Shown one piece after another: positions 1 through 64,000 of a DNA stretch of 64,000 nt. The position numbers and the translations under genes were made by a program. The stretch is from positions 2,586-66,585 of IMG/VR virus record IMGVR_UViG_3300033571_012928. One strand, given 5' to 3'. Under the pieces are notes generated by a model, which ran no database searches, had not been told where the DNA came from, and worked only from the letters and a program-made list of their open reading frames with translations. The DNA is from a virus. Positions within the stretch are counted from its first letter, which is position 1, and the number at the start of each line of letters is the position of its first letter.

Positions 1-15
1 ATCAACAGGAAAGTA

Positions 16-1317
16 ATGATAAACATAGATAACATATTGAATGAATGGTCTTTTAGATGTAAGAAAGGTTATCCCGATCTTAACAATCCTGAGGACTTAA
101 AAATACTTAAAGAGGTAATGGCGGAAATGAACGTATCATTTCCATCAGCATTACCAACAGAAGAAGAACTATTAGAATTTGATGCATTAGTAGACGATGG
201 ATTAGAATTTCTTGAAGAAGATGAATTCTATGACATATCAAATGCATTAGTTGAGTCTCAACTATTAACAGAGGAAGCTGATATATCAGTTGATGAATTA
301 GTTAATTTGATTAAAACAAAACAACTACCTCAAAATCTACTAAACAAAATAGAAACTATGATTACAGCTTCTGATTCAGAAACATCTGTATATAATTTTC
401 TAGTAGATTCTGTTAAGTTATCTCCTAAGACATCTAAATACATAATCAATCAGGCTATTAATTACAGATGTTATCGTAAGTTAAATGAAATGGCATCTGA
501 TCCTGATAATCGTTTACCATTATCAGATTTAGGTACACAAGGTAATTTACTTGAAAAGATTCAACCATTAGGATTACCAGTAGACTTTATCAAAGACATT
601 TGGACAATCAAAGAACCTAAGTCAGGTGTAGCAGCAGGTGCAGGAGAAGTATGTTATCAATTAGTATTACGAGATGGTTATTCTCCTAAAAAAGGAGATT
701 TGGGAGTTGGTAGTATTGAATTTGAAGTTAAAACAACTACTAAATCAGGAACAAAAGAAACCGGATTTAGATTAAGAGGTCAAAATGGATATGGAATTGG
801 TAACAAGTCGGGTATCTATGTATTTAAAAAGATTGCAGATTTAGCATATGAAGTAGGAGTAAAGTTACCGCCAGAAGCTTCAGGTGATAGATCACAATTA
901 TATTTGAAAGCATCTGATTCAGTAGCTGATGGATTCTTCGTACAATTAGTTGAAAAAGGAATTACTTTAAAACAAATTGCAGAGATATATGCAGATTCTT
1001 TATTACAGGTATATACACAAGGTAATAAAACTCAATTAGTAGGTATAGTCGAAGATTCATTAGAACCTGATGGTAAATTGAACATGGAAGTGTTTTTACC
1101 TAAATTAGCTGCATTTGAATTTCAATATTACAATTCAATTGAGAATTGGGAAAAGTTCTTAACTACAAATGGTAACTTTGACTATATTATTTTAGACTCT
1201 GGATTATCATTTGGTACATTAGAAAACTTAATGAAGACCAGATTCTTTATAACACCGCCAAATACAAAGTCAAATGCAACTCCGCAAGATTCTCTTTGCT
1301 CATTAAGATTAAAATAA
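16..1317 (+). CDS. hypothetical protein (433 aa)
   Basis: Long uninterrupted ORF followed by a perfect hairpin; no recognisable catalytic motif. Confidence 0.6.
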   Translation: MINIDNILNEWSFRCKKGYPDLNNPEDLKILKEVMAEMNVSFPSALPTEEELLEFDALVDDGLEFLEEDEFYDISNALVESQLLTEEADISVDELVNLIKTKQLPQNLLNKIETMITASDSETSVYNFLVDSVKLSPKTSKYIINQAINYRCYRKLNEMASDPDNRLPLSDLGTQGNLLEKIQPLGLPVDFIKDIWTIKEPKSGVAAGAGEVCYQLVLRDGYSPKKGDLGVGSIEFEVKTTTKSGTKETGFRLRGQNGYGIGNKSGIYVFKKIADLAYEVGVKLPPEASGDRSQLYLKASDSVADGFFVQLVEKGITLKQIAEIYADSLLQVYTQGNKTQLVGIVEDSLEPDGKLNMEVFLPKLAAFEFQYYNSIENWEKFLTTNGNFDYIILDSGLSFGTLENLMKTRFFITPPNTKSNATPQDSLCSLRLK

Positions 1318-1329
1318 AAAAGATTTAAG

Positions 1330-1364
1330 AGCTCCCGAAATTTTCGGGAGTTCCTACTATTTAT
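1330..1364 (+). terminator. putative intrinsic terminator hairpin
   Basis: Perfect palindrome CTCCCGAAAA/TTTTCGGGAG straight after the ORF1 stop, followed by a T-rich tract. Confidence 0.5.
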
Positions 1365-1369
1365 ATGTA

Positions 1370-1426
1370 CAATTTGGAAATACGAATAATTGTACTTATA
1401 TTATGTAAAAGATAGAAAATTAAGTT
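1370..1426 (+). promoter_or_regulatory. class-A phage promoter-like element (TTGGAAATACGAA ... TATATTAT)
   Basis: Shares TTGGAAATACGAA plus an AT-rich -7-like box with elements at 6039, 14546, 19394, 50228 and 57900; sits directly upstream of the ATG. Confidence 0.45.
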
Positions 1427-1729
1427 ATGCCAATTGCGAAAAAGACAACTACTACAAAAGTAACAAAGCCAAAAGCAACTCCGAAACCAAAGAATGATAA
1501 TATAGCTTCATTCGTAGATGAGGTAACTCCGGTACCTGTAATTGTTAATGAAAATTACTTAGACATGACTAATCTCAGAACCTTTCTTTTAAAGGCCACT
1601 GATGAACAAAAAGCATGGGTTCAACAAATGGTTGATATTACATTATCAACTAACAAGCAAGAAGAATTTTTATCATTAGGTGAAAAGATTGCAATGAATT
1701 CATTAAGAAAGTTAAATATTCTTGTTTAA
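1427..1729 (+). CDS. hypothetical Lys/Thr-rich protein, possible DNA-binding
   Basis: N-terminus KKTTTTKVTKPKATPKPK is a basic low-complexity tail; sits behind a promoter-like motif. Confidence 0.55.
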   Translation: MPIAKKTTTTKVTKPKATPKPKNDNIASFVDEVTPVPVIVNENYLDMTNLRTFLLKATDEQKAWVQQMVDITLSTNKQEEFLSLGEKIAMNSLRKLNILV

Positions 1730-1757
1730 TTGAAAAAAAGTTATTATATTAAGTAAT

Positions 1758-1913
1758 ATGAATCATCCAGATCCTAAACTACATCAAGCTACTAGCTTTA
1801 TCAAATCATTTATTCGATTAGTTGGATATGCATTTTTACCTATAGACTTAACAGGTGCTATGTGGATTTTATTATTAAGTGAAGGTGTTGGTATTATTGA
1901 AGAATTAGTATAA
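1758..1913 (+). CDS. small hydrophobic protein (51 aa)
   Basis: Not in the ORF track because it is under 60 aa. ATG lies 8 nt after a TTATTATATTAAGTAAT promoter box; hydrophobic C-terminal half. Confidence 0.35.
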   Translation: MNHPDPKLHQATSFIKSFIRLVGYAFLPIDLTGAMWILLLSEGVGIIEELV

Positions 1914-1914
1914 T

Positions 1915-2382
1915 ATGAAAAAATTTCAATCAACAAAATTATTTGACGGCTACTCAGCTTGTTTTCGTCAATGGAAAGCAGAAGGTACTCATTGTAAATT
2001 CTTACATGGATATGCAGTAAGTTTTAGAGTATGGTTTGAAGGCGAATTAGATCACCGAAATTGGGTATTTGATTTCGGCGGAATGAAAAGAGCAAAAAAT
2101 ACAATACACGGTATGATGCCTAAAGATTACTTTGCATACTTATTAGATCACACTACAATTGTTGCTCAGGATGATCCGTACTTGGATATGTTTAAACAAA
2201 TGGATAGCGATGGTATTATTCAATTAAGAATCTTGGATAATGTAGGTTGCGAAAAGTTTGCCGAGCATTTATATACAACTATCAATGACTTTTTAGTTTT
2301 AGAAACTGAAGGTAGAGTAAAAGCTACTAGAGTAGAAGTATACGAACATGAAAGAAATTCAGCTAGCTATTCAGAACAATGA
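1915..2382 (+). CDS. 6-pyruvoyl-tetrahydropterin synthase / QueD-family protein
   Basis: HCKFLHGY corresponds to the Cx3HGH Zn-binding motif (E. coli QueD HKCGRLHGHSF); NWVFDFGGMK resembles GWIIDFAELK. Confidence 0.65.
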   Translation: MKKFQSTKLFDGYSACFRQWKAEGTHCKFLHGYAVSFRVWFEGELDHRNWVFDFGGMKRAKNTIHGMMPKDYFAYLLDHTTIVAQDDPYLDMFKQMDSDGIIQLRILDNVGCEKFAEHLYTTINDFLVLETEGRVKATRVEVYEHERNSASYSEQ

Positions 2383-2633
2383 GTGAGACATTATTTGCAA
2401 ATGGATTTGACGAAGCTATCATAGGATTAGATACATCTGATGAAGTATTTCGTGTAATATATGATAGACAAAAGATGGCAGATATTCTTGTAGAAAGAGA
2501 TGAAATGTCATCTGATGAAGCTTGGGATTATTTAGAATATAATGTATTTAATGCATATGTAGGTGATGGCACGCCAATATATGCATATGAAGGAGATCAT
2601 GAAAGAATTTTAGAATTAATGTCACAACTATAA
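2379..2633 (+). CDS. hypothetical protein
   Basis: ORF translationally coupled (ATGA overlap) to the upstream gene. Confidence 0.5.
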   Translation: MSETLFANGFDEAIIGLDTSDEVFRVIYDRQKMADILVERDEMSSDEAWDYLEYNVFNAYVGDGTPIYAYEGDHERILELMSQL

Positions 2634-2762
2634 CATGAAAACAGTAAAAAATAAAAACGGAGAAATCAAAAGATTGAGCGACAAAGAAGCTCAAAAGTTA
2701 GTATCACAAAAGCATTTAGGATGGAACTATTGTGCTAAGTCAGAATTTAAAAATCAAAACAA

Positions 2763-3011
2763 ATGAGAAAGTTCTTATACTTTAGTGCACCATGGTGTGG
2801 TCCATGTAGAATGTTCGGTCCTGTAATGGATGAACTCGGCGAGACAATGCCAGTTGAAAAGATTAGTATTGATGAAAATACAGACTTAACTAATCAATAT
2901 GGTATTCATTCTATACCAACTGTAGTATTAGTAGAAAACGAAGCTGAGATTTGGAGAAATGTAGGTGTAACATCAAAAGCAGCATTAATTGAAGCATATA
3001 ATGGAAAATAA
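2763..3011 (+). CDS. thioredoxin-like protein
   Basis: WCGPC active-site motif in FSAPWCGPCRMF; ~80 aa Trx fold length. Confidence 0.8.
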   Translation: MRKFLYFSAPWCGPCRMFGPVMDELGETMPVEKISIDENTDLTNQYGIHSIPTVVLVENEAEIWRNVGVTSKAALIEAYNGK

Positions 3012-3786
3012 AAAACCAGGTCGTATTGCCGACTATAGCAAAAAATTACCTATTTTAGAAATTTATACCTGCGTTCAATCCGAAGGTTCTAGACAAGGTA
3101 GACCTACCGTAGCAATTCGTGTTACTGGTTGTACTCATAGATGTTGGTTTGGAGAAGGCGGATGGTGCGATTCTTGGTATACTAGTATTCATCCTGAAAA
3201 AGGAATTTATTGTTTCATTGACATTATTAAGATCTATGACGAAAATCCACATATTACAGAAATGATGTTAACAGGTGGATCTCCTACAATGGTACCAGAT
3301 CTAGTAAATGAATTGACTCATTTTTGTCATGAACGTGAGATTATAATGACAATTGAAACAGAAGGTAGTCATTTTATTCAAACTGATTATCCAATTGATT
3401 TGATTAGTTTATCACCTAAATTTACAAATTCAATTCCTAAGTTAGGTGTATTGACTCCAATAGGTAAAGAAGTAGATCAAAAAATGATTGATCAACATAA
3501 CAAGTTTAGGTTGAATTATTCAGCTATCATTGAAACACTTAAGTATCATAAAGACTATCATTATAAGCCAGTATGGGATGGTACAGAGAATGGTCTAAAA
3601 GAAATTGAAGATTTTAGAAGTTTAATGAACATTCCTAAAAGTAAAACATGGTTAATGCCTGCGGGAGATACTAGAGAAACATTAGTTGAAATGTATCCTA
3701 AGTCAATTGAAATTTGTATGAAAATGGGTTACAATTGGACCGGTAGGGATCACATTATAGCCTATGACACTCGCCGAGCTGTTTAA
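2989..3786 (+). CDS. queE: 7-carboxy-7-deazaguanine synthase (QueE)-like radical SAM protein
   Basis: N-terminus LPILEIYTCVQSEGSRQGRPTVAIRVTGC parallels B. subtilis QueE IPVLEIFGPTIQGEG...FVRTAGC; Cys cluster C-THR-C...W-CDS. Confidence 0.65.
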   Translation: MKHIMENKKPGRIADYSKKLPILEIYTCVQSEGSRQGRPTVAIRVTGCTHRCWFGEGGWCDSWYTSIHPEKGIYCFIDIIKIYDENPHITEMMLTGGSPTMVPDLVNELTHFCHEREIIMTIETEGSHFIQTDYPIDLISLSPKFTNSIPKLGVLTPIGKEVDQKMIDQHNKFRLNYSAIIETLKYHKDYHYKPVWDGTENGLKEIEDFRSLMNIPKSKTWLMPAGDTRETLVEMYPKSIEICMKMGYNWTGRDHIIAYDTRRAV

Positions 3787-3838
3787 ACAGCATTAGATAC
3801 CAAACGAATTATATAACTACATAATATTTATAAATGTT

Positions 3839-4531
3839 ATGAGTTATATAAGAACCGAAAAGATTAATGGCAAGTACAAGTTCGTACATAGTCGTACATG
3901 TGATATATGCGGAAATGTATATGAAACTTTAAAAGGCAATAAAACTACAATACAATCTAAATTTAATGTATGTAGTCAACAATGTCGTAAACAGTACTAT
4001 AAGCAGACTTCATATAAAAGTATAACATGTATGAATTGTAATACAGAATTAATAGTATATAAATCAAATACTAATAAATTCTGTTCGCATACATGTTATA
4101 CTACATATGCACATAATCATCCTAGTGAATTCGGATTAACCGAACGAGCATATAATATGCATGCTAAGATGGATAAAGATGCGGCTACTAAAAAGATGTT
4201 AGCTACAAAAAAATCAAAAGGATTAATATTACATTCATTAACTGATCAAAACTTAGATTGGACGAAATATTGGAAAGTATGTAATTATTATACACGTAAG
4301 ATGCGACGAGTTATGATAGATACATGGGATGGATATGATTATATTGATGGCGAATATATTAAAGACTACTTATCATTACATTATAGTGATAAGCAATACC
4401 CGACATTAGATCATATTAAGCCTAGAAGTATATGTTTTAAAGAGGGCATGACAGTTTTAGAATGTTGCGACATAACAAACTTAGCATGGACTAAACGAAT
4501 AAATAATAGTAAAAAGTATAATAAATTCTAG
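3839..4531 (+). CDS. HNH homing endonuclease with Cys-rich zinc-finger region
   Basis: C-terminal LDHIKP...NLAWTKRINNSK is an HNH motif; several CxxC pairs. Confidence 0.65.
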   Translation: MSYIRTEKINGKYKFVHSRTCDICGNVYETLKGNKTTIQSKFNVCSQQCRKQYYKQTSYKSITCMNCNTELIVYKSNTNKFCSHTCYTTYAHNHPSEFGLTERAYNMHAKMDKDAATKKMLATKKSKGLILHSLTDQNLDWTKYWKVCNYYTRKMRRVMIDTWDGYDYIDGEYIKDYLSLHYSDKQYPTLDHIKPRSICFKEGMTVLECCDITNLAWTKRINNSKKYNKF

Positions 4532-4564
4532 GATTTATAAAAAAAAGATATTATATTAATCATT

Positions 4565-4945
4565 ATGAAGAAGTTATTAGTAACTTTATTTGCTTTAGTT
4601 TGTGTCAATATACTAAGTGCACAAATGTTTTTACGAGCAAGTGGATTAGTCATTGGTACTAAGTCACAATATACAACAGCGGTTAACTGGGGAGATGCAA
4701 AGCCTGTAGATATTTTAATTAAGGTAGAAGAAAACAAAGTAACTATTTTTAGTAAAACTACTCAGGTATATCGAAAGATTAGTTTATCGAGTAAAACAGA
4801 TTTAGCTAGTACTTATTACTGTAGTGATGCAACTGGAGGTAATTGTAACTTAACAATATTTGCAACATTAGATACTCCAGGTGCAGTTTATTTGCACGTC
4901 GAATACAGTGATATGGTATGGATGTATGTAGCAAAAGTAGAATAA
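4565..4945 (+). CDS. secreted/lipoprotein-like small protein
   Basis: N-terminal signal peptide MKKLLVTLFALVCVNILSAQ. Confidence 0.55.
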   Translation: MKKLLVTLFALVCVNILSAQMFLRASGLVIGTKSQYTTAVNWGDAKPVDILIKVEENKVTIFSKTTQVYRKISLSSKTDLASTYYCSDATGGNCNLTIFATLDTPGAVYLHVEYSDMVWMYVAKVE

Positions 4946-4946
4946 C

Positions 4947-5342
4947 ATGAATTTATTATCAACACACCCAGTTAAAAAATTAGATTTAGGATTCCACGGT
5001 AATTTATTCGGAGGTAAATTACTTTCATGGGTAGACGCTGCGGTATCAGCTTATGCAATGGAAAAGTGCAGAACACAAAATATGATTACTGTAGCAATCG
5101 ACGAATGTGTGTTTAAGAAGCCAGCTAAAGAAAAAAACTTAGTTAAAATCTACGCAGAAATGACTAAGGTAGGTAATACATCAGCTACCTTTAAAGTAGA
5201 GGCAAGAGCATATAATGTATTTAGAGGAGATGAAGTTCTTTTGTTAGCTACGAACATGACATTTGTTAGAGTAGATGATGAAGGAGTTCCTATTTCAATT
5301 TCACAATCAGTTAAAGATCAGTTTAACAAACCAAAAAAATAA
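4947..5342 (+). CDS. hotdog-fold acyl-CoA thioesterase-like protein
   Basis: LDLGFHGNLFGGKLLSWVDAAVSAYAM...TFKVEA pattern typical of 4HBT/YbgC hotdog thioesterases. Confidence 0.6.
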   Translation: MNLLSTHPVKKLDLGFHGNLFGGKLLSWVDAAVSAYAMEKCRTQNMITVAIDECVFKKPAKEKNLVKIYAEMTKVGNTSATFKVEARAYNVFRGDEVLLLATNMTFVRVDDEGVPISISQSVKDQFNKPKK

Positions 5343-5343
5343 T

Positions 5344-5718
5344 ATGTACGCGACATCAAATTCAACATTAGTAGCATCAGGCTTAACCGGAACTAACATT
5401 ACCAGTATTAACGGTACCGGAATAAGCGGTTTTACTACCAGTTCACCATCTACTACTATTAGTGGTAATTTATTAGTAGACAGTTTATCGATTTCACCAA
5501 AAAACACAAACAAATCAATTATGCAAAACAAAGTAGCAGTTTTCAAAGTAACAAGAGACGAAGACGAAAAAGTCGTTAAAACACAATTTCTAAAAGAAAT
5601 GTGGGTAGAAACCAAAAACGGACAATCAGTAGATTTCCAAGTAGCTAGAGACAAAGATTTAGCTGATTATGAAATGTCTGATTTAGTTATTAAAACAATT
5701 TTATCAGTATCATTTTAA
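5344..5718 (+). CDS. hypothetical protein (start moved to ATG 5344)
   Basis: The track ORF 5275.. overlaps the upstream gene; the in-frame ATG at 5344 immediately follows the upstream stop. Confidence 0.5.
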   Translation: MYATSNSTLVASGLTGTNITSINGTGISGFTTSSPSTTISGNLLVDSLSISPKNTNKSIMQNKVAVFKVTRDEDEKVVKTQFLKEMWVETKNGQSVDFQVARDKDLADYEMSDLVIKTILSVSF

Positions 5719-6038
5719 TGTCAGAAAAGAATCGTTTTGCAAAGCCATTAGGTGACCGAGTGTTACTTAAGAAGCCGCAGGATAATGAACAAGAAGAGAA
5801 AACAGCCTCAGGGATTTATATTCCTGAGACTGTATCTCATGAAAAAGTTCAATACACAACTGTAGTAGCTGTAGGCGAGGGATTGTTTACTCAAAACGGA
5901 GTTCCAATTCCAATGTCAGTTAAAGTAGGTGATACTGTTATTATTCCTCCATATCACCAAGGGCAAGGAGTTAAAATGGAAGGCGAAGATTATATAATCT
6001 TACGTGAGTCAGAAATTTTAATGGTTGTTCGAAATTAA
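5718..6038 (+). CDS. GroES-like co-chaperonin (Cpn10 / T4 gp31 analogue)
   Basis: KPLGDRVLLK...EEKTASGIYIP...TVVAVGEG...VKVGDTVII...GEDYIILRESEILMVV aligns with GroES along its full length. Confidence 0.85.
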   Translation: MSEKNRFAKPLGDRVLLKKPQDNEQEEKTASGIYIPETVSHEKVQYTTVVAVGEGLFTQNGVPIPMSVKVGDTVIIPPYHQGQGVKMEGEDYIILRESEILMVVRN

Positions 6039-6077
6039 TTTGGAATTCTGAAAAATAGATCTTATATTAATAGTATG
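6039..6077 (+). promoter_or_regulatory. class-A promoter-like element
   Basis: TTTGGAATTCTGAAAAATAGATCTTATATTAATAGT immediately upstream of the folE-like start. Confidence 0.4.
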
Positions 6078-6716
6078 AAAGAATTGCTTAAGTATGCAAA
6101 TTGGTCTATTCCTAGATCAGACGAAGAGAAAAAGCACATGATTGAAAATGCTGCTTTACACTATGGTAACTACATGACAGCGTTAGGTATTGATTGGGAG
6201 AATGATCCTAATTCATCTGATACTCCGATGCGTGTAGCAAAAGCATTTGTAAATGATTTAGCACAAGGATGTTATACAGATGCTCCTAAAATTACAGCAT
6301 TTGATAACTTAGATGGGTATGACGGTATTGTATTTCAAGGTAATATCGATGTTAAGTCGTTTTGCAGTCATCATCATTTGCCGTTTGTAGGACATGCACA
6401 TGTAGCTTATATTCCATCTAAAGAAGGCAAAGTAATAGGATTGTCAAAATTAAATAGAATTGTAGAATACTTTGCTCGTAGACCTCAAGTGCAAGAAAAT
6501 TTGACTATGCAAATTCATGATTACATTAATAGTGTATGTGAGGGTAATGCAGGTGTAGCAGTAATGGTTGAGGCTAATCATATGTGTGCCTGTGTAAGAG
6601 GAGTTCGTCATGATTCAACAATGATGACATCTAAAATGTCAGGTGCGTTTAAAGAAGATGGAAATGCTCGTTCAGAGTTCTATAAGTTTGTAGAAAAATT
6701 AGATAGAAACAAATAA
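6075..6716 (+). CDS. folE: GTP cyclohydrolase I
   Basis: [18 protein letters not shown] and ...MCACVRG... are diagnostic FolE Zn-binding and active-site segments. Confidence 0.9.
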
Positions 6717-7042
6717 TGGACGATATAGAAAGACGAGCTGAAATGTTTTCTATGATTGTAGATAAACTCGAAGGTAAAGACATTGTAGATAATATCTACC
6801 ATATGATTACTACATACGGTATTCCAGCAATAGCCGATGAAGAGTTTTTGATTGCATCATTAATGAAAGTATATTTAGATGCCGAAGAATATGAAAAATG
6901 TAGTATCCTTCAAAAGGGAGACTTTAAACGAAATGTATCATATGATTCGCTCGAAGACCTAGACGAAGAAACTTCAGCTGAAGACATTAAGTATTTAGTA
7001 CTTATGGGCTTTATTAAATCAATTAACATTACAACCTTATAA
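6716..7042 (+). CDS. hypothetical acidic protein
   Basis: ORF translationally coupled to folE. Confidence 0.5.
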   Translation: MDDIERRAEMFSMIVDKLEGKDIVDNIYHMITTYGIPAIADEEFLIASLMKVYLDAEEYEKCSILQKGDFKRNVSYDSLEDLDEETSAEDIKYLVLMGFIKSINITTL

Positions 7043-7046
7043 TTAA

Positions 7047-7463
7047 ATGTACGGAAAAAACGTTTGGTATGGAAGAGAAGTAGAAGGCAGATTGTCTGAT
7101 CTTCAAACGGTATTTGTCAGAAAAGGTGATTTACCTTTAGATCATGTAGAATACCCTCACATCTATTTTACAATTGAATACATAGCCGATTGTTGTAAAA
7201 ACAATCAATGGACAATTATTCATAAACTTTTAGAAACTAAAAAAATAGTTACTATTGAAGCTAACGCTGAAGTATTTGAAAAGATACCTCAGTCAGTATT
7301 TAACAGAGTTCATATTCTATATAGAATACAAGATCCTTTCTTTGAAAGACTGAAAAAGACAGATACATTGTCTATTGATGCGGGTTGGTATCGTTGTCAT
7401 CAAATCATGAAATGCAATTTGCAACAAATTGTACCAGATGATTATAAATTTGATTATCTATGA
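7047..7463 (+). CDS. hypothetical protein (weak PTPS-like H..YFT segment)
   Basis: ORF directly preceding GT-B-like paralog A. Confidence 0.45.
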   Translation: MYGKNVWYGREVEGRLSDLQTVFVRKGDLPLDHVEYPHIYFTIEYIADCCKNNQWTIIHKLLETKKIVTIEANAEVFEKIPQSVFNRVHILYRIQDPFFERLKKTDTLSIDAGWYRCHQIMKCNLQQIVPDDYKFDYL

Positions 7464-8497
7464 GCACAATCTATATAGTAGAACTAGAACCAATTGAAAG
7501 TAGATATACTGGAGAATGGAAGACACATGTACCTCAGATTATCAAAGAAGAAATTACAAAAAGAAACTTAGACACTAAACTAGTAGTAATTTCAGGTACG
7601 AATAAAATACCTAAAGCAACTACCCCAGGTGCATTTATTAACTTTGGTGGTACTAACATGTATAAGTCATCTCAGGCAATGGCAATAGCTGAGATGTTTA
7701 CATTAGGTAAAATTCAGCCCGGAGATAAGTTTTTGTATACTGATGCATGGAATCCTACAATTCTTCAAATCAAGTATATGTCTCAATTATTACAAATTCC
7801 AGTTGAGATACATGGTTTATGGCATGCAGGTAGTTACGATCCAAATGACTTTTTAGGTAGATTAATGTCTGATGAAAAATGGGTTAAATCAACCGAAGAA
7901 GCATTAGCATATGCTATTGATAAGAACTATTTCGCAACTAGTTATCATTGGAATATATTTCCTCACGTAGCTCCAGAGCAAACACAAATTGTAGGATGGC
8001 CGATGGAGTATTTAAAAGATACAATCTATGAGGTTGATAAAGTAGAAGACATTATTCTTTTTCCTCATAGAATATCAGTTGAAAAACAACCTGAACTATT
8101 CAGAGAATTAGCTAAACGTAATCCACAATACAAATGGATTATGTGTCAAGAAGAAAACTTAACTAAAGCTGAGTATCATGATTTGTTGAGTAGAGCAAAA
8201 ATAGTATTCTCAGCTAATCTTCAAGAAACATTAGGTATATCATGTTATGAAGGAGCATTAGCAGGTGCGTTGCCATTAGTGCCAGATAGATTAAGTTATT
8301 CTGAAATGTATACAGATGCATTTATGTATCCAGATAGTGCTACGATCGAAGAAATTGAAAGTATAATTCATAATATGATGTCGACATATGCAACATATCA
8401 TAAGTATGCATTACCGACCCTGTTAAAAAAATTAGATCCGTTTTTCTCAAGTCAAGAATTAGTTAACAATTTATTAGAAAATGAAAATACTTTTTGA
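7460..8497 (+). CDS. putative GT-B-fold glycosyltransferase, paralog A
   Basis: C-terminal EGALAGALPLVPD resembles the GT1 Ex7E / G-x-P motif; clear paralogy with the ORF at 12316 (WNPTILQIKY...HGLWH vs WTTNIPQIKS...YGFWH). Confidence 0.5.
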   Translation: MSTIYIVELEPIESRYTGEWKTHVPQIIKEEITKRNLDTKLVVISGTNKIPKATTPGAFINFGGTNMYKSSQAMAIAEMFTLGKIQPGDKFLYTDAWNPTILQIKYMSQLLQIPVEIHGLWHAGSYDPNDFLGRLMSDEKWVKSTEEALAYAIDKNYFATSYHWNIFPHVAPEQTQIVGWPMEYLKDTIYEVDKVEDIILFPHRISVEKQPELFRELAKRNPQYKWIMCQEENLTKAEYHDLLSRAKIVFSANLQETLGISCYEGALAGALPLVPDRLSYSEMYTDAFMYPDSATIEEIESIIHNMMSTYATYHKYALPTLLKKLDPFFSSQELVNNLLENENTF

Positions 8498-8987
8498 TGA
8501 GTTCAAATTAGAAAGAGCCGTTGGTACATTAGGTAATGTACTTGAACAGTTCCATGTTAAAAAATACATGCACGAACCTGCAGTATTTATAGGAGTGCAA
8601 AACGGAAGCTTTATGTTTTTTGCTGACTTGGTTCGTAGAACAGGATTGCAAACACAAGTTGACTTTATACGAGTAAAATCATATAATGGAACTACACAAG
8701 GTGATATTAATATGATTTATGACATTGAAATGGACGTTGAGGGTAAAGTAGTATATGTAGTAGATGACATTATCGAATCAGGAAATACTATGAAGTTTTT
8801 ACTAGAACATTTCAAATCATTAGGGGCAAAGGATGTATATTCCGTTGCTCTATTACGAAGAAAAGAAACTACATTTAAAGTTGATTTTCATGCTTTAGAT
8901 GTAGAGCAGTCCGATTGGTTAATCGGATATGGTTTAGACGATGTAGACGGATTTTTTAGACATCATCCGCGAGTTTACATAAAATAA
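8481..8987 (+). CDS. purine (HGPRT-like) phosphoribosyltransferase
   Basis: VYVVDDIIESGNTMKF is the type-I PRTase PRPP-binding motif; 168 aa. Confidence 0.75.
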   Translation: MKILFDEFKLERAVGTLGNVLEQFHVKKYMHEPAVFIGVQNGSFMFFADLVRRTGLQTQVDFIRVKSYNGTTQGDINMIYDIEMDVEGKVVYVVDDIIESGNTMKFLLEHFKSLGAKDVYSVALLRRKETTFKVDFHALDVEQSDWLIGYGLDDVDGFFRHHPRVYIK

Positions 8988-9046
8988 TAGTTTGAATAGA
9001 TACTAGGCATATTTTTAAAACAATTTAACAAAAAAGGAGAAAAATT

Positions 9047-9331
9047 ATGGTAATTACATCATTTGTTTTAGGTATGCTTACAGTTATTGGTATTGCGCTA
9101 GTTATATTAGTAGTTTTAGGTATGGTTAAGATTTACAAACAAGCAGATCAAATTAGATCACTCGTACGAGACATCGAACTTACAAATTCTAATGCCGAAC
9201 AATGGATTAGAACACTAGAAGAAACAATGTGCAGAAACTTTGATGAGGTTCGAAGAGAATATTCATCATATGTTGATTCACGTATTGACAAACTACATAC
9301 CAAGACCAATAAGGAGGTCTTGAAAGGATAA
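9047..9331 (+). CDS. small membrane protein
   Basis: One N-terminal TM helix; unusually strong SD AAAAAGGAGAAAAATTATG. Confidence 0.55.
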   Translation: MVITSFVLGMLTVIGIALVILVVLGMVKIYKQADQIRSLVRDIELTNSNAEQWIRTLEETMCRNFDEVRREYSSYVDSRIDKLHTKTNKEVLKG

Positions 9332-9397
9332 TTTATTTTGCCTAGTATCTATCAAATTATTTTGATTTTACAGTTTTATTCATTATATTAATATTAC

Positions 9398-11968
9398 ATG
9401 TATCAAAATATAGCATTTGAAAAGACAAAGAATTTAGTACACATTTGGGATGACGAAAAAGGTCATTTTACGCTTCCCTATAAAAAATATGCTTACCGTA
9501 AAAACAATAACGGTAAGTATGTTGCGTTAGATGGTAACAGAGTAGAAAAGGTTTATGATTGGGACGATTCTGATGTTCAGCGTGGTCTTATTTATGAATC
9601 TGATATTGGACCTGAAACTAGAACATTGATTGATTTATATTATGAATCAGATGATATAAGTAAAGGACATCGTGAAATGTATCTAGATATTGAGGTTGCA
9701 ACTGAAGGTGGGTTTTCTGATACCGAAGAAGTATGGCAGCCATTAACATCTATTTCATTTTATGATAGAGCAGGCGATCAATACGTTGCAATTTTAGTAG
9801 ATCCGGATAATAAGGTTAAGTCGAAGGTTTCGGATAAATTGATTTTAGAGTCTGTTAAAACAGAAAGAGAGTTAATTCAAAAGTTTCTTAATCATTATGC
9901 ATCTGTAGCACCTACAATCATCACAGGATGGAATATAGAGTTTTTCGATATTCCATATTTGTACAATAGAATTAGAAAAGTATTAGGTACAAAAGAAGCA
10001 GATAGATTATCTCCGATCAATGACGTAATTTGGCTTAAACACAGAAACCGTTATAAACTTCAAGGTGTGGCTTGTTTAGACTATATGGCATTGTATAAGA
10101 ACTTTACCTATTCAGAAGAATCAAGTTATTCATTAGAAGCTATTTCGCAAAAAGAATTAGGTAAAGGTAAAATTCAATATGAAGGTACATTAGATCACTT
10201 GTATCAAACAGATATTGATAAGTTCATCGAATATAACATTAATGACGTTCGATTGGTATATGAGTTAGATTTGAAGCTTCAGTTTTTAGATCAGGCTCGA
10301 GGTGTATGTCATAAAGGCCATGTATCATATGATGACATTTATTTCACAACAAGATATTTGGATGGAGCATGTTTAACTTACATGAAACGTTTAGGTATTG
10401 TAGCACCTAATAGAAAAAATAGAATACCAGCAACTGTAGGAACAGAAGAAGAAAATCATTCAAATGACTTTGCAGGTGCATTTGTAATGGATCCAAAGCC
10501 AGGTGTTTATAAATGGATATTTGACGAAGATATGTCATCTCTGTATCCATCTATTATTAGAACATTGAACATTTCTCCAGAAACTAAAATTGGTCGAGTT
10601 GAGAATTGGGATATGGTAAAAGGAGCGTTCTTAGCTAATCAAGATAATAGTTTATCAGTTAAACTTAAGTCTGGTATTAAACAATTGTCATTTAGTGTAA
10701 CAGAGTTTCGTAAGTATTTAGTAGATAACAAGTATACAGTATCTGCAATTGGTGTTGTATATGATTCTCAAAAGCCAGGTATTATTCCGTCTATTTTGGA
10801 AACATGGATGGCAGAACGAGAAGAGTTCCGTGCATTGGCAAAGAAATACGGTAAAGAAGGTAATATGGAGTTAGCTAAGTTTTTTGATGCTAAACAGTTA
10901 ACTGCAAAGATTATTAATAACTCGTTATATGGAGGATTGGGTGCTCCTGGATTTAGATTCCACGATTTAGATAATGCAGAATCTATTACATTGACTGGTC
11001 AGTCAGTAATTAAGCATGCAATGTCAAAAGGCAATGAATGGTTTATTAAGCAAACAGGAGTAGATAAACAATATGTAATTTATGTAGATACAGATTCTAA
11101 CTATTTCTCAGCTGAGCCTATTATAGAGTTAATGGAAAAGAAATTAGGTAAAACAATGTCGAGAGAAGAAAAAATTGACATTACCTATAAAACATCTCAG
11201 GTAGTAGAAAAGTTTATTAATGATTCATTTACTCCATATGCTAAGCATGTATTAAATTCAGATAAACATTTCTTAACGATTAAACAAGAATATGTATCAG
11301 AATCAGGTATATGGATTGCAAAGAAACGTTATGCTCAAAAGATTATTTCTGAAAAAGGTGTATTAATATCTGATTTAACCAAAGGAGCTAAAGAATGGAA
11401 ACTCGATGTAAAAGGAATGGATGTAATTCGTTCTAACTTCCCTAAAGCATTTAGAGAGTTCATGTCAGGTATTTTGATTGATATTTTAAATCTAGTAGAT
11501 AGAAAAGTAATAGATGATAAGGTATTAGCATTTAGAGAGGACATGAAACAAAAAGACATGATTGATATTATGTTCCCGACAGGTGTTAAAGAATTATCAA
11601 AATATCAAATCAAAAAAGATGCGGATCAAATGTTTGCTGATAGAGTTAAAGCTACTCCGGCTCACGTAAAGGCGGCGTTGGTCTATAATGATTTATTAGA
11701 TTATTTTAAGATTACATCAGCTCAACCAATTGGAAATGGAGAAAAGATCAAATGGACTTATTTGAAATCAAATCCATATGGTATTGATGGTATTGCGCTA
11801 AAAGGATTTGAAGATCCTGAAAAGATTGTTAAAATAGTTGAAGAGTATATTGATTATGATAAAATCTTTAGATCGTCATTAGAAAATAAATTGCAAGACT
11901 TCTATAATGCATTGAGTTATGGTAAAGTTCCTGTAAATGATACATTAAATAGTTTTTTTAGTTTTTAA
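9398..11968 (+). CDS. family-B DNA polymerase
   Basis: Exo I LDIEV, Exo II GWNIEFFDIPYL, motif A DEDMSSLYPSII, motif B KIINNSLYGGLG, motif C YVDTDS. Confidence 0.95.
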   Translation: MYQNIAFEKTKNLVHIWDDEKGHFTLPYKKYAYRKNNNGKYVALDGNRVEKVYDWDDSDVQRGLIYESDIGPETRTLIDLYYESDDISKGHREMYLDIEVATEGGFSDTEEVWQPLTSISFYDRAGDQYVAILVDPDNKVKSKVSDKLILESVKTERELIQKFLNHYASVAPTIITGWNIEFFDIPYLYNRIRKVLGTKEADRLSPINDVIWLKHRNRYKLQGVACLDYMALYKNFTYSEESSYSLEAISQKELGKGKIQYEGTLDHLYQTDIDKFIEYNINDVRLVYELDLKLQFLDQARGVCHKGHVSYDDIYFTTRYLDGACLTYMKRLGIVAPNRKNRIPATVGTEEENHSNDFAGAFVMDPKPGVYKWIFDEDMSSLYPSIIRTLNISPETKIGRVENWDMVKGAFLANQDNSLSVKLKSGIKQLSFSVTEFRKYLVDNKYTVSAIGVVYDSQKPGIIPSILETWMAEREEFRALAKKYGKEGNMELAKFFDAKQLTAKIINNSLYGGLGAPGFRFHDLDNAESITLTGQSVIKHAMSKGNEWFIKQTGVDKQYVIYVDTDSNYFSAEPIIELMEKKLGKTMSREEKIDITYKTSQVVEKFINDSFTPYAKHVLNSDKHFLTIKQEYVSESGIWIAKKRYAQKIISEKGVLISDLTKGAKEWKLDVKGMDVIRSNFPKAFREFMSGILIDILNLVDRKVIDDKVLAFREDMKQKDMIDIMFPTGVKELSKYQIKKDADQMFADRVKATPAHVKAALVYNDLLDYFKITSAQPIGNGEKIKWTYLKSNPYGIDGIALKGFEDPEKIVKIVEEYIDYDKIFRSSLENKLQDFYNALSYGKVPVNDTLNSFFSF

Positions 11969-11971
11969 AAT

Positions 11972-12319
11972 ATGAAGACAACAGTTATAGTTAAGTTACA
12001 AATCGATGGCTGCCACAATTTTCCAAAAGCAGCTGAGTTATTTCCTGAGGTAGATTTCTTATCTCACAGACACAGGCATATGTTTCATTTTACTGTTGCA
12101 GTAAAAGTTACACATTCTGATAGAGATAAAGAATTTATCATGTTGAAAAGAGATATTATCGACTATATTAATGGAGAGTACTTTGATGACTTTTCTAGAA
12201 CTTGCGAATTTGGAGCTCGTTCTTGTGAAATGTTAGCAGAAGAAATTCTTAAGGAATTTGATGCGGAATGGGTAGAGGTATGGGAAGATAATGAGAACGG
12301 GGCACGCGTTGAGTTATGA
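11972..12319 (+). CDS. QueD/PTPS-family protein (second copy)
   Basis: 115 aa; IDGCHNFP ... HRHRHMFHFTVAV resembles QueD AAHRLP ... HGHSFMVRLEI. Confidence 0.5.
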   Translation: MKTTVIVKLQIDGCHNFPKAAELFPEVDFLSHRHRHMFHFTVAVKVTHSDRDKEFIMLKRDIIDYINGEYFDDFSRTCEFGARSCEMLAEEILKEFDAEWVEVWEDNENGARVEL

Positions 12320-13329
12320 CAGTTTACGTAGTCTCTGACTTAAATCATATCATTGACAAAGATTCTTGGGAGACTCATGTATCATCAACTATTCTAGGCT
12401 ACTTAGAAGTTCTAACACAAGACCTACAAGACAGGCAATATAATGTTACTAACATAACAGACCTGTACAGTATAGAACTTCTAATCAAGTCTAACGTAAT
12501 AGTATCAGATGATATATTTGTATTTACCAATGCATGGACTACGAATATACCCCAAATCAAGTCATGGTGTGAGTACTATGAAATTACTCCAAAAATGTAT
12601 GGATTCTGGCATCAAGATATTGTATCTGCACCAGACCATACATATCCATGGCGTAAGTCATTTAATTTATCGATATGCAAATGTTTACATGGTAACTTTT
12701 TTATTTGCGAAGAACATGCCAGAGCATTTAAACACAGTATAAGTAAAGATTTGAAATCGATTCAAGTATGTAAGTTTCCAATGGAGTATTTAGGATTGGA
12801 AGTTGGTAAATTAAAAAACAACTTTAAAAAATCTGACATGTTAGTATTTCCATTTTACAATTGGGAAGAATATCATGAATCTATATTCTATGATTGGAAA
12901 CGAACATTAAAAGGAGTTCAGCCTGTATTTTGCAATGAAAAGGAACGTTTATCTAGACCGCACTTGTTAAATCAAATTGCAGCTGCGAAAGTAGCATGGT
13001 TGCCATATGATATGCCAAATTTAGGACAACAAATCTATGAATGCTTATTATTGGGTACAATTCCTATGGTACCTGATTATCATGGCTTTGAAAAGTTTGT
13101 ACCTAAAGATTTTATGTATCCAGCAGAATGGACTTCAAACGTATTAAAGTATGCAGCACATGCTCCTGATCTAATAGGAATGATCTATGAATTCACAAAT
13201 AACTATGAAGCATATAAATCTTTAATAGATCAACAAGTAGAGCATTTAACAGAGCAGTATTATGATTCGGAAGATTTTTTAAATAAAATATTTGGAAATC
13301 TAAATAAAATTCAATATATTAACAAATAA
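12316..13329 (+). CDS. putative GT-B-fold glycosyltransferase, paralog B
   Basis: Paralog of 7460..8497; ECLLLGTIPMVPD motif. Confidence 0.5.
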   Translation: MTVYVVSDLNHIIDKDSWETHVSSTILGYLEVLTQDLQDRQYNVTNITDLYSIELLIKSNVIVSDDIFVFTNAWTTNIPQIKSWCEYYEITPKMYGFWHQDIVSAPDHTYPWRKSFNLSICKCLHGNFFICEEHARAFKHSISKDLKSIQVCKFPMEYLGLEVGKLKNNFKKSDMLVFPFYNWEEYHESIFYDWKRTLKGVQPVFCNEKERLSRPHLLNQIAAAKVAWLPYDMPNLGQQIYECLLLGTIPMVPDYHGFEKFVPKDFMYPAEWTSNVLKYAAHAPDLIGMIYEFTNNYEAYKSLIDQQVEHLTEQYYDSEDFLNKIFGNLNKIQYINK

Positions 13330-13335
13330 CAAAAT

Positions 13336-14544
13336 ATGCAAAATACAGATCCAAAAAAAGTAGTTTACTTTCCATCTTTATCTTCAGGTGCATTTGCAAC
13401 TGTACTAAAGAAAGATGCAGAAATTAAACCAGGCGTACCATATCGCTTTTGGGATAAACGAACTCCTGAAGAATGGCGATATCCTTATTTTCTAGTGACA
13501 GCAGGTCATTACTACAAGAAACCTACATTGAGAGCCGATTGGGGTTTAGATAAAGATTGTTTAGTATTTGGTGATTCCGGAGGATTCCAAATTGCGACAG
13601 GTGCGTTGAAATGGGATGTAGCTTTAAGAGATACTATTTTTCAATGGTTAGAAAACAATTCAGATTTAGCAGCTAACTTAGATATTCCACCTCGTACTAA
13701 GTATGAGGGTAGATTTCAAGAAGCATTAGATTTTAGTATTGATAACTTTAAATACTTTGAAAAGAATCAATCTGGTAAGACTAGATTCTTGAATGTATCT
13801 CAAGGTTCAAATCCTAAAGAAAGAGAAGTATGGTTTAATGCCGTTAAAGATTTTGAATTTCAAGGTTGGTCATTAGGAGGTAGTCGTCGTATTGTTGACT
13901 TGTTACATGGCATTGCATTAATGTTAGAACACAAAGAGTTTGATAAATTGCATAATACATGGGTACACGTATTAGGAGCATCTAAAGTATCTGACTTTTT
14001 AGTATATGGTAAACTTCAACAAATGTTTAATCAGTATACTGATAATAGAATTACATTGTCAACTGATAGTTCATCTCCAGGTCAGTATCCTATCTTTGGA
14101 CAAATGGTTTGGGATGCAGATTGGAGAAATCATATTTTTAACATGTTGTATTTTCCAAAAGATGGTACAGTTAAATATCCTTCAGAAGGATTAGTTCCTT
14201 CTTTGTTGAAACATCCAGGTTGGGATACATTAACATGGCCAATGATTGAAGAATTCAAGGGAGATGCAGCATTTAGAATGACATATCATAATTTGTATAT
14301 GTATGCTTATACATGTGCGAAGGCTGAAGAAATTGTTACAATGGCACCTCCGAAGACAATTGAAGATATTGTATCAAAAGATATGGCAGTTGTATTGCAG
14401 TCAATAGAAGATATGTTTCATTCTTCAAATCCAATGCAGGTATTTGAAAGTTACAGAGCATTCTATGTAAAGATTGGTGGTGATAATTTACCTATTTATT
14501 CAATTGAAGCAGCTGCAGAATTTTTTGACTTTTCAACTACATAA
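13336..14544 (+). CDS. tRNA-guanine transglycosylase family protein, DpdA-like
   Basis: DCLVFGDSGGFQIATGAL matches the TGT catalytic LTDSGGFQV segment; 402 aa. Confidence 0.6.
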   Translation: MQNTDPKKVVYFPSLSSGAFATVLKKDAEIKPGVPYRFWDKRTPEEWRYPYFLVTAGHYYKKPTLRADWGLDKDCLVFGDSGGFQIATGALKWDVALRDTIFQWLENNSDLAANLDIPPRTKYEGRFQEALDFSIDNFKYFEKNQSGKTRFLNVSQGSNPKEREVWFNAVKDFEFQGWSLGGSRRIVDLLHGIALMLEHKEFDKLHNTWVHVLGASKVSDFLVYGKLQQMFNQYTDNRITLSTDSSSPGQYPIFGQMVWDADWRNHIFNMLYFPKDGTVKYPSEGLVPSLLKHPGWDTLTWPMIEEFKGDAAFRMTYHNLYMYAYTCAKAEEIVTMAPPKTIEDIVSKDMAVVLQSIEDMFHSSNPMQVFESYRAFYVKIGGDNLPIYSIEAAAEFFDFSTT

Positions 14545-14545
14545 T

Positions 14546-14580
14546 TTGGTAATACGAAGAATTGATATTATATTAACGTT
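14546..14580 (+). promoter_or_regulatory. class-A promoter-like element
   Basis: TTTGGTAATACGAAGAATTGATATTATATTAACGTT. Confidence 0.4.
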
Positions 14581-14967
14581 ATGAAGAAGTATTACATGGT
14601 AGTATCTGAAAATAGAATGCTAGCCAATACCAAAGTTCATGGTATTACTACATTTTATTATGAGTTTGACTTATTAGATTTACTATCAGTAAAATTCTAT
14701 GTAATGTTAGTAGGATATATTTTTAAGTATTTTAAGTTTTCATATGAGAACTATAAAATTCGTCGTTCAGTATGTAAACAAAGAAAGCAAATCAAAAAAG
14801 CTTTGAATCATACTGCTAAGTATATGCCGAAGTATAAGTATAGGTCATATAACCCATATTTTAACATTGAAAAAAGAGTAGAACATGATATGGATGCTCC
14901 GATGTTAGATACTGAAATAGTAATTAAAACAAAAATTAAAAGAAAAAACATAAAACAAAATGGATAA
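14581..14967 (+). CDS. hypothetical basic protein
   Basis: ORF behind a promoter motif; Lys-rich C-terminus. Confidence 0.45.
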   Translation: MKKYYMVVSENRMLANTKVHGITTFYYEFDLLDLLSVKFYVMLVGYIFKYFKFSYENYKIRRSVCKQRKQIKKALNHTAKYMPKYKYRSYNPYFNIEKRVEHDMDAPMLDTEIVIKTKIKRKNIKQNG

Positions 14968-15670
14968 GAGTAAATTTATTGGTTTCTTGAATCGCTACTC
15001 GCTAGGTGGTAATACAGATTCTGCAAAGCTTGTCATTTCAGACAAAACATTGAGTACAAAGTTTATTAGTACTGATCAAAACGTAATTGGAGATGTAACT
15101 TTAAATTCATTTGATTTGCCTGATGCAGAATTAGGTGTATATCAGACGGCTCAGTTACAGAAATTATTGTCTGCGGTTGATGAACAAATGGAAGTTAATT
15201 TGAATGTAGTTGAAAACAAAGCTTATTCTATTAACTTTAAAGATAAGTCTACTTCAGTAACTTATATGTTAGCTGATTTAGCAGTTATTCGTCAAGTTCC
15301 TAATTTAAAGTCATTGCCGCCATTTGAAGTTAAAATAGAGTTGAATAAAGACTTTACAAATAACTTTAAAAAGGCAGTAGGTGCGTTAGATTCTGAAAAC
15401 TTTGGTGTAGAATGTAACTTAGGTGAAACAAAAGTTATTGTAAATTATTCTTCAGTAAATACAAACCGTGTAGTATTTAATGCTACTACAGTTGAAGCCG
15501 AAGATATGTCAGTAACATGTTTTTCAGCTAAATTATTGAAAGAAATCATCAATGCAAATTCAGATGCAACTGGTACATTAGAAGTTTCTTCTAAAGGATT
15601 AGCTAGAGTAACCTTTACTAATACAGAGTATTCTGCGGTTTATTATTTAGTTAAATTGACAGTAGCGTAA
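14960..15670 (+). CDS. candidate sliding clamp (gp45-like)
   Basis: 236 aa acidic protein directly upstream of the clamp-loader gene (T4 order 45-44-62); no motif proof. Confidence 0.4.
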   Translation: MDKSKFIGFLNRYSLGGNTDSAKLVISDKTLSTKFISTDQNVIGDVTLNSFDLPDAELGVYQTAQLQKLLSAVDEQMEVNLNVVENKAYSINFKDKSTSVTYMLADLAVIRQVPNLKSLPPFEVKIELNKDFTNNFKKAVGALDSENFGVECNLGETKVIVNYSSVNTNRVVFNATTVEAEDMSVTCFSAKLLKEIINANSDATGTLEVSSKGLARVTFTNTEYSAVYYLVKLTVA

Positions 15671-15719
15671 AAAATACCGTCCGATTACCGTCCGGTGTAT
15701 ATATTTATTTTAAAAAGAT

Positions 15720-16355
15720 ATGTACATTTACTTAATTACAAATTTAGTCAATAATAAAGTATACATCGGACAATCTTCAAGAAATTGGAATGATACGTTG
15801 GATTACTATGGTAGTGGATCTTTAATAAAAAAAGCAATTGAATCGCATGGAATTGAAAACTTTAAAAAAACATTGTTAGAAACATGTTACGATAAAGAAG
15901 AATTAGATGATGCGGAACGATATTGGATATCTCATTACCGAAATAAACTTAACTATACATTGTATAATATAACAGAAGGCGGTCAAGGCGGAGTTACGTA
16001 TACAAAAGGAAGTTTAGTATATGAACAGTGTAAACATAAATTAGGTTGTTCAGGGACTAATAATCCTGGCTCTAGACCTGAAGTAATTGAAAAACGAGTA
16101 CTTACATATAGCAATAACATTGAAAATGGGTTTGTTCCGACATCGGGTAAGATACATGGAAATTATAAAGGTAAGTTAGAACAAGTACATAGCAAATACA
16201 AAGGCGGTCCGCCGTCTAGTAATGCTAGAAAAGTTGTAATTGATGGTATAGAGTATAATTCATTACGAGAGGCAAGTCGCGCATTAGACATAGCAGCCGA
16301 AACAATCGCTAGAAGATGTAAATTGGATAAATTTAAAAAATATAACTTTATATAA
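15720..16355 (+). CDS. GIY-YIG homing endonuclease
   Basis: N-terminal YIYLITNLVNNKVYIGQS ... YYGSG matches the GIY-YIG core; sits between the clamp and clamp-loader genes. Confidence 0.8.
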   Translation: MYIYLITNLVNNKVYIGQSSRNWNDTLDYYGSGSLIKKAIESHGIENFKKTLLETCYDKEELDDAERYWISHYRNKLNYTLYNITEGGQGGVTYTKGSLVYEQCKHKLGCSGTNNPGSRPEVIEKRVLTYSNNIENGFVPTSGKIHGNYKGKLEQVHSKYKGGPPSSNARKVVIDGIEYNSLREASRALDIAAETIARRCKLDKFKKYNFI

Positions 16356-16356
16356 A

Positions 16357-17286
16357 ATGTTTGGAAATACAGAACACACGTTATACGTAGAAAAATATAG
16401 ACCTAATAGCCTAGATGGGTATGTAGGTAACCAAGCTATTGTCGAAAAGGTAAAGGTATATCTTCAAAACGGAGATGTACCTCACCTTTTACTATTTGGA
16501 TCTGCGGGTACTGGTAAAACTACATTGGCTAAATTGATTGCGAATAACATTGATTGTGATTTAATGTATGTTAATGCATCAGATGAAAACAATGTAGATA
16601 CTGTTAGAGACAAGATCAAGAACTTTGCATCAACCATTGGATTTAGACAATGGAAGTTGATTATTTTAGATGAGGCTGATTTCTTAACTCCCAATGCTCA
16701 AGCTGCATTGCGTAATTTAATGGAAACATTTTCTAAAACTACTAGATTCATTTTAACATGTAACTATGTAGAAAAGATTATTGATCCTATTCAGTCTCGT
16801 TGTCAAGTATTTGCAATTACGCCGCCATCTAAAAAAGACGTAGCGGTAAGAGTATCGGAGATTTTAAAACATGAATCTGTAACATTTAAACCTGAAGACT
16901 TAGTTGCAATTGTTAATTCAGGATATCCTGATATTAGAAGAATCCTTAATGCTTGTCAGAGACAGGTAGTTAATGGAGAGTTAGCGATGGATAAGCAGTC
17001 TTTAGTTGAAGCTAATTACATGAATAAGATATTAGACATCTTATCATCTAATGAAGACAAAAAGACCATGTTTACTAATATTAGACAGCTTTTAGCAGAT
17101 TCTCAAGTTAAGGACTTTTCAAATTTATATCGTTTTCTTTATGATAATTTAGAGTCTTATGCTACAGGCCATGTCGCGGCGGTTATTTTGATTATTGCAG
17201 ATGCTCAATACAAAGATTCATTTATTGTAGATAAAGAAATCGGCGTAATGTCAATGTTTATTCAATTATTAAACGAAATAAAATGA
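16357..17286 (+). CDS. clamp loader large subunit (RFC/gp44-like AAA+ ATPase)
   Basis: Walker A LLFGSAGTGKTTLA, Walker B ILDEADFLT, and an SRC-like box. Confidence 0.85.
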   Translation: MFGNTEHTLYVEKYRPNSLDGYVGNQAIVEKVKVYLQNGDVPHLLLFGSAGTGKTTLAKLIANNIDCDLMYVNASDENNVDTVRDKIKNFASTIGFRQWKLIILDEADFLTPNAQAALRNLMETFSKTTRFILTCNYVEKIIDPIQSRCQVFAITPPSKKDVAVRVSEILKHESVTFKPEDLVAIVNSGYPDIRRILNACQRQVVNGELAMDKQSLVEANYMNKILDILSSNEDKKTMFTNIRQLLADSQVKDFSNLYRFLYDNLESYATGHVAAVILIIADAQYKDSFIVDKEIGVMSMFIQLLNEIK

Positions 17287-17639
17287 TAAAAAGATTTATA
17301 AATTGGGTCAAGGGTCTATGGACTAAGCCCGATATGACAGATGAAGAGAGAGCTGAATTGCAAACGGAAATGTTCATTAATCGTCTTAAAAAGAATGCAT
17401 TCTATGAAAGAACAGAGCCGATGACTATACCTGAAGCGTATTTCGCTACCCGGACTAATATTACGGTTAGTGCACCTACTCCGGAGTTTAGTACAGATTC
17501 GAAAAAAGTAGCCGATGAGTTTGATCAAATTCCATGGGCTAGATTAACAGATGAAGCTAAAAAAGATTGTATTTCTATTGCAAGAACTGATATAGCTAAA
17601 CAATCAAATATATTAACTAAATTAAACGAAACATTATGA
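17283..17639 (+). CDS. hypothetical protein (candidate clamp loader small subunit by position)
   Basis: Translationally coupled to the clamp loader. Confidence 0.4.
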   Translation: MIKRFINWVKGLWTKPDMTDEERAELQTEMFINRLKKNAFYERTEPMTIPEAYFATRTNITVSAPTPEFSTDSKKVADEFDQIPWARLTDEAKKDCISIARTDIAKQSNILTKLNETL

Positions 17640-17872
17640 TGGATTTATCTAACCTAGGAAAAGAAAAAGTAGGAAACGAACATATTGATATGTCAAAGTC
17701 CACTCCAATACTATGCGATGAATGTGGACATGACATGTTTATGCCGGCAATGAAATTTAGAAAAATTTCAGGTATAATCAATGGAACGGGTAAAGATAAA
17801 TACATACCTGTAGAAGTTTATTTTTGCTCTAGTTGCGGTAACATTAATCCGGAGTTTGATTATGCAGGATAA
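17636..17872 (+). CDS. zinc-ribbon protein
   Basis: CDECGH...CSSCGN four-Cys ribbon. Confidence 0.5.
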   Translation: MMDLSNLGKEKVGNEHIDMSKSTPILCDECGHDMFMPAMKFRKISGIINGTGKDKYIPVEVYFCSSCGNINPEFDYAG

Positions 17873-18305
17873 GAAAATGACGATCTTCGATCATTTATCT
17901 AATATCACTGACAAGAAAACTCCGTGGGAAAGTCTATCTGCTGAAGATAAAAAAGCATTTGTTCCATATTTAATCAATCGTTGGTTAAGTATGAATCCTG
18001 ATTTCATTGAAATAGTAAATGAATTTCAGCATTTAACAATTGGTATTTTATCTCCAGCAGAGACTTATAAATTGTATTTGAATGTACTTCCTAAAAAGAA
18101 ATCATATAGCAAGTACGTTAAGAGCAAAAAAGCTGCAAAGTACAATTCTGATCTTTTAGAACTTTTATCTAAACATTTTATGGTGTCAGAATTGGAAATA
18201 CAAGATTATTTAGATATATTAACAAAAGAACAAGTAAAAGACATAGTTAAGAAATATGGAAAGTCTGATAAAGAAATTGACAAGCTTTTGGCTCAACCGA
18301 AGTAG
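17856..18305 (+). CDS. hypothetical protein
   Basis: ORF. Confidence 0.5.
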   Translation: MIMQDKKMTIFDHLSNITDKKTPWESLSAEDKKAFVPYLINRWLSMNPDFIEIVNEFQHLTIGILSPAETYKLYLNVLPKKKSYSKYVKSKKAAKYNSDLLELLSKHFMVSELEIQDYLDILTKEQVKDIVKKYGKSDKEIDKLLAQPK

Positions 18306-18546
18306 TCAAATCAAATTGTTCTTTCGAGCAGTATTGCAAGTAACACTAGTAGCATTGAATACATATCAAGTAGCCAATGGACATTACATTGGAGCAATTA
18401 TTGTAGGATTTTTAATTAGTCTTGTTTGGACATTTAACGTTAAGTCAGCTGCATTTGGATCGATTATCGATAAACTTATCTATGCCACCGGAGCAGCAGT
18501 AGGAACAGGTATAGGATTATTATTTAGCACATTTATATACTCATGA
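18256..18546 (+). CDS. small membrane protein (2-3 TM)
   Basis: Hydrophobic helices; overlaps the upstream ORF by 50 nt, so the true start is uncertain. Confidence 0.4.
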   Translation: MESLIKKLTSFWLNRSSQIKLFFRAVLQVTLVALNTYQVANGHYIGAIIVGFLISLVWTFNVKSAAFGSIIDKLIYATGAAVGTGIGLLFSTFIYS

Positions 18547-18797
18547 GTAAAATACAATTTCACGTAGGCATTTTGCCAGAAGACAAAGAACAATTCAATC
18601 AGCATGTTTATATGTTGAATGAGGACACTGATGAAAAATATCATGTATATGTACATGGTGGATATGATGATTTGTTTGGTTACTATCAAATGATTTGTAA
18701 AGGTTCGTGGGAAGCTTATAAATGCTTTATGCCTAAAGAAAATGAAAAGGCAGCTCACTTTGTTAAATCATTAGAACATTTCGAGGACGTAGAATGA
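18543..18797 (+). CDS. hypothetical protein
   Basis: ORF. Confidence 0.5.
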   Translation: MSKIQFHVGILPEDKEQFNQHVYMLNEDTDEKYHVYVHGGYDDLFGYYQMICKGSWEAYKCFMPKENEKAAHFVKSLEHFEDVE

Positions 18798-19402
18798 TAA
18801 TAAGTATTTCAGGTAAAATAGGATCTGGTAAAGATACTATTGCTAAATTGATTCAGGAAATGTATCCTGAACAAAATTGGATCAATAAGAAATGGGCAGG
18901 TAAACTAAAAGAAGTAGCTTCATTGATTAGTGGAATTCCAGTAGAGAAGTTTGAAGATCAAGAATTTAAACAAACTTATATGTCATCAGAATGGGATACG
19001 TATTTACCTAATGTAGATCGACCGGAAAGAATGACAGTAAGAGACTTTTTACAGATTCTAGGTACAGAAGCTATGCGAGAAGGATTGCATAGAAATACTT
19101 GGGTTAATGCTTTATTAGCCGACTATAAACCTACTCAAATCATTGATAATGAGGGTATTGTTAGATCTGTATATCCTAATTGGATTATAACAGATACTAG
19201 ATTCCCAAATGAATTGCATGCTGTTAGACAAACAGGCTTAGTATGTACAATCAAAGTAGTTCGAGATCAACAAACGGATATAGGCGCGACACATTCATCA
19301 GAAACTGCATTGGATTATGTAAGTGATTGGGATATGGTCATTGAGAACAATGGTACAATTGAAGATTTAAAAAGTCAACTTTCTCAAATAATTTTTTGGT
19401 AA
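18794..19402 (+). CDS. deoxynucleoside monophosphate kinase (T4 gp1-like)
   Basis: P-loop ISGKIGSGKDTIAKLI matches T4 gp1 LSGVKRSGKDTTADFI. Confidence 0.7.
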   Translation: MIISISGKIGSGKDTIAKLIQEMYPEQNWINKKWAGKLKEVASLISGIPVEKFEDQEFKQTYMSSEWDTYLPNVDRPERMTVRDFLQILGTEAMREGLHRNTWVNALLADYKPTQIIDNEGIVRSVYPNWIITDTRFPNELHAVRQTGLVCTIKVVRDQQTDIGATHSSETALDYVSDWDMVIENNGTIEDLKSQLSQIIFW

Positions 19403-19431
19403 TACGAAACTTTTTCATTATCTTTATGTAA
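19394..19431 (+). promoter_or_regulatory. class-A promoter-like element
   Basis: TTTTGGTAATACGAAACTTTTTCATTATCTTTATGTAA. Confidence 0.4.
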
Positions 19432-20382
19432 ATGAGTAAGAGTTCATTATCGACATTGTTTAGAGCCGTCGCCCCCGAGAAGAAACCCGGAGATGTTACA
19501 ATATCATATAGTCAATTTTCAATGTGGGCTACATGTCCATTAAAATGGAAATTGAACTATGTAGATCGTTATAGACTCGGAGGGCCTTCCATCAATACGT
19601 GTTTCGGAACATCGTTTCACGAAACACTTCAATGGTATTTACATACCATGTATACAAAATCAGTTAAAGAAGCAGATCAATTAGATTTGCAATCATGTTT
19701 GTTAGAACAAATGCAAACAAATTATGTGTTAGATGTTGAAAGAAATAACAACGAACATTTTTCTAACAAACATGAATTAGCTGAGTTTTATAATGATGGC
19801 GTTGCTATTTTAGATTGGTTGAAGAAAAGGCGCGGTGATTACTTTAAAGCATCTGGGTATGAATTGATTGGTATTGAGTTGCCACTTTACATTCAAGCAT
19901 CTAAATCTAATACATGTGTTAAGATGAATGGATTTATTGATATAGTTATTCGTGATATTGTTAACGATAAAATTATTATCATAGACATTAAAACATCTAC
20001 CGGCGGATGGAATAAGTATCAAAAGAATGATAAGCTTAAAGCATCTCAATTGGTATTGTATAAGTCTTATTTCGCTGAACAATATGGATATGATGTAGAA
20101 AAGATTGACATTCAGTATTTTATTGTTAAACGTAAATTGATTGAAGACTTTGCTTATCCACAAAAAAGAGTTCAATTGTTTGAACCCGCATCTGGTAAGC
20201 CTACAAGAAAAAAGCTTCATATGGAAATTGATACGTTTGTAAGTACATGTTTCAATACCGACGGTAGTTATAATAAAGAAAACAATTACTTAGCCATTGC
20301 GGGCAAAAATGCTAAGAATTGTAAATACTGCGAATTTGCAGAGAGAGATGATCTTTGCCCAAAAGCAAATAGAATCAAATGA
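19432..20382 (+). CDS. PD-(D/E)XK nuclease, Cas4/RecB-like with Cys4 cluster
   Basis: GFIDIVIRD ... IIDIKTS is a D...D/ExK core; N-terminal Cys (CPLKWK) plus C-terminal CKYCEFAERDDLC follows the Cas4 Fe-S pattern. Confidence 0.65.
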   Translation: MSKSSLSTLFRAVAPEKKPGDVTISYSQFSMWATCPLKWKLNYVDRYRLGGPSINTCFGTSFHETLQWYLHTMYTKSVKEADQLDLQSCLLEQMQTNYVLDVERNNNEHFSNKHELAEFYNDGVAILDWLKKRRGDYFKASGYELIGIELPLYIQASKSNTCVKMNGFIDIVIRDIVNDKIIIIDIKTSTGGWNKYQKNDKLKASQLVLYKSYFAEQYGYDVEKIDIQYFIVKRKLIEDFAYPQKRVQLFEPASGKPTRKKLHMEIDTFVSTCFNTDGSYNKENNYLAIAGKNAKNCKYCEFAERDDLCPKANRIK

Positions 20383-20834
20383 TTACAAGATACCAAAAAA
20401 GTTTAGTTAAAGGAGATCCTGAAAAAATTAAAATAGCTATTATCGGATCCAGAATTTATGAGAACAAAAGAAAGATCAAAGATACTATTTTTAAACTAAA
20501 ACAAATGTTCGGCGATAAGTTAGAAATAGTATCTGGAGGTGCAGGATCGGGTGCGGATAAGTATGCTAAAAAATATGCATTGGAATTAGGCGTGGATTAT
20601 AAAGAGTTCAATCCTGCATTTACTAATAAGAATTTATATTCAGTAATGCCAGAGTCTTATTATGGTAAGCAATATCACGTAACGCAGTTATTCGCACGTA
20701 ATGAACTAATAGCGAAGTATTGTGATAAGATGATAGCATTTATTCATACAGCTTCGACAACTAGTGGATCCGATCATGCAGTAAAAATGGCACTCAAACA
20801 TAAAAAGCCAGTAGTAATTATAAACGAGTTATGA
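20379..20834 (+). CDS. DprA/Smf-like (SLOG superfamily) protein
   Basis: IAIIGSRIYENK...IVSGGAGSGADKYAKKYALELG resembles the DprA Rossmann-like GSR...SGxARGxD segment. Confidence 0.5.
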   Translation: MITRYQKSLVKGDPEKIKIAIIGSRIYENKRKIKDTIFKLKQMFGDKLEIVSGGAGSGADKYAKKYALELGVDYKEFNPAFTNKNLYSVMPESYYGKQYHVTQLFARNELIAKYCDKMIAFIHTASTTSGSDHAVKMALKHKKPVVIINEL

Positions 20835-21031
20835 TAAAATCTTATTTTAGTAAAAAGTTTGCAACCTACATGTTTAAATGGCAAGTAGGTTTTTTTGTAG
20901 CTGTACCATGTATGTATTTCTTTGGAGATATACTTCATTGGCCTCATTGGGCTACTACAGTTGCATTTCAATTTATTGGTTCATTAATATTTTGGCCAAT
21001 AGATAATTGGATTTTTAGAAAAAAGTCCTAA
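20831..21031 (+). CDS. small membrane protein
   Basis: Two hydrophobic helices. Confidence 0.45.
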   Translation: MIKSYFSKKFATYMFKWQVGFFVAVPCMYFFGDILHWPHWATTVAFQFIGSLIFWPIDNWIFRKKS

Positions 21032-21080
21032 AAAAGAACGGTTAAAGAACGGTTCGTTATATTTATTTAAGTAATCAGTT

Positions 21081-22466
21081 ATGAAGAAAAAGAAAATACT
21101 TTTATTATCGGATGACCTTCGAGTTCATTCAGGGATTGGAACTATGTCCCGTGAAATTGTTCTAAACACAGTTAAAGAATTTGATTGGATTCAATTAGCA
21201 GCTGCGATTCAACATCCTGAAACAGGAAAGATGTTTGATTTGTCAGAAGAAGTTGCTAAAGTAACTGGCGTAAAAGATGCTAACGTAAAATTAATTCCAT
21301 TTGATGGATATGGCAACCAAGATGTTGTTAGAGAGTTAATTGCAGTAGAACGTCCAGATGCTATTTTGCACTTTACCGATCCTAGATTTTGGGGTTGGCT
21401 GTATCAAATGGAACATGAGATTCGTCAAGAAATTCCGTTATTTTACTATACTATTTGGGACGATAATCCAGCTCCTAGATGGAATAGACCATTTTATGAA
21501 TCTTGCGATTTATTAATGTGCATTTCAAAACAAACTAAAGCTTTAGTTACTGATGTATTGAAAGATTCAAATTATCAGCCATGGCAAATTACTTATGTGC
21601 CTCATGGTATTCCTCACGATATTTTCTTTCCATTAAATGAACAGCATGAACAGTGGAATGAATTTCAAGAATTCAAAAAGAGAATGTTAGGTGAGAAAGA
21701 ATATGACTTTATTATGTTCTACAATGCTCGAAACATTCGTCGTAAACATACACCGGATCTAATGTTAGGTTTTGAAGAATTTGTAAGTTCATTACCAAAA
21801 GAAAAACAAGATAAGTGTTTAATGTTATTGCATACAGAACCTGTAGATGAAAATGGTACGGATCTAGTTGCTGTAGCTGAAGAATGTTGCAAAACATCAA
21901 AAGTTCAATTTACTAATATTAAGCCAATATCAACTAAAGAATTAAATTTCTTGTATAACATGTCTGATATTACTGCTAATATTGCTTCAAATGAAGGATT
22001 TGGATTAGGTACAGCTGAATCGGTAATGGCAGGTACTCCAATTATAGTTAATGTAACAGGTGGAATGCAAGACCAATGTGGATTTAAAAATGAATCAGGT
22101 GAGTATTTAACAGAAGATGATTATACTCCAGCATGGCCTACAAATGCTAATGGTACATATACAGAACATGGAGAATGGGTTAAACCAATCTTCCCTAAAG
22201 CACGAACATTACAAGGTTCGCCAATGACGCCTTATATATTTGATGACATTGCAGATTATCATGAAGCTGCTAGTGCTATTAAGTATTGGTATGAAAAAAC
22301 AGATTCTGAAAGAACAGAAGCTGGTCAAAAAGGACGTGACTGGATGTTATCAGTACAAACAGGTATGTCAGCAAAAGAAATGGGTAATCGATTTATCAAA
22401 GACATGAACGTTGCATTTGATAATTGGACACCAAGATCACGTTACGAATTAGTTACAGTAAAATAA
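21081..22466 (+). CDS. GT1-family (GT-B) glycosyltransferase
   Basis: EGFGLGTAESVMAGTPIIV is the GT1 EX7E / G-x-P signature. Confidence 0.65.
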   Translation: MKKKKILLLSDDLRVHSGIGTMSREIVLNTVKEFDWIQLAAAIQHPETGKMFDLSEEVAKVTGVKDANVKLIPFDGYGNQDVVRELIAVERPDAILHFTDPRFWGWLYQMEHEIRQEIPLFYYTIWDDNPAPRWNRPFYESCDLLMCISKQTKALVTDVLKDSNYQPWQITYVPHGIPHDIFFPLNEQHEQWNEFQEFKKRMLGEKEYDFIMFYNARNIRRKHTPDLMLGFEEFVSSLPKEKQDKCLMLLHTEPVDENGTDLVAVAEECCKTSKVQFTNIKPISTKELNFLYNMSDITANIASNEGFGLGTAESVMAGTPIIVNVTGGMQDQCGFKNESGEYLTEDDYTPAWPTNANGTYTEHGEWVKPIFPKARTLQGSPMTPYIFDDIADYHEAASAIKYWYEKTDSERTEAGQKGRDWMLSVQTGMSAKEMGNRFIKDMNVAFDNWTPRSRYELVTVK

Positions 22467-22467
22467 T

Positions 22468-23742
22468 ATGGAAAAACGAATAACAGTTGTAGTACAGTCG
22501 CCGATCGCTACTAGATCGGGATATGGAGAAAGATCTCGAGATTTTGTTAGAGCATTAATTGCATTAGACAAATACGATGTAAAACTTATTCCGACTCGTT
22601 GGGGTAGTACGCCGATGAATGTATTATCAGAATCAGATACGGATATCACATCTAGAATAGTTACTCAATTAACCGAGCAACCGGATGTATACATTCAAAT
22701 TACTATTCCTAATGAATTCCAGGCTATTGGTAAGTATAATATCGGCGTAACAGCTGGTATTGAAACAACCCAATGTTCGCCTCAGTTTTTAGAAGGATGT
22801 AATAGAATGAACTTAGTATTGGCTTCATCGGAACATACTAAGTGGGTATTTGAAAACAGTAAGTATGATATCATGAATGAACAAACAAAACAAAAGGTAG
22901 GTGAATTAAAATTAACTACGCCAGTTGAGGTATTGTTCGAAGGTATTAACTTAGATATATTCAAGAAATTAGATTCTGTTGGTAATACTGAATTAAACAA
23001 AACAATGGCAGGTATTAAAGAAGACTTTTGCTATTTGTTTGTAGGACATTGGTTGCCAGGAGATTTTGGTGAAGATAGAAAAAATGTATCAGGATTGATT
23101 CGTACATTCTTTGAAGCATTTAAGAATAAAATGAATCCACCGGCATTGGTATTAAAGACTTCATTAGGAGCTCCATCTATTATGGATAGGTTAGAAATTG
23201 AAAAGAGAATCAAACTTATTAAACAAAGTGTTGATGCTAAATCATTGCCTCCAATTTATTTGATTTACGGAGATTTAACCGATCAAGAAATGAATGAACT
23301 TTATAACCATCCTAAGGTTAAGGCACATGTATCGTTCACAAAAGGCGAAGGATTTGGACGTCCATTAGCAGAAGCTGCTATTACGGGTAAGCCAATTATG
23401 GTTTCTGATTTTTCAGGACATAAAGATTTCTTACCGGATGATATGATATACTACATACCAGGTCAAATGACAAATGTTCATCCATCTGCTGCAAATGATT
23501 GGTTAATGAAAGAAGCTCAGTGGTTTACAGTAGACTATGGATATGCAATAGGATTGTTTAAAGACATTGAAAAGAACTATAAAAAGTCTTTAGAAAAGTC
23601 TAGAAAAACATATCATCATATTAAAACTAATTTTTCCTTTGATAAAATGAAAGAAAAATTAGGTTCTATCTTAACTGAAAGATTACCAGAGTTTCCTAAG
23701 CAGGTACAATTGAAACTTCCTAAACTAAAGAAGGTAGAATGA
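22468..23742 (+). CDS. GT1-family (GT-B) glycosyltransferase
   Basis: GEGFGRPLAEAAITGKPIMVSD GT1 signature. Confidence 0.65.
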   Translation: MEKRITVVVQSPIATRSGYGERSRDFVRALIALDKYDVKLIPTRWGSTPMNVLSESDTDITSRIVTQLTEQPDVYIQITIPNEFQAIGKYNIGVTAGIETTQCSPQFLEGCNRMNLVLASSEHTKWVFENSKYDIMNEQTKQKVGELKLTTPVEVLFEGINLDIFKKLDSVGNTELNKTMAGIKEDFCYLFVGHWLPGDFGEDRKNVSGLIRTFFEAFKNKMNPPALVLKTSLGAPSIMDRLEIEKRIKLIKQSVDAKSLPPIYLIYGDLTDQEMNELYNHPKVKAHVSFTKGEGFGRPLAEAAITGKPIMVSDFSGHKDFLPDDMIYYIPGQMTNVHPSAANDWLMKEAQWFTVDYGYAIGLFKDIEKNYKKSLEKSRKTYHHIKTNFSFDKMKEKLGSILTERLPEFPKQVQLKLPKLKKVE

Positions 23743-24344
23743 AAATAAGTTACGCAGTAACTGTTTGTAACGAAATCAATGAAATTCAAGAATTAATACC
23801 TCATCTTTTGGAATTTAAGCGTTCCCAGGATGAGGTAGTTGTTCTGTATGATAATAATGGAACAAAAGAAGTATTTGATTATTTACAATCAGTTGAAGGG
23901 ATCAAATTAGTATGGGACAATTTCGATGGTCACTTTGCTAATTGGAAAAACAAACTAAACTTGCTTTGCAGTGGCGATTATATTTTTCAGTTAGATGCTG
24001 ATGAATTAGTAAGTCATGCTTTTATTGAGGTACTACCTGAACTGTTAGAAGAAAATTCAGATTGTGATTTATTTTGGGTACCTAGAAGAAACATCGTTCT
24101 AGGACTAACTCAAGCACATATTGATAAATGGGGTTGGAATGTAAATGAAGAAGGCTTAGTTAATTGGCCTGATCCTCAATCTAGAATTTACAGAAATTCA
24201 GAATCAATTCATTGGGAAAACAAAGTACATGAAAAAATTGTAGGTATTAAAACAGTAGCTGTATTGCCAGCCGAGTTTAATATTTTACATGTTAAAGATA
24301 TCGAACGTCAAGAAAGACAAAACAATTATTACAGTACACTATGA
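23739..24344 (+). CDS. GT2-family glycosyltransferase
   Basis: N-terminal ISYAVTVCNE ... and a QLDADE-type DxD. Confidence 0.55.
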   Translation: MKISYAVTVCNEINEIQELIPHLLEFKRSQDEVVVLYDNNGTKEVFDYLQSVEGIKLVWDNFDGHFANWKNKLNLLCSGDYIFQLDADELVSHAFIEVLPELLEENSDCDLFWVPRRNIVLGLTQAHIDKWGWNVNEEGLVNWPDPQSRIYRNSESIHWENKVHEKIVGIKTVAVLPAEFNILHVKDIERQERQNNYYSTL

Positions 24345-25180
24345 TAGAATCTCCAATTACGTTTTGTATATCTACATACAACAACCTAGAATACTTAAAA
24401 TTAGCCGTCGAGTCAGTTCGAACCTATAGTTACTTTAAAGATGCTCCGTTTGTTGTTTATGCAGAAAATTGTACTGATGGTACAAATGAATGGCTAGAAA
24501 GCAATGAATATGATTTAGAGTATTACATTGAAACCAATGAAGTAGCAAAAGGCATTGGCGGTGGCATGAATATTTGTGCCGAAATGGTTCGAACTAAATA
24601 TATTATGTTTTTACATAGTGACTTTTACGTAAGTAGATATTGGGATAAGATGTGCTTAGACGAACTAAGTAAACATGAGTCTACGCCTACTTGGGTATTT
24701 AGTCACAGAGTTGAACCTGATATGTTCGGATCTCCTAGTAGACCAGGTACGATCATTTTACCTCAAGAAGCATTTGGTGCATACTATGATGATTTTCGAG
24801 CTGCAGAGGCTGAAGCATGGATGTATGAATTTGGTTTAATGAATAACTTTACAATTCCAAAAGCTGAAGGAGTATCTGGATTGATATCTAAAGCCGATTG
24901 GGATAGAATAGGAGGTAACGATCCTCAGTTCGCTCCAACATCATGGGAAGATATGGATCTATTCTTAAGAATGCATAAAGCAGGATATCAATTCATTTTA
25001 ACATCCAAATCAGTAGTATGGCACTTCGGTGCTAGGGGCAGTCATAGACTAGAGGAGAATAATGGCCAATCTGACTTACGTCAGGTCAGTACAGAACGTA
25101 TAAACCAGGAAAAATTCTATAAGAAATGGGGTGGATTTCCTGTATTTAATGAATATGGATTAATAGTAGGAGTACAATGA
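24341..25180 (+). CDS. GT2-family glycosyltransferase
   Basis: FCISTYNNLEYLKLAVESV N-terminal GT-A pattern. Confidence 0.55.
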   Translation: MIESPITFCISTYNNLEYLKLAVESVRTYSYFKDAPFVVYAENCTDGTNEWLESNEYDLEYYIETNEVAKGIGGGMNICAEMVRTKYIMFLHSDFYVSRYWDKMCLDELSKHESTPTWVFSHRVEPDMFGSPSRPGTIILPQEAFGAYYDDFRAAEAEAWMYEFGLMNNFTIPKAEGVSGLISKADWDRIGGNDPQFAPTSWEDMDLFLRMHKAGYQFILTSKSVVWHFGARGSHRLEENNGQSDLRQVSTERINQEKFYKKWGGFPVFNEYGLIVGVQ

Positions 25181-25824
25181 AAACAGTAGCTATTTTCGGA
25201 GGAACAGGCGGATTAGGTAGTCAGTTAGTTCCTATGTTACAGGAAAAATATAACGTTATAGCATTAGGTTCAAAAGATATAGATGTAACTAGTTTTACAG
25301 CTGTAAATGAATTTTTTAACTCTCATGCTATTGATATTGTCATTAACTTAAGTGGATATAATTCAGATAGTTTTTTACATAAATACAATGAATCAAATTA
25401 TCATGCAATACAAAAGCAAGTTGATATCAATATTATGGGTACGATTAACATCGCAGTTGCATGTATAAATCATATGCGACGTAACAACTACGGTCGTATC
25501 ATATTAACATCATCAGTGCTAGCCGATCATCCCGTAGTTAGTACTAGTATCTATGCTGGATGTAAAGGATTCATAGATAGTTTAACTAAAACAGTAGCTA
25601 TCGAAAATGCAGGTAAAAATGTTACATGTAATAGTTTACAATTAGGATACTTTGATGGAGGATTGACATATAAAATACCAGAAGAATTCCGTAATAATGT
25701 TAAAGAAACAATACCAGCAAAACGTTGGGGTTCGATTGAAGAATTATATAATACAATTGAGTTCATTATAAATACAGGATATTATACAGGTCAAAATGTT
25801 AACATAAGTGGAGGAATCATTTAA
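25177..25824 (+). CDS. short-chain dehydrogenase/reductase (SDR)
   Basis: VAIFGGTGGLGSQL glycine-rich NAD(P) motif and YAGCK (YxxxK) catalytic motif. Confidence 0.75.
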   Translation: MKTVAIFGGTGGLGSQLVPMLQEKYNVIALGSKDIDVTSFTAVNEFFNSHAIDIVINLSGYNSDSFLHKYNESNYHAIQKQVDINIMGTINIAVACINHMRRNNYGRIILTSSVLADHPVVSTSIYAGCKGFIDSLTKTVAIENAGKNVTCNSLQLGYFDGGLTYKIPEEFRNNVKETIPAKRWGSIEELYNTIEFIINTGYYTGQNVNISGGII

Positions 25825-26675
25825 TGGAAACTTATCAGGATCTATTTAATAATGTTAATATCACTGCAAAGGAACTTAACATAGGTAACAATGTTAAATT
25901 CGGTAAAGATGTTAAAATCAATGTTCGTGGTAAACTTACTATTGGCGACAATAGTATTATCGGTGATAGGTTCAATGCCAATGCCGAAAACATTGAATTA
26001 GGTGAGTATTTTTATAATGGACCTACAGATAGTCGTGGAATGAATATCGGCGGCGGAAGTTCGAACTTCCCATATGCAAATCTAAAGATAGGCAGTGGTA
26101 TGGTATGTCATACCGGTCATATAAATTTAGCCGATACTGTTACTATAGGCAATGACGTAGGATTATCACATGATGTAGATTTAATCACTCATGGCTTTTG
26201 GTATAATGTATTGGATGGATATCCTAGAACGTTTAAGGGCATTATAATAGGCAATAATGTAATAGTAGGATGGAAGTCTATTATAATGGCAGGAGTTGAT
26301 ATTTGTGATAATGTAGTAATAGGATCTCATTCTACAGTTACAAAGTCATTAACTACTAGTAAAGCTATCTATGCGGGCTCGCCATGTAAATTGATTAAAA
26401 CAATTGAAGAACCATCAATGTCAGAAAAAGACATAATGTTAGATGGTATTGTAGATGACTTTAAAAAATTAATGTCATATTATGATATACCAGAGTTTAC
26501 AATTCATCATGAGTATCCTAAATTGTATATTAACAAATTAGAAATAGATTTAGTTGATTTTAGTTACAAAGGCGAACATGACGAAATAACAGATGCATTT
26601 AGAGACTTTGCCAGAAGATATGGCATTCGAGTGTATGCACCTCAAGGTTATAAATTTAATTTAACAAGAAAATGA
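25824..26675 (+). CDS. hexapeptide-repeat (LbH) acyl/acetyltransferase
   Basis: Repeated [LIV]-G-x-x-x-x hexads: IGNNVIVGWKSIIMAGVDICDNVVIGSHSTV. Confidence 0.7.
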   Translation: METYQDLFNNVNITAKELNIGNNVKFGKDVKINVRGKLTIGDNSIIGDRFNANAENIELGEYFYNGPTDSRGMNIGGGSSNFPYANLKIGSGMVCHTGHINLADTVTIGNDVGLSHDVDLITHGFWYNVLDGYPRTFKGIIIGNNVIVGWKSIIMAGVDICDNVVIGSHSTVTKSLTTSKAIYAGSPCKLIKTIEEPSMSEKDIMLDGIVDDFKKLMSYYDIPEFTIHHEYPKLYINKLEIDLVDFSYKGEHDEITDAFRDFARRYGIRVYAPQGYKFNLTRK

Positions 26676-27304
26676 AATTTTTGAATTTTAATAGGGTACT
26701 TTGTTTAAGCCCACATCCAGATGATGTTGAATACAGTATGTCAGGTACGGTGTTAAAATACAGTGATACTAGATTTGATATTCTGTGTTTAACTCAAGGC
26801 GGAGACTGCGACTCAACTACTAGTAAAGAACGACTGCAAGAAGTATTAGATGCATGGTCGGTTAGTGAAGCAGATAACTATACGTTATTGTTTAGTGATG
26901 CAAAGTTTTTACGAGATAAGGATATAGACCAATGGGTTAATTACATTGAAACTAACTTTACTAATCTATATGAATATGATTGTATCATGACTACATCTGA
27001 CTGTGACAGTCACTTTGAACATATTATTGTAAGTAGTTTAGCTGCACCGTTAGCTAGAATCAAACCATATAGTATAATTCAATACAGATCTCCATCTACA
27101 TTAGAAAAATGGACACCAAATTTATTTGTTTCTTTGAAAGAATTCTATTATATTAAATGTAATATGCTTAAGCAATTTATATCGCAACAATCTAAGCCTT
27201 ATTTTTCTGAAGATGTATTGAATGGGTTTCATACAAATTTTCAGTGTATGAAGAAAGGTAAAGGTTATATCGAATCTTATAAAATTATAACATCATATGA
27301 ATAA
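26672..27304 (+). CDS. PIG-L/LmbE-family N-acetylglucosaminyl deacetylase
   Basis: LCLSPHPDDVEYSMSGT is the LmbE HPDDE-type motif. Confidence 0.7.
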   Translation: MKFLNFNRVLCLSPHPDDVEYSMSGTVLKYSDTRFDILCLTQGGDCDSTTSKERLQEVLDAWSVSEADNYTLLFSDAKFLRDKDIDQWVNYIETNFTNLYEYDCIMTTSDCDSHFEHIIVSSLAAPLARIKPYSIIQYRSPSTLEKWTPNLFVSLKEFYYIKCNMLKQFISQQSKPYFSEDVLNGFHTNFQCMKKGKGYIESYKIITSYE

Positions 27305-28079
27305 AATAGTAATTTACTGTAAGTCATATGATAAAGATGTTCATAGGGCTAAAAAACTATTAGACAGTGTTAATGAATTTAACAAAGACAACATTCCATT
27401 TTATATATCAGTACCTGAAAAAGATCTTGAACTATTTAAAACGGTATTAGGTGAGGATGTTAATATTATAACAGATGAATCGATTGATACATCTAATCAA
27501 GGATGGAAAGGGCAGCAAATTGTTAAAAGTCAATTTTGGAAATTAGGATTGTGTGAAAATTATCTATGTGTAGATTCAGATTGTTTTTTTATAAAGCCAT
27601 TTTACATTAGTGATTTTATGTTTGATGGCGAAACGCCGTATACGGTTTGTCACGAATATAAATCATTTTTCGAGTTCATGGATAAGTTTCCATTGAACTT
27701 TGATCCGTATCAGTCATTTGCAAATGAACGTTTACAAATAATGGAAATATTTGGAAGAACAGGTGCAATTTACGATTTCGGACCTGGTCCTACCATATGG
27801 TCTAGTAAGGTTTGGCAATCATTGGAAGATGAATATATCGTACCTAATAACATTACATTTGCAGATCTAATAGAAGCAAATGGTTCGGAATTTACTTGGT
27901 ATGGTGAGTGGTTATTACATAGTCAAGCAATTCGTTTAATGCCTAAAGGTCCTTTATTTAAAAACTATCATTATCCGCATCAATACGATTTCGATAAGCA
28001 TTATCAGTATAACATAGAGAAGATTTCAAAGTTGTACTTGGGAATTGGATTGCAATCAATATATGACTTTAATATATGA
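27297..28079 (+). CDS. hypothetical protein in glycan island
   Basis: ORF, translationally coupled. Confidence 0.5.
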   Translation: MNKIVIYCKSYDKDVHRAKKLLDSVNEFNKDNIPFYISVPEKDLELFKTVLGEDVNIITDESIDTSNQGWKGQQIVKSQFWKLGLCENYLCVDSDCFFIKPFYISDFMFDGETPYTVCHEYKSFFEFMDKFPLNFDPYQSFANERLQIMEIFGRTGAIYDFGPGPTIWSSKVWQSLEDEYIVPNNITFADLIEANGSEFTWYGEWLLHSQAIRLMPKGPLFKNYHYPHQYDFDKHYQYNIEKISKLYLGIGLQSIYDFNI

Positions 28080-28933
28080 GTAAAGTTTTAGTAACAGGCG
28101 GGACAGGATTTGTAGGATCCAATTTGGTTAAACGACTTAAGCGAGATAATCATGAAATAGTAGTAATAGATAACTATAGCGCAGGTAAACATGAAAATGA
28201 AATAGAAGGCGTAACATATATTGATGATGAAACAAAAAACATTAACATTATACAATTACCATTTATTCCTGAAGTAGTATTTCATTTAGGTGAGTATTCT
28301 AGAATACATCCTTCATTTGAAGAATATGAACGTGTATGGCAATATAATGCACATGGTACATTTCAGGTATTGCATTTCTGTAATAAACATAGAATTAAAA
28401 TTGTATATGCCGGATCTAGTACAAAGTTTGCTCATGAAGGTGTATTACATTCTCCATATTCATTTACTAAGGCTACTAATATTGAATTTATCAAAGGCTT
28501 TTGTAAATGGTATGACTTAAAGTATTCTATATGTTATTTCTATAATGTATTTGGTCCAGGATATGACAGTAGTCCAGTTAAAGGATTTGAATCTGTAGTT
28601 AGTGTATTTGAAAAACAATACAAATCAAATCAACCATTAACAGTTTCTGGAGACGGGTCTCAACAAAGAATGTTTACATATGTAGAAGATATCGTAGATG
28701 GATTAGTTAAATCATGGAGTTATGAAGCAAATGAAGAATTTGAATTAGCAAATACAAATCTATACAGTATTTTAGATATAGCTAAAATGTTTACTGATAA
28801 TATTGTATTTGTAGAATCTAGAAAAGGTGATAGGGACAATAGTATAGTTCATAATATTGATAAAACAAAAGAACTATTAAATTGGTCTACTACAATGAAT
28901 ATTGAAGAATGGATTAGTAAAATTAAACAGTAA
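28076..28933 (+). CDS. NAD-dependent sugar epimerase/dehydratase
   Basis: VLVTGGTGFVGSNLV Rossmann motif; extended-SDR length. Confidence 0.7.
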   Translation: MSKVLVTGGTGFVGSNLVKRLKRDNHEIVVIDNYSAGKHENEIEGVTYIDDETKNINIIQLPFIPEVVFHLGEYSRIHPSFEEYERVWQYNAHGTFQVLHFCNKHRIKIVYAGSSTKFAHEGVLHSPYSFTKATNIEFIKGFCKWYDLKYSICYFYNVFGPGYDSSPVKGFESVVSVFEKQYKSNQPLTVSGDGSQQRMFTYVEDIVDGLVKSWSYEANEEFELANTNLYSILDIAKMFTDNIVFVESRKGDRDNSIVHNIDKTKELLNWSTTMNIEEWISKIKQ

Positions 28934-29634
28934 TGAAGCAAATACCAATAGTAATCTTAAACAAAGACAGATTAGAACCATTAAAACTTCTAGTAGATGC
29001 AATGCGATCTAGAGACTATAATAACATTATAGTAATTGATAATCAATCTACATATCAACCTTTATTGGATTGGTATAAAGAATCTGGATTGGATGTATTT
29101 TATAATGACATTGAAGCTACTAAATTCGATAATGGTACGTTTTATCGATTATCATATGAACTTCAACATCCTAAATTTGCGAGTATTATACAAGACTATT
29201 ATGTATTTACTGATTCGGATGTAGTACCTGTAGAATCTATACCATATGACTTTATTGATAATATGATATCCATAGTAAACAAGTATCAGTTACATAAAGT
29301 AGGATTAGGATTAAAGATAGATGACTTGCCAAATGTAGCTACTACAGAACATGTAGTTAATACAGAAAGTCAGTATTGGACGAATAGATTAGATGATGAG
29401 TATGTACTATTTAAAGCACCTGTAGATACTACGTTCGCAGTATATGCTCCTAATACATTACCTATTTGGAGTGACTTTAGTCTTCGAATGGGAGGTGATT
29501 ATGTAGCAAAACATATGCCATGGTATTATGATACTAATAACTTACCTGAGGATGAATTGTATTATCTAACACATCTTCAGTACGGTCGTGGGCCGGTTTA
29601 TTCTATTCAAGTAAAAGAAATGATCAACAAATAA
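28933..29634 (+). CDS. hypothetical protein, possible GT-A glycosyltransferase
   Basis: IPIVILNKDRLEPLKLLVDAM resembles a GT2 N-terminus; TDSDVVP DxD-like. Confidence 0.4.
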   Translation: MKQIPIVILNKDRLEPLKLLVDAMRSRDYNNIIVIDNQSTYQPLLDWYKESGLDVFYNDIEATKFDNGTFYRLSYELQHPKFASIIQDYYVFTDSDVVPVESIPYDFIDNMISIVNKYQLHKVGLGLKIDDLPNVATTEHVVNTESQYWTNRLDDEYVLFKAPVDTTFAVYAPNTLPIWSDFSLRMGGDYVAKHMPWYYDTNNLPEDELYYLTHLQYGRGPVYSIQVKEMINK

Positions 29635-29637
29635 TTT

Positions 29638-30600
29638 ATGAAAGATAAAAAAATATTAATCATCGGAGGTACAGGTGCATTAGGTAAAACTTTAATTCGC
29701 ACTTATCAAGATTCAAATAATATTCGTGTATTTAGTAGAGACGAACATAAACAAGTTTATTTAATGGCGGCAGATTGGGTCAATAAAAACAATGTGTCAT
29801 GTATGATAGGCGATGTTAAAGATAAAGATTCTATTGCAAATGCATTGATAGAATACAAGCCAGATGTAGTAATCAACGCAGCTGCATTAAAACATGTACC
29901 TATCTGTGAATCAAATCCATATGAGTCAGTTAACGTTAACATTATTGGACATCAAAACTTATTAGAATGTATAACAAGATCAACTCATAAAATTGAAACT
30001 ATAATCTATGTATCTTCTGATAAAGCATGTAAGCCAGTCAATGTATATGGAATGTCTAAAGCAATATCAGAACGATTATATATTGAGTTTGCTAAGAAAC
30101 AAACATCAATCAAAGTATGCTTAGTTCGTTATGGTAATGTATTAGAATCTACTGGATCTGTTATTCCTTATTTTAAACAATTATTAAACGGTAATGCCGA
30201 GTATCTTCCTATCACTGATATGAGAATGACTAGATTTTTATTGACATTGGATAGTGCAGTTGATTTGATTGATTGGGCATATAATACACCCGAATCTCAT
30301 GGATGTATTGCTATTCCTAAAGTGCAGTCATTTAAAATTGAGCACATTGCAAAGGCATTGGTTAAACATTATTTAGGTAATGAAACTGCTATTCCATTGA
30401 AACAAGTAGGAATTCGTAAAGGCGAAAAGCTACATGAGGAAATGATATCAGATGAAGAATGGATGCGAACTATTGAAATGAAAAATTATCTTATTACGGA
30501 TAATATTGTAAGAGATGAGCATAAGTCTTATAATTCATTTGATGAGTTAATGCCAGAAGAAAATGTATATGAATTTTTAAAACAAACTAACGTATTATGA
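29638..30600 (+). CDS. UDP-sugar 4,6-dehydratase, PseB/FlaA1/CapD-like
   Basis: ILIIGGTGALGKTLI plus the hallmark FSRDEHKQ (PseB SRDELKQ) and YVSSDKA...YGMSKA catalytic region. Confidence 0.75.
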   Translation: MKDKKILIIGGTGALGKTLIRTYQDSNNIRVFSRDEHKQVYLMAADWVNKNNVSCMIGDVKDKDSIANALIEYKPDVVINAAALKHVPICESNPYESVNVNIIGHQNLLECITRSTHKIETIIYVSSDKACKPVNVYGMSKAISERLYIEFAKKQTSIKVCLVRYGNVLESTGSVIPYFKQLLNGNAEYLPITDMRMTRFLLTLDSAVDLIDWAYNTPESHGCIAIPKVQSFKIEHIAKALVKHYLGNETAIPLKQVGIRKGEKLHEEMISDEEWMRTIEMKNYLITDNIVRDEHKSYNSFDELMPEENVYEFLKQTNVL

Positions 30601-31154
30601 CACCAATATATTTAAGAAATGTACCACCGCCAATGGAAACTTTCGAGCATGTAAATATGCTCGAGTGGTATGCAGCATGGATTCGCCCTGAACGCTATTT
30701 AGAACTAGGAGTAAGAGATGGTAAGTGCTTTGTACCAGTATCAGAGTATTGTAAAGAAGCCATTGCAGTTGACGCTGCTCCTAGACCTTTTGAGTTGCGT
30801 AGTAATATGACATATCATGAAATGTATACTGATCAATACTTTGAATCAATTAAAGATCAAGGACTTAAGTTTGATATGGTATTCATTGATGCGGATCACA
30901 GTCATGAACAATCATATAAAGATTTTCTTAATGTAAAAGACATGGTTGTGTCTGATGGGTTTGTATTTTTTCATGATACATATCCTTTTAGCGAAGAGTT
31001 AACACAGCCATTTTATTGCAATGATTGTTATAAAACGCCAATTGCAATCAAAGAAAACTTTTCCAATGAATGGGAAGTTGTTACGCTACCATTTAATCCA
31101 GGTGTTACTATTTGTAAAAAAGTTCAACTAGATAATAAGTTGCCATGGATGTAA
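30597..31154 (+). CDS. class I SAM-dependent methyltransferase (TylF/MycF-like)
   Basis: MVFIDADHSHEQSYKDF is typical of macrocin-O-methyltransferase-like proteins. Confidence 0.55.
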   Translation: MTPIYLRNVPPPMETFEHVNMLEWYAAWIRPERYLELGVRDGKCFVPVSEYCKEAIAVDAAPRPFELRSNMTYHEMYTDQYFESIKDQGLKFDMVFIDADHSHEQSYKDFLNVKDMVVSDGFVFFHDTYPFSEELTQPFYCNDCYKTPIAIKENFSNEWEVVTLPFNPGVTICKKVQLDNKLPWM

Positions 31155-31867
31155 TGGTATTAGGCCATAAAGGAATGTTAGGTTCTATAGTTAAACAGTA
31201 TTTAGAATCTAAAGGCTATGTAGTTCATTTTTTAACTACTAGATATGGAGATAAGTATTTTCAGGAATCAATCAAAAAGTTCAATGGAGATTTTATCATT
31301 AACTGTATTGGATCTATACCTCAAAGAACAAATGACTTTAAAGTAAATACAGATTTACCAATTCTATTATCTAACATTGCTCCATGTAAAGTCATTCATC
31401 CTGGCACTGATTGTGAAATGGATATAGATCCATATGGTACTTCAAAAAGAATAGCTACCGAGTATATTAGTCTATACAGTACAAATACTAAGATTTTAAA
31501 AACATCTATAGTAGGACCTGAAAATGATACAGCATTTGGTTTAATGTCTTGGTTAGGCGCACAAACAGGTACGGTTCAAGGATATACAAAGGCAATGTGG
31601 AATGGTAATACAACATTGGAATGGGCAAAGCATGCTGAGGCATTAATGATGAATTGGGATTCATATGAAACATTAAATATACTTGAAGGCGAGTGTCTAA
31701 GTAAATTTGATATGTTACATTTATTTGCTGAGTTTTATAACAAAACTGATTTAACAATTGAGCCAATTGAATTAGGAAAGAATAAGTGCTTAGTAGGTAA
31801 TATTAAAACAAAGCCTTTTAAAGATCAATTAATAGAGTTAAAAGAATTTTACCATGGTTCAGTATAA
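31145..31867 (+). CDS. NAD(P)-dependent sugar reductase/epimerase (RmlD-like)
   Basis: MDVMVLGHKGMLGSIV Rossmann start; 240 aa. Confidence 0.5.
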   Translation: MDVMVLGHKGMLGSIVKQYLESKGYVVHFLTTRYGDKYFQESIKKFNGDFIINCIGSIPQRTNDFKVNTDLPILLSNIAPCKVIHPGTDCEMDIDPYGTSKRIATEYISLYSTNTKILKTSIVGPENDTAFGLMSWLGAQTGTVQGYTKAMWNGNTTLEWAKHAEALMMNWDSYETLNILEGECLSKFDMLHLFAEFYNKTDLTIEPIELGKNKCLVGNIKTKPFKDQLIELKEFYHGSV

Positions 31868-32753
31868 TGAGTTCTTCGGTCATGCCGATACAGTAGATAA
31901 ATTAGGATATCCAGAGTCTAGTAACAAATACATACCAGATGAGTACTTAAATAACAAACAATTTATATTGTTTCGTACATGTCATAGTTATGGAGATTGG
32001 ATTATACTTTCTGCAATGCCTAGACTATTAAAACAAAAATATCCGGATTGTACTGTAATTATACCTTCTCCTACATGTATAGCTAAATACTTCTCACCTA
32101 ATAATTGGCACAATAAACATGCTAATCCATTTAATAATGTAATAGAAGTATTTAGAAACAATCCATATGTAGATGGAATGATAGATGAAATACCAGATGG
32201 AATTCCCGTATATCATGATCACTTTCGTATCTATGACGAATCAAATACAAATATACCTTTGATTCAACAAATGTTAAAGTTTTGGAAATTCGAAGATCAT
32301 GAAATGTTAGATTGTCAACCCGAATTGTATTGGGATGAGTCTGAAAAGCAACAAGGCGATCAAATCATAAAAGATACATTTGGTACTGAAGAATTTGGAT
32401 TTCTGTATATAGACGATTCATTCTTTTATTCCGTTCCGTGGTACCATGATAAGATCGAAGGTAAGCGAGAATTAATACAACGAGAAATAGATAAACATGA
32501 TCTAATATGGTTATACTTTTCAGGACCAGATGAATTCAAGTATACAGTAAAAAATAAAATTGTCAATGTAAAAGACTTGAATGTATCATTGAGAGTTCAG
32601 AACTATATCAAAACCAAATCTAAATTAGTTATTGGCCATCAAGGCGGATTCGGTACTGATTGTATGCCTAGATATACAACATGTTATGTAGTTCCATTGG
32701 TATATGATTTGATCAATGAACATATTCAATTTGGAACTATTTACCTTAAATAA
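31854..32753 (+). CDS. hypothetical protein in glycan island
   Basis: ORF. Confidence 0.5.
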   Translation: MVQYNEFFGHADTVDKLGYPESSNKYIPDEYLNNKQFILFRTCHSYGDWIILSAMPRLLKQKYPDCTVIIPSPTCIAKYFSPNNWHNKHANPFNNVIEVFRNNPYVDGMIDEIPDGIPVYHDHFRIYDESNTNIPLIQQMLKFWKFEDHEMLDCQPELYWDESEKQQGDQIIKDTFGTEEFGFLYIDDSFFYSVPWYHDKIEGKRELIQREIDKHDLIWLYFSGPDEFKYTVKNKIVNVKDLNVSLRVQNYIKTKSKLVIGHQGGFGTDCMPRYTTCYVVPLVYDLINEHIQFGTIYLK

Positions 32754-32790
32754 CTTTGAAATATAAACAAAATTCATTATATTAAATCAT
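32752..32790 (+). promoter_or_regulatory. promoter-like AT-rich element (ATTATATTAA box)
   Basis: TTTGAAATATAAACAAAATTCATTATATTAAATCAT immediately 5' of the ATG. Confidence 0.35.
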
Positions 32791-33411
32791 ATGTCAGACT
32801 TAAACGAAATTATTCAAAAGTATCCTTCATCAGATAAAGGACCTAATTATCACGACTATCTTAAGTTTTATGAAAAACATATTTCAAAGTTTAAGGATTC
32901 CTTAACTAATATGTTAGAAATAGGAGTATATCAAGGAGATAGTATTCGAATGTGGAGAGATTACTTTTCTACAGGTAACTTAGTAGCTATCGACATTCTA
33001 GATCTAAGTCATATTCAACTTCCAAATACAACTATTAAAGTATGTGACCAAGCTGAAAGAAGTCAATTGCAAGAACTAATTGATTCTACATTTAATAGTT
33101 TTGATATTATCATTGACGATGGCGGTCATATGATGCATCAACAACAAATTTCATTAGGATATTTATTTCCATTTTTATCTTCAGGTGGAGTATATGTAAT
33201 TGAAGACTTACATACTTCGGGTCATGGAGCGTATACAAGAGGAGATGCAGATGGTCATATGTTAAACATCTTAAATGAATTTGCTAGTACCGGTAAGATT
33301 ACTAGTAATTTAATGACCGACGAAGAAATTGAGTATATCGAAAACAATACTGAAGTATGTGTTATCGAACAAGGAGCTCAATCTCCTATTGCATTTATTA
33401 TTAAAAAATAA
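32791..33411 (+). CDS. class I SAM-dependent methyltransferase
   Basis: LEIGVYQGDS (motif I) and IIDDGGH (post-I/II) pattern. Confidence 0.6.
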   Translation: MSDLNEIIQKYPSSDKGPNYHDYLKFYEKHISKFKDSLTNMLEIGVYQGDSIRMWRDYFSTGNLVAIDILDLSHIQLPNTTIKVCDQAERSQLQELIDSTFNSFDIIIDDGGHMMHQQQISLGYLFPFLSSGGVYVIEDLHTSGHGAYTRGDADGHMLNILNEFASTGKITSNLMTDEEIEYIENNTEVCVIEQGAQSPIAFIIKK

Positions 33412-34250
33412 TGAGTGCTTGTATTCTATTTGCTTGTACGTGTTTAGATAGAAATAGACTATTCGTAGTTAATGAATTTATCAATGCATTTAAACAAAAT
33501 TTCAGTGATGTAGATATCTATACTGGCATCAACTATGGATCTATAGATGATATAGAAAATATATTAGATGAATCAGGTTTAAACATACAATACAAACGAA
33601 TAGTAGATCCTAAAAAGTATACAGCATCAGATGCGGGTGCGTACCAAATGGCAATTAGGTTATTATTGGATTCAAATAAAGAATATGATAACTATTGGTT
33701 TATTCATACAAAAGGATCTGTAAATGGTCATAGTGATTATTTACGTGGATGGTACATAGAACACTTACTCAATAAACGACAACACGTGGAGTATTTTATG
33801 ACTCATGGTATAGGTAGTTATGGTTTATTAGCTACCTATGCAAATCCATTAGATTTTCCTAGCGAAGACTATAACATTGATATTCCATTGGTATCAAATG
33901 AAATTACAGATGATTTTATATGTACTAAAATGCCATATTTTTATATACATTCAATGTATGTAATAGCTAAAGGCCCAATGTCTGTATTTTTGAAAAGCAT
34001 ATCATATAAATTCTTTGAACATCCATTAAACAAATACTTCTTCGAAGGTGCAATGCCATATATAGCTTCTAGAACAGGATACTTTACTTATGTAGATAAT
34101 ATGGTTAGTGCACATACCGACACGGATCTTCGATTGCCAGCATATGAATGGATCTTACGAAACCAACGAGAAGAATTAACGGGATATTTAACAATGCCCA
34201 TGCGACTATATAAATTTGAACAACTAAACCCACCTTACTTACCATGTTAA
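33411..34250 (+). CDS. hypothetical protein in glycan island
   Basis: ORF. Confidence 0.5.
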   Translation: MSACILFACTCLDRNRLFVVNEFINAFKQNFSDVDIYTGINYGSIDDIENILDESGLNIQYKRIVDPKKYTASDAGAYQMAIRLLLDSNKEYDNYWFIHTKGSVNGHSDYLRGWYIEHLLNKRQHVEYFMTHGIGSYGLLATYANPLDFPSEDYNIDIPLVSNEITDDFICTKMPYFYIHSMYVIAKGPMSVFLKSISYKFFEHPLNKYFFEGAMPYIASRTGYFTYVDNMVSAHTDTDLRLPAYEWILRNQREELTGYLTMPMRLYKFEQLNPPYLPC

Positions 34251-34966
34251 TAGTAACATTAAATCATAACTTACCTAATTGGACTGACAATCTAGTAAGT
34301 CAATTAAAACGAGATCCAATGTTTGCAGAATGCGAACTTATGGTAATAGATAATGGATCTACAGAAACAATTGCTAAATCAACTACGCATCGTTTAGACG
34401 AAAACATATTCTTCGGAGGTGGTATTAATGTAGCGTTAGAATACTTTTTAAGTACCGATCACGAATACATGTATTTTTTAAACAATGACATTGTATTTCA
34501 TGGGCCTAGCTTTTTAACAACCTCAATGAAAGAAGCTAAAGAATCTAATGCTAGTATTTATTCTCCCTCTATTATCAACGCATCAATGGAACAATGTCAT
34601 TGGAAACAAATGTGGAATTGGGGTAAAGGATTGCGTGACGTAAGATGGATTGACTTTCAGGCTCCATTGATTAGAAGAGACATTGCTGAGAAAATAAAAC
34701 AATTTCCAATGGAGTTAATCTATGGATGGGGCACAGATTTTTATGCAGGATGTATTGCGGATACAAATGATCTTAAAATTGTAGTATCTGATACTAATAC
34801 AGTAACTCATATGAATTCTCTTACATTTAAGGAAAATAAAATCAATATTGGAGTTAATGAATTTTGTCAAGAAGCTGAAAGACAAATGTATAGTTTCTTT
34901 AGTAATTCTGAATTTAATTCATTATATTTTGATTTAAGGACATATGGGGAGCAGTATACAGCATGA
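34244..34966 (+). CDS. GT2-like glycosyltransferase
   Basis: LIVTLNHN ... MVIDNGS ... FLNNDIVF follows the GT-A pattern. Confidence 0.5.
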   Translation: MLIVTLNHNLPNWTDNLVSQLKRDPMFAECELMVIDNGSTETIAKSTTHRLDENIFFGGGINVALEYFLSTDHEYMYFLNNDIVFHGPSFLTTSMKEAKESNASIYSPSIINASMEQCHWKQMWNWGKGLRDVRWIDFQAPLIRRDIAEKIKQFPMELIYGWGTDFYAGCIADTNDLKIVVSDTNTVTHMNSLTFKENKINIGVNEFCQEAERQMYSFFSNSEFNSLYFDLRTYGEQYTA

Positions 34967-35592
34967 GACATGACATTTCACAATTAACAGAACAGCTTCA
35001 AAAAGAAGCATTTAAGCCTAGTTCATTTATTGAAATAGGATCGAGAGACGGGCATGATACTAATTACATATGTCAGTATTGGAATTTAGATCCGAATAAC
35101 TGCTATATTATAGAAGCACATCCTAAGTGCTTTGAATTTATTCAACGTACATATCCTCAGTATAAATCATTAAATGTAGCCGCATCAAATAAAACAGATG
35201 TAATTACATTCAATGCAGGTATTATAGGACAAGAACCAAATGTAGGAGTTTCTTCCGTATTAACAAATCCAACGAGTAACTTTATTTCAGAAACTGTAGA
35301 AGTAGATGCATGGCGTATGGAAGATATTATGAATCACTTTAATATAGATAAATTTGACTTTATGAAAATAGATGTCGAAGGCCATGGTTTAGAAGTATTA
35401 AAAGGATTTGGAGATAAAATAAAACAAACTAAGTACATACAAATCGAAGTAGAAACATTAGAAGTATGGACAGGTCAGTCATTACAAGAAGACATTGTAA
35501 ATTATATGGAAACATTAGGATTTGAAATGATTAACGATGTAAACTTAGATGGCATACAACATGACATTTTACTAAAAAACAAATTAATATGA
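34963..35592 (+). CDS. FkbM-family methyltransferase
   Basis: IEIGSRDGHDT ... MKIDVEGHGLEVLKG is characteristic of FkbM MTases. Confidence 0.65.
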   Translation: MRHDISQLTEQLQKEAFKPSSFIEIGSRDGHDTNYICQYWNLDPNNCYIIEAHPKCFEFIQRTYPQYKSLNVAASNKTDVITFNAGIIGQEPNVGVSSVLTNPTSNFISETVEVDAWRMEDIMNHFNIDKFDFMKIDVEGHGLEVLKGFGDKIKQTKYIQIEVETLEVWTGQSLQEDIVNYMETLGFEMINDVNLDGIQHDILLKNKLI

Positions 35593-36656
35593 TATCAATT
35601 ATTATACCAGCACATAACAATTTAAGGCATTTAAAAAATGCATATGCATCAGTAAAGAAACATGCTCCTGAAGCTGAAGTAGTCTTATTAGATGATGCAT
35701 CAACAGACGGAACTTGGGAGTGGATAGAATCATTGAATGATGATAAACTAATTAGTTATAAAAGTCCTACTAGAGATGGTCATACTGTATTGTATGACAT
35801 GGGTATTCAACTAGCTACAAATGACATAGTTGGCATAATGCATGCGGATATGATAATGGGTCCGAATTATGTTGAGAACGTTATAAAGCACTTAAAGCCA
35901 GGTACAGTAGTATGTGCGACTAGGATTGAGCCACCTCTTCATCCTCCGGGAAAAGAAAAGATAATTATGGACTTTGGAATGGACTTTGATTCTTTAAATG
36001 TATTAGGATTTGAACAGTATTGCGATGAATTGCAAATTGAATTTAAAGATCAAACTACAAAAGGAATGTTCGCTCCATGGGTCTTATATAAAGAAGACTT
36101 TGAAAGAATAGGCGGGCATGATTGGGGATTCGCTCCTTTTCCATATGAAGATTCTGATATCTTTCAAAGATGGATATTAGCTGGATATGAACTAGTTCAA
36201 TCTAGAGATGCATTTGTATATCACTTAACATGTAGAGGACATAGATGGACCGGAGAGATTGGTAAGAATGATGATTACTTTACGCATGCTGAGTTCATGG
36301 CTAGAAACTATTACATTAAGAAATGGGGAAGTTGGATTGAAAACAATGAATATGGCCATCCTATTTTAAAGCCAGTATATACTAAATGTGCTATTGTTAA
36401 AAACTATCAATTAACGGTTATGGATCCATGGCTAGGTGATATCAATCCTAAAGATACTAGCAAGTATGATATAGTAGTTGAATTAGATCTTAAAACAGTG
36501 ACTAATGCTGAGTTTACAGCACTAACATATTTAAATGAAATGGTAGCCGAAGCTAATGAATTGGGTACTTATGAAATAGGACTAATGAAAGTACATGTAA
36601 ATTCATTAGAAGATCGTAGCCATGAATTAATACACTGCAACAATGAAGCATCTTAA
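35589..36656 (+). CDS. GT2-family glycosyltransferase
   Basis: ISIIIPAHNNLRHLKNAYASV ... LLDDASTDGT is a classic GT2 start plus DxD. Confidence 0.7.
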   Translation: MISIIIPAHNNLRHLKNAYASVKKHAPEAEVVLLDDASTDGTWEWIESLNDDKLISYKSPTRDGHTVLYDMGIQLATNDIVGIMHADMIMGPNYVENVIKHLKPGTVVCATRIEPPLHPPGKEKIIMDFGMDFDSLNVLGFEQYCDELQIEFKDQTTKGMFAPWVLYKEDFERIGGHDWGFAPFPYEDSDIFQRWILAGYELVQSRDAFVYHLTCRGHRWTGEIGKNDDYFTHAEFMARNYYIKKWGSWIENNEYGHPILKPVYTKCAIVKNYQLTVMDPWLGDINPKDTSKYDIVVELDLKTVTNAEFTALTYLNEMVAEANELGTYEIGLMKVHVNSLEDRSHELIHCNNEAS

Positions 36657-36858
36657 AGACTTTACCGAAGAAGAAAAAGAATGGTACTACTGGCCAGTCT
36701 ATCCCGAATATGGAAAAGGTTTTGTATATGAAAAAAATCCTTATAAAGATGGAGTAACTCCATATAGAGAAGAAGAACACTATAAGATTTACTTTCCAAT
36801 TAAAGGAGTATTTGTAACTATATTCAAAAAAGACTTATTAAGAGCACAAGCAGATTAA
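36643..36858 (+). CDS. hypothetical small protein
   Basis: ORF. Confidence 0.4.
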   Translation: MKHLKDFTEEEKEWYYWPVYPEYGKGFVYEKNPYKDGVTPYREEEHYKIYFPIKGVFVTIFKKDLLRAQAD

Positions 36859-37097
36859 TGCAATACTTTATTATGTTACCAGGTGATACAGAAAAGGACT
36901 GTATCAAAGACACTAACTTATTAGGAGAGGCTTCGTTTAAAACATTCTATGCAGGAATGGGACTTAAAGCATTAATGAAAATGGTAGATAGGTCACCTGA
37001 ACTATTACCATCAGTTACTATTAAAACAGATACTGGTAAAACATTAACCGTAGAACAGTTCTTAACCGATATACAAACTCTTAAAGTTATCATGTAA
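36858..37097 (+). CDS. hypothetical small protein
   Basis: ORF. Confidence 0.45.
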   Translation: MQYFIMLPGDTEKDCIKDTNLLGEASFKTFYAGMGLKALMKMVDRSPELLPSVTIKTDTGKTLTVEQFLTDIQTLKVIM

Positions 37098-37110
37098 TAT
37101 TTATTGCTAT

Positions 37111-37908
37111 ATGATTAGACTTAAGAAACTACTAGAAGACATACCAATGGGCGATGTAGCATTTGGTGATAGAGCAGATCTAGCTAAGTTACAAAATGCA
37201 CCGACAGAGGATAATACAGATGCTGAGGATGAACTAAAAAAATTACTTATTAAGTGGTTTGGTGGAACGCCGGGGGCAGTAGGAACACAAGGTGAATGGA
37301 CTGGATATGTAAGTACTGAATTAAATAATCTTAAGTCAGATCTATTTAAACTTAAAAAAGAATTTCCTAAAGTATTTGATCCAGGTGCTACTAAATTTGC
37401 ATTTCGTGGAACTAATATACCTAATACTCATGAAGATGTTTATAAGTACCTAAAAGACGCTAAACAAATATACATAGTCAATAATCATGGTAAACTTACT
37501 TCAGAGCCTGTTATAGTAATTCCATATACATATAAACCTAAATCTCCAGTACAATCATGGTCTTCGGTTGAAACAGTAGCTGAGACATTTTCAAATACAG
37601 GATTACGTAAACTAGTTGTGATATCGAAAGTAGATGACAGTTTTATTATGAATCCAGCAGCTTCAAATTTATTATCTGGATTACGTGAATCTGAAATGCT
37701 TCACTTTGGAAAAGATATGACAACTTATCTAGTCATTAATAGTGTAAATGCGGATAATGCATATGTAGTACTATATGAGGTTATTGCTGGATATAAGCCA
37801 CGTGCATTAGAAGATTCTGATGAAGATATGTTATCGGCAGTAACTAACCATGAAAATTTTAAAAAGATGTGTAAAGTAGTACCTGACTATGATTCATTAC
37901 CATGGTAA
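37111..37908 (+). CDS. hypothetical protein
   Basis: ORF. Confidence 0.5.
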   Translation: MIRLKKLLEDIPMGDVAFGDRADLAKLQNAPTEDNTDAEDELKKLLIKWFGGTPGAVGTQGEWTGYVSTELNNLKSDLFKLKKEFPKVFDPGATKFAFRGTNIPNTHEDVYKYLKDAKQIYIVNNHGKLTSEPVIVIPYTYKPKSPVQSWSSVETVAETFSNTGLRKLVVISKVDDSFIMNPAASNLLSGLRESEMLHFGKDMTTYLVINSVNADNAYVVLYEVIAGYKPRALEDSDEDMLSAVTNHENFKKMCKVVPDYDSLPW

Positions 37909-38408
37909 GTGAAATAGAAGAATGGATCAAGTACATTCAAATGCCTAGAACAGAATTAGGTAATTACAGTGTATGTCCGTATGCTAGAACAGCACAAAAC
38001 AAATATACAGTAACAGAATGTACATTGGATCAAATAGAAAAATTAGTATCTATTTGTAATATTGTAGACAATAAACTTTGTATATTTTATTTACCTAATT
38101 ACGAAGAGTATACAATCGAAGCATTAGAACAAAAGACTTTGTATTTAAACGAACAATACTTACATTTAAACAAAGTAGTATTGGATTCAGATCCTAGAAA
38201 TCCTTTTAGTTTAAATGGAGTAGTTACTACATTCCCCAATTGTTATCTTTGGATTGTACAGCCATTAGATGACTTAACTGAAAAGTCAGATAAGTTAAAG
38301 GTATCGACAAATTACTATGATTATTGGACGCAAGAGCAATTAAATGAAGTAGTTACCTGGAGAACTAATATTTATAATCGAAATGAAACTGGAAAACAAT
38401 CTTCTTAA
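37902..38408 (+). CDS. hypothetical protein
   Basis: ORF. Confidence 0.5.
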   Translation: MVSEIEEWIKYIQMPRTELGNYSVCPYARTAQNKYTVTECTLDQIEKLVSICNIVDNKLCIFYLPNYEEYTIEALEQKTLYLNEQYLHLNKVVLDSDPRNPFSLNGVVTTFPNCYLWIVQPLDDLTEKSDKLKVSTNYYDYWTQEQLNEVVTWRTNIYNRNETGKQSS

Positions 38409-39477
38409 CGTATCTAAGCCATATGAGTTTCAGCCTGGAGATGTTGTAAAAAATATCAACCCAGAATGTACTCATTACAAGTCGAAAGGCGTATTGGTTT
38501 ATGTACATTCAAACGGAGATCTAACGTATAAAGTTCTTAATTCAGGCCCTACATACCAACCCGGAGATCAACTAACAAAGTCTCAAGATCAAATGATGAA
38601 AGTATTAGGTCCTAGACTACCTTTCCCTGCATTTGAATCTAAAATCAATGAATGCGTAGTTGCTAAGGTTGACTTAGATGACGATACTATTTTAGCTAAA
38701 AACAGAGACAGAGGATACAAAGCTTCTGTAGAAGTAGTACATGAAATCATTAACAATATAGAGGTAGTTTATATACACGATACATTAACAGATTGGTCCG
38801 AAGGATTAAATGAATTCGGTGTAGGTATTGTAAATTCATCTTTAATGGTTGACTTTGATGAGAGAGAAGGAGAGTTAGCTAAAGAAAAAGGTAAGAAAGG
38901 TGCTACACCATCTTTTGATGGATTAAAGATACGTACAGCACTAGGTAAAAAGAAACTATCAGAAACAGTTAAATCGGTAGTTTACTATGCAGGTCAAGAC
39001 AAATCAGATGTAGGCGTAAAAGGAATGACAATAGTTGCAAATCCTAAGTATGCATATATTATTGAAATGACATCTAAACACTTACCGGTAATCAATCAGA
39101 TAGATAAAGGTAAAGTATTAGTACGTACCAATCATGGAGTTCGTTATCCTGATTCGGGTTATACCAATGGAGTTAAAAGAGATTCATCTATTAGTCGTAT
39201 GAATATTGCCCAGGATAAACTTAATACAATTAAATCTGATTTTGAAGTATTAGATGTATTAGCTAAGCAATATACCCAGGATCCTTTTATGAATCCATAT
39301 CGTAGAGATAACAAATATAAGATGTGGACTACTTCGCAGGTAATGATGAACTTATCTAAACTTACATTTGCATTTAGAACAGATGAATCTAAAGCTGAGT
39401 TTAAAGGATATGTAAATAAATTACCCGAAGGATATGAGCCTAAAATAAAAGTTACTATATTAGACCCAATAAAATAA
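38383..39477 (+). CDS. hypothetical protein (364 aa)
   Basis: ORF. Confidence 0.5.
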   Translation: MKLENNLLNVSKPYEFQPGDVVKNINPECTHYKSKGVLVYVHSNGDLTYKVLNSGPTYQPGDQLTKSQDQMMKVLGPRLPFPAFESKINECVVAKVDLDDDTILAKNRDRGYKASVEVVHEIINNIEVVYIHDTLTDWSEGLNEFGVGIVNSSLMVDFDEREGELAKEKGKKGATPSFDGLKIRTALGKKKLSETVKSVVYYAGQDKSDVGVKGMTIVANPKYAYIIEMTSKHLPVINQIDKGKVLVRTNHGVRYPDSGYTNGVKRDSSISRMNIAQDKLNTIKSDFEVLDVLAKQYTQDPFMNPYRRDNKYKMWTTSQVMMNLSKLTFAFRTDESKAEFKGYVNKLPEGYEPKIKVTILDPIK

Positions 39478-39483
39478 ATCATT

Positions 39484-39696
39484 ATGGAAAAGAACTACTT
39501 CAGTCACCTAATGGATAAGACATATCACTTAGTAAAAGACACATATGTTGATTGGCCTATTGAAATGGAAGCTGAAGATCAAAAGAAACTAGTTTCAAAG
39601 TTGATTGAGTATTATAGTGATAGAGAAGATTTTGAGAAATGCATTGTTCTTAAACAAAAGTTACAGCGGATCGATGCGGAAATCAATGAAATTTAA
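39484..39696 (+). CDS. hypothetical small protein
   Basis: ORF. Confidence 0.4.
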   Translation: MEKNYFSHLMDKTYHLVKDTYVDWPIEMEAEDQKKLVSKLIEYYSDREDFEKCIVLKQKLQRIDAEINEI

Positions 39697-39731
39697 AGGT
39701 TTTTGATATTTATTTTAAATTTAATAAAATT

Positions 39732-39923
39732 ATGGACAACAAAACAGTTTTTGAAATTTACACTGAGATGGAAGTGTTATGGGAATCATTCAAAGCAAAT
39801 CATGCTATTTATGCTGAAAAAGAAAACAAATCAGCTGCTGGTAGAGCGAGAAAAGCTATCAACGAATTAAAGAAGCATGTAACGGCTTACAAAAAAGCAT
39901 CAGTAGAATCAACCAAAAAGTAA
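39732..39923 (+). CDS. hypothetical small protein
   Basis: ORF. Confidence 0.4.
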   Translation: MDNKTVFEIYTEMEVLWESFKANHAIYAEKENKSAAGRARKAINELKKHVTAYKKASVESTKK

Positions 39924-39950
39924 TCCAATAGCCTGTTTAAGGGAAGACAC

Positions 39951-40238
39951 ATGAAAAAAGAAGATTTAATCAAAATTATCGAAGAGGAAGTTAAATTAGC
40001 GTTAGCTGAGAAACAATTAACAAATGAAGCTTATGATTTAAGCGATGTAAAATATCCGTCTTCCCTTAAACAGCCTATGGAAAAACTAGTTGATTCTTTA
40101 AACAAAGCTAACAGTTTAACAAAGCCACAGATTGCGGCTATGTTTAATGACATTTGCTTAGCCTTAGGTATTTCTAAAACTGAGGTTAGTGCATACATGA
40201 ATATGATTTCTCAATACAGAACCAAATACAAGTTCTAA
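39951..40238 (+). CDS. small protein, tandem paralog 1
   Basis: MKKEDLIKIIEEEVKLALAE is paralogous to the next ORF (MKKSQLIKIIREEVSAVLKE). Confidence 0.45.
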   Translation: MKKEDLIKIIEEEVKLALAEKQLTNEAYDLSDVKYPSSLKQPMEKLVDSLNKANSLTKPQIAAMFNDICLALGISKTEVSAYMNMISQYRTKYKF

Positions 40239-40526
40239 TTGAAAAAATCACAACTCATAAAAATCATTCGTGAAGAAGTTTCTGCTGTATTGAAAGAATA
40301 CGGTCAGGAACTTATTTACTTTTCGCCCATGGGGGTTGAACAAATAAAAAAGCCAGCAGAGGTCCAGATTAGAAAGTATAACAATTTCGAAACTTGGAAA
40401 GTTAATGCTCTACAGCGCGGCGCAACAGTTACGGATAGAGGCGAAGATTTTATCGCCGTTATGCCAAATAATGATTTACTAGGAACATATAGTAAAGCCA
40501 CGCAATTAGGAACGTTAACTTATTAA
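40239..40526 (+). CDS. small protein, tandem paralog 2
   Basis: See previous feature. Confidence 0.45.
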   Translation: MKKSQLIKIIREEVSAVLKEYGQELIYFSPMGVEQIKKPAEVQIRKYNNFETWKVNALQRGATVTDRGEDFIAVMPNNDLLGTYSKATQLGTLTY

Positions 40527-40529
40527 GTT

Positions 40530-40679
40530 TATGGCAAAAGATACAAAAAAATCAAAAGGTAATGCTAGAGCATCAATCAAAATTACATTCGGAGAAAAGA
40601 AAAAAGGTAGAGCAAAAAAAGCCTACGGACCTAAAGAGCAAAAGCCCAAAAGATACAAAGGGCAAGGTCGAAGAAGGTA
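40530..40679 (+). CDS. small highly basic protein (49 aa)
   Basis: Not in the ORF track; MAKDTKKSKGNARASIKITFGEKKKGRAKKAYGPKEQKPKRYKGQGRRR. Confidence 0.3.
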
Positions 40680-40722
40680 ATTTGTACGACGATTATAACT
40701 GGTATCCAGACCATAAAATACT

Positions 40723-40755
40723 TTGATTTCTGAATCAAAGTTATTATATTAAGTT
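40723..40755 (+). promoter_or_regulatory. promoter-like element
   Basis: TTTGATTTCTGAATCAAAGTTATTATATTAAGTT immediately 5' of the ATG. Confidence 0.35.
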
Positions 40756-41034
40756 ATGATCGATCTAATCCTTGTAATTATTACATTAAGTTTAGGCGCA
40801 ATTCTATATGTTGTGCTTCGAAATCGTGTTGACAAAGTAGAAGAAGCTTTGATTAAACAAGAAGCTGTTAATGAGCAACTTAGAGATGGGCTTATTAAAA
40901 TGGCAGAACATATGAATGTTCTTACAAATGCACATAACGAAGTAGCTGATGTATTAAATGCTCCTAAGCCTAAACAAGAAGAATTGATATGGGATGATTA
41001 TACCCCATGGAAAACTCCTACGGGAGAGGCATAA
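40756..41034 (+). CDS. small membrane protein
   Basis: N-terminal TM helix. Confidence 0.45.
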   Translation: MIDLILVIITLSLGAILYVVLRNRVDKVEEALIKQEAVNEQLRDGLIKMAEHMNVLTNAHNEVADVLNAPKPKQEELIWDDYTPWKTPTGEA

Positions 41035-41080
41035 TACATTAGTTTATTAGTTGTTTACATATTTATATGAAATGTAAACA

Positions 41081-42079
41081 ATGGCGTACGACTTATCTAA
41101 TCTATACATTTCACAATCCTACCAACAACTATTACAGGTTAGTGCATCTACAATAACAGATGGAACGGGGTCTTTGCTTTCTACTTTATTTTTAAATGGA
41201 AATAAGATAGTAACAGAAAATACTATTACGGCTATTTCTGCAGTAACTAGTTCTATATCGGCATTAAATGCTTGGACAGGATCTAATGTATATAGAACAG
41301 GATCATATACCGGATCATTTACGGGTACATTTATAGGTTCTGTTGTTAGTGCATCATATGCAGCATCTGCATCTGTTTCAATAAGTTCATCGGTAGCATC
41401 TACTAGTATTTCTAGTTCATTTGCAACTACTGCAGCAAGTTCAGTAACGGCTTCATATGTATTAAACGCAGTTAGTTCGTCATATGTATTAAACGCAATC
41501 AGTGCTTCATATTCTATAAGTGCATCTAATTCAATTAGTAGTAGCAATGCAATAACAGCTAGTTATGCATTGAATGCAGGTACAGTAACAGCAGGATTTC
41601 CATTTACAGGATCGGCTCAAATAACAGGTTCGTTAGGTGTTACAGGTTCTATTAACTCAACTAGTATTACATCTTCATTGTTTGGTACTGGATCATGGGC
41701 GGTATCTAGTTCAAGGTCTATTACAGCTTCAAATGCAGTTACTGCTTCATATGCAACATATGCATTGACAGCTGGAACAGTTGCGGTATCAGGTCAAATT
41801 GCGCCATCTGGAAGTGCAATTGCAGCTACCCAATCTCCTTTAAACTTTTTCGCAGGAGGTGGTTTAACTGCAGGTTCTCCGCCATCATTAGTTATCAATG
41901 TACCGGGCTTAAATGGAAAAACATTGAGTACAAATGCATTTATTTCTGCGGTAATGACAGGATCCGATGCTGCGGTGATGAATAATTACATTGCCGTAAG
42001 TGGATTAGCACCAAATGGTAATATTACATTTGTATCACAAGGACCAATTCAATTTACATTTACTGGAATTTACTTTTAA
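41081..42079 (+). CDS. Ser/Ala/Thr-rich repeat protein, possible fibre/structural protein
   Basis: Imperfect repeats (T/S)ASY(A/V)LNA(V/I)S and ITGSLGVTGS; 332 aa. Confidence 0.5.
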   Translation: MAYDLSNLYISQSYQQLLQVSASTITDGTGSLLSTLFLNGNKIVTENTITAISAVTSSISALNAWTGSNVYRTGSYTGSFTGTFIGSVVSASYAASASVSISSSVASTSISSSFATTAASSVTASYVLNAVSSSYVLNAISASYSISASNSISSSNAITASYALNAGTVTAGFPFTGSAQITGSLGVTGSINSTSITSSLFGTGSWAVSSSRSITASNAVTASYATYALTAGTVAVSGQIAPSGSAIAATQSPLNFFAGGGLTAGSPPSLVINVPGLNGKTLSTNAFISAVMTGSDAAVMNNYIAVSGLAPNGNITFVSQGPIQFTFTGIYF

Positions 42080-42083
42080 GTAT

Positions 42084-42302
42084 ATGCCTAAGTTTTTAAT
42101 GTCATTTACCGAATTCGTTAAACATACCGATAAAGCCATTTTATTCTTGGCTTTATGTGCTATGGCATATTTATATACAGATAATAAAAAAAGTAACGCT
42201 AAGCAAATTCAGTATTATCAAGAACGAATTGATAAACTAGAAAATCAAGTACTTGATTTACAAAAAACAATCATTGATTTAACTAATAAAACACGTAAAT
42301 GA
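42084..42302 (+). CDS. small membrane / coiled-coil protein
   Basis: Start moved to the ATG at 42084, just after the upstream stop; TM helix followed by a heptad-like segment. Confidence 0.4.
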   Translation: MPKFLMSFTEFVKHTDKAILFLALCAMAYLYTDNKKSNAKQIQYYQERIDKLENQVLDLQKTIIDLTNKTRK

Positions 42303-42589
42303 AAGTATTATATGCTACATTAACTGCGGTATTTATCATTTTAATACTTCAGTCTTTTTCAAATGACAATGTTAATGTTTTTAAAACATTGGATTCATCT
42401 ATTCGTCGTACAGATTCAATCGTATGTGAAACAAAGAAGCATGTAAATTATTTGAATGAGCATCATACGAAAGACATGAATGAAATAGACTCGCTGAAAC
42501 AAGTTTTGAATTCAATGAAGCATATCGAACCGGTACGAGTTTATACAATTGTACATGATACAGTAGTAGTACAAATCACAGAAAAGTAA
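42299..42589 (+). CDS. small membrane protein
   Basis: N-terminal TM helix. Confidence 0.45.
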   Translation: MKVLYATLTAVFIILILQSFSNDNVNVFKTLDSSIRRTDSIVCETKKHVNYLNEHHTKDMNEIDSLKQVLNSMKHIEPVRVYTIVHDTVVVQITEK

Positions 42590-42642
42590 AAAAAGTTAAC
42601 ATTTCGGTTGATCTTCTGAAAGTTTCATATTATCTTTATGGT
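42590..42642 (+). promoter_or_regulatory. class-B conserved intergenic promoter element
   Basis: AAAAAGTTAACATTTCGGTTGATCTTCTGAAAGTTTCATATTATCTTTATGGT: TTG then 20 nt then TATCTTTAT, ATG 3 nt later. Confidence 0.5.
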
Positions 42643-43299
42643 ATGAAATTAGTATTAGAGAAAGATCAAAGAGTATTTTTCATTTCAGATACTCATTATA
42701 ATCACGCTAACATTTGCAGTGCCACAACCAAATGGCCGCCATCAGACAAGTATTCTAGTAGAGATTTTCCTTCTCTAGAAGCAATGAACAGTAAATTGGT
42801 TGACAATATCAATTCAGTTGTAGGTCAAAATGATGTATTGTTTCACTTAGGAGATTGGAGCTTTGGAGGATTTGAAAGCATTGAAGATTTCCGCTCTAGA
42901 CTTGTTTGTAAGAACATCCACCTTATCTTGGGTAATCATGATCATCATATTGAGAATAATAAAGGAGACGTTCAAAATCTATTCAAGTCCGTTCATCATT
43001 ATGTTAATCTTAATCTAAAGCGTCCTAGTAGATATGGCAATGGACAAATGGACAAATACAATTTTATTTTATGTCATTTTCCAATTGCTTCTTGGGATAG
43101 AATGAAAGATGGAGTAATTCATTTGCATGGGCATGTTCATTTGCCTCCGCATTATAGAATTGCACAAGGTAGAGCAATGGATGTAGGATGTGAAGGTAGT
43201 GGATTAATGCCGATTGAATTGGAAGAGGTTCTTCGTTTAATGAAGAATCAGCCCGTTAAGGCTTTGAGTTTGCCAATGGATCATCATGAAATGGTTTAA
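42643..43299 (+). CDS. calcineurin-like metallophosphoesterase
   Basis: FISDTHYNH, LGDWSFGG, LGNHDHH, HGHVH metal-binding motifs. Confidence 0.75.
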   Translation: MKLVLEKDQRVFFISDTHYNHANICSATTKWPPSDKYSSRDFPSLEAMNSKLVDNINSVVGQNDVLFHLGDWSFGGFESIEDFRSRLVCKNIHLILGNHDHHIENNKGDVQNLFKSVHHYVNLNLKRPSRYGNGQMDKYNFILCHFPIASWDRMKDGVIHLHGHVHLPPHYRIAQGRAMDVGCEGSGLMPIELEEVLRLMKNQPVKALSLPMDHHEMV

Positions 43300-43304
43300 A
43301 AGTT

Positions 43305-43703
43305 ATGAAAAAAGAAATAATATACACAGAACACTATGCACTTATTGTAAGTGATGAGAAGATTGAAGAGGGTAGTTTTATTTACGAAACAAATATTGGT
43401 GAAGTAAGTAAGGTTGACAAATGGTATTGTGAAATTTTAGAAAAAGGCGTAAAAGTAGAACCTTTTGTTAAAGTAATTGCACACCGACCATTAACAAATG
43501 CACCTATTCTTGAAGGAGTTCCTTTGTTACCTGATATAGCATGGAATGACAATTCAAAACATCCTAAGTATTTTGAGTGTGAAACTATCACAATGAACAA
43601 AGGGTACACTGATAAATCAGATTATCCTTATCAAGAATGTGAAATACCAAAAACAATCACTAACTCACAAGGTCAAACAGAATTAGTAGGAACTTTTTCT
43701 TGA
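43305..43703 (+). CDS. hypothetical protein
   Basis: ORF. Confidence 0.5.
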   Translation: MKKEIIYTEHYALIVSDEKIEEGSFIYETNIGEVSKVDKWYCEILEKGVKVEPFVKVIAHRPLTNAPILEGVPLLPDIAWNDNSKHPKYFECETITMNKGYTDKSDYPYQECEIPKTITNSQGQTELVGTFS

Positions 43704-43705
43704 AT

Positions 43706-43744
43706 TCGGTTGTTTATTTGAAAAAAAGATATTATCTTTATGTT
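43706..43744 (+). promoter_or_regulatory. class-B promoter element (partial)
   Basis: TCGGTTGTTTATTTGAAAAAAAGATATTATCTTTATGTT. Confidence 0.4.
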
Positions 43745-44164
43745 ATGAATAAGGTTTTAGTGATTTTAAGGGGACTTCCGGGAGCTGGTAAGTCTTCATT
43801 TGCTAATTTGATTTGGCAATCAGGAGTTATATTTGAAGCTGATAAGTACTTTATCAACGAAGAAGGTGAGTATGTATTTGATGCTTTTAAATTACCTAAA
43901 GCACATCAGTGGTGTATTCAATCAATTGAAGCTGCTATGAAAAGAAATGAAGAATCAAATGGTCAATACTTTTCAGAAATAGTAGTTTCAAATACAACTA
44001 CTACCGAGAAAGAAATGCAACCTTATTTAGACTTAGCTAAGGCATATGGATATAATGTTGTTTCTTTGATTGTAGAAAATAGACATGGTAATGTTTCAGT
44101 ACATGGAGTTGCTGAAGAAACAATGGATAAAATGGAAAAACGTTTTGAAATAAAATTACGATAA
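43745..44164 (+). CDS. P-loop kinase (polynucleotide/nucleoside kinase-like)
   Basis: VLVILRGLPGAGKSSFA Walker A; ~140 aa kinase-domain size; start set at the ATG after the promoter box. Confidence 0.55.
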   Translation: MNKVLVILRGLPGAGKSSFANLIWQSGVIFEADKYFINEEGEYVFDAFKLPKAHQWCIQSIEAAMKRNEESNGQYFSEIVVSNTTTTEKEMQPYLDLAKAYGYNVVSLIVENRHGNVSVHGVAEETMDKMEKRFEIKLR

Positions 44165-44168
44165 GAAA

Positions 44169-45017
44169 ATGTTAACATTAAATTTAATAAATCAACTTAA
44201 ATCTGATATCAAATATGAAATCAGTAAGTTCCCTGATGGTCAGCAATCAATTGTATTGACAGATTACAATCATTTAGACCGTTATTCCGATGCAATATCT
44301 ATTAAGACTAGAATCAATTCATTTTTAGACTTAGAAATTTTAATATGTGCAACTCAAGCGCTTCGTACTATTACAGATAGACCAATTGCATTATATGTGC
44401 CATATTTCCTAGGATCAAGGTCAGATCGTAAATTTGTAGACGGCGGAGTAAATTATTTGAAGCAAGTAATTAGTCCTATCATTAATTCATTGGATTTTAC
44501 TAGAGTCGTTGTATTAGATCCTCACTCAGATGTATTAGAAGCTTGTTTAAACAACTTTGAAAAAGCAGATAATCATTTAATTGTTAAATATGCATTGGAA
44601 GACTTAGGCGTAATTAATTCAGTAGATGAGGTTTGTTTAGTTAGTCCCGATGCAGGTGCATATAAAAAGATTTTTGATGTTGCTCGTAAATTTGGTATTG
44701 AAAAGATTATCACTGCAACCAAAGTACGAGATATGAAGACAGGTAATATTCTTCATACTGAGATTCCAGTTTTAGATCAGCATGAAGATCTTAAGTATAT
44801 TATCATCGATGACATTTGCGATGGCGGTAGAACATTTGTTGAATTAGCCAAGGCAATCAAAGCAGGTCGACCAACGGCTAAGATTTACCTAATTGTAACA
44901 CATGGTATCTTTAGTGCAGGATATGACCAATTGAGTGAGTATGTTGATCGAGTTTATACTACCAATTCATATAAAGACATTGATCATTCATTTGTACAAC
45001 AATATACTGTAATCTAA
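44169..45017 (+). CDS. ribose-phosphate pyrophosphokinase (PRPP synthetase)-like; candidate ADPR-pyrophosphate synthetase (Adps)
   Basis: IIIDDICDGGRTFVELAKAIKAG equals the Prs PRPP-binding loop (VLVDDMIDTGGT); 282 aa. Confidence 0.6.
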   Translation: MLTLNLINQLKSDIKYEISKFPDGQQSIVLTDYNHLDRYSDAISIKTRINSFLDLEILICATQALRTITDRPIALYVPYFLGSRSDRKFVDGGVNYLKQVISPIINSLDFTRVVVLDPHSDVLEACLNNFEKADNHLIVKYALEDLGVINSVDEVCLVSPDAGAYKKIFDVARKFGIEKIITATKVRDMKTGNILHTEIPVLDQHEDLKYIIIDDICDGGRTFVELAKAIKAGRPTAKIYLIVTHGIFSAGYDQLSEYVDRVYTTNSYKDIDHSFVQQYTVI

Positions 45018-45019
45018 TT

Positions 45020-45538
45020 ATGATAAATTACGTAGACGGCGATGTAGTTAAACTAGCCAAAGAAGGAGCATTTGATGTAGTAGTACATGGATGTAATTGT
45101 TTAAGCACTATGGGTGCGGGAGTAGCGCCTCAAATGGCTAAAGCATTTGGGTGTGATAAATTTGAAATGGAAAGGTCAGGTCCATCGATACATAAACTAG
45201 GTAATATCGACTATGAGACTTTGTATTTTGAAGATAACAAAACTTGGACTAAATACCCGGACGAAGGTGGAAAGTGGGCTACAATTAAATTAACAGTAGT
45301 AAATGCTTATACACAGTACATGTATGGACGCAACCATGTTGACGGTGTAGCAGCGCCATTCGACTATGAAGCATTTACCGTCTGTATGAGAAAGATGAAT
45401 CATATTTTTAAAGGTAAGCATATTGGAATGCCTAAGATTGGCTCGCATTTAGCCGGCGGCGATTGGGAACAAATAGAAGAGATTATCGGAATAGAATTAT
45501 CAGATTGTAAAGTAACAGTTGTAAATTATAAACCATGA
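45020..45538 (+). CDS. Macro-domain protein
   Basis: VVHGCNCLSTMGAGVAPQMAKAFG matches the macro N(x)6GGGV ADP-ribose-binding pattern. Confidence 0.6.
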   Translation: MINYVDGDVVKLAKEGAFDVVVHGCNCLSTMGAGVAPQMAKAFGCDKFEMERSGPSIHKLGNIDYETLYFEDNKTWTKYPDEGGKWATIKLTVVNAYTQYMYGRNHVDGVAAPFDYEAFTVCMRKMNHIFKGKHIGMPKIGSHLAGGDWEQIEEIIGIELSDCKVTVVNYKP

Positions 45539-45942
45539 TGCAAGACCATATTAACGTAGATCGAATTATAGGAATTCGAATTTATGACGAACGGGGTGCA
45601 GCTTATAAATGGCTACCAGCTAAACAAAAAACTACATTCTTTGGACTTATTAAATTAAACAAATGGTATTCGGAAGGGTTTTATGCCTATGGATGTTATG
45701 AAGAAGGTTATGGAGATTCGAGTTGGGATTCTAGTGCATACACAGAAAGCGAATTAATACAACGAGATTACTTAGTAAGAGGTAAGGATGTATTTCATAA
45801 ACCATATGTTATTGTGTATTTGCAAGATGATATTTCAATATCAAAAAAGTTTAACACATTACATGAAGCCCAATCATGGGTCGAACAATTGAAATCAAAA
45901 TGTAAAAATCAATTTGAAATTATAAACTATGAAAGTATTTAA
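45535..45942 (+). CDS. hypothetical protein
   Basis: ORF. Confidence 0.5.
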   Translation: MMQDHINVDRIIGIRIYDERGAAYKWLPAKQKTTFFGLIKLNKWYSEGFYAYGCYEEGYGDSSWDSSAYTESELIQRDYLVRGKDVFHKPYVIVYLQDDISISKKFNTLHEAQSWVEQLKSKCKNQFEIINYESI

Positions 45943-46423
45943 ACCAAATGACCTGTATCAAGAAGTACCTGAGAATACGGTATCTGTATTTTTAGCAGGA
46001 TCCATTGAAATGGGCACAGCTGAAGATTGGCAAAGCAAAGTACAAGAACAACTTAAGTACAGTGACATTGTAATTTTTAATCCACGTCGTGATGATTGGG
46101 ATTCATCTTGGGTACAACAACAGTCTAATCCACAATTTAATCATCAAGTAAATTGGGAAATGGATAAGCTTGAAGATGCAGACATTATCTTTATGTATCT
46201 CTCTCCTGAAACTAAATCTCCTATTTCATTATTGGAATTAGGATTACATGCTAATGACAGAAAAATGATTGTATGTTGTCCAGATGGATTTTGGAGAAAA
46301 GGAAACGTAGACATTGTATGTACTCGAAATAACATTCAGTGCTTTACTAATATCGACGATGCAATTGGAGCTCTTCGAACTAGGATTGCAATGGAAAAAG
46401 CAATTCGAAACTCATTATACTAA
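45929..46423 (+). CDS. nucleoside 2-deoxyribosyltransferase-like protein
   Basis: VFLAGSIEMGTAEDW ... FNPRRDDWD resembles the NDT-family Rossmann-like core. Confidence 0.4.
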   Translation: MKVFKPNDLYQEVPENTVSVFLAGSIEMGTAEDWQSKVQEQLKYSDIVIFNPRRDDWDSSWVQQQSNPQFNHQVNWEMDKLEDADIIFMYLSPETKSPISLLELGLHANDRKMIVCCPDGFWRKGNVDIVCTRNNIQCFTNIDDAIGALRTRIAMEKAIRNSLY

Positions 46424-46424
46424 A

Positions 46425-46492
46425 CTTTTTTAACATTTCGGTTGATCTTTTGAAATAAAGCTATTATCTTTATAGCATAATAAGAAAAATAT
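46425..46492 (+). promoter_or_regulatory. class-B conserved intergenic promoter element
   Basis: TTTTAACATTTCGGTTGATCTTTTGAAATAAAGCTATTATCTTTATAGCATAATAAG. Confidence 0.5.
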
Positions 46493-47989
46493 ATGAATCC
46501 ACTTTTATTAACAGATGGTTACAAAACGGGTCACCATCAGCAGTACCCAAAAGGAACTACATTAGTTTATTCTAATTTTACTCCTCGTTCAAATAAATAC
46601 GCTCCTAAAGGTTGCAATGAAGTAGTTGTATTTGGTACACAAATGGTTATGCAACAAATTCACGAAGCATTTAAAAAAGATTTCTTTAGTAGACCTAAAG
46701 AAGAAGTATGCGGAGAAATGAAACGTGAGTTGTCAATGTATTTAGGTACTGACTATGATGTAAGTCATTTTGAAGCATTACATGATTTAGGTTGTTTACC
46801 TATTAGTGTTAAAGCATTGCCCGAAGGTAGTAAGGCTCCTATTAAAGTTCCTGTATTAACTATTCATAACACTCATCCGGACTTTTATTGGGTTACGAAT
46901 TATTTAGAGACTATCTTGTCTAACTTGTTATGGAAGCCAATGACGTCAGCAACTATTGCTCATCAGTATCGTAAAGTATTGACCAAGTGGATGGAAAAGA
47001 CCGACAAAGAAAGAGCATGGTTTATTGATTGGCAGGGTCATGACTTTTCAATGAGAGGAATGGATTCTGCGGAAGCAACTATTGCATCTGGTTTAGGTCA
47101 CTTAACTTCATTTTTAGGATCAGATTCATTACCAACTATTTATGGTGCTAGAAAGTATTACGATGCTGAAGGAATGGTTTGTGGCTCTGTAAATGCTACC
47201 GAGCATAGTGTAATGTGTGCTGGCGGTAAGGAAGATGAAGTTGACACATTCCGTAGATTGTTAGAAACTTATCCAACAGGTATTTTATCAGTTGTATCTG
47301 ATACTTGGGACTTGTGGAAAGTATGTACCGAGCATGTAGTTACTTTGAAAGAAGAAATTATAGCTCGCGATGGTAAGTTGGTTATTCGTCCTGATAGCGG
47401 TGATCCGGCTGATATTTTATGTGGCTTAAACACAGCAAGCTCAATGTGGACAAAGGATATCACAATGAAACCTGAGTGGAAGGGTGTTATTGAATTACTT
47501 TGGGATGTATTTGGTGGGACAGTAAACGAACAAGGTTATAAAGTTCTTGATAGTCACATTGGAGCAATCTACGGTGATTCAATTACCATTGATAGAGCAG
47601 ATGAAATTTGTAGACGTTTAGAGGCTAAAGGGTTTGCTTCAACTAACGTAGTATTAGGTATTGGTTCATTTACTTACCAATACAATACTAGAGATACATT
47701 TGGATTCGCAATGAAGGCTACCTATGTTGAAGTTAATAAGCCTAAGTTTGAAGGCGACTTTAATCCTGAGGGTAGAGAGATTTTCAAAGATCCTATCACC
47801 GATGATGGTACTAAGAAATCAGCAACCGGGTTGTTAGCTGTATTTGAAAATGAAGTAAATGGTACCTATGAACTAGTTGATCATTGCGATTGGAATACAG
47901 AGAACCGCGGTGAATTGAAAGTTATTTATGAGAACGGTAAGTTTGATAATAGAGTAACTTTAGAAGAAATCAGAGAACGTTTAAAATAA
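46493..47989 (+). CDS. nicotinamide phosphoribosyltransferase (NAMPT/NadV)-family protein; candidate Namat
   Basis: N-terminal LLLTDGYKTGHHQQYP matches the NadV TDSYK.THyxQYP motif; 498 aa. Confidence 0.75.
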   Translation: MNPLLLTDGYKTGHHQQYPKGTTLVYSNFTPRSNKYAPKGCNEVVVFGTQMVMQQIHEAFKKDFFSRPKEEVCGEMKRELSMYLGTDYDVSHFEALHDLGCLPISVKALPEGSKAPIKVPVLTIHNTHPDFYWVTNYLETILSNLLWKPMTSATIAHQYRKVLTKWMEKTDKERAWFIDWQGHDFSMRGMDSAEATIASGLGHLTSFLGSDSLPTIYGARKYYDAEGMVCGSVNATEHSVMCAGGKEDEVDTFRRLLETYPTGILSVVSDTWDLWKVCTEHVVTLKEEIIARDGKLVIRPDSGDPADILCGLNTASSMWTKDITMKPEWKGVIELLWDVFGGTVNEQGYKVLDSHIGAIYGDSITIDRADEICRRLEAKGFASTNVVLGIGSFTYQYNTRDTFGFAMKATYVEVNKPKFEGDFNPEGREIFKDPITDDGTKKSATGLLAVFENEVNGTYELVDHCDWNTENRGELKVIYENGKFDNRVTLEEIRERLK

Positions 47990-48037
47990 GTTTACAAAGC
48001 ATTAGGAATTACGAAAAATAAATATTAAATTTATGAT

Positions 48038-48460
48038 ATGAAAAAGTTTATATACTTAGACGATGTAAGAACTCCTAATGACGAAGGTTGGGTTGTAGTT
48101 AGAAACTATGACGAATTTGTAAATACAATTACCGAAATTGGTCTAGAGAATATTGAGCTTATATCTCTAGACCATGATTTGGGTGATACTGCCATGATGG
48201 AATGGCATACTAATGTTGCTCGTAACTTTACTTTGAACTATGATAATATCAAAGAAAAGACAGGAATGGATTGTACTAAATGGTTAGTAGAACAGTGGAT
48301 GAATGGCGCACCTGTATGTAAAGTAATGGTACATTCAGCTAATGCAATCGGATCCGCTAACATGATGGGTTATATCAATAACTTTAAACACATTAGTAGA
48401 TTGAATCAAGATTGTGGTAGATGGATTGTTCCTCATACAATCGAAACTGTAATTGACTAA
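48038..48460 (+). CDS. hypothetical protein
   Basis: ORF; IYLDDVR ... ISLDHDLGD segments of unknown function. Confidence 0.5.
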   Translation: MKKFIYLDDVRTPNDEGWVVVRNYDEFVNTITEIGLENIELISLDHDLGDTAMMEWHTNVARNFTLNYDNIKEKTGMDCTKWLVEQWMNGAPVCKVMVHSANAIGSANMMGYINNFKHISRLNQDCGRWIVPHTIETVID

Positions 48461-48485
48461 AAAATAAATTAATAAAATTAACGAA

Positions 48486-49625
48486 ATGGAAAATCAAAAT
48501 AGTGTATGCTACGTAGCAAGAATAGGTGAAGTTAAACCTATCGAAGGAGCTGATAATATTGAACAAGCATTCGTAGGAGGATGGAGTTGTATTGTCCCAA
48601 AGGGTCAATATAAACAAGGATATTTGGCTGTTATAGCAACTACCGATGCAGTTATTCCTCAAGAATTATCAGATCTAATGAATGTAACCAATTACTTGCG
48701 TAAAGGTCAAAGAGTAAGAACGGTTAAGTTGAGAGGTGTTTATTCAGAATGTTTAATTATTCCTTTTGATAAATTACTTTTACCTAAAACATTCGTAGAT
48801 AATGTTAAAGAAGGTAAGGACATGATGGAAATGTTAGGTATCTACAAATATGAACCACCTGCGGTACAAGTACAATTGGCATCTGGTCGTAAAGTTAAGT
48901 ATCATCAGAATCCTAATTTTGGTATTTACTATAAATTTCCTAATTTGAAAAACGTACCCGGCATGTATTCAAATGAAGATGAAGTAGAAATTACTAGAAA
49001 AATTCATGGTACTAATGCTCGTTATGGTATTGTAAAGAAAAAGTCTTTGTCATTCTGGGATAAAGTTAAAAAGTTTTTGAGATTAGCTGATGAGTTCATT
49101 GAATATGAATATGTATATGGATCCCATAACGTAGAAAAAGGATCTGACTCTCAAGGATTTTATGACACTGATGTATGGAAGACCGTAGCTGAAAAGTATA
49201 ACATAAGAGAAAACTTATGGAACTTATTCAAGTCAGTTAAAGATGTATACAGTATTGAGCAAGGATTTGTAATCTATGGAGAGATCTATGGTCCAGGTAT
49301 TCAAAAGAATTTTGACTATGGTTTAAAAGAAATTGAATACGCAGGATTTGATGTAACCATCGATGGGGAGTACTGTGACTGTAAAAGAAGTTTCATGCTT
49401 CATAACATATTAGGTTTAGATTATGTACCTGTTTTATACTATGGAAACTGGTCTCAAGAAACTCAAGACAAGTATGTATTTAACAATTTCATCGAAGGCA
49501 CTAAAGTTCCTCACGAAGGCATTGTAATTAAGCCAATAGATGGTAATAGACATAAAGTAGCTAAGGTAATCAATCCGGATTATTTAATCTATGGAGAGAA
49601 ACATAACGTAGGAGATTCACATTAA
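48486..49625 (+). CDS. RNA ligase (Rnl2-like nucleotidyltransferase) with N-terminal extra domain
   Basis: KIHGTNARYG is identical to the T4 Rnl2 motif I lysine-adenylylation site (KIHGTN). Confidence 0.65.
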   Translation: MENQNSVCYVARIGEVKPIEGADNIEQAFVGGWSCIVPKGQYKQGYLAVIATTDAVIPQELSDLMNVTNYLRKGQRVRTVKLRGVYSECLIIPFDKLLLPKTFVDNVKEGKDMMEMLGIYKYEPPAVQVQLASGRKVKYHQNPNFGIYYKFPNLKNVPGMYSNEDEVEITRKIHGTNARYGIVKKKSLSFWDKVKKFLRLADEFIEYEYVYGSHNVEKGSDSQGFYDTDVWKTVAEKYNIRENLWNLFKSVKDVYSIEQGFVIYGEIYGPGIQKNFDYGLKEIEYAGFDVTIDGEYCDCKRSFMLHNILGLDYVPVLYYGNWSQETQDKYVFNNFIEGTKVPHEGIVIKPIDGNRHKVAKVINPDYLIYGEKHNVGDSH

Positions 49626-49631
49626 AATAAT

Positions 49632-49811
49632 ATGAAACATTTAAAGTATTTATTGACAGGAACGGCTCTGATAGGGTTGCCTGTGGCGATTGGATTGGGT
49701 ATTGGTCTTTTAATGAAGACAATGCCAGTAGTTGGATATACAGTATTCGGATTAGTATTACTAACGTTTGTGTATCTATATGGAAGAAAAACATTAGAAA
49801 ACAATGCCTAG
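49632..49811 (+). CDS. small membrane protein (59 aa)
   Basis: Not in the track; MKHLKYLLTGTALIGLPVAIGLGIGLLMKTMPVVGYTVFGLVLLTFVYLYGRK has two TM segments. Confidence 0.4.
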   Translation: MKHLKYLLTGTALIGLPVAIGLGIGLLMKTMPVVGYTVFGLVLLTFVYLYGRKTLENNA

Positions 49812-49940
49812 TAACATATTAGAATTGTATCTTGAACAAATTGCGGAACTAATTAACCAAAACCCTAATGACACCGACTTAGGGAAATTAGTCCGCAGTT
49901 TGTACGAGACTGAATCATACTTAAAGAAATTTAAAAAGTA

Positions 49941-50228
49941 ATGTGGCGTATGTATAATTTTACTAAATATGCAATGATCCTAAGTGTAATAGGTATATTA
50001 GCTTATTATGCATTATTATTTGTAGATCATATGTCTCGTCCAGTACCTACCAAAACAATGCCAGTTGTTAGTAACTATGAAATTATAGATTCTACATGGA
50101 GTATTGAACCGGGACAGTTAAATACATTGCAGTTTGATTACTTATATTATGCCAAGACTCAATCAGGTATGAAGATTCGTACTTCAAGACTTATGAGTAT
50201 CGGAGATACAATTTTTATCAAACATTAA
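49941..50228 (+). CDS. small membrane protein
   Basis: N-terminal TM helix. Confidence 0.45.
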   Translation: MWRMYNFTKYAMILSVIGILAYYALLFVDHMSRPVPTKTMPVVSNYEIIDSTWSIEPGQLNTLQFDYLYYAKTQSGMKIRTSRLMSIGDTIFIKH

Positions 50229-50280
50229 TTTGGAAATACGAAAAGTATTCATTATCTTTATAACAAATAAAAAATAACAA
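50228..50280 (+). promoter_or_regulatory. class-A promoter-like element
   Basis: TTTGGAAATACGAAAAGTATTCATTATCTTTATAAC. Confidence 0.45.
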
Positions 50281-51432
50281 ATGAGCATAGTTCAAAATTC
50301 AAATGAATTCAACATTGCGGATGTAACCGCAACTTATTCAAGGTTACCGAAAGGTAATTATCTTCTTCGTTATGATCAGCGTAAGGGATATTATTTAACA
50401 AAGACTACAGATTTCAAATTGCCTAGTAAATTATATGGCGATCATGGTATTGTTGATAGATGGTTATCATCTTGGAATCATAATACTAACAAGAACATGG
50501 GTATTATTTTATCAGGTACTAAAGGTACTGGTAAAACTATTACCGCCCAGAAGTTTTGTTTAGATTCTGAGTTACCTGTTATTATCATTAACGAAGGATT
50601 TTCGGGTAGTGACTTTGTAGAATTTATAACCAATGAAGTTATGGGACAGTGTATCATTTTTATTGATGAGTTTGAAAAGGTTTATCCTAGATACAGTGGT
50701 AAAGCAGATGCATCTGATTTGTTATCTATCATGGATGGTAATTTCACTACCAGATTAGTATTTCTATTAACAGTTAATGAATTTGAAATCAGTGATTACT
50801 TGATTAATCGTTTAAGTCGTGTTAAGTATAGAAAAGACTACAATAACTTATCTGATGCAGATATGCAGGAAGTTATTAATGACATGCTCGATAATAAAGA
50901 TCATGCTGATAGTATCTATGAGTTCTTTGATACGGTAGGTATTAGAACGTATGACTTATTAACTAATTTGATTAAGGAAATGAACCTATTCAAAGAAGAT
51001 GCAATTGCAGTGGGTATGCATTTGAATCTTCAGCCATCACCTAAAAAGTATACAGTGTATGAATTGCATGATGGTACTGAATTTAGTTGTTATGAATGTG
51101 AGTATAAAGCTAAGACCGAATTGATTAGAATTGAGCGTAAGTCAATGAAATACTTAACAGCTAAAAGAATTGCATTAGGATTAGATGCTTCAGATGAGTA
51201 TGACGAAGATGAAGATGACGATGAATTGACATTGCCATCACTTGGCATTGAAGAAGAAAATGACGATAGTAATCCTAATGTAGTTTTAGATGCAATGGGT
51301 TGGGTAGCGAAGATGCGTAGAGAAGATTGTAAAATCGAACGTCATGGAGTTGATAATATTCTTATTACACATATTCCATCTGGGTGTGTATTTAGATTAA
51401 AAGAAGCTACTAAAACTTATATGGCTTTTTAA
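50281..51432 (+). CDS. AAA+ ATPase with acidic linker
   Basis: Walker A ILSGTKGTGKTITA, Walker B IIFIDEFEK; DEYDEDEDDDE tract. Confidence 0.65.
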   Translation: MSIVQNSNEFNIADVTATYSRLPKGNYLLRYDQRKGYYLTKTTDFKLPSKLYGDHGIVDRWLSSWNHNTNKNMGIILSGTKGTGKTITAQKFCLDSELPVIIINEGFSGSDFVEFITNEVMGQCIIFIDEFEKVYPRYSGKADASDLLSIMDGNFTTRLVFLLTVNEFEISDYLINRLSRVKYRKDYNNLSDADMQEVINDMLDNKDHADSIYEFFDTVGIRTYDLLTNLIKEMNLFKEDAIAVGMHLNLQPSPKKYTVYELHDGTEFSCYECEYKAKTELIRIERKSMKYLTAKRIALGLDASDEYDEDEDDDELTLPSLGIEEENDDSNPNVVLDAMGWVAKMRREDCKIERHGVDNILITHIPSGCVFRLKEATKTYMAF

Positions 51433-51434
51433 TT

Positions 51435-51797
51435 ATGAAAACGATTGCTTGTATTGCCCATGATGGTAAGAAACCTGAAATGGTTAGATTTGTTCATAAA
51501 CATCATGACATTCTTAAAAATTATAATCTTATTGCCACGGGCACTACGGGTACTCATATTGAACAAGTAGGTGACTTAACTGTCACAAAATACAAAAGCG
51601 GTCCGTTAGGTGGGGATGCACAAATTGCTTCGTTAGTTGTCGAAGGTAAAGTTGATTTGGTTGTATTTTTAGTTGATCCATTAGATGTGCATCCTCACCA
51701 GGTTGACGTAAGCATGTTAGTACGTATCTGCAATGTACACGACATTCCATTAGCTACAAATGTAGCAACTGCGGAACTGTTGTTAAAAGCTCTTTAA
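51435..51797 (+). CDS. mgsA: methylglyoxal synthase-like protein
   Basis: IATGTTG, SGPLGGDAQI, DPLDVHPHQVDV and LATNVATA each match E. coli MgsA (YATGTTG, SGPMGGDQQ, DPLNAVPHDPDV, VATNVATA). Confidence 0.75.
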   Translation: MKTIACIAHDGKKPEMVRFVHKHHDILKNYNLIATGTTGTHIEQVGDLTVTKYKSGPLGGDAQIASLVVEGKVDLVVFLVDPLDVHPHQVDVSMLVRICNVHDIPLATNVATAELLLKAL

Positions 51798-51854
51798 GAT
51801 TAAGTATACATTAATTTAGTAAATAGCATATACTAGTCGAATAGTTATATATAG

Positions 51855-52559
51855 ATGAAAACATTAGTTATATCAGATCTTCATATAGGATCAAAAGGAT
51901 GTCAAACGGAGGCTATTTTAAATTTACTATCAGATGAAACATATGACCGATACATATTAGTAGGTGATATTATCGATGGTTGGTTGTTTGTTAAGTATAA
52001 ACGATTTACATATGAACATGCTCGTGTAATTCGTAGACTACTTAAATTATCAAAAGACAAAGAAATTATTTGGATATCAGGCAATCATGATGAGTTCTTG
52101 CGTAAGTATTCTCCGTTAGAATTAGGTAACATTAAGATTGTAGATGAGTATACAGAACATGGCATATGGTTTTGTCATGGCGATATGTATGATGGAGTAG
52201 TTAAACTACATTGGTTAGGAGTATTAGGATCCGTTGGATATGATACGGCAATAGTAATAGATCGATGGTTAAAAAAATTAGGATACAAAAGAAGCTTATC
52301 TAAGTTTTTAAAGAAAAATGTAAAAGCTGCAGTTTCATTTATTGTTGATTTTGAAAATGAAATGGTTAGACAAGCTAAAAAGCGTCAGTGCCATACGATA
52401 GTATGTGGTCATTTACATAATCCTGAAGATAAAATAGTTAACGGAGTTCGTTATATCAATGATGGCGATTGGGTTGAAAATTGCTCTTATGTTGTGTATG
52501 AAACAAAAAAATACAATTTAGACAATCCAATACTAACATTATGTACTCAAAAAAATTAA
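51855..52559 (+). CDS. calcineurin-like metallophosphoesterase
   Basis: LVISDLHIGSKG, GDIIDGW, GNHDE, GHLHNP. Confidence 0.7.
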   Translation: MKTLVISDLHIGSKGCQTEAILNLLSDETYDRYILVGDIIDGWLFVKYKRFTYEHARVIRRLLKLSKDKEIIWISGNHDEFLRKYSPLELGNIKIVDEYTEHGIWFCHGDMYDGVVKLHWLGVLGSVGYDTAIVIDRWLKKLGYKRSLSKFLKKNVKAAVSFIVDFENEMVRQAKKRQCHTIVCGHLHNPEDKIVNGVRYINDGDWVENCSYVVYETKKYNLDNPILTLCTQKN

Positions 52560-53254
52560 CCATCGTAATACCAACGTACAATGAATCTAAATACATTGCA
52601 CGTACATTATTAGAAATTGTTAAACAATCTGGAACATATGGCGTGCAAATAATCATTGCCGATGCTAATTCTACCGACAATACTAGAAATGTAATTAAAG
52701 AAACAGCTAAAAAGTTAAAACTTAAAGTTAGAATTATCAAAGGCGGTATGCCAGCCGTTGGTAGAAATGCGGGAGCGGCACTAGCAACTACGCCATATGT
52801 ATTGTTTGTGGATGCAGATGTTAAGTTTACTAATAGATATGCTATTAAATCTGCAATGCAATGCATTGAAGAAGACTATGATATGGTTACTACCAATCCT
52901 GTATATGATGGCGAACCTGATATACGAGCACGTATCATGTTTATGATAAACAAGTATATTACATTGGCGATGTCTAAACATACTCCATTTGCTATAGGAG
53001 CATTTACATTGGTCAAGTTAAGTAAGTTTGTTGAGTTAGGTGGATATGATGTAAATGCATATCAAAGCGAAGATTGGCTTTTAAGTAAACAAGTAGCTAC
53101 AAATAAGTTTAAAGTAATTACTGATTTAATAACGCAGGATAATCGCAGATTTAAACGATTCGGATATATGGCTATGATTAAAATGTTATATTCAAATTGG
53201 ATCAATAGAAATAACATTAATCACTTTTACAAGGACAATGGTTACTGGAAATAA
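52541..53254 (+). CDS. GT2-family glycosyltransferase
   Basis: LTIVIPTYNESKYIARTL and VDADV DxD motif. Confidence 0.65.
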   Translation: MYSKKLTIVIPTYNESKYIARTLLEIVKQSGTYGVQIIIADANSTDNTRNVIKETAKKLKLKVRIIKGGMPAVGRNAGAALATTPYVLFVDADVKFTNRYAIKSAMQCIEEDYDMVTTNPVYDGEPDIRARIMFMINKYITLAMSKHTPFAIGAFTLVKLSKFVELGGYDVNAYQSEDWLLSKQVATNKFKVITDLITQDNRRFKRFGYMAMIKMLYSNWINRNNINHFYKDNGYWK

Positions 53255-53318
53255 AAGTTAACTTTTCGGTTGATCTTTTGAAATAATGATATTATCTTTA
53301 TATCATAATAAGAAAGAT
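53253..53318 (+). promoter_or_regulatory. class-B conserved intergenic promoter element
   Basis: AAAAGTTAACTTTTCGGTTGATCTTTTGAAATAATGATATTATCTTTATATCATAATAAGAAAG. Confidence 0.5.
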
Positions 53319-54044
53319 ATGCCAAGAATTTACAAAGTAGGTGGTTGCGTTAGAGATAGGTTATTAGAGATCGAATCTAAAGACATTGATTTTACCTTCG
53401 TATTAGACAACTTAGACAGAACCGTCGAAGAAGGTTTTGATATTATGACTAATTGGTTAGAACATAAAGAATTTACTATCTTTTTATCTACTCCAGAATG
53501 TTTTACTATTAGAGCTAAGTTTCCAAATGGTCATCAATACGAAGGAATGGTAGCTGATTTTGTATTGGCTCGTAAAGAAGTAGGATATGTACCTGGTACC
53601 AGAAGACCAATTTTAGAATTAGGTACGTTAGAAGATGACTTAAGGCGCAGAGACTTTACCTTAAATGCTTTAGCTGAAGATGAGGACGGAAACATTATTG
53701 ATTTGTTTGGAGGTATTGAAGATTTAAAGCGTGGTTATTTAAGAACACCATTACCATGTACCGATACTTTCAATGACGATCCGCTTCGTATTTTGAGAGC
53801 AATTCGTTTTTGTATTACTAAAGGATTTTGGATTGGACCTGCAATGGATGGAATTATCCAAGACTATGATTATGAAACTAAAATGACTGTAGTATCAATT
53901 GAACGGATCCGAGAAGAATTGTATAAGTGTTTCAAACATGATACTTTAAAGACTCTTAAAACATTACATGAGTATCCAGCTTTGAGAAACTATATTTTCG
54001 AATCAGGTGCATTGTGGTTGAAGCCAACCATGGAAAAAAGTTAA
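53319..54044 (+). CDS. Pol-beta-superfamily nucleotidyltransferase, CCA-adding enzyme / poly(A) polymerase head-domain-like
   Basis: MPRIYKVGGCVRDRLL equals the tRNA-NT GGxVRD motif; start moved from 53286 because the earlier ATG lies inside the promoter repeat. Confidence 0.55.
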   Translation: MPRIYKVGGCVRDRLLEIESKDIDFTFVLDNLDRTVEEGFDIMTNWLEHKEFTIFLSTPECFTIRAKFPNGHQYEGMVADFVLARKEVGYVPGTRRPILELGTLEDDLRRRDFTLNALAEDEDGNIIDLFGGIEDLKRGYLRTPLPCTDTFNDDPLRILRAIRFCITKGFWIGPAMDGIIQDYDYETKMTVVSIERIREELYKCFKHDTLKTLKTLHEYPALRNYIFESGALWLKPTMEKS

Positions 54045-54090
54045 CATTTCGGTTGTTTATATGAAACATTGATATTATCTTTATAGCGTA
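54035..54090 (+). promoter_or_regulatory. class-B conserved intergenic promoter element
   Basis: AAAAAGTTAACATTTCGGTTGTTTATATGAAACATTGATATTATCTTTATAGCGTA. Confidence 0.5.
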
Positions 54091-54711
54091 ATGATAGATA
54101 ATATAGATTTAATAAAACCTTTGCTCAATTTTGAAAATGACGGCGACTTTTATATGTTGTACGTATTCAAAAGAAAAAAGGATCAAGCAACCGATAAAGC
54201 AAATCATCAATCGGTGAGAACCATTAAGACATATGTAGTTGAAAGTATTGATTACCTGGAGAAAAGATATGATGAAATTAAACAGTTATGTGAAATGTTT
54301 AATGCTCGTGCTTATATTCATATCCAGAAACAAAATCACAAAGACGTTTCATTAGATATGTTAGTGGCTCTCGCCGAGAAGATCAAGAATGGCCAACATG
54401 TACAGACTCATTTATTTGATTCTGTAGTAGGTCAAATGAAGACCTATGAAAAGCGTTGGATCATTGACATTGACACTAAGTCTATTCATATACGAAACAT
54501 GATAGTGAATATTATCGAAAGTGTTAGACCAAATGATAATGGCAGTAAAATCGAAGCAACTATTCCTACCAAAAATGGTGTTCATTTGATTACTAGTAGA
54601 TTTGATGTTATGGAATTTAGTAAACAATTAACTCAACGAGGAGAAGAAGTTCCTGATATTCAAAAGAAGAATCCAACCTTACTTTATTTACCTAATTCTT
54701 TGGATAATTGA
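54091..54711 (+). CDS. hypothetical protein
   Basis: ORF. Confidence 0.5.
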   Translation: MIDNIDLIKPLLNFENDGDFYMLYVFKRKKDQATDKANHQSVRTIKTYVVESIDYLEKRYDEIKQLCEMFNARAYIHIQKQNHKDVSLDMLVALAEKIKNGQHVQTHLFDSVVGQMKTYEKRWIIDIDTKSIHIRNMIVNIIESVRPNDNGSKIEATIPTKNGVHLITSRFDVMEFSKQLTQRGEEVPDIQKKNPTLLYLPNSLDN

Positions 54712-54734
54712 AATAAATAACTTATATTAAAACT

Positions 54735-54953
54735 ATGATAACAAAAATATTACATATCATGTATGTACTAATGATATTGGTTTATTTAGTACTTGTTAGT
54801 AATTTCTTCATTGATGTGGCATTACCACTTATCAATATGGCTAGTACAGGTGCGGTATTTCTAGGAGCTGGTATGTTACTAGTGCCAGTACTGATAGTAC
54901 TAGTAGTAGCTGTTCTTCTTCCTAAGTACATTAAAACACATATTCTAAAGTAA
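54735..54953 (+). CDS. small membrane protein
   Basis: Two TM helices. Confidence 0.45.
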   Translation: MITKILHIMYVLMILVYLVLVSNFFIDVALPLINMASTGAVFLGAGMLLVPVLIVLVVAVLLPKYIKTHILK

Positions 54954-54957
54954 ATCT

Positions 54958-55386
54958 ATGGGAATTATTATTGTATTAGCAATCGCCGCGATGATCGCAC
55001 TTACTGTATTGTACATGTTCCAATTTTATGGAGACTTGGGTGGTAATAATGAAAAGCGAATCAAAGATGGCCTAGTTAAGGAACTAATAACAAAAGCAGT
55101 AAACCATCCGGATCCAGATTCATATGTTGTTAATAAGGATGCTGAAACTATTTTAATGCATAGATTTATAATTGAATCACACTATGAACAATTGTTTTGG
55201 TTTCCATATGTAGTAAAAAAACTACCATTAGATTTTCGACAAAGACAAACCGAAGATGACTGGGGAGGAACAGTAGGATATGTTACTAGATTCAGTAAAG
55301 ACTATTATCTTATCAAATCAATACTAAAAAAATCCAAAGCAAGTATTGAACAAACACAAAGACAAAAACTAAATTTAAACAAATAA
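54958..55386 (+). CDS. membrane-anchored hypothetical protein
   Basis: N-terminal TM helix. Confidence 0.45.
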   Translation: MGIIIVLAIAAMIALTVLYMFQFYGDLGGNNEKRIKDGLVKELITKAVNHPDPDSYVVNKDAETILMHRFIIESHYEQLFWFPYVVKKLPLDFRQRQTEDDWGGTVGYVTRFSKDYYLIKSILKKSKASIEQTQRQKLNLNK

Positions 55387-55388
55387 GA

Positions 55389-56240
55389 ATGAATCCATTA
55401 ATTAAGATTGCTGCTATACTAGGTATAGTATTAGTAGCGGGTTTCACAGTCATTGGTTTAGAAAGAATCGATGCAGGTCATGTAGGTATCAAAGTTAATT
55501 TGATTGGTACTGGTAAGGGAGTAGATAATGCAACCGAAGTTACAGGTTGGGTGTTCTATAACCGATTTACAACTAAAATTGTTGAGTTTCCGACATTTGT
55601 ACAGCATAAAGAGTACAAGAAAGAAGGAGATGTAGACGAGTCGTTTGTAATTAACTCTAAAGATGGATCGGAGTTTCATGTAGGTCCTTTATTAAACTAT
55701 TCAGTGCAGCGTGAGAAAGTTCCTTATATCTTTACTAAATATAGAGTTGAATTAGGTGCTATTGAAGCCGGATTTTTAAAGACTGCCATTTACGATGCAT
55801 TTAGAGTAGTAGCAAATAGTTATACCGCAGATGAATTAATTAGTAATAGAGAACAATTTGAAATTAAAGTTAGAAAGAACCTAGAAAGTCATTTATTACC
55901 TGAAGGATTTATATTAGCTCAATTTACATCTAATTTGGTTTATCCAGAAACATTCAAGAAAGCAATTGAAGCTAAGAACAATGCAGTTCAGACAGCATTG
56001 AGAGCTGAGAATGATGTTAAGACAGCAGAGGCACAGGCTAAGATTAAAATTGCTCAGGCAGAAGGTAATGCTCGAGCAATGTTAACGAATGCTAAGGCAG
56101 AGGCAGAAGCTAACAAATTGAAACAAACCACTTTGACCCCATTGTTATTGCAACAAATGTGGATTCAAAAATGGAATGGTGTATTGCCATCGACTCAATT
56201 AGGCGCTGGTACGAACATGATGTATAATTTAGGAAAGTAA
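55389..56240 (+). CDS. SPFH/Band-7 (prohibitin/HflK-like) membrane protein
   Basis: N-terminal TM, SPFH-like core, and C-terminal AEAQAKIKIAQAEGNARAM coiled coil typical of HflK/C. Confidence 0.6.
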   Translation: MNPLIKIAAILGIVLVAGFTVIGLERIDAGHVGIKVNLIGTGKGVDNATEVTGWVFYNRFTTKIVEFPTFVQHKEYKKEGDVDESFVINSKDGSEFHVGPLLNYSVQREKVPYIFTKYRVELGAIEAGFLKTAIYDAFRVVANSYTADELISNREQFEIKVRKNLESHLLPEGFILAQFTSNLVYPETFKKAIEAKNNAVQTALRAENDVKTAEAQAKIKIAQAEGNARAMLTNAKAEAEANKLKQTTLTPLLLQQMWIQKWNGVLPSTQLGAGTNMMYNLGK

Positions 56241-56257
56241 TTTAGTTACGTATTTGA

Positions 56258-56292
56258 AAGGCCTCGGAGAAATCCGGGGTCTTTTACTGTAT
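56258..56292 (+). terminator. intrinsic terminator
   Basis: GGCCTCGG-AGAAAT-CCGGGGTC hairpin followed by TTTTACT. Confidence 0.55.
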
Positions 56293-56340
56293 AATCGTTC
56301 GTCTAATGAACTTAACAAAGTTACGTGATAATTAGGAAAT

Positions 56341-56727
56341 ATGAATTTTTTTTTATATTTTTATAGTATGAGATTATTGCGATTAGACTTAACACGCAGG
56401 GGCTATGTAGAAGACTTTGAATTCTTTGAAACCAATGAACCTGACTTAGAAGCATTCTGTGAAATGCTATTCGATCAAGAACAAGAACATATTTTCGAAT
56501 CAACTGATGATCCGTCAGAAAAAATCTCGCGTCTAGATGAAATCGACTTTTATAGTTCAGAAACATATGCAGAGTTTTATTATGACGGTGGGTTTTGTTC
56601 TAGATTCTATCTAGTCGATCATAAAGACAATCAAGACTTGATTGAGGCTGCAAACAAAGAAAACATTGATAGTATTGAGTATCAGTATCTTAACGAAGTT
56701 ATGCAAAAAAAGTTGCAAAAAAGTTAA
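56341..56727 (+). CDS. hypothetical acidic protein
   Basis: ORF; start uncertain. Confidence 0.4.
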   Translation: MNFFLYFYSMRLLRLDLTRRGYVEDFEFFETNEPDLEAFCEMLFDQEQEHIFESTDDPSEKISRLDEIDFYSSETYAEFYYDGGFCSRFYLVDHKDNQDLIEAANKENIDSIEYQYLNEVMQKKLQKS

Positions 56728-56793
56728 CTTTTCGGTTGACCTTTTGAAGATTTGATATTATCTTTATATCATAATTAAGAAATAAGAAAGAAT
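56718..56793 (+). promoter_or_regulatory. class-B conserved intergenic promoter element
   Basis: AAAAAGTTAACTTTTCGGTTGACCTTTTGAAGATTTGATATTATCTTTATATCATAATTAAG. Confidence 0.5.
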
Positions 56794-57060
56794 ATGAAAA
56801 GCATTAAAAAATTAACCGTTAAGCCAGAAGTAGGATCAATCGTAATGTTCAAATCTGTAAATGGATTTAGAGAGGTAGTATTAACCAAAGTAGGTAAAAA
56901 ATTCGGATATGGACATATATTAATGTCTATGACTAATAATGGTCCAGTTATTGATAGTCGTTCTGAAATGAAAATTGAATTTGGTAACATGTATGCCGAA
57001 TCTGAAATGCCTAAAATTGCTGTTGGTAAATTGGCTGTAATCTTAAAGAACGCTAGATAA
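56794..57060 (+). CDS. hypothetical protein
   Basis: ORF immediately after a promoter element. Confidence 0.5.
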   Translation: MKSIKKLTVKPEVGSIVMFKSVNGFREVVLTKVGKKFGYGHILMSMTNNGPVIDSRSEMKIEFGNMYAESEMPKIAVGKLAVILKNAR

Positions 57061-57061
57061 T

Positions 57062-57340
57062 ATGAAAGCTAAACTTTTAAAGGCGTTTCGATCTAACATA
57101 GAATATAAGTTTACTAAGACTGGAGTATATGTTAGATACACAGACTCAGGTCATGCCGGTACCGGTGAGGTTACTAATTTAGATTCGATCTATAGCTTTA
57201 TTGCATTTGTATTAAAAACAAATGCTATGGATTCACTATTCGAATCATCGTTATTTAATATAGATTGGATCAAATATATGCGTCAGCATTATCAAAAACA
57301 CGAAAAAATTCGTAATGAATCATATTGGAATTCTATTTAA
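57062..57340 (+). CDS. hypothetical protein
   Basis: ORF. Confidence 0.5.
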   Translation: MKAKLLKAFRSNIEYKFTKTGVYVRYTDSGHAGTGEVTNLDSIYSFIAFVLKTNAMDSLFESSLFNIDWIKYMRQHYQKHEKIRNESYWNSI

Positions 57341-57395
57341 CATATATTTATATTAGACCTAAGGGCCAATTAATCATCTAAGGAGATTAAAAATT

Positions 57396-57821
57396 ATGAC
57401 ACACAGATTATTATTCAACACACCATTTGACATTCTTGTCAAGAACTTTTTCGAATCAAGTTCACCATTCGCTCCGGCAATTGATGCCAAAATTCCACAT
57501 CCAGTAGACATTTACGAAAACAACGAAGGTCTCTTTTTTGAGATTGCTTGTACAGGTCTAACTAAAGACCAAGTCGATCTTTCAATTGAAGGCGACGTAA
57601 TACGTATTAGCTATTCAAAAGAACATGATGACAAATGTTGTGACGTAGATGATTGCAACTATATTCACAAAGGCATAGCACGTAGATCATTCAATCTAGG
57701 TTACAAAGTAGCTTCTCGATATAATCTAGCTGACGCAGAAGCAGAAATGCAAAACGGATTGCTTAAGATTTATGTTCCATTTGCAAAAGAATCACAAACA
57801 AAACAGTTACGAATCAGATAA
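57396..57821 (+). CDS. small heat-shock protein (Hsp20/alpha-crystallin)
   Basis: ACD core VDIYENNEGLFFEIACTGL...DLSIEGDVIRI...GIARRSFNLGY...NGLLKIYVP; strong SD TAAGGAGATTAAAAATTATG. Confidence 0.8.
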   Translation: MTHRLLFNTPFDILVKNFFESSSPFAPAIDAKIPHPVDIYENNEGLFFEIACTGLTKDQVDLSIEGDVIRISYSKEHDDKCCDVDDCNYIHKGIARRSFNLGYKVASRYNLADAEAEMQNGLLKIYVPFAKESQTKQLRIR

Positions 57822-57851
57822 ACAAAGTTTAACATTAGCCTTTAGGTCGGT

Positions 57852-57885
57852 AGTGGGGTCGAAAGACCCCATTCTACTAGCTAGA
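57852..57885 (+). terminator. intrinsic terminator
   Basis: GGGGTC-GAAA-GACCCC hairpin followed by ATTCTACT. Confidence 0.5.
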
Positions 57886-57899
57886 AACTTTTTGAAACT

Positions 57900-57963
57900 T
57901 TTTTAACATTTCGGTTGGAAATACGAGATAATGATATTATCTTTATATCATAATAGAAATAAG
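57900..57963 (+). promoter_or_regulatory. class-A/B hybrid conserved promoter element
   Basis: TTTTAACATTTCGGTTGGAAATACGAGATAATGATATTATCTTTATATCATAATAGAAATAAG. Confidence 0.5.
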
Positions 57964-58194
57964 ATGAAAAATTATCAAGAATTATCCCAAAAGTATTTCA
58001 AGAAAGAAGATCGAGTTGAAGACAGTTATGATGCTTTAATGATCGTAGCTAGTAACTTAGCCGATATTCAATTTTTAGTTAAGGCTGGAATTGATGCAAC
58101 AGCGATTGCTAGTAAGATTGATTCACTTAAACAATTTGTAGTAGACCTTCGAATAGTAGAAAGAAAAAATGGAGCCAACGCAATTAGCAATTAA
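57964..58194 (+). CDS. hypothetical protein
   Basis: Start moved to the ATG after the promoter box. Confidence 0.45.
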   Translation: MKNYQELSQKYFKKEDRVEDSYDALMIVASNLADIQFLVKAGIDATAIASKIDSLKQFVVDLRIVERKNGANAISN

Positions 58195-58363
58195 ACATAT
58201 TTTAGAATGCCCTAATTGTGTAGAGGCAATTCGACAGCGACCTGATTGTGATTTCAAATCAGTGTTCGGTGCTTACTTAAGAGTTAGAAAAGGATTAGTC
58301 ATGCAACAACTTATAGATTGGGAACAAGTTACAAAAGACATTAAAAATGAATTACAAAAATAG
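58169..58363 (+). CDS. hypothetical small protein
   Basis: ORF. Confidence 0.4.
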   Translation: MEPTQLAIKHILECPNCVEAIRQRPDCDFKSVFGAYLRVRKGLVMQQLIDWEQVTKDIKNELQK

Positions 58364-58970
58364 TAAGTTTTATACTAAACAACCTTTCAAGGAAAGGTTC
58401 ATTGACTTTGCAAAAAGTTTATTGTTCTGGAAAGGACGTAAAAAAGGAATGATTCACACTCGCGATTTAAGGTGGGATGATTTACGTTACATATTCTTTC
58501 CTAAAGGATTTGAAGAAAAGTATGGATACTTGGGAACTAGTGTCTTTGAAAGAAGTCGTTACTTTAAAGCTATTTATCCATTAGTGTTAGCTATGGATTA
58601 TGAAGCAAAACCAAAATGGTGTCCAAGATGGTTTTTACGTTTTTTGGATGTATTCGGAAATGATAAGTCAATAGTTAGAGTTCGTAACTATAGGTTACAT
58701 GTGTTACTTACTAAGCTAACTAAAGGTATGAGGTTTATAGATTGGAAAACTAAATGGACAGATTACGATTTGCGAATCAGTATTTATGCTCCCGAGCATT
58801 TGCAAAATTTAGCTGATGATATTGAATCTGGATTTTATAGTAGAGGTAAACAAGAGGAATTAGTTGAAAAAATAAAAGCAATCGACCCTAATGCAAGTAT
58901 TATCTGGGGTAGTGTCGAACGACTTATGAAACAATTAGAAGAATTAGAACAAAATGATATTCACGGGTAA
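58347..58970 (+). CDS. hypothetical protein
   Basis: ORF. Confidence 0.5.
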   Translation: MNYKNSKFYTKQPFKERFIDFAKSLLFWKGRKKGMIHTRDLRWDDLRYIFFPKGFEEKYGYLGTSVFERSRYFKAIYPLVLAMDYEAKPKWCPRWFLRFLDVFGNDKSIVRVRNYRLHVLLTKLTKGMRFIDWKTKWTDYDLRISIYAPEHLQNLADDIESGFYSRGKQEELVEKIKAIDPNASIIWGSVERLMKQLEELEQNDIHG

Positions 58971-59220
58971 ATCAGCGGATGGAAGTGATGCATATCCAGT
59001 TAATGGAGTATACCTTTCACCGGACGGCGAACAATGGTCTAACATGCCATTTACAAAAGAAGATAAAATGTGGGATCAAATCTACAATCACCTAGCATCC
59101 AACTTAAGATCACCAAGAATGGAATATGAACTTATTCAACAAAAGAAATCAAAGTTGAGTAGAAGATTGCGAGATCATCTTGTATATTTAATGGAAAGTC
59201 ATGATGAAAGCGAAGTTTAA
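58954..59220 (+). CDS. hypothetical small protein
   Basis: ORF. Confidence 0.45.
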   Translation: MIFTGKSADGSDAYPVNGVYLSPDGEQWSNMPFTKEDKMWDQIYNHLASNLRSPRMEYELIQQKKSKLSRRLRDHLVYLMESHDESEV

Positions 59221-59428
59221 AGTAGGTGATAAGTTAGAGGCACTTGATTGGCATAAAGATGAGTATGGTCTTAAGTATGTAACTATTACGTCAATCAATG
59301 AAGATACCGAAGTGTATCATTGGGTGGCAAATGAAACTAAGTTTGACTTGGGAGGTAAAATCAGTTCAGGATACTTTTTTAAAGATGCAATAGAATACAA
59401 AGAAAATGAAAACAATATTATTAGGTGA
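59201..59428 (+). CDS. hypothetical small protein
   Basis: ORF. Confidence 0.45.
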   Translation: MMKAKFKVGDKLEALDWHKDEYGLKYVTITSINEDTEVYHWVANETKFDLGGKISSGYFFKDAIEYKENENNIIR

Positions 59429-60173
59429 CACCCACGGTCGAGATACGTGGAAACAAATTATTGAGAAAGAACATGATGCAGATCGTATCGTATTTATAGG
59501 AGACTACTTTGACTCATTTGACATCCCTGGAGTAGTACAACTTCAGAACTTTCTAGACATTGTCGAGTTCAAAAAGAATTCAGAAAAAGAAGTAGTATTA
59601 TTATTTGGTAATCATGATTATCATTACATGCCTGGATTTACAGGTATAGGATATTCAGGCTATCAATCAGGATTGGCTTATCAATTTAGGGAAGCCATTG
59701 GACAGAACTTAGAGCATTTTCAAATGACTTATTTGTTTGATAATGTATTATGTAGTCATGCCGGTATTAGTCCTGAATGGTTAGAGCGTTCATTTGGTAA
59801 ACCCAATGATGAATCAGAACATAACTGGAATGTTGATACAATAGATGGTATTAAGAATGTTGTTGAATTAATCAATGAGTATTTCAAATACAAACCATCG
59901 ATATTTGAATTTAACGGATGGGATCCTTATGGTGATAATACTTATCAAACACCTATTTGGATTAGACCTAGATCTTTAATGGCATCAAATAAAGACTCCG
60001 GATTGAAAAAGAATATTACTCAAGTAGTAGGTCATACCGGCGTAACAAACATATTCGAATCAGTTAAGGCATCTGAAAAAGCAATGGGCGGAAAGTATTA
60101 CTTGATCGATGCAATTGAATCAAAGGGCTATTTAATTTACGAAGACAATTCATTTAAACCAGAACAATTATGA
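59406..60173 (+). CDS. Ser/Thr-phosphatase-like metallophosphoesterase
   Basis: ILLGDTHGR, GDYFD, GNHD, SHAGI motifs. Confidence 0.7.
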   Translation: MKTILLGDTHGRDTWKQIIEKEHDADRIVFIGDYFDSFDIPGVVQLQNFLDIVEFKKNSEKEVVLLFGNHDYHYMPGFTGIGYSGYQSGLAYQFREAIGQNLEHFQMTYLFDNVLCSHAGISPEWLERSFGKPNDESEHNWNVDTIDGIKNVVELINEYFKYKPSIFEFNGWDPYGDNTYQTPIWIRPRSLMASNKDSGLKKNITQVVGHTGVTNIFESVKASEKAMGGKYYLIDAIESKGYLIYEDNSFKPEQL

Positions 60174-60355
60174 AAAAAATATTCAATTCTAGAACAGTAT
60201 TTATCATGTCATTGATTGTATTACTGTTACATGTAATCAAGTACGTAGCTACGGGATCTGTAGATACTATGAGTTTATCGGTTTGGTCTATTCTAACTAT
60301 AGCATGGGGCGGTATATGGTTCGGTGATGCGTCCGAAAAAGATGAAAAAAGTTAA
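60170..60355 (+). CDS. small membrane protein
   Basis: Two TM helices. Confidence 0.45.
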   Translation: MKKIFNSRTVFIMSLIVLLLHVIKYVATGSVDTMSLSVWSILTIAWGGIWFGDASEKDEKS

Positions 60356-60423
60356 CATTTCGGTTGTTTAATTGAAATAAAGCTATTATCTTTATATCAT
60401 AATAGAAATAAAAAATAAATAAT
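60346..60423 (+). promoter_or_regulatory. class-B conserved intergenic promoter element
   Basis: AAAAAGTTAACATTTCGGTTGTTTAATTGAAATAAAGCTATTATCTTTATATCATAATAGAAATAAAA. Confidence 0.5.
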
Positions 60424-60627
60424 ATGGCAAAAGGTTATCAAGGCGAATCAGGATCAGACAAAGCATTTAATGCAATGGACAAGTTCATGAAAAAATCAAA
60501 AGGTAGTGCTGAAAAAGTACCAGCTACTTTGTTAGAATCACTTCAAGCAATGTATCCAGAAACATGGAAATATGTTTTAGATGATATGTATGCTGAGTAT
60601 AAAGCTGAAAGGTTAAAAAACAAATGA
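60424..60627 (+). CDS. hypothetical small protein
   Basis: ORF. Confidence 0.45.
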   Translation: MAKGYQGESGSDKAFNAMDKFMKKSKGSAEKVPATLLESLQAMYPETWKYVLDDMYAEYKAERLKNK

Positions 60628-60950
60628 AACGAGACTTAGCTTTATTTGCTAGATGGATACTGAAACATTATGAAACGTCGGATATTAGCGGATACTATTG
60701 TTATCGAAATCCAATGGGAGAGATTGTCGATGTCACTGATATAGTTAATCACTATATACGAGAATATGCTCCCGAAGTATCCATGTCGGAAGAATTAGTA
60801 AAACGATTCTCAAACATGAAAGACCTGGATCCAGAATATAATCAAATAATTTCTGAGAACTTTGATTACTTAACTAATGATGCCCCACCTCCTCCGCCTA
60901 GTAGAGTTATAAGAGAAGGTCAATGTCCAATACCTCCAAAAAAGAAATAG
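60624..60950 (+). CDS. hypothetical protein with PPPPPS tract
   Basis: ORF. Confidence 0.45.
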   Translation: MKRDLALFARWILKHYETSDISGYYCYRNPMGEIVDVTDIVNHYIREYAPEVSMSEELVKRFSNMKDLDPEYNQIISENFDYLTNDAPPPPPSRVIREGQCPIPPKKK

Positions 60951-61303
60951 CGATGAATAAGGCAAGAGAATATTCATCGCCAATGATAGAAGAGTTGATC
61001 AATGAAACAACGCCCGAAGAACTAGAAAAACTAAATCAAGATATGGAAAATGAAGCACTAGAAAATCAGTTACGAGATGAGTTAGATAAATGGGAGGCTG
61101 TTCACTATCGAATGCAAGACGAAGGCATTGATTATTGCTTTCAGCATTATTCTAGTTTCAAAGACATTGAAGATAAAGAATTTCATTCAATACGAGAAAG
61201 ACTAATCGACAGTATGAATGAAATGTGGACTTATGTACATAATAAGATCGCAGAAGTCGAAGATAAAATAATTGAATTGGACAACAGTAACATTCTAGAA
61301 TGA
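60923..61303 (+). CDS. hypothetical acidic coiled-coil protein
   Basis: ORF. Confidence 0.45.
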   Translation: MSNTSKKEIAMNKAREYSSPMIEELINETTPEELEKLNQDMENEALENQLRDELDKWEAVHYRMQDEGIDYCFQHYSSFKDIEDKEFHSIRERLIDSMNEMWTYVHNKIAEVEDKIIELDNSNILE

Positions 61304-61521
61304 AAGCAACGTTAGAATTTAACTTACCAGATGATCAAGTAGATTTCAATGACGCCGTTAACGGTCAACGGTGGAGACTCATGGTATGGAACTTTGATCA
61401 GTATCTTCGGTCTGAGCTTAAGTATAATGATAAGTTATCAGAAGAGCAATATAAGGTATATGAACAAGTAAGAGATACTTTATGGCAAAAGATGAATGAA
61501 GACAATTTAAGTTTAGATTAA
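61300..61521 (+). CDS. hypothetical small protein
   Basis: ORF. Confidence 0.45.
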   Translation: MKATLEFNLPDDQVDFNDAVNGQRWRLMVWNFDQYLRSELKYNDKLSEEQYKVYEQVRDTLWQKMNEDNLSLD

Positions 61522-61522
61522 T

Positions 61523-61945
61523 ATGACATACGAGTATAATCAGTGGTATTGGAAATTGTACAGATGGTGGAAATGGGATGCTAAGCATATTCATAGAACT
61601 ACCTGGATAGGCATTAAAAATCTTTACAAGTGGTTTCCTATCATCTGGAAAGACAGAGACTGGGATTACTATTACATTTATCAGGTATTAAAGTTCAAAT
61701 TAGAAAAACAAGCTAACCACTTAAACAAATATGGCTATCATGTAAATGCTAGACGAGATGCTGAACTAATCATGACATGTGTTAGATTGATCAATAAGCT
61801 TCAGAACGAAGAGTACTATGAAAGATACTATGACAGTACGCCTATGAGTACTGAACTAATGTATGAATGTCAAGCACAGCACGATAAGGCAAAGCGCTTG
61901 TTGTTTCATATTTTAAGTGAACGTATCGATAGTTGGTGGGATTAA
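61523..61945 (+). CDS. hypothetical Trp-rich protein
   Basis: ORF. Confidence 0.5.
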   Translation: MTYEYNQWYWKLYRWWKWDAKHIHRTTWIGIKNLYKWFPIIWKDRDWDYYYIYQVLKFKLEKQANHLNKYGYHVNARRDAELIMTCVRLINKLQNEEYYERYYDSTPMSTELMYECQAQHDKAKRLLFHILSERIDSWWD

Positions 61946-61998
61946 AAAAAGTTAACATTTCGGTTGTTTATTTGAAATAAAATCATTACCTTTATAAT
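61944..61998 (+). promoter_or_regulatory. class-B conserved intergenic promoter element
   Basis: AAAAAGTTAACATTTCGGTTGTTTATTTGAAATAAAATCATTACCTTTATAAT. Confidence 0.5.
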
Positions 61999-62223
61999 AT
62001 GATAAATGAGTTATTAGAAAAGTTTGATTTGTTAACGGACATTGCTATTGAATTGTATGGTGATGAATGGGTATCCAATTATTCATTCTGGAACAGTCCT
62101 ACGGAAAGAGAAATGAATGAAACCGTATGTAGCTTAGATAATTTAGGTTATGTATGGCCTGATCCAAGTAACGAGCAATTAGATAAAGCAATTGAAATAG
62201 CACGTAAGTTAGATAATTTCTAA
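61999..62223 (+). CDS. hypothetical small protein
   Basis: ORF. Confidence 0.45.
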   Translation: MINELLEKFDLLTDIAIELYGDEWVSNYSFWNSPTEREMNETVCSLDNLGYVWPDPSNEQLDKAIEIARKLDNF

Positions 62224-62361
62224 AAGACAATAGAGAAGTAGTGAAGCTGTAATTATTATCCAGGTGTTCTAGACTCGAAAAAAGGTTTGTAGTAGAGGGC
62301 GTCACACCTCCCATTAAAGATAATAATCAGAAACCTTGAAAGACCCGAAGCTTCTCTTGAT

Positions 62362-62442
62362 AGTCAGGTATTGCGTAATGTGGAAATGGTTATCACATCC
62401 TAAATGGTTGCAATGTTGTGAGTTCGAATCTCACCCTGATTA
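62362..62442 (+). tRNA. tRNA-like gene 1 (atypical; anticodon unresolved)
   Basis: 7-bp acceptor AGTCAGG/CCTGATT with one G.U, T-arm GTGAG-TTCGAAT-CTCAC, discriminator A; D and anticodon arms do not fold canonically by hand. Confidence 0.4.
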
Positions 62443-62523
62443 CCTAGCCTTGATTTGGGGCAAGCGCTCGTCCACGTTGGCGGGCAAGTCAATACTAAAT
62501 CTACACTGATGGAAAGACATCGG

Positions 62524-62599
62524 AGTCAGGAAAAGTTGGCATCGGAACGAGCAGTTGCAAATGTATCACCGAGTGCAGGTTCGAATCCTGTCCTGACTA
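62524..62599 (+). tRNA. tRNA-like gene 2 (76 nt; anticodon unresolved)
   Basis: Perfect acceptor AGTCAGG/CCTGACT, T-arm GCAGG-TTCGAAT-CCTGT, 3-bp D-stem GTT/AAC; anticodon arm non-canonical. Confidence 0.45.
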
Positions 62600-62614
62600 C
62601 AAAAATAATAAGTT

Positions 62615-62761
62615 ATGAAAAGGAAATTGGGATCAATGGAAAAAAGATTGGAATCTGTGTTTAGTAAAATGCATCCAGTTGAAATTTTTTTTACGGCAGT
62701 AACAATTGCACTTGTAATGGCTTTAATCGTATTGGTCTTAGTTATTACATTACTTTTTTAA
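62615..62761 (+). CDS. small membrane protein (48 aa) between tRNA-like genes
   Basis: MKRKLGSMEKRLESVFSKMHPVEIFFTAVTIALVMALIVLVLVITLLF has a C-terminal TM helix. Confidence 0.3.
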   Translation: MKRKLGSMEKRLESVFSKMHPVEIFFTAVTIALVMALIVLVLVITLLF

Positions 62762-62766
62762 AATAT

Positions 62767-62869
62767 AGTCAGGTGGCGGAATTGGTAGACGCATAGGTTG
62801 AAATAGTATTTGCTTTAAAAAGCTACCTAACTCATCAAGGGTGTACAGGTTCAAGTCCTGTCCTGACTA
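62767..62869 (+). tRNA. tRNA-Leu-like type-II tRNA with oversized anticodon region
   Basis: GTGGCGGAATTGGTAGACGC is 20/20 identical to the E. coli tRNA-Leu D-arm; acceptor AGTCAGG/CCTGACT; T-arm ACAGG-TTCAAGT-CCTGT; but 26 nt lie between the putative anticodon-stem halves TAGGT/ACCTA. Confidence 0.6.
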
Positions 62870-62870
62870 C

Positions 62871-62943
62871 AAAAAAAGTTAACATTTTTCTTGTTTATAT
62901 GAAATATTGATATTATCTTTATATCATAATAGAAAATAAGAAT
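62871..62943 (+). promoter_or_regulatory. class-B conserved intergenic promoter element
   Basis: AAAAAGTTAACATTTTTCTTGTTTATATGAAATATTGATATTATCTTTATATCATAATAGAAAATAAG. Confidence 0.5.
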
Positions 62944-63162
62944 ATGAAAATATTTAATGGAGATGTTTTTGATATTGGACAAACAGTAAATGGGAATTCA
63001 AAATTCTTATACTACAACGATAAGTGGTTTTATTATAACGAAGAATCACCAAGAGAATATGAATACTCACAGGAAGATTTGACAAAATTAATCCATGATG
63101 ATAAAATGAATGGATTTGATGAGGTTAAATTCTTAGGAAACATATTTTCATACATTGAATAA
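62944..63162 (+). CDS. hypothetical small protein
   Basis: ORF after a promoter element. Confidence 0.5.
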   Translation: MKIFNGDVFDIGQTVNGNSKFLYYNDKWFYYNEESPREYEYSQEDLTKLIHDDKMNGFDEVKFLGNIFSYIE

Positions 63163-63172
63163 AAAATAAGTC

Positions 63173-63493
63173 ATGACCGAAGAACAAGCAATCAAAGAAC
63201 TTATTCATTACAATGATTGGATGCATAGTAAAGAACAATTTGCTCCAGAGTCTAGTAATGTACTCAATGCAATTGAAACCATAATTGGTTTATGGAAACA
63301 ACGACAAGAGTCTCACGAGTTTCAAGTGTATGCTTTACAGACAGTAAAAGAAGGTAAAGAAAATAAATACACTCATTGGGCTGATGGATTGACAATGTAC
63401 ATTGCTAAAGATAATGTAACAATGAAGTTAGATGAAAATGAAATTCAAAAAGTAGTTAAGGCATTACCTAAAACAATAGGAGGAACATATTAA
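63173..63493 (+). CDS. hypothetical protein
   Basis: ORF. Confidence 0.5.
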   Translation: MTEEQAIKELIHYNDWMHSKEQFAPESSNVLNAIETIIGLWKQRQESHEFQVYALQTVKEGKENKYTHWADGLTMYIAKDNVTMKLDENEIQKVVKALPKTIGGTY

Positions 63494-63750
63494 TGACAAA
63501 CATGAAACAACAAACACCAGTAGAGTTTGCTTTTGATCGATTAGCAAGTGAAAACCTATTAGGTATCTATACATATGATGAAATGGTTATGTTTGAAAAC
63601 ATATTTAGCCAAGCCAAAGAAATGGAGAAGCAAGAAAAAATAAAATTTGCTACTGATTTCTTTTTTTGGTGGTACAATCAGACAAGTGGTACTAACACTT
63701 ATGAAGCAGTTGAAAAGTTCCATAATGAAATATACGGAGGTAACCAATGA
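63493..63750 (+). CDS. hypothetical protein (SD-preceded)
   Basis: AGGAGGAACATATTAATG Shine-Dalgarno. Confidence 0.5.
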   Translation: MTNMKQQTPVEFAFDRLASENLLGIYTYDEMVMFENIFSQAKEMEKQEKIKFATDFFFWWYNQTSGTNTYEAVEKFHNEIYGGNQ

Positions 63751-63980
63751 CAATAATAGAAATAAAAACACACAAAGACTTACCGCCATACGGAAAGTAT
63801 GTATTGGTAAATGGGATTGATGAAAAAATGTATGGAAAAAGGAGATGGCACGTATGCGAAATGAATGACCTTGAGGACGGAATGGAGTTTAAAGAAAATG
63901 GGAGTTTTCATTGGCTTACTGAAAATGGAACGAGAATCACTCAAGTAACACATTGGGCAGAACTACCAACAAATAATTAA
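63747..63980 (+). CDS. hypothetical protein (SD-preceded)
   Basis: ATACGGAGGTAACCAATG; the same RBS string recurs at 63983-64000. Confidence 0.5.
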   Translation: MTIIEIKTHKDLPPYGKYVLVNGIDEKMYGKRRWHVCEMNDLEDGMEFKENGSFHWLTENGTRITQVTHWAELPTNN

Positions 63981-64000
63981 AATACGGAGGTAACAAATGA

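Follow-up and report, generated by a model that had tools for sequence, protein, structure and literature searches.

The 64-kb stretch of DNA analysed here (the window) comes from an uncultured phage with a 175-kb genome or scaffold. The genes assigned to DNA modification are embedded within its replication module and comprise, together with their immediate neighbours:

1915..2382, + strand: QueD (6-carboxytetrahydropterin synthase), CxxxHGY variant (PF01242, 1.9e-15, 57 bits against a cut-off of 22; phrog_2389, 1e-38)
2763..3011, + strand: thioredoxin, accessory (PF00085, 2e-16; homologue in locus L005)
3001..3786, + strand: QueE (radical SAM synthase of 7-carboxy-7-deazaguanine, CDG), Cx3Cx7C (phrog_2076, 1e-42; TIGR03365, 1.6e-14)
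6075..6716, + strand: FolE (GTP cyclohydrolase I; PF01227, 2.3e-51, 174 bits; NCBIfam FolE models)
7047..7463, + strand: conserved 138-aa protein (family of 485 proteins; homologues in L003 and L005 beside GT4/TGT-like genes)
7460..8497, + strand: GT4-type (GT-B fold) glycosyltransferase, intact E256-x7-E264 (AF2 pLDDT 87; invariant EX7E)
8481..8987, + strand: HGPRT-type 6-oxopurine phosphoribosyltransferase (PRTase; PF00156, 7.6e-21; TIGR01203, 3e-32, below its cut-off)
9398..11968, + strand: family B DNA polymerase (PolB), genomic context (PF00136 and PF03104; position kept in L003, L005 and L011)
11972..12319, + strand: DpdL, QueD paralogue with LSHRHRHMF, proposed CDG decarboxylase (41% identity to phiST CGPG_00067; motif)
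12316..13329, + strand: degenerate GT4 paralogue (23% identity to 7460-8497, E=9e-20; orthologue at 12254-13288 of L011)
13336..14544, + strand: TGT-superfamily DpdA-like transglycosylase, DSGGFQ, 402 aa (AF2 fold, Foldseek, BFVD, hhalign)

The order QueD-QueE-FolE-PRTase-PolB-DpdL-GT4-TGT is conserved in phages, L003 and L005 among them, whose TGT-like protein is just 45-51% identical. A preliminary description of this DNA had proposed a 7-deazaguanine DNA-modification pathway composed of FolE, QueD, QueE and a TGT-family transglycosylase and lacking QueC; each of these proteins, including the DSGGFQ TGT-fold protein and the thioredoxin, was found where it had been placed, and homology supports the pathway. 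A class II ribonucleotide reductase (RNR) is encoded just upstream of the window, and the thioredoxin may serve this enzyme and not the modification pathway. Other genes of possible relevance are a dNMP kinase (18794-19402) and a 13-kb block of sugar-nucleotide and glycosyltransferase genes, both in the window, and a dUTPase/DCD-like gene on the parent contig.

CDG synthesis, QueC and DpdL

FolE, QueD and QueE are 56-61% identical to their counterparts from Cellulophaga phage phiST (58% for QueD, 61% for QueE), and the CxxxHGY motif of QueD is common to the QueD proteins of phiST and of Acidovorax phage ACP17. The QueE reading frame is open from TTG 2989, its likely start being ATG 3001 as in the gene call of the parent contig. 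The unusual cysteine spacing pointed out earlier for QueE is real, CTHRCWFGEGGWC reading as Cx3Cx7C, and comparison of the radical-SAM cysteines reveals the same spacing in QueE from phiST, L003 and L005. Judged by the established queuosine pathway and by solid homology, FolE, QueD and QueE would convert GTP to CDG.

Neither SGGxDS nor a looser PP-loop motif of QueC occurs in any of the window's frames, and E. coli QueC as query yields a best tblastn E of 0.25 and less than 5 bits with phmmer. QueC was not found either in the flanks on the parent contig, i.e., 10 kb upstream and about 8 kb downstream, the search of window and flanks covering about 82 of 175 kb; for the window this agrees with the preliminary description, in which no QueC was recognised. 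None of 80 DpdL loci from viral metagenomes contains QueC. Because there is no QueC, CDG would not be turned into preQ0.

The gene at 11972..12319 had been taken for a second copy of QueD. Its membership in the QueD family stands (deep-profile hhalign 90.6%, E=1.3e-6, 107 columns), but its identity as QueD does not. The product has no match in Pfam or NCBIfam. The position of the catalytic Cys of QueD is occupied by Leu (LxxxHRHxF signature), and identity to the phiST protein and the LSHRHRHMF motif mark it as DpdL, a QueD paralogue proposed in 2023 as CDG decarboxylase (Hutinet et al., 2023; PMC10516641). By the function proposed in phiST, DpdL would act on CDG and decarboxylate it to 7-deazaguanine (DG). 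Expression in E. coli of dpdL together with dpdA from phiST or from ACP17, where both genes were named by Hutinet et al., yielded no 2'-deoxy-7-deazaguanosine (dDG) (PMC10516641).

The transglycosylase and two architectures of DpdL loci

No Pfam, PHROGs or NCBIfam profile matches the product of 13336..14544 above threshold; PF01702 (TGT) remains below its threshold, which is passed by three of four scanned relatives. A Foldseek search of the PDB with the AF2 model of the protein (pLDDT 88) gives 34 matches at E<=0.001, every one of them to TGT, QTRT1, ArcTGT or DpdA 7ui4. Residues D80, D116 and D244 align to D89, D143 and D264 of E. coli Tgt (hhalign 92.1%), the protein retaining both catalytic aspartates and the base-recognising aspartate. 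Predicted fold and aligned catalytic Asp residues place this ORF in the TGT/DpdA family, as the preliminary description had assumed. Like bacterial and archaeal TGTs and bacterial DpdA (PDB 7ui4), it has a predicted TIM-barrel fold, the acid/base Asp of DSGGFQ, the base-recognising Asp and the nucleophile Asp. Unlike them, it has no Zn-binding CxCxxC...H site (the CxCxxC motif was not found), its identity to them is 12-16%, and it is presumed to act on DNA and to use a base made without QueC. From the mechanism of the family, the protein would insert the deazaguanine base in place of G once the phage DNA is replicated, freeing guanine.

Identity with the phiST-type transglycosylase DpdA3 was considered and rejected, as there is no BLAST match, homology exists at the profile level only (hhalign 92.8% to the DpdA3 family), and the protein has 402 aa versus 259 aa. 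It groups in the clade of ACP17 gp123 (hhalign 96%) and gp168 of Pseudomonas phage PA5oct, whose members are larger than DpdA3.

Four products overlooked in the preliminary description, i.e., GT4, its degenerate paralogue, the 138-aa protein and the HGPRT-type enzyme, are all statistically tied to DpdL. The GT4 model matches MshA, BshA, SenB, PimA and GlgM in Foldseek searches of the PDB, and the protein is an orthologue of PA5oct gp167 (42% identical), ACP17 gp124 and a ‘glycosyltransferase’ of Phosso. Its degenerate paralogue, which carries another residue at the first Glu position of EX7E (DMPNLGQQIYE), fills the slot between the DpdL and transglycosylase genes. For the 138-aa protein, there is no match in Pfam, NCBIfam or the PDB. 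The HGPRT-type enzyme keeps its active-site hallmarks, is a neighbour of FolE/PolB also in L003 and L005, and most plausibly would recycle the freed guanine to GMP, returning GTP to FolE.

Among the 80 DpdL loci, GT4 is present in 61 (with an intact (E/D)x7E in 60-61) and usually adjoins DpdL, 42 copies lying within 300 nt of it, whereas phiST-type DpdA3 occurs in 14; the two never overlap (Fisher p=8e-12, relatedness of the loci being ignored). The 138-aa protein is encoded in 33 of the loci, none of them of the DpdA3 type, and the PRTase in 20. Conversely, all three loci picked solely through GT4 homologues hold DpdL plus QueE, FolE or a TGT-like gene. In 19 GT4/DpdL loci, a TGT-family gene was not seen within reach. 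Conserved DpdL residues are identical between GT4-type and DpdA3-type loci. The cluster of the window belongs to a widespread second architecture consisting of DpdL, GT4, a large TGT-like protein and the 138-aa protein.

The phiST system is arranged as FolE-QueD-QueE-MazG-DpdL-kinase-DpdA3 (Hutinet et al., 2023; PMC10516641). It shares with the window the QueC-less FolE/QueD/QueE set, the Cx3Cx7C QueE and CxxxHGY QueD variants, a DpdL orthologue with the same motif, and a TGT-superfamily transglycosylase adjoining polymerase genes. In contrast, MazG and a P-loop kinase lie inside the phiST cluster and neither was found in the window, which adds GT4, the degenerate GT4 copy, the 138-aa protein and the HGPRT-type enzyme. 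ACP17 (gp123-gp124-gp125) and PA5oct (gp168-gp167-gp166) possess the same trio of TGT-like protein, GT4 (36-42% identical) and DpdL; QueE is encoded in both and FolE/QueD in ACP17. However, the genes are ordered differently, the TGT-like proteins are distantly related (27% identity, or similarity at the profile level only), and these phages have no HGPRT-type gene, 138-aa protein or GT4 duplicate. No discussion of the GT4 of ACP17 or PA5oct was found in the literature searched.

The base in the phage DNA

In the likewise QueC-less phage phiST, 2'-deoxy-7-deazaguanine takes the place of all dG (302,000 dDG per 10^6 nucleotides), with no dCDG detected (PMC10516641). We consider it fairly probable that the cluster serves a large lytic phage as DNA-modification module, replacing genomic guanine by a 7-deazaguanine base through the QueC-independent DpdL route, with dDG as core product. 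By analogy with phiST, substitution would probably be high or complete. The DNA of PA5oct, which encodes the same trio of TGT-like protein, GT4 and DpdL, is resistant to restriction enzymes whose sites contain G (PMC12191111), in keeping with this reading.

The presence of a GT4 partner, which phiST lacks, raises the possibility of an end product other than plain dDG; the enzyme may be an obligatory accessory or may transfer a sugar to the base, and the final base could be glycosylated. According to this possible, though rather unlikely, alternative, GT4 would act on the base or on modified DNA, possibly with an NDP-sugar donor from the 13-kb nucleotide-sugar block, and virions would contain a glycosyl-7-deazaguanine instead of dDG. 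Its frequent proximity to DpdL with an intact (E/D)x7E, the mutual exclusion with DpdA3, the position of GT4 between transglycosylase and DpdL in ACP17 and PA5oct, and the predicted GT-B/GT4 fold are consistent with such a role. In huimycin and dapiramicin biosynthesis, 7-deazaguanine bases are substrates of glycosyltransferases with a GT4 domain (bioRxiv 10.64898/2026.04.15.718813), and PA5oct is attacked by nucleases sensing hypermodified DNA. However, the C7 of plain 7-deazaguanine offers no obvious hydroxyl acceptor, a sugar at N2 would occupy the minor groove, the closest structural relatives of GT4 use small molecules and not DNA, a comparable block of sugar-biosynthesis genes is missing from the vicinity of the ACP17 and PA5oct clusters, and no report of glycosylated deazaguanine in DNA was found in the literature searched.

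Tubercidin biosynthesis in Streptomyces, where a PRTase joins CDG to PRPP and decarboxylation follows, resembles the window in using CDG without QueC, in including a decarboxylation step and in encoding a PF00156 phosphoribosyltransferase within the cluster. A similar pre-replicative route seems very improbable for the phage: the PRTase would couple CDG or DG to PRPP, DpdL would decarboxylate base or nucleotide, class II RNR, dNMP kinase and host kinases would lead to 7-deaza-dGTP for incorporation by PolB, and the TGT-like protein would be otherwise employed. The RNR, dNMP kinase and dUTPase/DCD-like genes, recurrence of the PRTase in both DpdL architectures, the MazG and kinase genes of phiST, the loci with no TGT-family gene in reach, and L009, which combines GT4 and DpdL with a PRTase, an IMPDH/GMP-reductase-family protein and a HIT hydrolase, would fit this route. 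Yet the PRTase retains the acidic residue contacting purine N7 and the HGPRT hallmarks, which would suit guanine or hypoxanthine and not a 7-deazapurine; it is absent from ACP17 and phiST, and a TGT-family enzyme with intact catalytic residues is conserved in the cluster. MazG, dGTPase and a phiST-type kinase were not found in the window. Unlike the tubercidin pathway, where decarboxylation is due to a UbiD enzyme, the window has a T-fold QueD paralogue as decarboxylase candidate and a TGT-family enzyme, no GMP-reductase or Nudix gene, and a product presumed to reside in DNA.

That the pathway stops at CDG for want of QueC and that the transglycosylase inserts this base, as the preliminary description had suggested, is very improbable: a DpdA2 can insert CDG, albeit inefficiently, when E. 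coli is mutated in queC, traces of dCDG occur in an archaeal virus (PMC10516641), and the decarboxylase activity of DpdL is a proposal, but DpdL is present, it is strongly conserved in a set of at least 577 viral loci, which makes an idle protein unlikely, and dDG or a derivative is likelier than dCDG because QueC-less phiST, with the same core genes, contains dDG for all dG and no dCDG was detected there. In the favoured dDG pathway, dCDG would be an intermediate at most.

The QueC-free DpdL route itself was already known from phiST. What is new is a transglycosylase clade other than DpdA3, the pairing of GT4 with DpdL, and the mutual exclusion of GT4 and DpdA3.

Deazaguanine genes and their genomic setting

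The parent contig is a 175,196-bp metagenomic scaffold (ENA ERZ28594331 scaffold_29), and in the window, which has about 32% GC, virtually all genes lie on the + strand. When the region was compared by Megablast with 50,697 deposited phages, no match was found, so that this phage has no close cultured relative. The deazaguanine cluster sits in the replication module, with genes for gp32, a RecA/UvsX-type recombinase, DnaB and a class II ribonucleotide reductase (RNR) upstream, PolB in the middle of the cluster region, and clamp and clamp loader downstream.

Features of the deazaguanine cluster discussed in the text
1915-2382, QueD
2763-3011, thioredoxin
2989-3786, QueE-like radical SAM protein
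6075-6716, FolE
7047-7463, 138-aa protein
7460-8497, GT4 protein (GT4-type glycosyltransferase fold)
8481-8987, HGPRT-type phosphoribosyltransferase (PRTase)
11972-12319, DpdL, a QueD paralogue
12316-13329, divergent GT4 paralogue
13336-14544, TGT-like protein

Several assignments of a preliminary description are borne out. FolE matches PF01227 with 174 bits, QueD scores above the Pfam PTPS threshold and shares 58% identity with QueD of Cellulophaga phage phiST, and the thioredoxin gene is confirmed; its product may simply serve the class II RNR encoded next to it. For the QueE-like protein, the phage QueE family phrog_2076 is matched (1e-42) and identity with phiST QueE is 61%, whereas NCBIfam QueE models match below their cut-offs and Pfam Radical_SAM stays sub-threshold. 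Inspection of the sequence also confirms the unusual Cx3Cx7C spacing that had been reported for it (CTHRCWFGEGGWC); the three cysteines are all present, and the variant is conserved in the alignment with phiST QueE. This spacing is a clade trait common to the QueE proteins of phiST and of the viral metagenome loci L003 and L005, and thus occurs in a lineage whose pathway demonstrably gives a deazaguanine.

The reported absence of QueC likewise holds within the window, where no SGGxDS PP-loop motif occurs in six frames, the best tblastn hit of E. coli QueC has E=0.25, phmmer stays below 5 bits, and no QueC is found among the matches listed in whole-window Pfam scans. None is encoded in the contig flanks of about 18 kb either, the scope being the 64-kb window plus these flanks of the scaffold. 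Three observations speak against a tRNA-directed (queuosine) role of the cluster, which was rejected: its genes lie inside the replication module, it includes DpdL, and no QueC, QueF, or QueA goes with it.

Other genes are interspersed with or lie close to the cluster. A 4HBT thioesterase (4947-5342) and a GroES/Cpn10 co-chaperonin (5718-6038) are encoded inside it, the latter kept at the same cluster position in three metagenomic loci (L003, L005, and L011). An HNH-like protein (3839-4531; 58% identity in L005) is encoded between QueE and the downstream genes, and the stretch between clamp and clamp loader holds the gene for a GIY-YIG/I-TevI-like homing endonuclease (15720-16355). A gene for ribosomal protein S21 (PF01165) precedes the window by about 1.4 kb (L093, parent contig, 8563-8754) and stands between those for the class II RNR and a dUTPase/DCD-like protein, the latter just outside the window; an independent contig (L094) carries the S21 gene as well. 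Searches of the window for phiST MazG, the phiST kinase, phiST DpdA3, the dUTPase-like gene of L003/L005, and the IMPDH and HIT genes of locus L009 found none of them.

Further downstream, genes for PRPP-synthetase-like (44169-45017; PF00156/PF14572), nucleoside 2-deoxyribosyltransferase-like (45929-46423; PF15891, 7e-37), and NAMPT/NAPRTase-family (46493-47989; PF04095, 2e-36) proteins are clustered, recalling the modules by which phages salvage or reconstitute NAD+ against defences that deplete it. The first two were set aside as pathway parts because they belong to this separate NAMPT-containing module 30 kb away. An apparent RNA-repair set (42643-43299, 43700-44164, 48038-48460, 48486-49625, and 53286-54044) consists of a metallophosphoesterase, an AAA_33 kinase-like protein, a cREC_REC protein (cyclic-phosphate-processing receiver domain), an RNA ligase with OB domain, and a PolyA_pol/CCA-adding-like nucleotidyltransferase.

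DpdL and the expected base

The ORF at 11972-12319 had been described as a second QueD. It is indeed a relative of the QueD family, but not QueD proper: it is assigned to a PHROG without known function, its best annotated matches are in the Cellulophaga phages phiST, phi13:1, and phi19:2 (41% identity), and it aligns with phiST CGPG_00067 over 113-114 aa at 41% identity (tblastn E=2e-21, blastp E=2e-29). CGPG_00067 has been named DpdL and proposed to be a decarboxylase of 7-carboxy-7-deazaguanine (CDG) (Hutinet et al., 2023; PMC10516641). In DpdL of the window, which carries FLSHRHRHMF, the QueD signature CxxxHGH is altered to LxxxHRHxF, and at L30, H34, R35, H36, and F38 at least 87% of the compared DpdL sequences keep the same residue, in loci of both types described below. 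The relation to QueD is not seen by hhalign with shallow profiles or with Pfam alone and appeared with deeper local profiles, when 84 DpdL and 38 QueD sequences gave 90.6% (E=1.3e-6, 107 columns) and L...HRH fell on C...HG. The DpdL family profile has no meaningful match among PDB sequences.

As in phiST, DpdL of the window occurs with FolE, QueD, QueE, and a DpdA-like protein in the absence of QueC. Should QueC be missing from the rest of the genome too, the preliminary description had suggested, the inserted base could be 2'-deoxy-7-carboxy-7-deazaguanosine (dCDG); this is probably wrong, because the supposed second QueD is DpdL and phiST makes dDG: in its DNA, dG is wholly replaced by 2'-deoxy-7-deazaguanine, and dCDG was undetected (PMC10516641). 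Better supported than dCDG is dDG, or a derivative of it. Since both dDG and the DpdL pathway without QueC had already been described in 2023 (PMC10516641), the gene set as first described belongs to a known type.

By their homology, FolE, QueD, and QueE convert GTP to CDG, and, following the phiST precedent, DpdL would decarboxylate CDG to 7-deazaguanine. The family mechanism and intact catalytic residues of the TGT-like enzyme suggest that it would exchange guanine in DNA for this base. The guanine set free would then plausibly be returned by the HGPRT-type enzyme to GMP, and further to GTP and FolE.

Putative transglycosylase, GT4 protein, and phosphoribosyltransferase

Assignment of the ORF at 13336-14544 to the TGT/DpdA family, made on its DSGGFQ box, is corroborated by its predicted structure. 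The AF2 model (pLDDT 88, pTM 0.89) has 34 PDB matches with E<=0.001, and all 34 are TGT-family proteins, including the DNA preQ0 insertase DpdA (7ui4). The ORF itself gives nothing above threshold in Pfam, PHROGs, or NCBIfam, and the family profile no meaningful match among PDB sequences. With PF01702 (cut-off 26.3) it reaches 12.2 bits, whereas three of four scanned relatives (P0089, P0105, and P0120; each of the four about 46-47% identical) exceed the gathering score with 26.7-29.7 bits, and a profile of 71 family sequences aligns with E. coli Tgt at 92% (E=8e-8). Residues D80, D116, and D244, invariant in the family alignment, fall on D89, D143, and D264 of E. coli Tgt, which we take to be the catalytic Asp pair and the base-recognising Asp. 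The Zn-binding CxCxxC...H is missing, as the segment aligned with E. coli CDCYTC reads LLKHPGWDTLTW and has no Cys cluster. Metagenomes hold at least 499 members of the family, about 400-540 aa long.

Identity with phiST-type DpdA3 was rejected: there is no BLAST match to CGPG_00065, and the 402-aa protein with DSGGFQ differs from DpdA3 (phiST, CP220, immuto), which has about 260 aa and an lDNsA-type first motif. Homology between the two is seen only with deep profiles (92.8%, E=4e-7); the shallow family alignment against the single phiST DpdA3 sequence gives 2.8% in hhalign, and in Foldseek the phiST protein ranks 25 (E=8.7e-4). All four active-site motifs are in register (GDSGGFQ/lDNsA, NVxQG/cPQG, HlLG/HxLG, and StDSSSP/S-DSs-P). 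The TGT-like protein groups with gp168 of Pseudomonas phage PA5oct (27% identity, E=6e-20) and gp123 of Acidovorax phage ACP17 (hhalign 96%).

The GT4 protein is, over its full length, 42% identical to PA5oct gp167, whose gene stands between those for the TGT-like gp168 and the DpdL-like gp166. The same trio is found in ACP17 (gp123-gp124-gp125), and in phage Phosso DpdL is directly followed by the same GT4 protein. PF00534 matches with just 15.6 bits; the model (pLDDT 87) has a GT-B/GT4 fold, with MshA, BshA, SenB, PimA, and GlgM as Foldseek matches in the PDB, and both glutamates of the E-x7-E motif (E256 and E264) are invariant. Between the genes for DpdL and the TGT-like protein lies the divergent GT4 paralogue, which has lost the first Glu of EX7E. 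Single-sequence searches with both GT4 ORFs against PDB sequences gave no match. The paralogue and the 138-aa ORF have nothing above threshold in Pfam, PHROGs, or NCBIfam, and for the 138-aa protein there was neither a tblastn match in phages nor, with its family profile, a meaningful match among PDB sequences.

The HGPRT-type PRTase exceeds the PF00156 cut-off and reaches 111.6 bits with TIGR01203 (cut-off 150). It keeps the PRPP loop, the catalytic acid, and the purine-stacking GYG(L/I)D, has Glu for E. coli D107, and retains an acidic residue at the N7-contacting position, the roles of these residues being presumed as in Hpt. In phage sequences, tblastn with the PRTase finds only host-like hpt genes, in records that are fragmentary or lack annotation. 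The gene order QueD-QueE-Cpn10-FolE-PRTase-PolB-(138-aa protein)-(DpdL)-GT4-TGT-like-clamp is kept in metagenomic relatives whose TGT-like proteins are just 45-51% identical.

DpdL loci in IMG/VR and the role of GT4

A search of IMG/VR with the DpdL profile identified at least 577 loci, of which the best 80 were counted.

Features of the best 80 DpdL loci
QueC: 0/80
GT4: 61/80 (60 by HMM; motif E..E in 37, D..E in 23, degenerate in 1; 42 at most 300 nt from DpdL)
Window-type TGT-like protein: 42/80 (every one a GT4 locus)
phiST-type DpdA3: 14/80 (8 with phiST-type kinase)
GT4 and DpdA3 together: 0/80 (Fisher p=8e-12, kinship of loci ignored)
PRTase: 20/80 (both architectures)
138-aa protein: 33/80

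Conversely, all three loci picked solely via GT4 homologues have DpdL, plus QueE, FolE, or a TGT-like gene. The nearest IMG/VR match of the window DpdL (69% identity) stands in a DpdA3-type locus, so the GT4 and DpdA3 architectures are not simply two DpdL clades. That the DpdL residues are the same in both argues for the same DpdL chemistry in each, with the difference lying downstream.

Individual loci depart from these arrangements. Nineteen GT4/DpdL loci (L059, L068, L087, and 16 others) are compact FolE-QueE-QueD-DpdL-GT4 clusters in which no TGT-family gene was detected within reach; among three of them that were scanned, one has a QueF-like and one a UDG-superfamily protein. Locus L003 (2929-3594), a close relative like L004, has the TGT-like, GT4, and 138-aa proteins and the PRTase and lacks DpdL within 10 kb on each side; in both, the PTPS protein is unrelated, has 221 aa with the canonical CxxxHGH, and is extended at its C-terminus. 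The GT4/DpdL clusters of L010 (6225-12433) and L011 (5220-7964) both have an ADH_N-domain protein and an unknown protein of about 300 aa beside GT4, and L010 also encodes PP-loop NAD-synthase-like, Rieske, and cytidylyltransferase-like proteins, UDP-glucose dehydrogenase, and SAM synthetase, which suggests further tailoring diversity. In L009 (1172-5460), DpdL, GT4, a PF00156 PRTase, an IMPDH/GMP-reductase-family protein (PF00478), and a HIT hydrolase are encoded side by side, together with QueE, a set that recalls tubercidin-type nucleotide-level 7-deazapurine chemistry. The window contains a nucleotide-sugar and glycosyltransferase block of about 13-15 kb (21081-36656), with four epimerase/dehydratases, RmlD-like, Polysacc_synt_2, and GDP-mannose dehydratase-like proteins, a PIG-L deacetylase, a hexapeptide acyltransferase, several GT2 and GT1 proteins, and FkbM/MT_24 methyltransferases; similar blocks occur in L003 and L004. 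The block could be the source of the sugar donor for GT4, or it could serve to glycosylate another target.

GT4 may be a required accessory, because dDG was not obtained in E. coli from ACP17 dpdL and dpdA in the absence of gp124 (PMC10516641). Another possibility is that GT4 attaches a sugar to the base. We tentatively propose, as a possibility of rather low probability, that the GT4-type DpdL clusters (61 of the 80, including those of the window phage, ACP17, PA5oct, and Phosso) make an undescribed glycosylated or GT4-dependent 7-deazaguanine, GT4 and the large TGT-like protein being a functional alternative to the phiST kinase and DpdA3. A missing GT4 would explain the failed reconstitution with the ACP17 genes, 7-deazaguanine bases are glycosylated by enzymes with a GT4 domain on the way to huimycin and dapiramicin (bioRxiv 10.64898/2026.04.15.718813), and the nucleotide-sugar block is at hand in the window. 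A tubercidin-like pre-replicative route, in which the PRTase acts on CDG before decarboxylation, fits less well: the active site of the PRTase is HGPRT-like, the TGT enzyme is conserved and catalytically intact, and of the tubercidin gene set (PRTase, UbiD decarboxylase, GMP reductase, and Nudix) the window has the PRTase only.

PA5oct is known only to have a modified G (PMC12191111). In the literature searched, we found no DNA chemistry for any GT4-type phage, nor mention of GT4 as a near-obligate partner of DpdL, of the exclusivity of GT4 and DpdA3, or of the recurrent HGPRT-type enzyme and 138-aa protein in DpdL clusters.

With 7-deazaguanines in its DNA, a phage is shielded from restriction enzymes and from some CRISPR systems; dedicated defences such as END nucleases and Dag glycosylases in turn sense these bases. 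Of the 7-deazaguanine branches, the one with DpdL and without QueC is understood least, and to our knowledge its chemistry has been described only for Vibrio phage VP1 and the phiST group. To judge from the frequency of GT4 among the best loci, most naturally occurring DpdL clusters differ from the phiST architecture in having GT4, a larger TGT-family enzyme, the 138-aa protein, and often an HGPRT-type enzyme. Work on such GT4-type clusters could either fill in the rest of the dDG pathway or bring to light a hypermodified purine that is new.

Follow-up and report, generated by a model that had tools for sequence, protein, structure and literature searches.

A predicted glycosyltransferase family linked to 7-deazaguanine genes in a T4-like phage and other viral loci

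Genomic features of the locus

Two glycosyltransferase-like paralogs lie on either side of a phage DNA polymerase gene, among genes for the 7-deazaguanine pathway. The question raised by this locus is whether the paralogs work with that pathway, and on which substrate. The window analysed, the whole stretch of 64,000 nt, is part of IMGVR_UViG_3300033571_012928 (positions 2,586 to 66,585) from a T4-like phage, and gene coordinates are window positions. The eight open reading frames (ORFs) at 7047-14544, all on the + strand, were recovered in the order and at the coordinates given by an earlier sequence-only reading, and the genes for FolE (step one of the deazaguanine pathway), QueD and QueE are located upstream of this block. 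The features are as follows.

1915..2382, + strand: QueD (6-carboxytetrahydropterin synthase); Pfam PTPS 1.9e-15, TIGR03367 9e-7, 58% identical to phiST QueD
2989..3786, + strand: QueE (radical-SAM 7-carboxy-7-deazaguanine synthase); TIGR03365 1.6e-14, 61% identical to phiST QueE
6075..6716, + strand: FolE (GTP cyclohydrolase I); PF01227 2.3e-51, phrog_2197 1.9e-63
7047..7463, + strand: X, small conserved partner protein, 138 aa; QueE-like half-barrel fold, no Fe-S cysteines
7460..8497, + strand: GT-A, predicted active GT4-like glycosyltransferase, 345 aa; AF2 model, Foldseek, residues, linkage
8481..8987, + strand: HGPRT-like purine PRTase; PF00156 7.6e-21, best NCBIfam match TIGR01203 3.2e-32, below its cut-off
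9047..9331, + strand: small membrane protein; N-terminal hydrophobic helix in sequence
9398..11968, + strand: PolB (family B DNA polymerase, T4 gp43-like); PF00136, PF03104, phrog_262 3.9e-178
11972..12319, + strand: DpdL (QueD paralog), 115 aa; motif LSHRHRHMF, phrog_17812 1.2e-29, 41% identical to phiST DpdL (E 2e-21)
12316..13329, + strand: GT-B, degenerate GT-A paralog, 337 aa; BLASTP to GT-A 6e-21
13336..14544, + strand: TGT/DpdA-like DNA guanine transglycosylase, 402 aa; motifs, family profile against E. coli Tgt

Three ORF junctions overlap (7460-7463, where the stop codon of X overlaps the start codon of GT-A, 8481-8497, and 12316-12319). The whole gene order is repeated in sister contigs, with proteins 74-94% identical, and more diverged versions were found in at least 12 further loci; the arrangement is therefore not due to chance.

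Deazaguanine and associated genes

The protein at 11972..12319 had been read as a second QueD-like protein. Its kinship with QueD stood, and its identity was corrected to DpdL, as LSHRHRHMF matches the published signature LxxxHRHxF (PMC10516641). By this sequence match it would be a 7-carboxy-7-deazaguanine decarboxylase, the activity proposed for DpdL, and its dN/dS is 0.04-0.07. A search for the QueC PP-loop motif SGGxDS gave no match, either among ATG-initiated + strand ORFs of the window or in a set of 3,100 ORFs taken from the window's first 20 kb and from 83 related loci. The product of a DpdL-type pathway without QueC should thus be 7-deazaguanine or its 7-carboxy form. Neither has an obvious hydroxyl for sugar attachment, and C7 of 7-deazaguanine carries no hydroxyl or amine.

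The assignment of the last gene as a TGT/DpdA-like transglycosylase was upheld by motifs and profile alignment. Both catalytic Asp motifs are present in the 402-aa protein (GDSGGFQ with D80 and STDSSSP with D244), together with NVSQGS, GWSLGG and HVLGASK, and in hhalign the family profile matched E. coli Tgt at 90.5% (E 1.3e-6, 187 aligned columns). The Pfam TGT match of the protein is weak (E 0.095). Homologs include a 540-aa protein of PA5oct (1.5e-19) and a 424-aa protein of ACP17, and the TGT-like proteins of GT-carrying phages measure 400-560 aa, against 259 aa for phiST DpdA3.

A PRTase recurs in the module, with one type in 47 loci and the window type in 8-9, and the BUCT-ZZ01 module has an annotated XGPRT. 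In the PRTase segment VVDDIIESGNT, an acidic residue is kept where HGPRT has its catalytic Asp, which contacts purine N7; this fits a guanine substrate. PolB is a context gene flanked by the module and near it in 62 loci. The small membrane protein gene occupies the same position in two related loci (L085 and L086) and is absent in a third (L093), and its membership of the module is uncertain.

The two glycosyltransferase-like paralogs

BLASTP confirmed the paralogy of the 345-aa and 337-aa proteins, aligning 275 residues at 23% identity (E=6e-21). The AF2 model of GT-A (pLDDT 89) showed a confident GT-B fold, in agreement with the fold claimed for both proteins. The best Foldseek matches in the PDB were all GT4-type (MshA, BshA, PimB' and glycogen synthase, E~1e-10), and the structural matches include GtfA (4pqg) and SenB. 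The structure search thus points to a GT4-like fold and not to a GT1-like one, and the T4 alpha- and beta-glucosyltransferases, whose genomic position the proteins had been said to share, were absent from the best 50 matches listed in the PDB search and from those listed in the viral-structure search. Both paralogs do have the C-terminal motif YE(G/C)xLxGxxPxVPD, which marks the second of the two Glu residues in EX7E, the GT4 signature, and is not a GT1 feature as had been proposed. The net charge, which is acidic, is not informative.

The GT4 donor-binding Arg and Lys and the EX7E motif are kept in GT-A (R204, K209, E256 and E264) and are invariant in its family, even in copies 28-30% identical; at least 8000 metagenomic homologs of GT-A were counted. 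With Pfam Glycos_transf_1, GT-A scored 15.6 bits, below the gathering value of 26.4. Judged by its residues and model, GT-A is probably catalytically competent, and of the two paralogs only GT-A looks so.

GT-B keeps 16 of the 53 family-invariant residues, with R204 replaced by Y, K209 by Y, E256 by P and D95 by N, and two conserved loops are deleted. The donor-binding losses are common to all GT-B family members (11/11), and therefore two active glycosyltransferases, as envisaged earlier, are unlikely; GT-B is probably non-catalytic. It is under purifying selection (dN/dS 0.17-0.23) and lies between DpdL and the TGT-like gene in every locus where it was found. In the streptococcal O-GlcNAc transferase (GtfA-GtfB) and the eukaryotic TGT (QTRT1-QTRT2), an active enzyme is kept with a non-catalytic paralog. 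The pair GT-A/GT-B likewise has a paralog with the fold retained and the catalytic residues lost, and by analogy GT-B may serve GT-A as GtfB serves GtfA and QTRT2 serves QTRT1.

Linkage of the glycosyltransferase to deazaguanine genes

Linkage was assessed in 66 informative viral loci, in which 3 kb or more of sequence precedes the GT gene. DpdL was located within 400 bp of the GT gene in 56/66 loci, a TGT-like gene within 5 kb in 63/66 and X within 5 kb in 62/66. In more than 90 loci of unrelated phage lineages the GT gene keeps its place next to DpdL and the TGT-like gene, and the module also occurs in 12 GTDB contigs and in phages that have been cultured (PA5oct, ACP17, Phosso and BUCT-ZZ01). 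Among close DpdL relatives there are some with neither GT nor TGT within 6 kb. By this conserved adjacency, the functional tie proposed between the GT family and the 7-deazaguanine genes is strongly supported. The combination had been called undescribed, and no paper on it was found in the literature searched; the GT family linked here is previously unremarked.

X, passed over as "unknown" in the sequence-only reading, is a conserved module member. Three metagenomic proteins are natural DpdL-X fusions, and from its context X may be a partner of DpdL.

Comparison with known systems

Cellulophaga phage phiST has a DpdL/DpdA3 system for 7-deazaguanine DNA (2'-deoxy-7-deazaguanosine, dDG; Cui et al. 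2023, PMC10516641). This system and the window both have FolE, QueD, QueE and DpdL without QueC, at the identities listed above, and in both a TGT-superfamily enzyme adjoins DpdL and the genes stand beside the replicative polymerase. phiST differs in that neither a GT-like gene nor X occurs within 7 kb, MazG-like and AAA_18 kinase-like proteins being encoded instead, and its DpdA3 lacks DSGGFQ and aligns weakly with the window TGT-like protein (hhalign 15%). Full dDG replacement is reached in phiST with DpdL and its own DpdA3 (PMC10516641); GT and X are thus dispensable for dDG, which fits an extra step and does not prove it.

The predicted clusters of ACP17 (Acidovorax) and PA5oct (Pseudomonas jumbo phage) share GT-A orthologs (36-45% identity) with DpdL, a TGT-like protein and QueE as neighbours, and the ACP17 cluster also has X. 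They differ in that GT is present once (EST35_0317 in PA5oct) and the degenerate paralog is missing, in the order TGT-GT-DpdL and in another PRTase subtype, and GT genes of this type are labelled hypothetical protein in most records. PA5oct DNA is resistant at G-containing restriction sites and holds a modified G without an assigned identity (PMC12191111). No dDG was formed in E. coli with only dpdL and dpdA of ACP17, and a possible need for other enzymes was suggested by the authors (PMC10516641).

HuiG of the huimycin pathway is comparable with GT-A in enzyme type and gene setting: a GT4-type N-glycosyltransferase of GT-B fold encoded beside folE/queD/queE, it attaches GlcNAc to a 7-deazaguanine base at the 2-amino group (PMC7439116; bioRxiv 2026.04.15.718813). 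It differs in that its substrate, derived from preQ0, is free and O-methylated and belongs to the secondary metabolism of actinomycetes, and its cluster has QueC and no transglycosylase. The T4 alpha- and beta-glucosyltransferases and the phage 5hmC enzymes are also GT-B-fold proteins of the replication block and modify a non-canonical base once the DNA has been synthesised; proven phage DNA glycosyltransferases, the metagenomic 5hmC enzymes among them, have BshA and MshA as structural neighbours (bioRxiv 2023.12.21.572611). The T4-type acceptor is a hydroxymethyl on cytosine, whereas no hydroxymethylase gene was seen among the window ORFs scanned and no specific similarity to these enzymes appeared among the best 50 matches listed.

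Proposed pathway and alternative explanations

The best explanation, which we put at slightly less than an even chance, is a QueC-less 7-deazaguanine DNA-replacement core with an added glycosyltransferase step. By homology, FolE, QueD and QueE would convert GTP to CDG (7-carboxy-7-deazaguanine), from which DpdL with X would form the inserted base, most likely 7-deazaguanine by analogy with phiST. The TGT/DpdA-like enzyme, again by homology, would swap guanine in phage DNA for that base. GT-A may then transfer a sugar from a nucleotide-sugar donor onto the DNA deazaguanine, the exocyclic N2 being the sole sugar position with natural precedent, and GT-B may assist it without being catalytic itself, for example by binding the substrate or DNA. 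The context of the HGPRT-like enzyme suggests that it could recycle released guanine to GMP/GTP, which would supply the pathway and take away a product inhibitor. The two-step hypermodification of the sequence-only reading thus held for the deazaguanine link and the transglycosylase, while a sugar on DNA deazaguanine is something that we infer.

GT-A might instead act before insertion, on the free 7-deazaguanine base or a PRTase-made nucleotide as in huimycin or tubercidin biosynthesis, with the product either inserted by the enlarged TGT-like enzyme or put to use during infection as a small molecule or nucleotide analogue. This is unlikely, although HuiG does work on the free base (PMC7439116), and tubercidin clusters lack QueC and combine CDG with a PRTase and a decarboxylase (bioRxiv 2026.04.15.718813), comparable to phage QueE, PRTase and DpdL. 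The nearest structural neighbours of GT-A listed (BshA, MshA and SenB) take small-molecule acceptors, and the TGT-like proteins of GT phages are much bigger than DpdA3. However, because TGT reads the 2-amino group and requires N9 to be free, it should accept a base glycosylated at N2 or N9 only poorly; the module is always in the replication block beside PolB, and the PRTase keeps its acidic residue for a true-purine N7. Equally, it seems doubtful that the DNA has no sugar and is plain dDG or dCDG DNA, with GT-A, GT-B and X as accessory or scaffold subunits for DpdL or the transglycosylase. The inactivity of ACP17 DpdL and DpdA alone, the conservation of GT-B without its catalytic residues, the protein-level cooperation inside the module seen in the DpdL-X fusions and the missing acceptor group on 7-deazaguanine agree with such a role, but a complete GT4 donor-binding set, kept across a family of at least 8000 down to 28% identity, is unexpected for a purely structural protein, and phiST makes dDG without any of the three.

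The GT genes occupy a replication-block position that we take to be analogous to that of T4 beta-gt, and phage GT-B enzymes acting on 5hmC share the resemblance to BshA and MshA; many further sugar enzymes are encoded at 21-37 kb of the window. Even so, sugar transfer to a modified pyrimidine (5-hydroxymethyl- or 5-hydroxy-cytosine/uracil) in the manner of T-even phages, the alternative named by the sequence-only reading, is very improbable. It is disfavoured because no thymidylate-synthase-like gene or hydroxymethylase homolog was found in the window ORFs scanned and because synteny points to the guanine pathway, with GT linked to DpdL, TGT, FolE and QueE in unrelated phages; the T4 enzymes are, as noted, outside the best 50 matches listed. 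We give as little credence to an incidental adjacency, in which GT-A and GT-B would belong to the downstream glycan cluster and modify proteins of the virion or glycans of the host envelope. Genes for GT2/GT4 and nucleotide-sugar enzymes do form a 16-kb cluster 7 kb downstream, and Xanthomonas phage PhiXhv-12 encodes a distant GT homolog beside GlmS and a BshB-like deacetylase, with no deazaguanine genes. Yet the adjacency to DpdL and TGT persists in phages and contigs with no glycan cluster nearby, and nucleotide-sugar enzymes are absent from the gene families most often co-located with GT.

Implications

The tight linkage of a deazaguanine pathway of known type to this glycosyltransferase family, its degenerate paralog and X suggests a sugar-decorated purine of an undescribed type in phage DNA. 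If the proposal is true, the DNA would be expected to resist restriction enzymes and other guanine-reading nucleases.

Gene order and genomic features of the locus

All eight ORFs of the gene row proposed by the sequence-only reading were found on the + strand, in the order and at the coordinates it had claimed:

7047-7463 (+): X, a 138-aa protein
7460-8497 (+): GT-A, a 345-aa glycosyltransferase-like (GT-like) protein
8481-8987 (+): phosphoribosyltransferase (PRTase)
9047-9331 (+): small single-pass membrane protein, directly upstream of the PolB gene
9398-11968 (+): PolB, T4 gp43-like DNA polymerase (phrog_262, 3.9e-178)
11972-12319 (+): DpdL, 115 aa
12316-13329 (+): paralog B, a 337-aa relative of GT-A
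13336-14544 (+): TGT-like protein, 402 aa

Overlapping ORF junctions were observed at 7460-7463, 8481-8497, and 12316-12319. Three deazaguanine pathway genes were located upstream of the GT/PolB block:

1915-2382: QueD
2989-3786: QueE (TIGR03365, 1.6e-14)
6075-6716: FolE

The window was AT-rich throughout (GC about 0.32) with a single coding strand, and megablast against 50,697 phage records showed no near-identical relative of the region. The order GT-A, PolB, DpdL, paralog B and TGT-like recurred in the sister contigs and, among loci of greater divergence, in at least 12. The membrane protein gene was kept in both sister contigs (L085 and L086) and missing from the related locus L093; in T4, the small membrane protein Imm occupies the corresponding slot upstream of the DNA polymerase gene.

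Other genes of the window were as follows:

4947-5342 and 5718-6038 (+): 4HBT thioesterase and GroES (Cpn10) homolog, interspersed with the QueE and FolE genes
15720-16355 (+): GIY-YIG homing endonuclease (PF01541, 2.4e-09) with an I-TevI DNA-binding domain, between the sliding-clamp and clamp-loader genes
20379-20834 (+): SLOG/YspA (DprA-like) protein
48486-49625 (+): RNA ligase (PF09414)
53286-54044 (+): tRNA nucleotidyltransferase-like protein (PolyA_pol head domain)

The endonuclease gene is a mobile insertion, since the clamp and clamp-loader genes were directly adjacent in the sister contigs. The last three genes belong to RNA repair or nucleotide sensing and are not related to the deazaguanine finding. 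In two related contigs (L091, 3415-5019; L093, 7283-8899), a GroEL (Cpn60) gene followed the TGT-like gene at a distance of no more than 200 bp.

Structure and catalytic residues of the GT-like proteins

The 345-aa and 337-aa proteins were confirmed as paralogs, with 23% identity across 275 residues (BLASTP E=6e-21). A confident AlphaFold2 model of GT-A (pLDDT 89, pTM 0.88) fitted the GT-B fold, in which a cleft separates two Rossmann-like domains. Foldseek against the PDB gave 142 matches at E<=0.001 with TM up to 0.70, and the top neighbours, at E of about 1e-10, were all GT4-type enzymes of the GT-B class, including MshA, BshA, PimB', glycogen synthase, sucrose-phosphate synthase and SenB. 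The best match in the viral structure library (BFVD) was the ortholog from Acidovorax phage ACP17 (TM 0.90). Specific similarity to the T4 glucosyltransferases was not seen: neither a-gt nor b-gt was among the 50 best-ranked matches shown from the PDB Foldseek or BFVD searches. HMMER profiles of the GT, X and TGT-like families searched against PDB sequences returned only noise, so fold and profile-profile methods were required.

Against Pfam Glycos_transf_1, GT-A scored 15.6 bits (E 0.012), under the cut-off of 26.4; no PHROG match was obtained, and a few homologs carried a precomputed PF00534 match. Metagenomic homologs amounted to at least 8000 clusters at 90% identity. Residues R204, K209 and the E256-x7-E264 pair were invariant in 32-34 aligned homologs; by comparison with PimA and MshA, we take R204/K209 to be the Arg/Lys diphosphate-binding pair and E256/E264 the EX7E motif of GT4 enzymes. 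The A-type copies in genomes that also carry paralog B retained these GT4 residues even at 28-30% identity. Isoelectric points were uninformative as a hint of DNA binding, with PolB and the TGT-like protein acidic as well. A QTMAN/GTDC1-like relationship was also considered and not adopted, with no Pfam QTMAN_N-type match seen.

Paralog B had no Pfam Glycos_transf_1 match and retained 16 of the 53 family-invariant residues. The changes R204 to Y, K209 to Y/F, and E256 to P were found in all 11 detectable B-family members, leaving E264 as the only one of the four donor-site residues; D95 was changed to N, and the N domain lacked two loops that are otherwise conserved, one at residues about 46-72 and the other, AGSYDP, at 123-128; these losses, too, were shared by the B family. 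Its dN/dS against the two sister contigs was 0.17-0.23, the most relaxed value of the module and still purifying, so paralog B is not a pseudogene. The earlier proposal of two glycosyltransferases is thus unlikely, with GT-A predicted to be active and paralog B without the donor-binding Arg and Lys. We conclude from these residue patterns that GT-A is probably the only catalytic glycosyltransferase of the module and that paralog B is probably non-catalytic.

Genes of the deazaguanine pathway

The protein described as a second QueD-like protein proved to be a QueD paralog; residues 30-38 (LSHRHRHMF) mark it as DpdL, which is defined by the signature LxxxHRHxF in place of the CxxxHGH of QueD (Cui et al. 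2023, PMC10516641). In Cellulophaga phage phiST, where dG is completely substituted by 2'-deoxy-7-deazaguanosine (dDG), DpdL is the enzyme proposed to decarboxylate 7-carboxy-7-deazaguanine (CDG) (PMC10516641). The window DpdL was 41% identical to that of phiST (E 2e-21), and the window QueD and QueE shared 58% and 61% identity with the phiST proteins; these values, along with the GC content, hint at a Bacteroidota host. The PP-loop motif of QueC was absent from the ATG-initiated ORFs of the window + strand and from all 3,100 ORFs of the clustering set, drawn from 83 related loci and the window's first 20 kb. The QueC-less context and the phiST homology support the DpdL assignment, for which the decarboxylase role is a proposed one. 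In five IMG/VR loci (L110, L112, L114, L119 and L121), DpdL relatives 75-89% identical to the window protein were arranged in the order QueD-QueE-(PRTase)-DpdL-FolE, and no GT or TGT-like gene was found within 6 kb; DpdL is thus not confined to loci that carry the GT gene.

Protein X had no family match in Pfam, PHROG or NCBIfam; 485 close homologs were found, and 173 clusters at 50% identity. It was remotely homologous to a 132-aa family of phage ACP17 (hhalign 84.6%, E 6.8e-6). The Fe-S motif CxxxCxxC or Cx14CxxC was absent, with no invariant Cys in 34 homologs, and sequence-level similarity to QueE was not significant; a QueE-like fold is assigned to X tentatively. Natural DpdL-X fusions were detected in three metagenomic proteins (P0338, P0369 and P0381), with N-termini matching DpdL (E 4e-23 to 4e-25) and C-termini matching X (E 6e-12 to 8e-7), an indication that DpdL and X function jointly. 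Expression of ACP17 DpdL and DpdA in E. coli did not produce dDG (PMC10516641), and cooperation between X and DpdL could be the reason for this failure.

The 402-aa protein scored 12.2 bits against Pfam TGT (E 0.095), under the gathering cut-off of 26.3, and contained the motifs GDSGGFQ, NVSQGS, GWSLGG, HVLGASK and STDSSSP, the last (D244) corresponding to SFDCASP in the family consensus. Its family profile (68 sequences) aligned with E. coli Tgt over 187 columns that covered all motifs (hhalign 90.5%, E 1.3e-6); D80 of GDSGGFQ and D244 coincide with the two TGT catalytic aspartates. Similarity to phiST gp042 (DpdA3) was weak (hhalign 15%, E 0.0017), and DpdA3 is without DSGGFQ, whereas the window protein has it. 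A homolog was also found in the 424-aa TGT-like protein of ACP17 (ASD50403), presumably the 'dpdA' expressed by Cui et al. The motifs and the Tgt alignment bear out the DpdA-like transglycosylase proposed for this gene and, with the weak DpdA3 similarity, leave its predicted subfamily uncertain.

The PRTase matched PF00156 (7.6e-21) and, as its best NCBIfam match, the HGPRTase model TIGR01203 (E 3.2e-32, 111.6 bits against a curated cut-off of 150). Its PRPP loop, VVDDIIESGNT, retains an acidic residue at what we take to be the position of the HGPRT Asp touching purine N7, as would be expected if the substrate is a true purine. Elsewhere in the window, three nucleotide genes were found in a row:

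44169-45017 (+): Prs-like protein (Pribosyl_synth)
45929-46423 (+): nucleoside 2-deoxyribosyltransferase-like protein (PF15891, 7e-37)
46493-47989 (+): NAMPT-like protein

The Prs-like gene was not adopted as a PRPP source for the PRTase, given its NAMPT-like neighbour; the two may instead form an NAD-reconstitution anti-defence set.

Conservation of the module across phages

Several cultured phages were found by tblastn to have orthologs of GT-A: Sinorhizobium phage Phosso (47%), the PA5oct group (45%), ACP17 (36%), Synechococcus phage BUCT-ZZ01, and jumbo phages of Xanthomonas, Burkholderia and Erwinia. The gene content around these orthologs is shown below.

Table. Deazaguanine module genes in cultured phages
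PA5oct: TGT-like, GT and DpdL consecutive; QueE close by
ACP17: QueD, FolE, 132-aa protein, TGT-like, GT, DpdL, QueE
Phosso: DpdL, GT, FolE, QueE
BUCT-ZZ01: QueE, XGPRT, QueD, FolE, TGT-like, DpdL, GT

The GT profile picked out eighty IMG/VR loci, which were examined by ORF clustering and local tblastn. Sixty-six loci were informative, having no less than 3 kb of sequence ahead of the GT gene: DpdL was located within 400 bp of it in 56, the TGT-like gene no more than 5 kb away in 63, and X at up to 5 kb in 62. FolE, QueE and PolB were each present in about 60 loci of the IMG/VR set, while one type of PRTase was found in 47 loci and the window type in 8-9. Among 185,579 species-representative genomes, the GT was found in 12, mostly on short MAG contigs, and all but one of these loci also carried DpdL and/or the TGT-like gene; the exception was a 4.6-kb contig with only GT and FolE. 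The family is thus essentially viral. Neither GT nor X was found within 7 kb in phiST, which has DpdL and DpdA3. GT-A is very probably part of the deazaguanine module.

A distant GT-A homolog (25% identity) was observed in Xanthomonas phage PhiXhv-12 (L090, 4708-7942), beside GlmS and a BshB-like GlcNAc-malate deacetylase and with no deazaguanine genes nearby. This arrangement looks like the bacillithiol-like logic of GlcNAc transfer followed by deacetylation, and hints at UDP-GlcNAc as a possible donor in the wider GT family.

Proposed pathway and alternative roles of GT-A

Homology supports three steps, in which FolE, QueD and QueE would convert GTP to CDG, DpdL and X would tailor the base, and the TGT-like enzyme would swap the tailored base into DNA. 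GT-A might then add a sugar to the deazaguanine already in DNA, with paralog B as a putative non-catalytic partner, and the PRTase may salvage the guanine set free by base exchange. Glycosylation of deazaguanine in DNA by GT-A is a possibility that we place just short of an even call. The GT4-type enzyme HuiG carries out N-glycosylation at the 2-amino group of a 7-deazaguanine base (PMC7439116; bioRxiv 2026.04.15.718813), and PA5oct DNA is resistant at several G-containing restriction sites (PMC12191111). GT-A also resembles the proven phage 5hmC DNA glycosyltransferases in having BshA and MshA as structural neighbours (bioRxiv 2023.12.21.572611). The weak point of the sugar step is that C7 of 7-deazaguanine is without a hydroxyl.

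GT-A may instead work on the free base or nucleotide, a reading in line with tubercidin clusters, where CDG, a PRTase and a decarboxylase come together (bioRxiv 2026.04.15.718813), or its role may be purely accessory. Glycosylation of a modified pyrimidine, the alternative raised by the sequence-only reading, is disfavoured, because synteny favours the guanine pathway and no thymidylate-synthase-like or dCMP/dUMP hydroxymethylase gene was seen among the scanned ORFs of the window, which is part of the genome. Glycosylated 5-hydroxycytosine (RB69/DLP3) was likewise rejected, the relevant paper mentioning neither deazaguanine nor module-bearing phages.

Glycan and nucleotide-sugar genes follow one another back to back over about 16 kb, with one additional GT2 gene further along:

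21081-36656 (+): two GT4-like proteins (461 and 424 aa), four GT2, SDR, hexapeptide acyltransferase, PIG-L deacetylase, DUF6492, epimerase/dehydratase, Polysacc_synt_2 4,6-dehydratase, two Methyltransf_24 and FkbM methyltransferase
52541-53254 (+): GT2

The first GT4-like gene of the run was also present in L091. The cluster could provide GT-A with a special sugar donor; alternatively, it could serve to glycosylate structures of the virion or the host.

Implications for phage DNA modification

The DpdL/DpdA deazaguanine pathway itself is already known. No description of the linked GT4-like family, its degenerate paralog, protein X and its fusion to DpdL, or the recurrent PRTase was found in the searchable literature. 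Tentatively, and on the doubtful side of even, a very large and almost exclusively viral group (GT-A forms at least 8000 clusters at 90% identity, and the Pseudomonas therapy-candidate phage PA5oct is a member) would insert 7-deazaguanine into DNA and then place a sugar on it, using a dedicated GT4-like enzyme, a non-catalytic paralog in some lineages, and a DpdL-X base-tailoring unit. To our knowledge, the sugar-bearing bases of phage DNA are pyrimidines without exception, and the DNA 7-deazaguanines that we know of all carry small C7 groups. If true, a glycosylated purine would be known from natural DNA for the first time, as a new chemical class of DNA hypermodification with a bearing on evasion of restriction, CRISPR and type IV defence, on sequencing artefacts, and on DNA-labelling enzyme tools. 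The sugar question is directly testable because the cultured phages PA5oct, ACP17, Phosso and BUCT-ZZ01 have the module. Even without a sugar in DNA, the GT family, the PRTase and X, the last also as part of DpdL fusions, are now defined as conserved and previously unannotated, and the three are a concrete candidate explanation for the DpdL pathway that was not reconstituted.

Follow-up and report, generated by a model that had tools for sequence, protein, structure and literature searches.

A replaceable sugar-modification cassette within a conserved glycosyltransferase frame in a T4-like aquatic myovirus and its possible role in virion glycosylation

Introduction

To our knowledge, mycobacteriophages provide the sole experimentally shown case of phage virion glycosylation. 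As Freeman et al. 2023 is cited in PMC12619734, phage-encoded glycosyltransferases glycosylate capsid and tail-tube subunits. In contrast to the locus described here, the genes of these actinobacteriophages are few and lie within or close to the structural operon, and the phages are not known to have a large sugar-synthesis cassette. On the major capsid protein of chloroviruses, the core glycan is conserved and its methylated or acetylated decorations differ between viruses; it is made in the cytoplasm by virus-encoded enzymes (PBCV-1 A064R and others, putatively NY-2A B736L) without host ER or membrane machinery (PMC9614988). In the Megavirinae (Mimivirus, Megavirus chilensis Mg534-Mg539, Moumouvirus, and Tupanvirus), virus-encoded nucleotide-sugar pathways and glycosyltransferases form clade-specific clusters of 6 to 33 genes at a fixed locus, and Mg534 is a fibril-glycan enzyme of the UDP-L-RhaNAc/L-QuiNAc pathway (PMC10117803). 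Among T4-like phages, the cyanophages P-SSM2, S-SCSM1, and S-SCSM2R contain “LPS / cell-wall synthesis and modification” clusters with up to 13 glycosyltransferases, nucleotide-sugar epimerases, and RmlC (PMC12801897).

The island analyzed here lies in a window of 64,000 nucleotides (positions 2,586 to 66,585 of IMG/VR record IMGVR_UViG_3300033571_012928). It resembles each of these systems in part and has a two-layered organization that is a new observation of this study.

Gene content of the island

The window is part of a T4-like, “immuto-like” aquatic myovirus. Its replication genes include those for a T4-type PolB and a clamp loader, and it has relatives in phage collections, in agreement with the phage origin proposed in the initial annotation, whose coordinates and gene count for the island were also exact. 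Positions 21081 to 36656 hold 19 tightly packed ORFs on the + strand, adjacent genes overlapping by 1 to 14 nt or being separated by 1 to 37 nt. They encode glycosyltransferases, SDR enzymes, a UDP-GlcNAc 4,6-dehydratase, an acyltransferase, an LmbE deacetylase, and methyltransferases. Pfam and NCBIfam searches support 15 of the 19 genes. The island is similar in composition to the rest of the window (GC of 0.320 versus 0.326; codon-usage r of 0.977), which points to long residence in the phage. The genes are as follows.

g01, 21081..22466, +, GT-B (GT4-like) glycosyltransferase, conserved left core; Pfam Glycos_transf_1, E 4.9e-6, barely at cut-off
g02, 22468..23742, +, GT-B (GT4-like) glycosyltransferase, conserved left core; Pfam Glycos_transf_1, E 4e-5, marginally under cut-off
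g03, 23739..24344, +, GT2 (GT-A) glycosyltransferase, conserved left core; Pfam Glycos_transf_2, E 5e-11, above cut-off
g04, 24341..25180, +, GT2 glycosyltransferase, semi-conserved, opens the variable cassette; Pfam GT2, E 2e-11, above cut-off
g05, 25177..25824, +, classical SDR (FabG-like ketoreductase); Pfam adh_short_C2, E 2e-24
g06, 25824..26675, +, left-handed beta-helix (hexapeptide) acyltransferase; Pfam Hexapep, 34.3 bits, cut-off 27
g07, 26672..27304, +, PIG-L/LmbE-family de-N-acetylase; Pfam PIG-L, E 2.9e-10, 41.2 bits, cut-off 28.2
g08, 27297..28079, +, DUF6492 protein; Pfam DUF6492, E 9e-12
g09, 28076..28933, +, extended SDR nucleotide-sugar epimerase/reductase; Pfam Epimerase, E 1.9e-35
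g10, 28933..29634, +, soluble protein with a “DSD” motif, GT-A-like by eye only
g11, 29638..30600, +, UDP-HexNAc 4,6-dehydratase (5-epimerase type), PseB/FnlA/Mg534 family; Pfam Polysacc_synt_2, E 4e-79
g12, 30597..31154, +, SAM methyltransferase; Pfam Methyltransf_24, E 8e-11
g13, 31145..31867, +, short Rossmann protein; Pfam Epimerase, weak, N terminus only, E 1.2e-4
g14, 31854..32753, +, GT9-like GT-B glycosyltransferase (modeled fold), uncharacterized family
g15, 32791..33411, +, probable SAM methyltransferase; Pfam Methyltransf_24, E 6.7e-5, 24.2 bits, cut-off 26.3
g16, 33411..34250, +, soluble protein
g17, 34244..34966, +, probable GT2-like glycosyltransferase, semi-conserved; Pfam GT2, E 2.5e-4, 21.4 bits, cut-off 23.3
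g18, 34963..35592, +, FkbM-family methyltransferase, closes the variable cassette; Pfam Methyltransf_21, E 2e-18; NCBIfam fkbM_fam, above cut-off
g19, 35589..36656, +, GT2 glycosyltransferase with C-terminal extension, conserved right flank; Pfam GT2, E 8e-21, above cut-off

Six glycosyltransferases are well supported (g01, g02, g03, g04, g14, and g19) and a seventh, g17, weakly; g08, possibly a GT-A-like transferase, g10, and g16 are candidates. At least five GT-A enzymes had been annotated initially, a count that is partly verified, with three firm (g03, g04, and g19) and one weak (g17). Neither g10 nor g16 matched a Pfam, NCBIfam, or PHROG family. g02 is a distant paralog of g01, and both match phrog_2170 “glycosyltransferase” (E 1.3e-18 and 7.7e-14, respectively). 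The top solved match of both is chlorovirus B736L (PDB 3oy2; E 6.9e-10 for g01 and 6.1e-6 for g02), but this similarity is low (E 1e-6 to 1e-10) and restricted to the C-terminal domain. g02 also shows weak C-terminal similarity (24% identity) to glycosyltransferases of Arthrobacter phages.

The signature “FSRDEHKQ” noted previously is present in g11, whose full-length top PDB match is Megavirus Mg534 (4TQG; E 3e-56), followed by PseB (2gn4). Its description as PseB type was, however, overstated, as g11 reaches 252.6 bits where the PseB equivalog model requires 407.75, and there is no PseC, PseF, or PseI. g13 is a candidate RmlD-like 4-reductase, and a homologue (30% identity) lies near a g11 homologue in megaphage LR745206. 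In NCBIfam, g05 resembles 3-oxoacyl-ACP reductases (under cut-off) and g06 resembles O-acetyltransferases, while g15 matches one domain of a 1,226-aa multi-GT protein of phage Mel-JY01. g14 has no Pfam match but has 289 metagenomic homologues; its AlphaFold model (pLDDT 89.8) and Foldseek matches to GT9 3tov (E 1e-7), WaaF 1psw (E 1.8e-4), and TibC 4rap (E ∼2e-3) predict a GT9-like GT-B fold. As stated initially, the cassette of the window contains no aminotransferase, and its gene content supports a set of phage genes for synthesizing, decorating, and transferring a sugar of the deoxy-HexNAc type.

Conserved frame and replaceable cassette

The initial annotation missed the most telling feature of the locus, its layout in two layers: a conserved glycosyltransferase frame (g01 to g03 at the left end, g19 at the right) and a replaceable cassette. 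The frame sits directly after the replication module, and its four genes occupy the same position after a PD-(D/E)XK nuclease in >60 related contigs as well as in two cultured phages, immuto and Mel-JY01. The order clamp loader, PD-(D/E)XK nuclease, g01, g02, g03 is found in 36 IMG/VR loci and in both cultured phages, with g01 orthologues 44 to 47% identical. Homologues of g02 occur in at least 8,000 metagenomic clusters, on contigs of up to 188 kb, and full-length g19 orthologues occur in immuto (39% identity) and at least 25 viral contigs. The four frame glycosyltransferases are fixed in an abundant immuto-like T4-type myovirus lineage, with core orthologues in phages of both Bacteroidota (immuto) and Cyanobacteria (Mel-JY01).

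The replaceable cassette comprises g04 to g18 (24345 to 35588; 11.2 kb). An exact exchange is seen in one relative, L130, whose backbone is 93 to 100% identical to the window in amino acid sequence and 92.6% identical in nucleotide sequence, with flanks of similar identity (g03, 94.5%; g19, 93%). Homology between the two ends at 24344, the 3′ end of g03 and left recombination boundary, and restarts at 35588; in between, L130 has an unrelated 8-kb cassette with DegT, GT11, GT17, and other genes. L043 has the cassette of the window plus one additional methyltransferase. The cassette is a mosaic of submodules (g05 to g08, g09 to g14, and g15 to g17) that recombine between phages, and modular recombination was seen in 28 further loci. 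g15, g16, and g17 recur jointly (L138, L140, and L141), g10 is conserved in L043, L138, L140, and L147, and g08 appears repeatedly across related cassettes. The outermost genes are semi-conserved: g04 is 65 to 71% identical in L132 to L134, L140, and L144 and just 40% identical in L021, while g01 to g03 of L021 are 71 to 84% identical, and g17 lies directly upstream of g19 in many relatives (68 to 84% identity). Across 21 loci, 127 protein families were found 3′ of g03, many of them sugar dehydratases, aminotransferases, GT2 enzymes, and methyltransferases.

All island proteins are soluble, none having a transmembrane segment. Flippases, polymerases, and initiating enzymes acting on a lipid carrier are absent from ∼40 cassettes, as are proteins with four or more transmembrane-like segments.

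Comparison with described systems

Like the Megavirinae clusters, the island has a fixed position between conserved genes and variable content (varying by clade in Megavirinae), and its products would likewise be 6-deoxy-HexNAc sugars derived from UDP-GlcNAc. The Megavirinae, however, are giant viruses of eukaryotes, and chemical analysis has proven the glycans on their capsid fibrils, whereas the island belongs to a tailed phage; it lacks an Mg536-type 2-epimerase, and its cassettes are swapped even between ∼93% identical genomes and not only between clades. The proposed conserved core with strain-specific decoration would recall chloroviruses, but chlorovirus glycosyltransferase genes are scattered and those of the island form one swappable cassette. 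The cyanophages with comparable clusters are also large aquatic T4-like myoviruses but belong to another lineage (window PolB is ∼31% identical to cyanophage gp43). No cyanomyovirus homologue of g01 or g02 was found in the phage collection, and in the literature searched we did not find the conserved-flank, replaceable-cassette layout described for the cyanophage clusters.

Bacterial O-antigen and capsule loci have the same gene repertoire as the island and are likewise modular mosaics in which recombination between conserved flanks replaces genes. Unlike them, the island is viral, has flanks that are themselves glycosyltransferases, and lacks an initiating phosphoglycosyl transferase, Wzx/Wzy, an ABC transporter, and a chain-length regulator.

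Possible function and alternatives

We tentatively propose, with a probability of about 0.4, that the locus is a phage-encoded glycan-assembly line whose enzymes, working in the cytoplasm, add glycans to virion proteins of the phage. g11 would convert host UDP-GlcNAc to UDP-4-keto-6-deoxy-HexNAc, and reduction and epimerization by g09 and/or g13 may give a 6-deoxy-L-HexNAc of the RhaNAc, QuiNAc, or FucNAc type. g07, g06, and g05 could remove the N-acetyl group and re-acylate the sugar, and g12, g15, and g18 could add O- or N-methyl groups. The 6 to 10 glycosyltransferases would then build a strain-specific oligosaccharide on a core made by the conserved enzymes, and one or more virion proteins would be glycosylated before or during assembly. 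A virion-protein acceptor is the most likely one given soluble enzymes, no lipid-carrier or export machinery, a core present across unrelated hosts, and the sugar-free DNA of a relative; the core's presence in phages of both Bacteroidota and Cyanobacteria favors an acceptor encoded by the phage. The acceptor suggested initially, a probable fibre-like virion protein at 41081 to 42079, shows no linkage to the island in relatives. Against virion glycosylation, the island adjoins early/replication genes, away from the structural module, and similarity to giant-virus enzymes may reflect merely a shared viral gene pool.

The main rival, which we consider possible but doubtful, is that the enzymes act on host lipid-linked intermediates (Und-PP-sugars or lipid A-core) during infection, altering O antigen, capsule, or LPS core; this could block superinfection by competitors or keep progeny off debris. 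The gene content is of the O-antigen/capsule type, and hypervariability is likewise expected from a cell-surface arms race, in which cassette swapping would follow host or competitor diversity. Solubility is compatible with such a role: GT4 and GT2 enzymes acting on lipid-linked acceptors are often soluble or peripheral, and soluble glycosyltransferases also use Und-PP-linked intermediates at the inner membrane face. GT9-fold enzymes are typically LPS-core heptosyltransferases, with which g14 would share its modeled fold. The comparable cyanophage clusters have been interpreted as putatively envelope modifying (PMC12801897). Envelope remodeling would rely on the initiating transferase, flippase, and exporter of the host and could recruit its Wzx/Wzy or ABC exporters, but Wzx and Wzy are usually repeat-unit specific, and a polyprenyl-phosphate initiating transferase, Wzx, Wzy, ABC exporter, or ligase is found in 0 of ∼40 cassettes. 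Moreover, the core glycosyltransferases are common to phages infecting Bacteroidota and Cyanobacteria, two groups with different envelopes, and they belong to the fixed core of a T4-like lineage of virulent type, unlike lysogenic-conversion morons.

Two further acceptors carry less weight. All enzymes being soluble, the glycan might be built on a host cytoplasmic protein, on a small molecule, or on an oligosaccharide that stays free or is secreted, e.g., disarming host defence or sequestering nucleotide sugars. The closest NCBIfam neighbors of g01 and g07 are the small-molecule enzymes MshA, BshA, and BshB, all far under cut-off, but these family-level similarities are generic to GT4 and LmbE folds. 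We know of no phage precedent, and an assembly line with as many as ten transferases and decoration that differs by strain is typical of exposed glycoconjugates, not metabolites, which makes this reading improbable. Glycosylation of the phage DNA, the other acceptor offered by the initial annotation, is unlikely, and we give very little credence to an oligosaccharide on a modified base that evades restriction. The island does lie directly 3′ of the replication and nucleotide-metabolism module, and on the T4 map the alpha-glucosyltransferase gene follows recombination nuclease genes 46/47. Phage clusters of glycosyltransferases and epimerases that add mono- to disaccharides to 5hmC exist, but they are small and lie beside 5mYOX or ThyS genes (bioRxiv 10.1101/2023.12.21.572611), and no known DNA glycan comes close to the complexity implied by 6 to 10 glycosyltransferases along with three methyltransferases, an acyltransferase, and a deacetylase. 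Immuto, which carries a sugar cassette along with orthologues of the core, yielded by LC-UV-MS/MS dA, dC, dT, and fdPreQ1 replacing dG and nothing else, with no sugar nucleoside reported (PMC10516641). No dCMP/dUMP hydroxymethylase, TET/5mYOX, or C5-methyltransferase was found among the Pfam-scanned ORFs of the window (including all but two of those of at least 200 aa), and the modification pathway that it does encode is that of 7-deazaguanine. The GT-B paralogs that had been placed in the replication module as support for a DNA acceptor belong to the neighborhood of that pathway, not of the island. A GT4-fold enzyme is embedded in 7-deazaguanine DNA-modification clusters.

The middle part of the locus is exchanged whole between near-identical phages, resembling the swapping of surface-sugar genes in bacteria. 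If the locus does glycosylate virion proteins, each phage strain would carry its own surface glycan “serotype,” comparable to the glycans of chloroviruses, Megavirinae, and mycobacteriophages.

Gene content of the island

The stretch from 21081 to 36656 holds exactly 19 ORFs (g01 to g19, all on the + strand), and neighboring genes either overlap by 1 to 14 nt or leave a gap of ≤37 nt. Profile searches returned sugar-pathway or glycosyltransferase matches for 15 of the 19, which, together with the ORF calls, bears out the initial annotation of the region as a run of sugar and glycosyltransferase genes. The same annotation had counted at least five GT2/GT-A enzymes; three are firm and one is weak.

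Profile-based assignments of the island genes
g01, g02: GT4-type GT-B glycosyltransferases (GT4-like by sequence; best PDB match, chlorovirus B736L)
g03, g04, g19: GT2 glycosyltransferases
g05: classical SDR
g06: hexapeptide acyltransferase
g07: LmbE/PIG-L deacetylase
g08: DUF6492
g09: extended SDR (E = 1.9e-35)
g11: Polysacc_synt_2 4,6-dehydratase (E = 4e-79)
g12: Methyltransf_24
g13: weak Rossmann match only
g15: Methyltransf_24, weak
g17: GT2, weak
g18: FkbM methyltransferase
g10, g16: no assignment from PHROG and further Pfam scans

The island matches the rest of the window in composition (GC of 0.320; codon usage, r = 0.977), and it therefore did not arrive recently from a genome of different composition. 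A Megablast search of phage records with the island gave zero matches. The T4 late-promoter motif TATAAATA occurs at 9 sites where 18 are expected, only 1 of them on the coding strand; a sigma-70/terminator scan remained at or below chance level, and there is no enrichment of the direct repeat AAGAACGGTT that precedes g01.

The product of g14 (31854 to 32753) has no family match, yet its AlphaFold model is confident (pLDDT of 89.8) and adopts a GT9-like GT-B fold. Its 289 metagenomic homologues (49 to 97% identity) all lack a Pfam domain, and g14 is the founder of an uncharacterized family. Many residues are invariant across this family, including the "GDW" and "HDHFR" motifs. Assignment as a TibC-like protein heptosyltransferase was rejected, since generic GT9 structures (3tov, WaaF) outranked TibC in the fold search and BLASTP against a TibC/GT9-containing protein of Microcystis phage Mel-JY01 was not significant.

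A conserved frame and an exchangeable cassette

Coding in the window is wholly on the + strand, at a GC content of about 0.32, and includes a T4-type replication module with a dNMP kinase and the following genes.

Replication genes of the window
9398 to 11968, +, family-B polymerase (phrog_262, E = 4e-178)
16357 to 17286, +, clamp loader
19432 to 20382, +, PD-(D/E)XK nuclease

NAMPT, RNA ligase, and related genes sit downstream of the replication module and the island. Immuto-like phages form a group with genomes of 155 to 190 kb in which PolA, PolB, or PolC is interchangeable (PMC11348598). The lineage is abundant, as public metagenomes contain at least 8000 clusters of the g02 family, with contigs of up to 188 kb.

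The order clamp loader, PD-(D/E)XK nuclease, g01, g02, g03 is kept in every one of the 36 IMG/VR loci that g02 retrieved, as well as in the cultured relatives Flavobacterium phage immuto and Mel-JY01, at 42 to 57% identity to the window. Downstream of g03, gene content varies from locus to locus, with 127 protein families among 21 loci. These are mainly GDP-mannose-type and other SDR dehydratases/epimerases, GT2 enzymes, DegT aminotransferases, Methyltransf_24 proteins, hexapeptide acyltransferases, RmlC, and TPP-dependent enzymes.

Contig L130 (ENA ERZ28593558 scaffold_592) provides the decisive case. Starting where PolB ends and up to the small ORF that precedes g01, it is 93 to 100% identical to the window in protein and 92.6% identical in DNA; g01, g02, and g03 are 82, 86, and 94.5% identical, respectively, and g19 with the two small ORFs behind it is 90 to 93% identical. 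The 8.0-kb interval between g03 and g19 of L130 has no similarity to the cassette of the window (g04 to g18, 24345 to 35588) and encodes DUF3431, a DegT aminotransferase, an SDR, GT11, GT2+DUF5672, GT17, and a second GT2. The recombination boundaries are exact, at 24344/24345 and 35588/35589. Conversely, another contig (L043) carries the cassette of the window in the same gene order at 67 to 95% identity, with one extra FkbM methyltransferase gene between g13 and g14.

A separate search with g19 found full-length orthologues in at least 25 further viral contigs, and g01 to g03 lay 2.5 to 8 kb upstream wherever the contig reached far enough. Modular variation at a fixed position was seen across 28 + 36 loci. 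In the g19 loci, the submodules g05 to g08, g09 to g14, and g15 to g17 recur in differing combinations, and g04, g08, and g17 are frequent. The cassette of the window (11.2 kb) is the longest among those seen. Bacterial O-antigen and capsule loci likewise have conserved flanks and a mosaic, swappable center, and here too nucleotide-sugar synthesis and several glycosyltransferases are swapped between conserved flanks, but the flanks of the island are themselves glycosyltransferases.

Between the window and L130, which differ in their cassettes, g01 and g02 (82 to 86% identity) are less conserved than the backbone, g03, and g19 (93 to 100%), which may mean that these two genes evolve in step with the acceptor or the cassette. 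A GIY-YIG (I-TevI/SegE-like) homing endonuclease gene (15720 to 16355), lying between the putative sliding clamp gene and the clamp loader gene, is an insertion relative to this 93%-identical contig.

Predicted sugar chemistry

The g11 protein aligns over its full length with Mg534 of Megavirus chilensis (PDB 4TQG; E = 3e-56), a UDP-GlcNAc 4,6-dehydratase/5-epimerase of the UDP-L-RhaNAc/L-QuiNAc pathway for Megavirus fibril glycans (PMC10117803), and slightly less well with Helicobacter pylori PseB (2gn4), CapE, and PglF; the S/T-D-K and Y-x-x-x-K motifs are kept in the alignment. It scores below both equivalog cutoffs (PseB [TIGR03589], 252.6 versus 407.75 bits; FnlA, 200 versus 730 bits). 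Judged by sequence, g11 is a predicted enzyme of the UDP-GlcNAc 4,6-dehydratase/5-epimerase type at the level of family membership only, and the earlier "PseB-type" label holds at that level but fails at the TIGR03589 cutoff. A pseudaminic acid pathway is not supported at the same cutoff, and PseC, PseI, and PseF are absent from the island, in which no DegT, NeuB, or cytidylyltransferase domain was found that could stand for PseC, PseH, PseI, or PseF.

The island also has no Epimerase_2 match for a UDP-HexNAc 2-epimerase (FnlC/Mg536), so the product would stop at a RhaNAc-type sugar. Candidates for C3 epimerase/C4 reductase are g09 (extended SDR) and g13 (weak Rossmann match); the WbcJ reductase model matched g09 at an E value of 2.6e-6, far below its cutoff. 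From these family memberships, we infer as the most economical pathway that g11 would convert UDP-GlcNAc to UDP-4-keto-6-deoxy-L-HexNAc, that g09 and/or g13 would take the keto intermediate to a 6-deoxy-L-HexNAc, that g07, g06, and g05 would exchange the N-acyl group, and that g12, g15, and g18 would add methyl groups. No nucleotidyltransferase is present in the cassette, so the donors have to come from nucleotide sugars of the host, mainly UDP-GlcNAc via g11.

The uncultured 634-kb megaphage LR745206 (locus L001) encodes a g11 homologue (67% identity; 20001 to 20948), with a homologue of g13 (25858 to 26550) at a distance of 5 kb, indicating that the deoxy-HexNAc module circulates among very different phages.

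Absence of membrane and export functions

None of the 19 island proteins has a TM-compatible hydrophobic segment, and no protein with ≥4 TM-like segments occurs in the island or in the alternative cassettes, which were covered by 171 nonredundant ORFs downstream of g03, 187 ORFs upstream of g19 (20 loci), and the L130 cassette. The lack of such proteins indicates that an initiating transferase, Wzx, Wzy, an ABC exporter, a ligase, and a GtrA/B-type component are all missing. In agreement, the island has no Bac_transf or Glycos_transf_4 match for a WecA/WbaP-type initiating polyprenyl-phosphate sugar-phosphate transferase, and no Wzx, Wzy, ABC exporter, ligase, or GtrA/GtrB/Oac-type component was found in the island or in ∼40 related cassettes.

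The 7-deazaguanine cluster and other surroundings

Genes for 7-deazaguanine synthesis lie upstream of the island, and QueC and QueF were not recognized within the window.

7-Deazaguanine genes and associated ORFs
1915 to 2382, +, QueD (PTPS)
2989 to 3786, +, QueE-like radical-SAM enzyme
6075 to 6716, +, FolE
7460 to 8497, +, GT4-fold protein
8481 to 8987, +, PRTase (phosphoribosyltransferase)
11972 to 12319, +, 115-aa ORF
12316 to 13329, +, paralogous GT4-fold protein
13336 to 14544, +, protein with the TGT motif "GDSGGFQ"

To judge by QueD, the QueE-like enzyme, FolE, and the PRTase, G in the phage DNA is probably replaced by or modified to a 7-deazaguanine derivative, as happens in immuto with fdPreQ1. 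On its motif and context, the protein at 13336 to 14544 is a probable DpdA; it had no PDB match and no significant hhalign match to immuto DpdA3, and its only Pfam match was to TGT (E = 0.095). An HNH endonuclease-like ORF (3839 to 4531) lies between the QueE-like gene and folE.

The initial annotation had reported GT-B paralogs in the replication module. They are genuine GT4-fold proteins and lie, with the 115-aa ORF, inside the 7-deazaguanine cluster. The AlphaFold model (pLDDT of 90.2) matched MshA, BshA, PimB', and glycogen synthase in Foldseek at ∼1e-10, and not the T4 beta-glucosyltransferase (beta-GT). Each of the five further lineages that were examined (Pseudomonas jumbo phage PA5oct, Sinorhizobium phage Phosso, Acidovorax phage ACP17, Xanthomonas phage X1, and Synechococcus phage BUCT-ZZ01) likewise has a homologue lying among FolE, QueD, QueE, and TGT genes. 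It directly adjoins an annotated queuine tRNA-ribosyltransferase gene in X1 and is accompanied by the 115-aa ORF in PA5oct, Phosso, and ACP17 (3 of 5); it is absent from immuto. When Cui et al. attempted to reconstitute dDG formation with dpdL and dpdA of ACP17, they did not succeed, and they suggested that unknown enzymes are missing. The GT4-fold protein may supply a missing step, or a new one, in deazaguanine DNA modification. No link between a glycosyltransferase and a DpdA cluster was found in the literature searched, and the association is a separate, possibly more novel lead.

Downstream of the island, the segment from 42643 to 47989 looks like an NAD+ salvage/ADP-ribose block of the kind reported from other large phages. 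NAMPT (46493 to 47989, +) was tested by profile search; metallophosphatase-, P-loop kinase-, PRPP-synthetase- (44169 to 45017), macro-domain-, and nucleoside deoxyribosyltransferase-like ORFs were noted by eye. An orphan GT2 gene with a strong score (52541 to 53254; E = 3e-25), 16 kb from the island, is flanked by genes for a metallophosphatase and a PolyA_pol-head (CCA-adding type) nucleotidyltransferase; with RNA ligase (48486 to 49625), its surroundings look like an RNA-repair block.

Acceptor of the glycan

The virion, the host envelope, and the phage DNA were weighed as acceptors. We favor virion glycosylation, at a probability of roughly 0.4, whereby a phage-encoded acceptor would be glycosylated in the cytoplasm. 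A phage protein as the acceptor is favored by an all-soluble assembly line, a lineage-wide core regardless of host phylum, diversification at the strain level, and the best solved matches of g01/g02 (chlorovirus B736L) and of g11 (Megavirus Mg534), both from viruses that glycosylate their own particles. Clustering of virus-encoded nucleotide-sugar enzymes with glycosyltransferases, in an established phage context, and gene content that differs by strain or clade while its genomic position stays fixed are also what a virion-glycosylation cluster would have. The lack of TM proteins in the island and in ∼40 cassettes is consistent with a cytoplasmic pathway, although host membrane machinery could still serve. 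Remodeling of the host envelope by the island enzymes is the usual speculation for cyanophage clusters (PMC12801897), and the gene repertoire and the GT9-like g14 would suit such a target. We place it somewhat below virion glycosylation, as the main rival, given that an export or initiation function is consistently missing across ∼40 cassettes and that the core enzymes are conserved between phages of Bacteroidota and Cyanobacteria.

Transfer of the glycan to phage DNA, raised in the initial annotation as DNA sugar hypermodification, is highly improbable. Immuto has an orthologous core and an 11-kb sugar cassette, yet LC-UV-MS/MS of its DNA found dA, dC, and dT, with fdPreQ1 fully replacing dG, and reported no sugar adduct or glycosylated nucleoside (PMC10516641); immuto serves here as a proxy for the phage of the window. 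No dCMP/dUMP hydroxymethylase, TET/5mYOX, or C5-methyltransferase was found among the Pfam-scanned ORFs (which took in every ORF of ≥200 aa except two, in a window of about one-third of the genome), and known DNA-glycan clusters are small and adjoin enzymes of these kinds (bioRxiv 10.1101/2023.12.21.572611). The DNA modification that the window does encode is the 7-deazaguanine pathway. Together, the sugar-free immuto DNA, the lack of base-modifying enzymes among the scanned ORFs, and the small size of known clusters make DNA an unlikely target.

Giant viruses offer close parallels to the island. In chloroviruses, a conserved core oligosaccharide bears methylated or acetylated decorations that differ between viruses (PMC9614988), and in Megavirinae, each clade has its own cluster, which occupies a fixed locus (PMC10117803). 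Under virion glycosylation, we tentatively suggest the still more specific picture of an abundant aquatic T4-like lineage that wears a strain-specific virion glycan coat, which an O-antigen-like locus would encode, the cassette exchanged by recombination between the conserved glycosyltransferase flanks in effect defining phage "serotypes."

The Ser/Thr/Ala-rich protein at 41081 to 42079, with "SASYALNA"-type repeats, had been named as a candidate acceptor. It is probably a fibre-like virion protein, to judge by a repeat module common to proteins of 400 to 2400 aa in 205 viral contigs; of 10 such proteins tested, 3 matched PHROGs for tail fibre, tail spike, or virion. The 41081 to 42079 protein had no match of its own in Pfam, PHROG, or tblastn against cultured phages. 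It was rejected as the glycan acceptor because its counterparts do not adjoin the island in relatives and nothing ties it to a glycan. Also rejected as a link to virion glycosylation was a 1226-aa protein in the structural module of Mel-JY01 (L003; 4750 to 8427), annotated as "methyltransferase FkbM," with GT4, g15-like methyltransferase, TibC N-terminal, and GT9 domains. Its TibC/GT9 part recurs in megaphages of 636 to 735 kb and not in immuto, so it is not lineage-wide.

Novelty and significance

Sugar and glycosyltransferase islands are known in large aquatic phages (P-SSM2, S-SCSM1, and S-SCSM2R, with 13 GTs) (PMC12801897), core glycosyltransferases are known in other large-phage lineages (PMC12619734), and elaborate glycosylation clusters are known in giant viruses (PMC10117803, PMC9614988). 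Mycobacteriophage virion glycosylation has been shown experimentally in work as cited in PMC12619734. The immuto genes of the locus are annotated in GenBank, and no discussion of the immuto/Mel-JY01 glycosyltransferase cluster was found in the literature searched. New here are the frame-plus-cassette architecture with exact boundaries, recombinational exchange of the cassette among phages whose genomes are nearly identical, the systematic absence of membrane machinery, and the literature-based evidence against DNA as the acceptor.

The locus is a rich source of uncharacterized soluble glycosyltransferases (e.g., the g14 family) and sugar-tailoring enzymes, and the acceptor question is testable either way, as the conserved core is common to two cultured phages, immuto and Mel-JY01, and the boundaries are known. 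If the glycan is on the host, the island would offer the clearest example so far of a swappable surface-remodeling kit in a virulent phage. If virion glycosylation by exchangeable cassettes is true, phages of Gram-negative or aquatic bacteria would for the first time be seen to encode a complex glycosylation of their own virions, a prokaryotic-virus counterpart to that of chloroviruses and Megavirinae. Lake and ocean phage particles would then carry variable sugar coats, with possible effects on adsorption, grazing, and decay, on how the particles stick to mucus or to other particles, and on their recognition by host defenses, and the sugar "serotype" would be a new axis of phage diversity.
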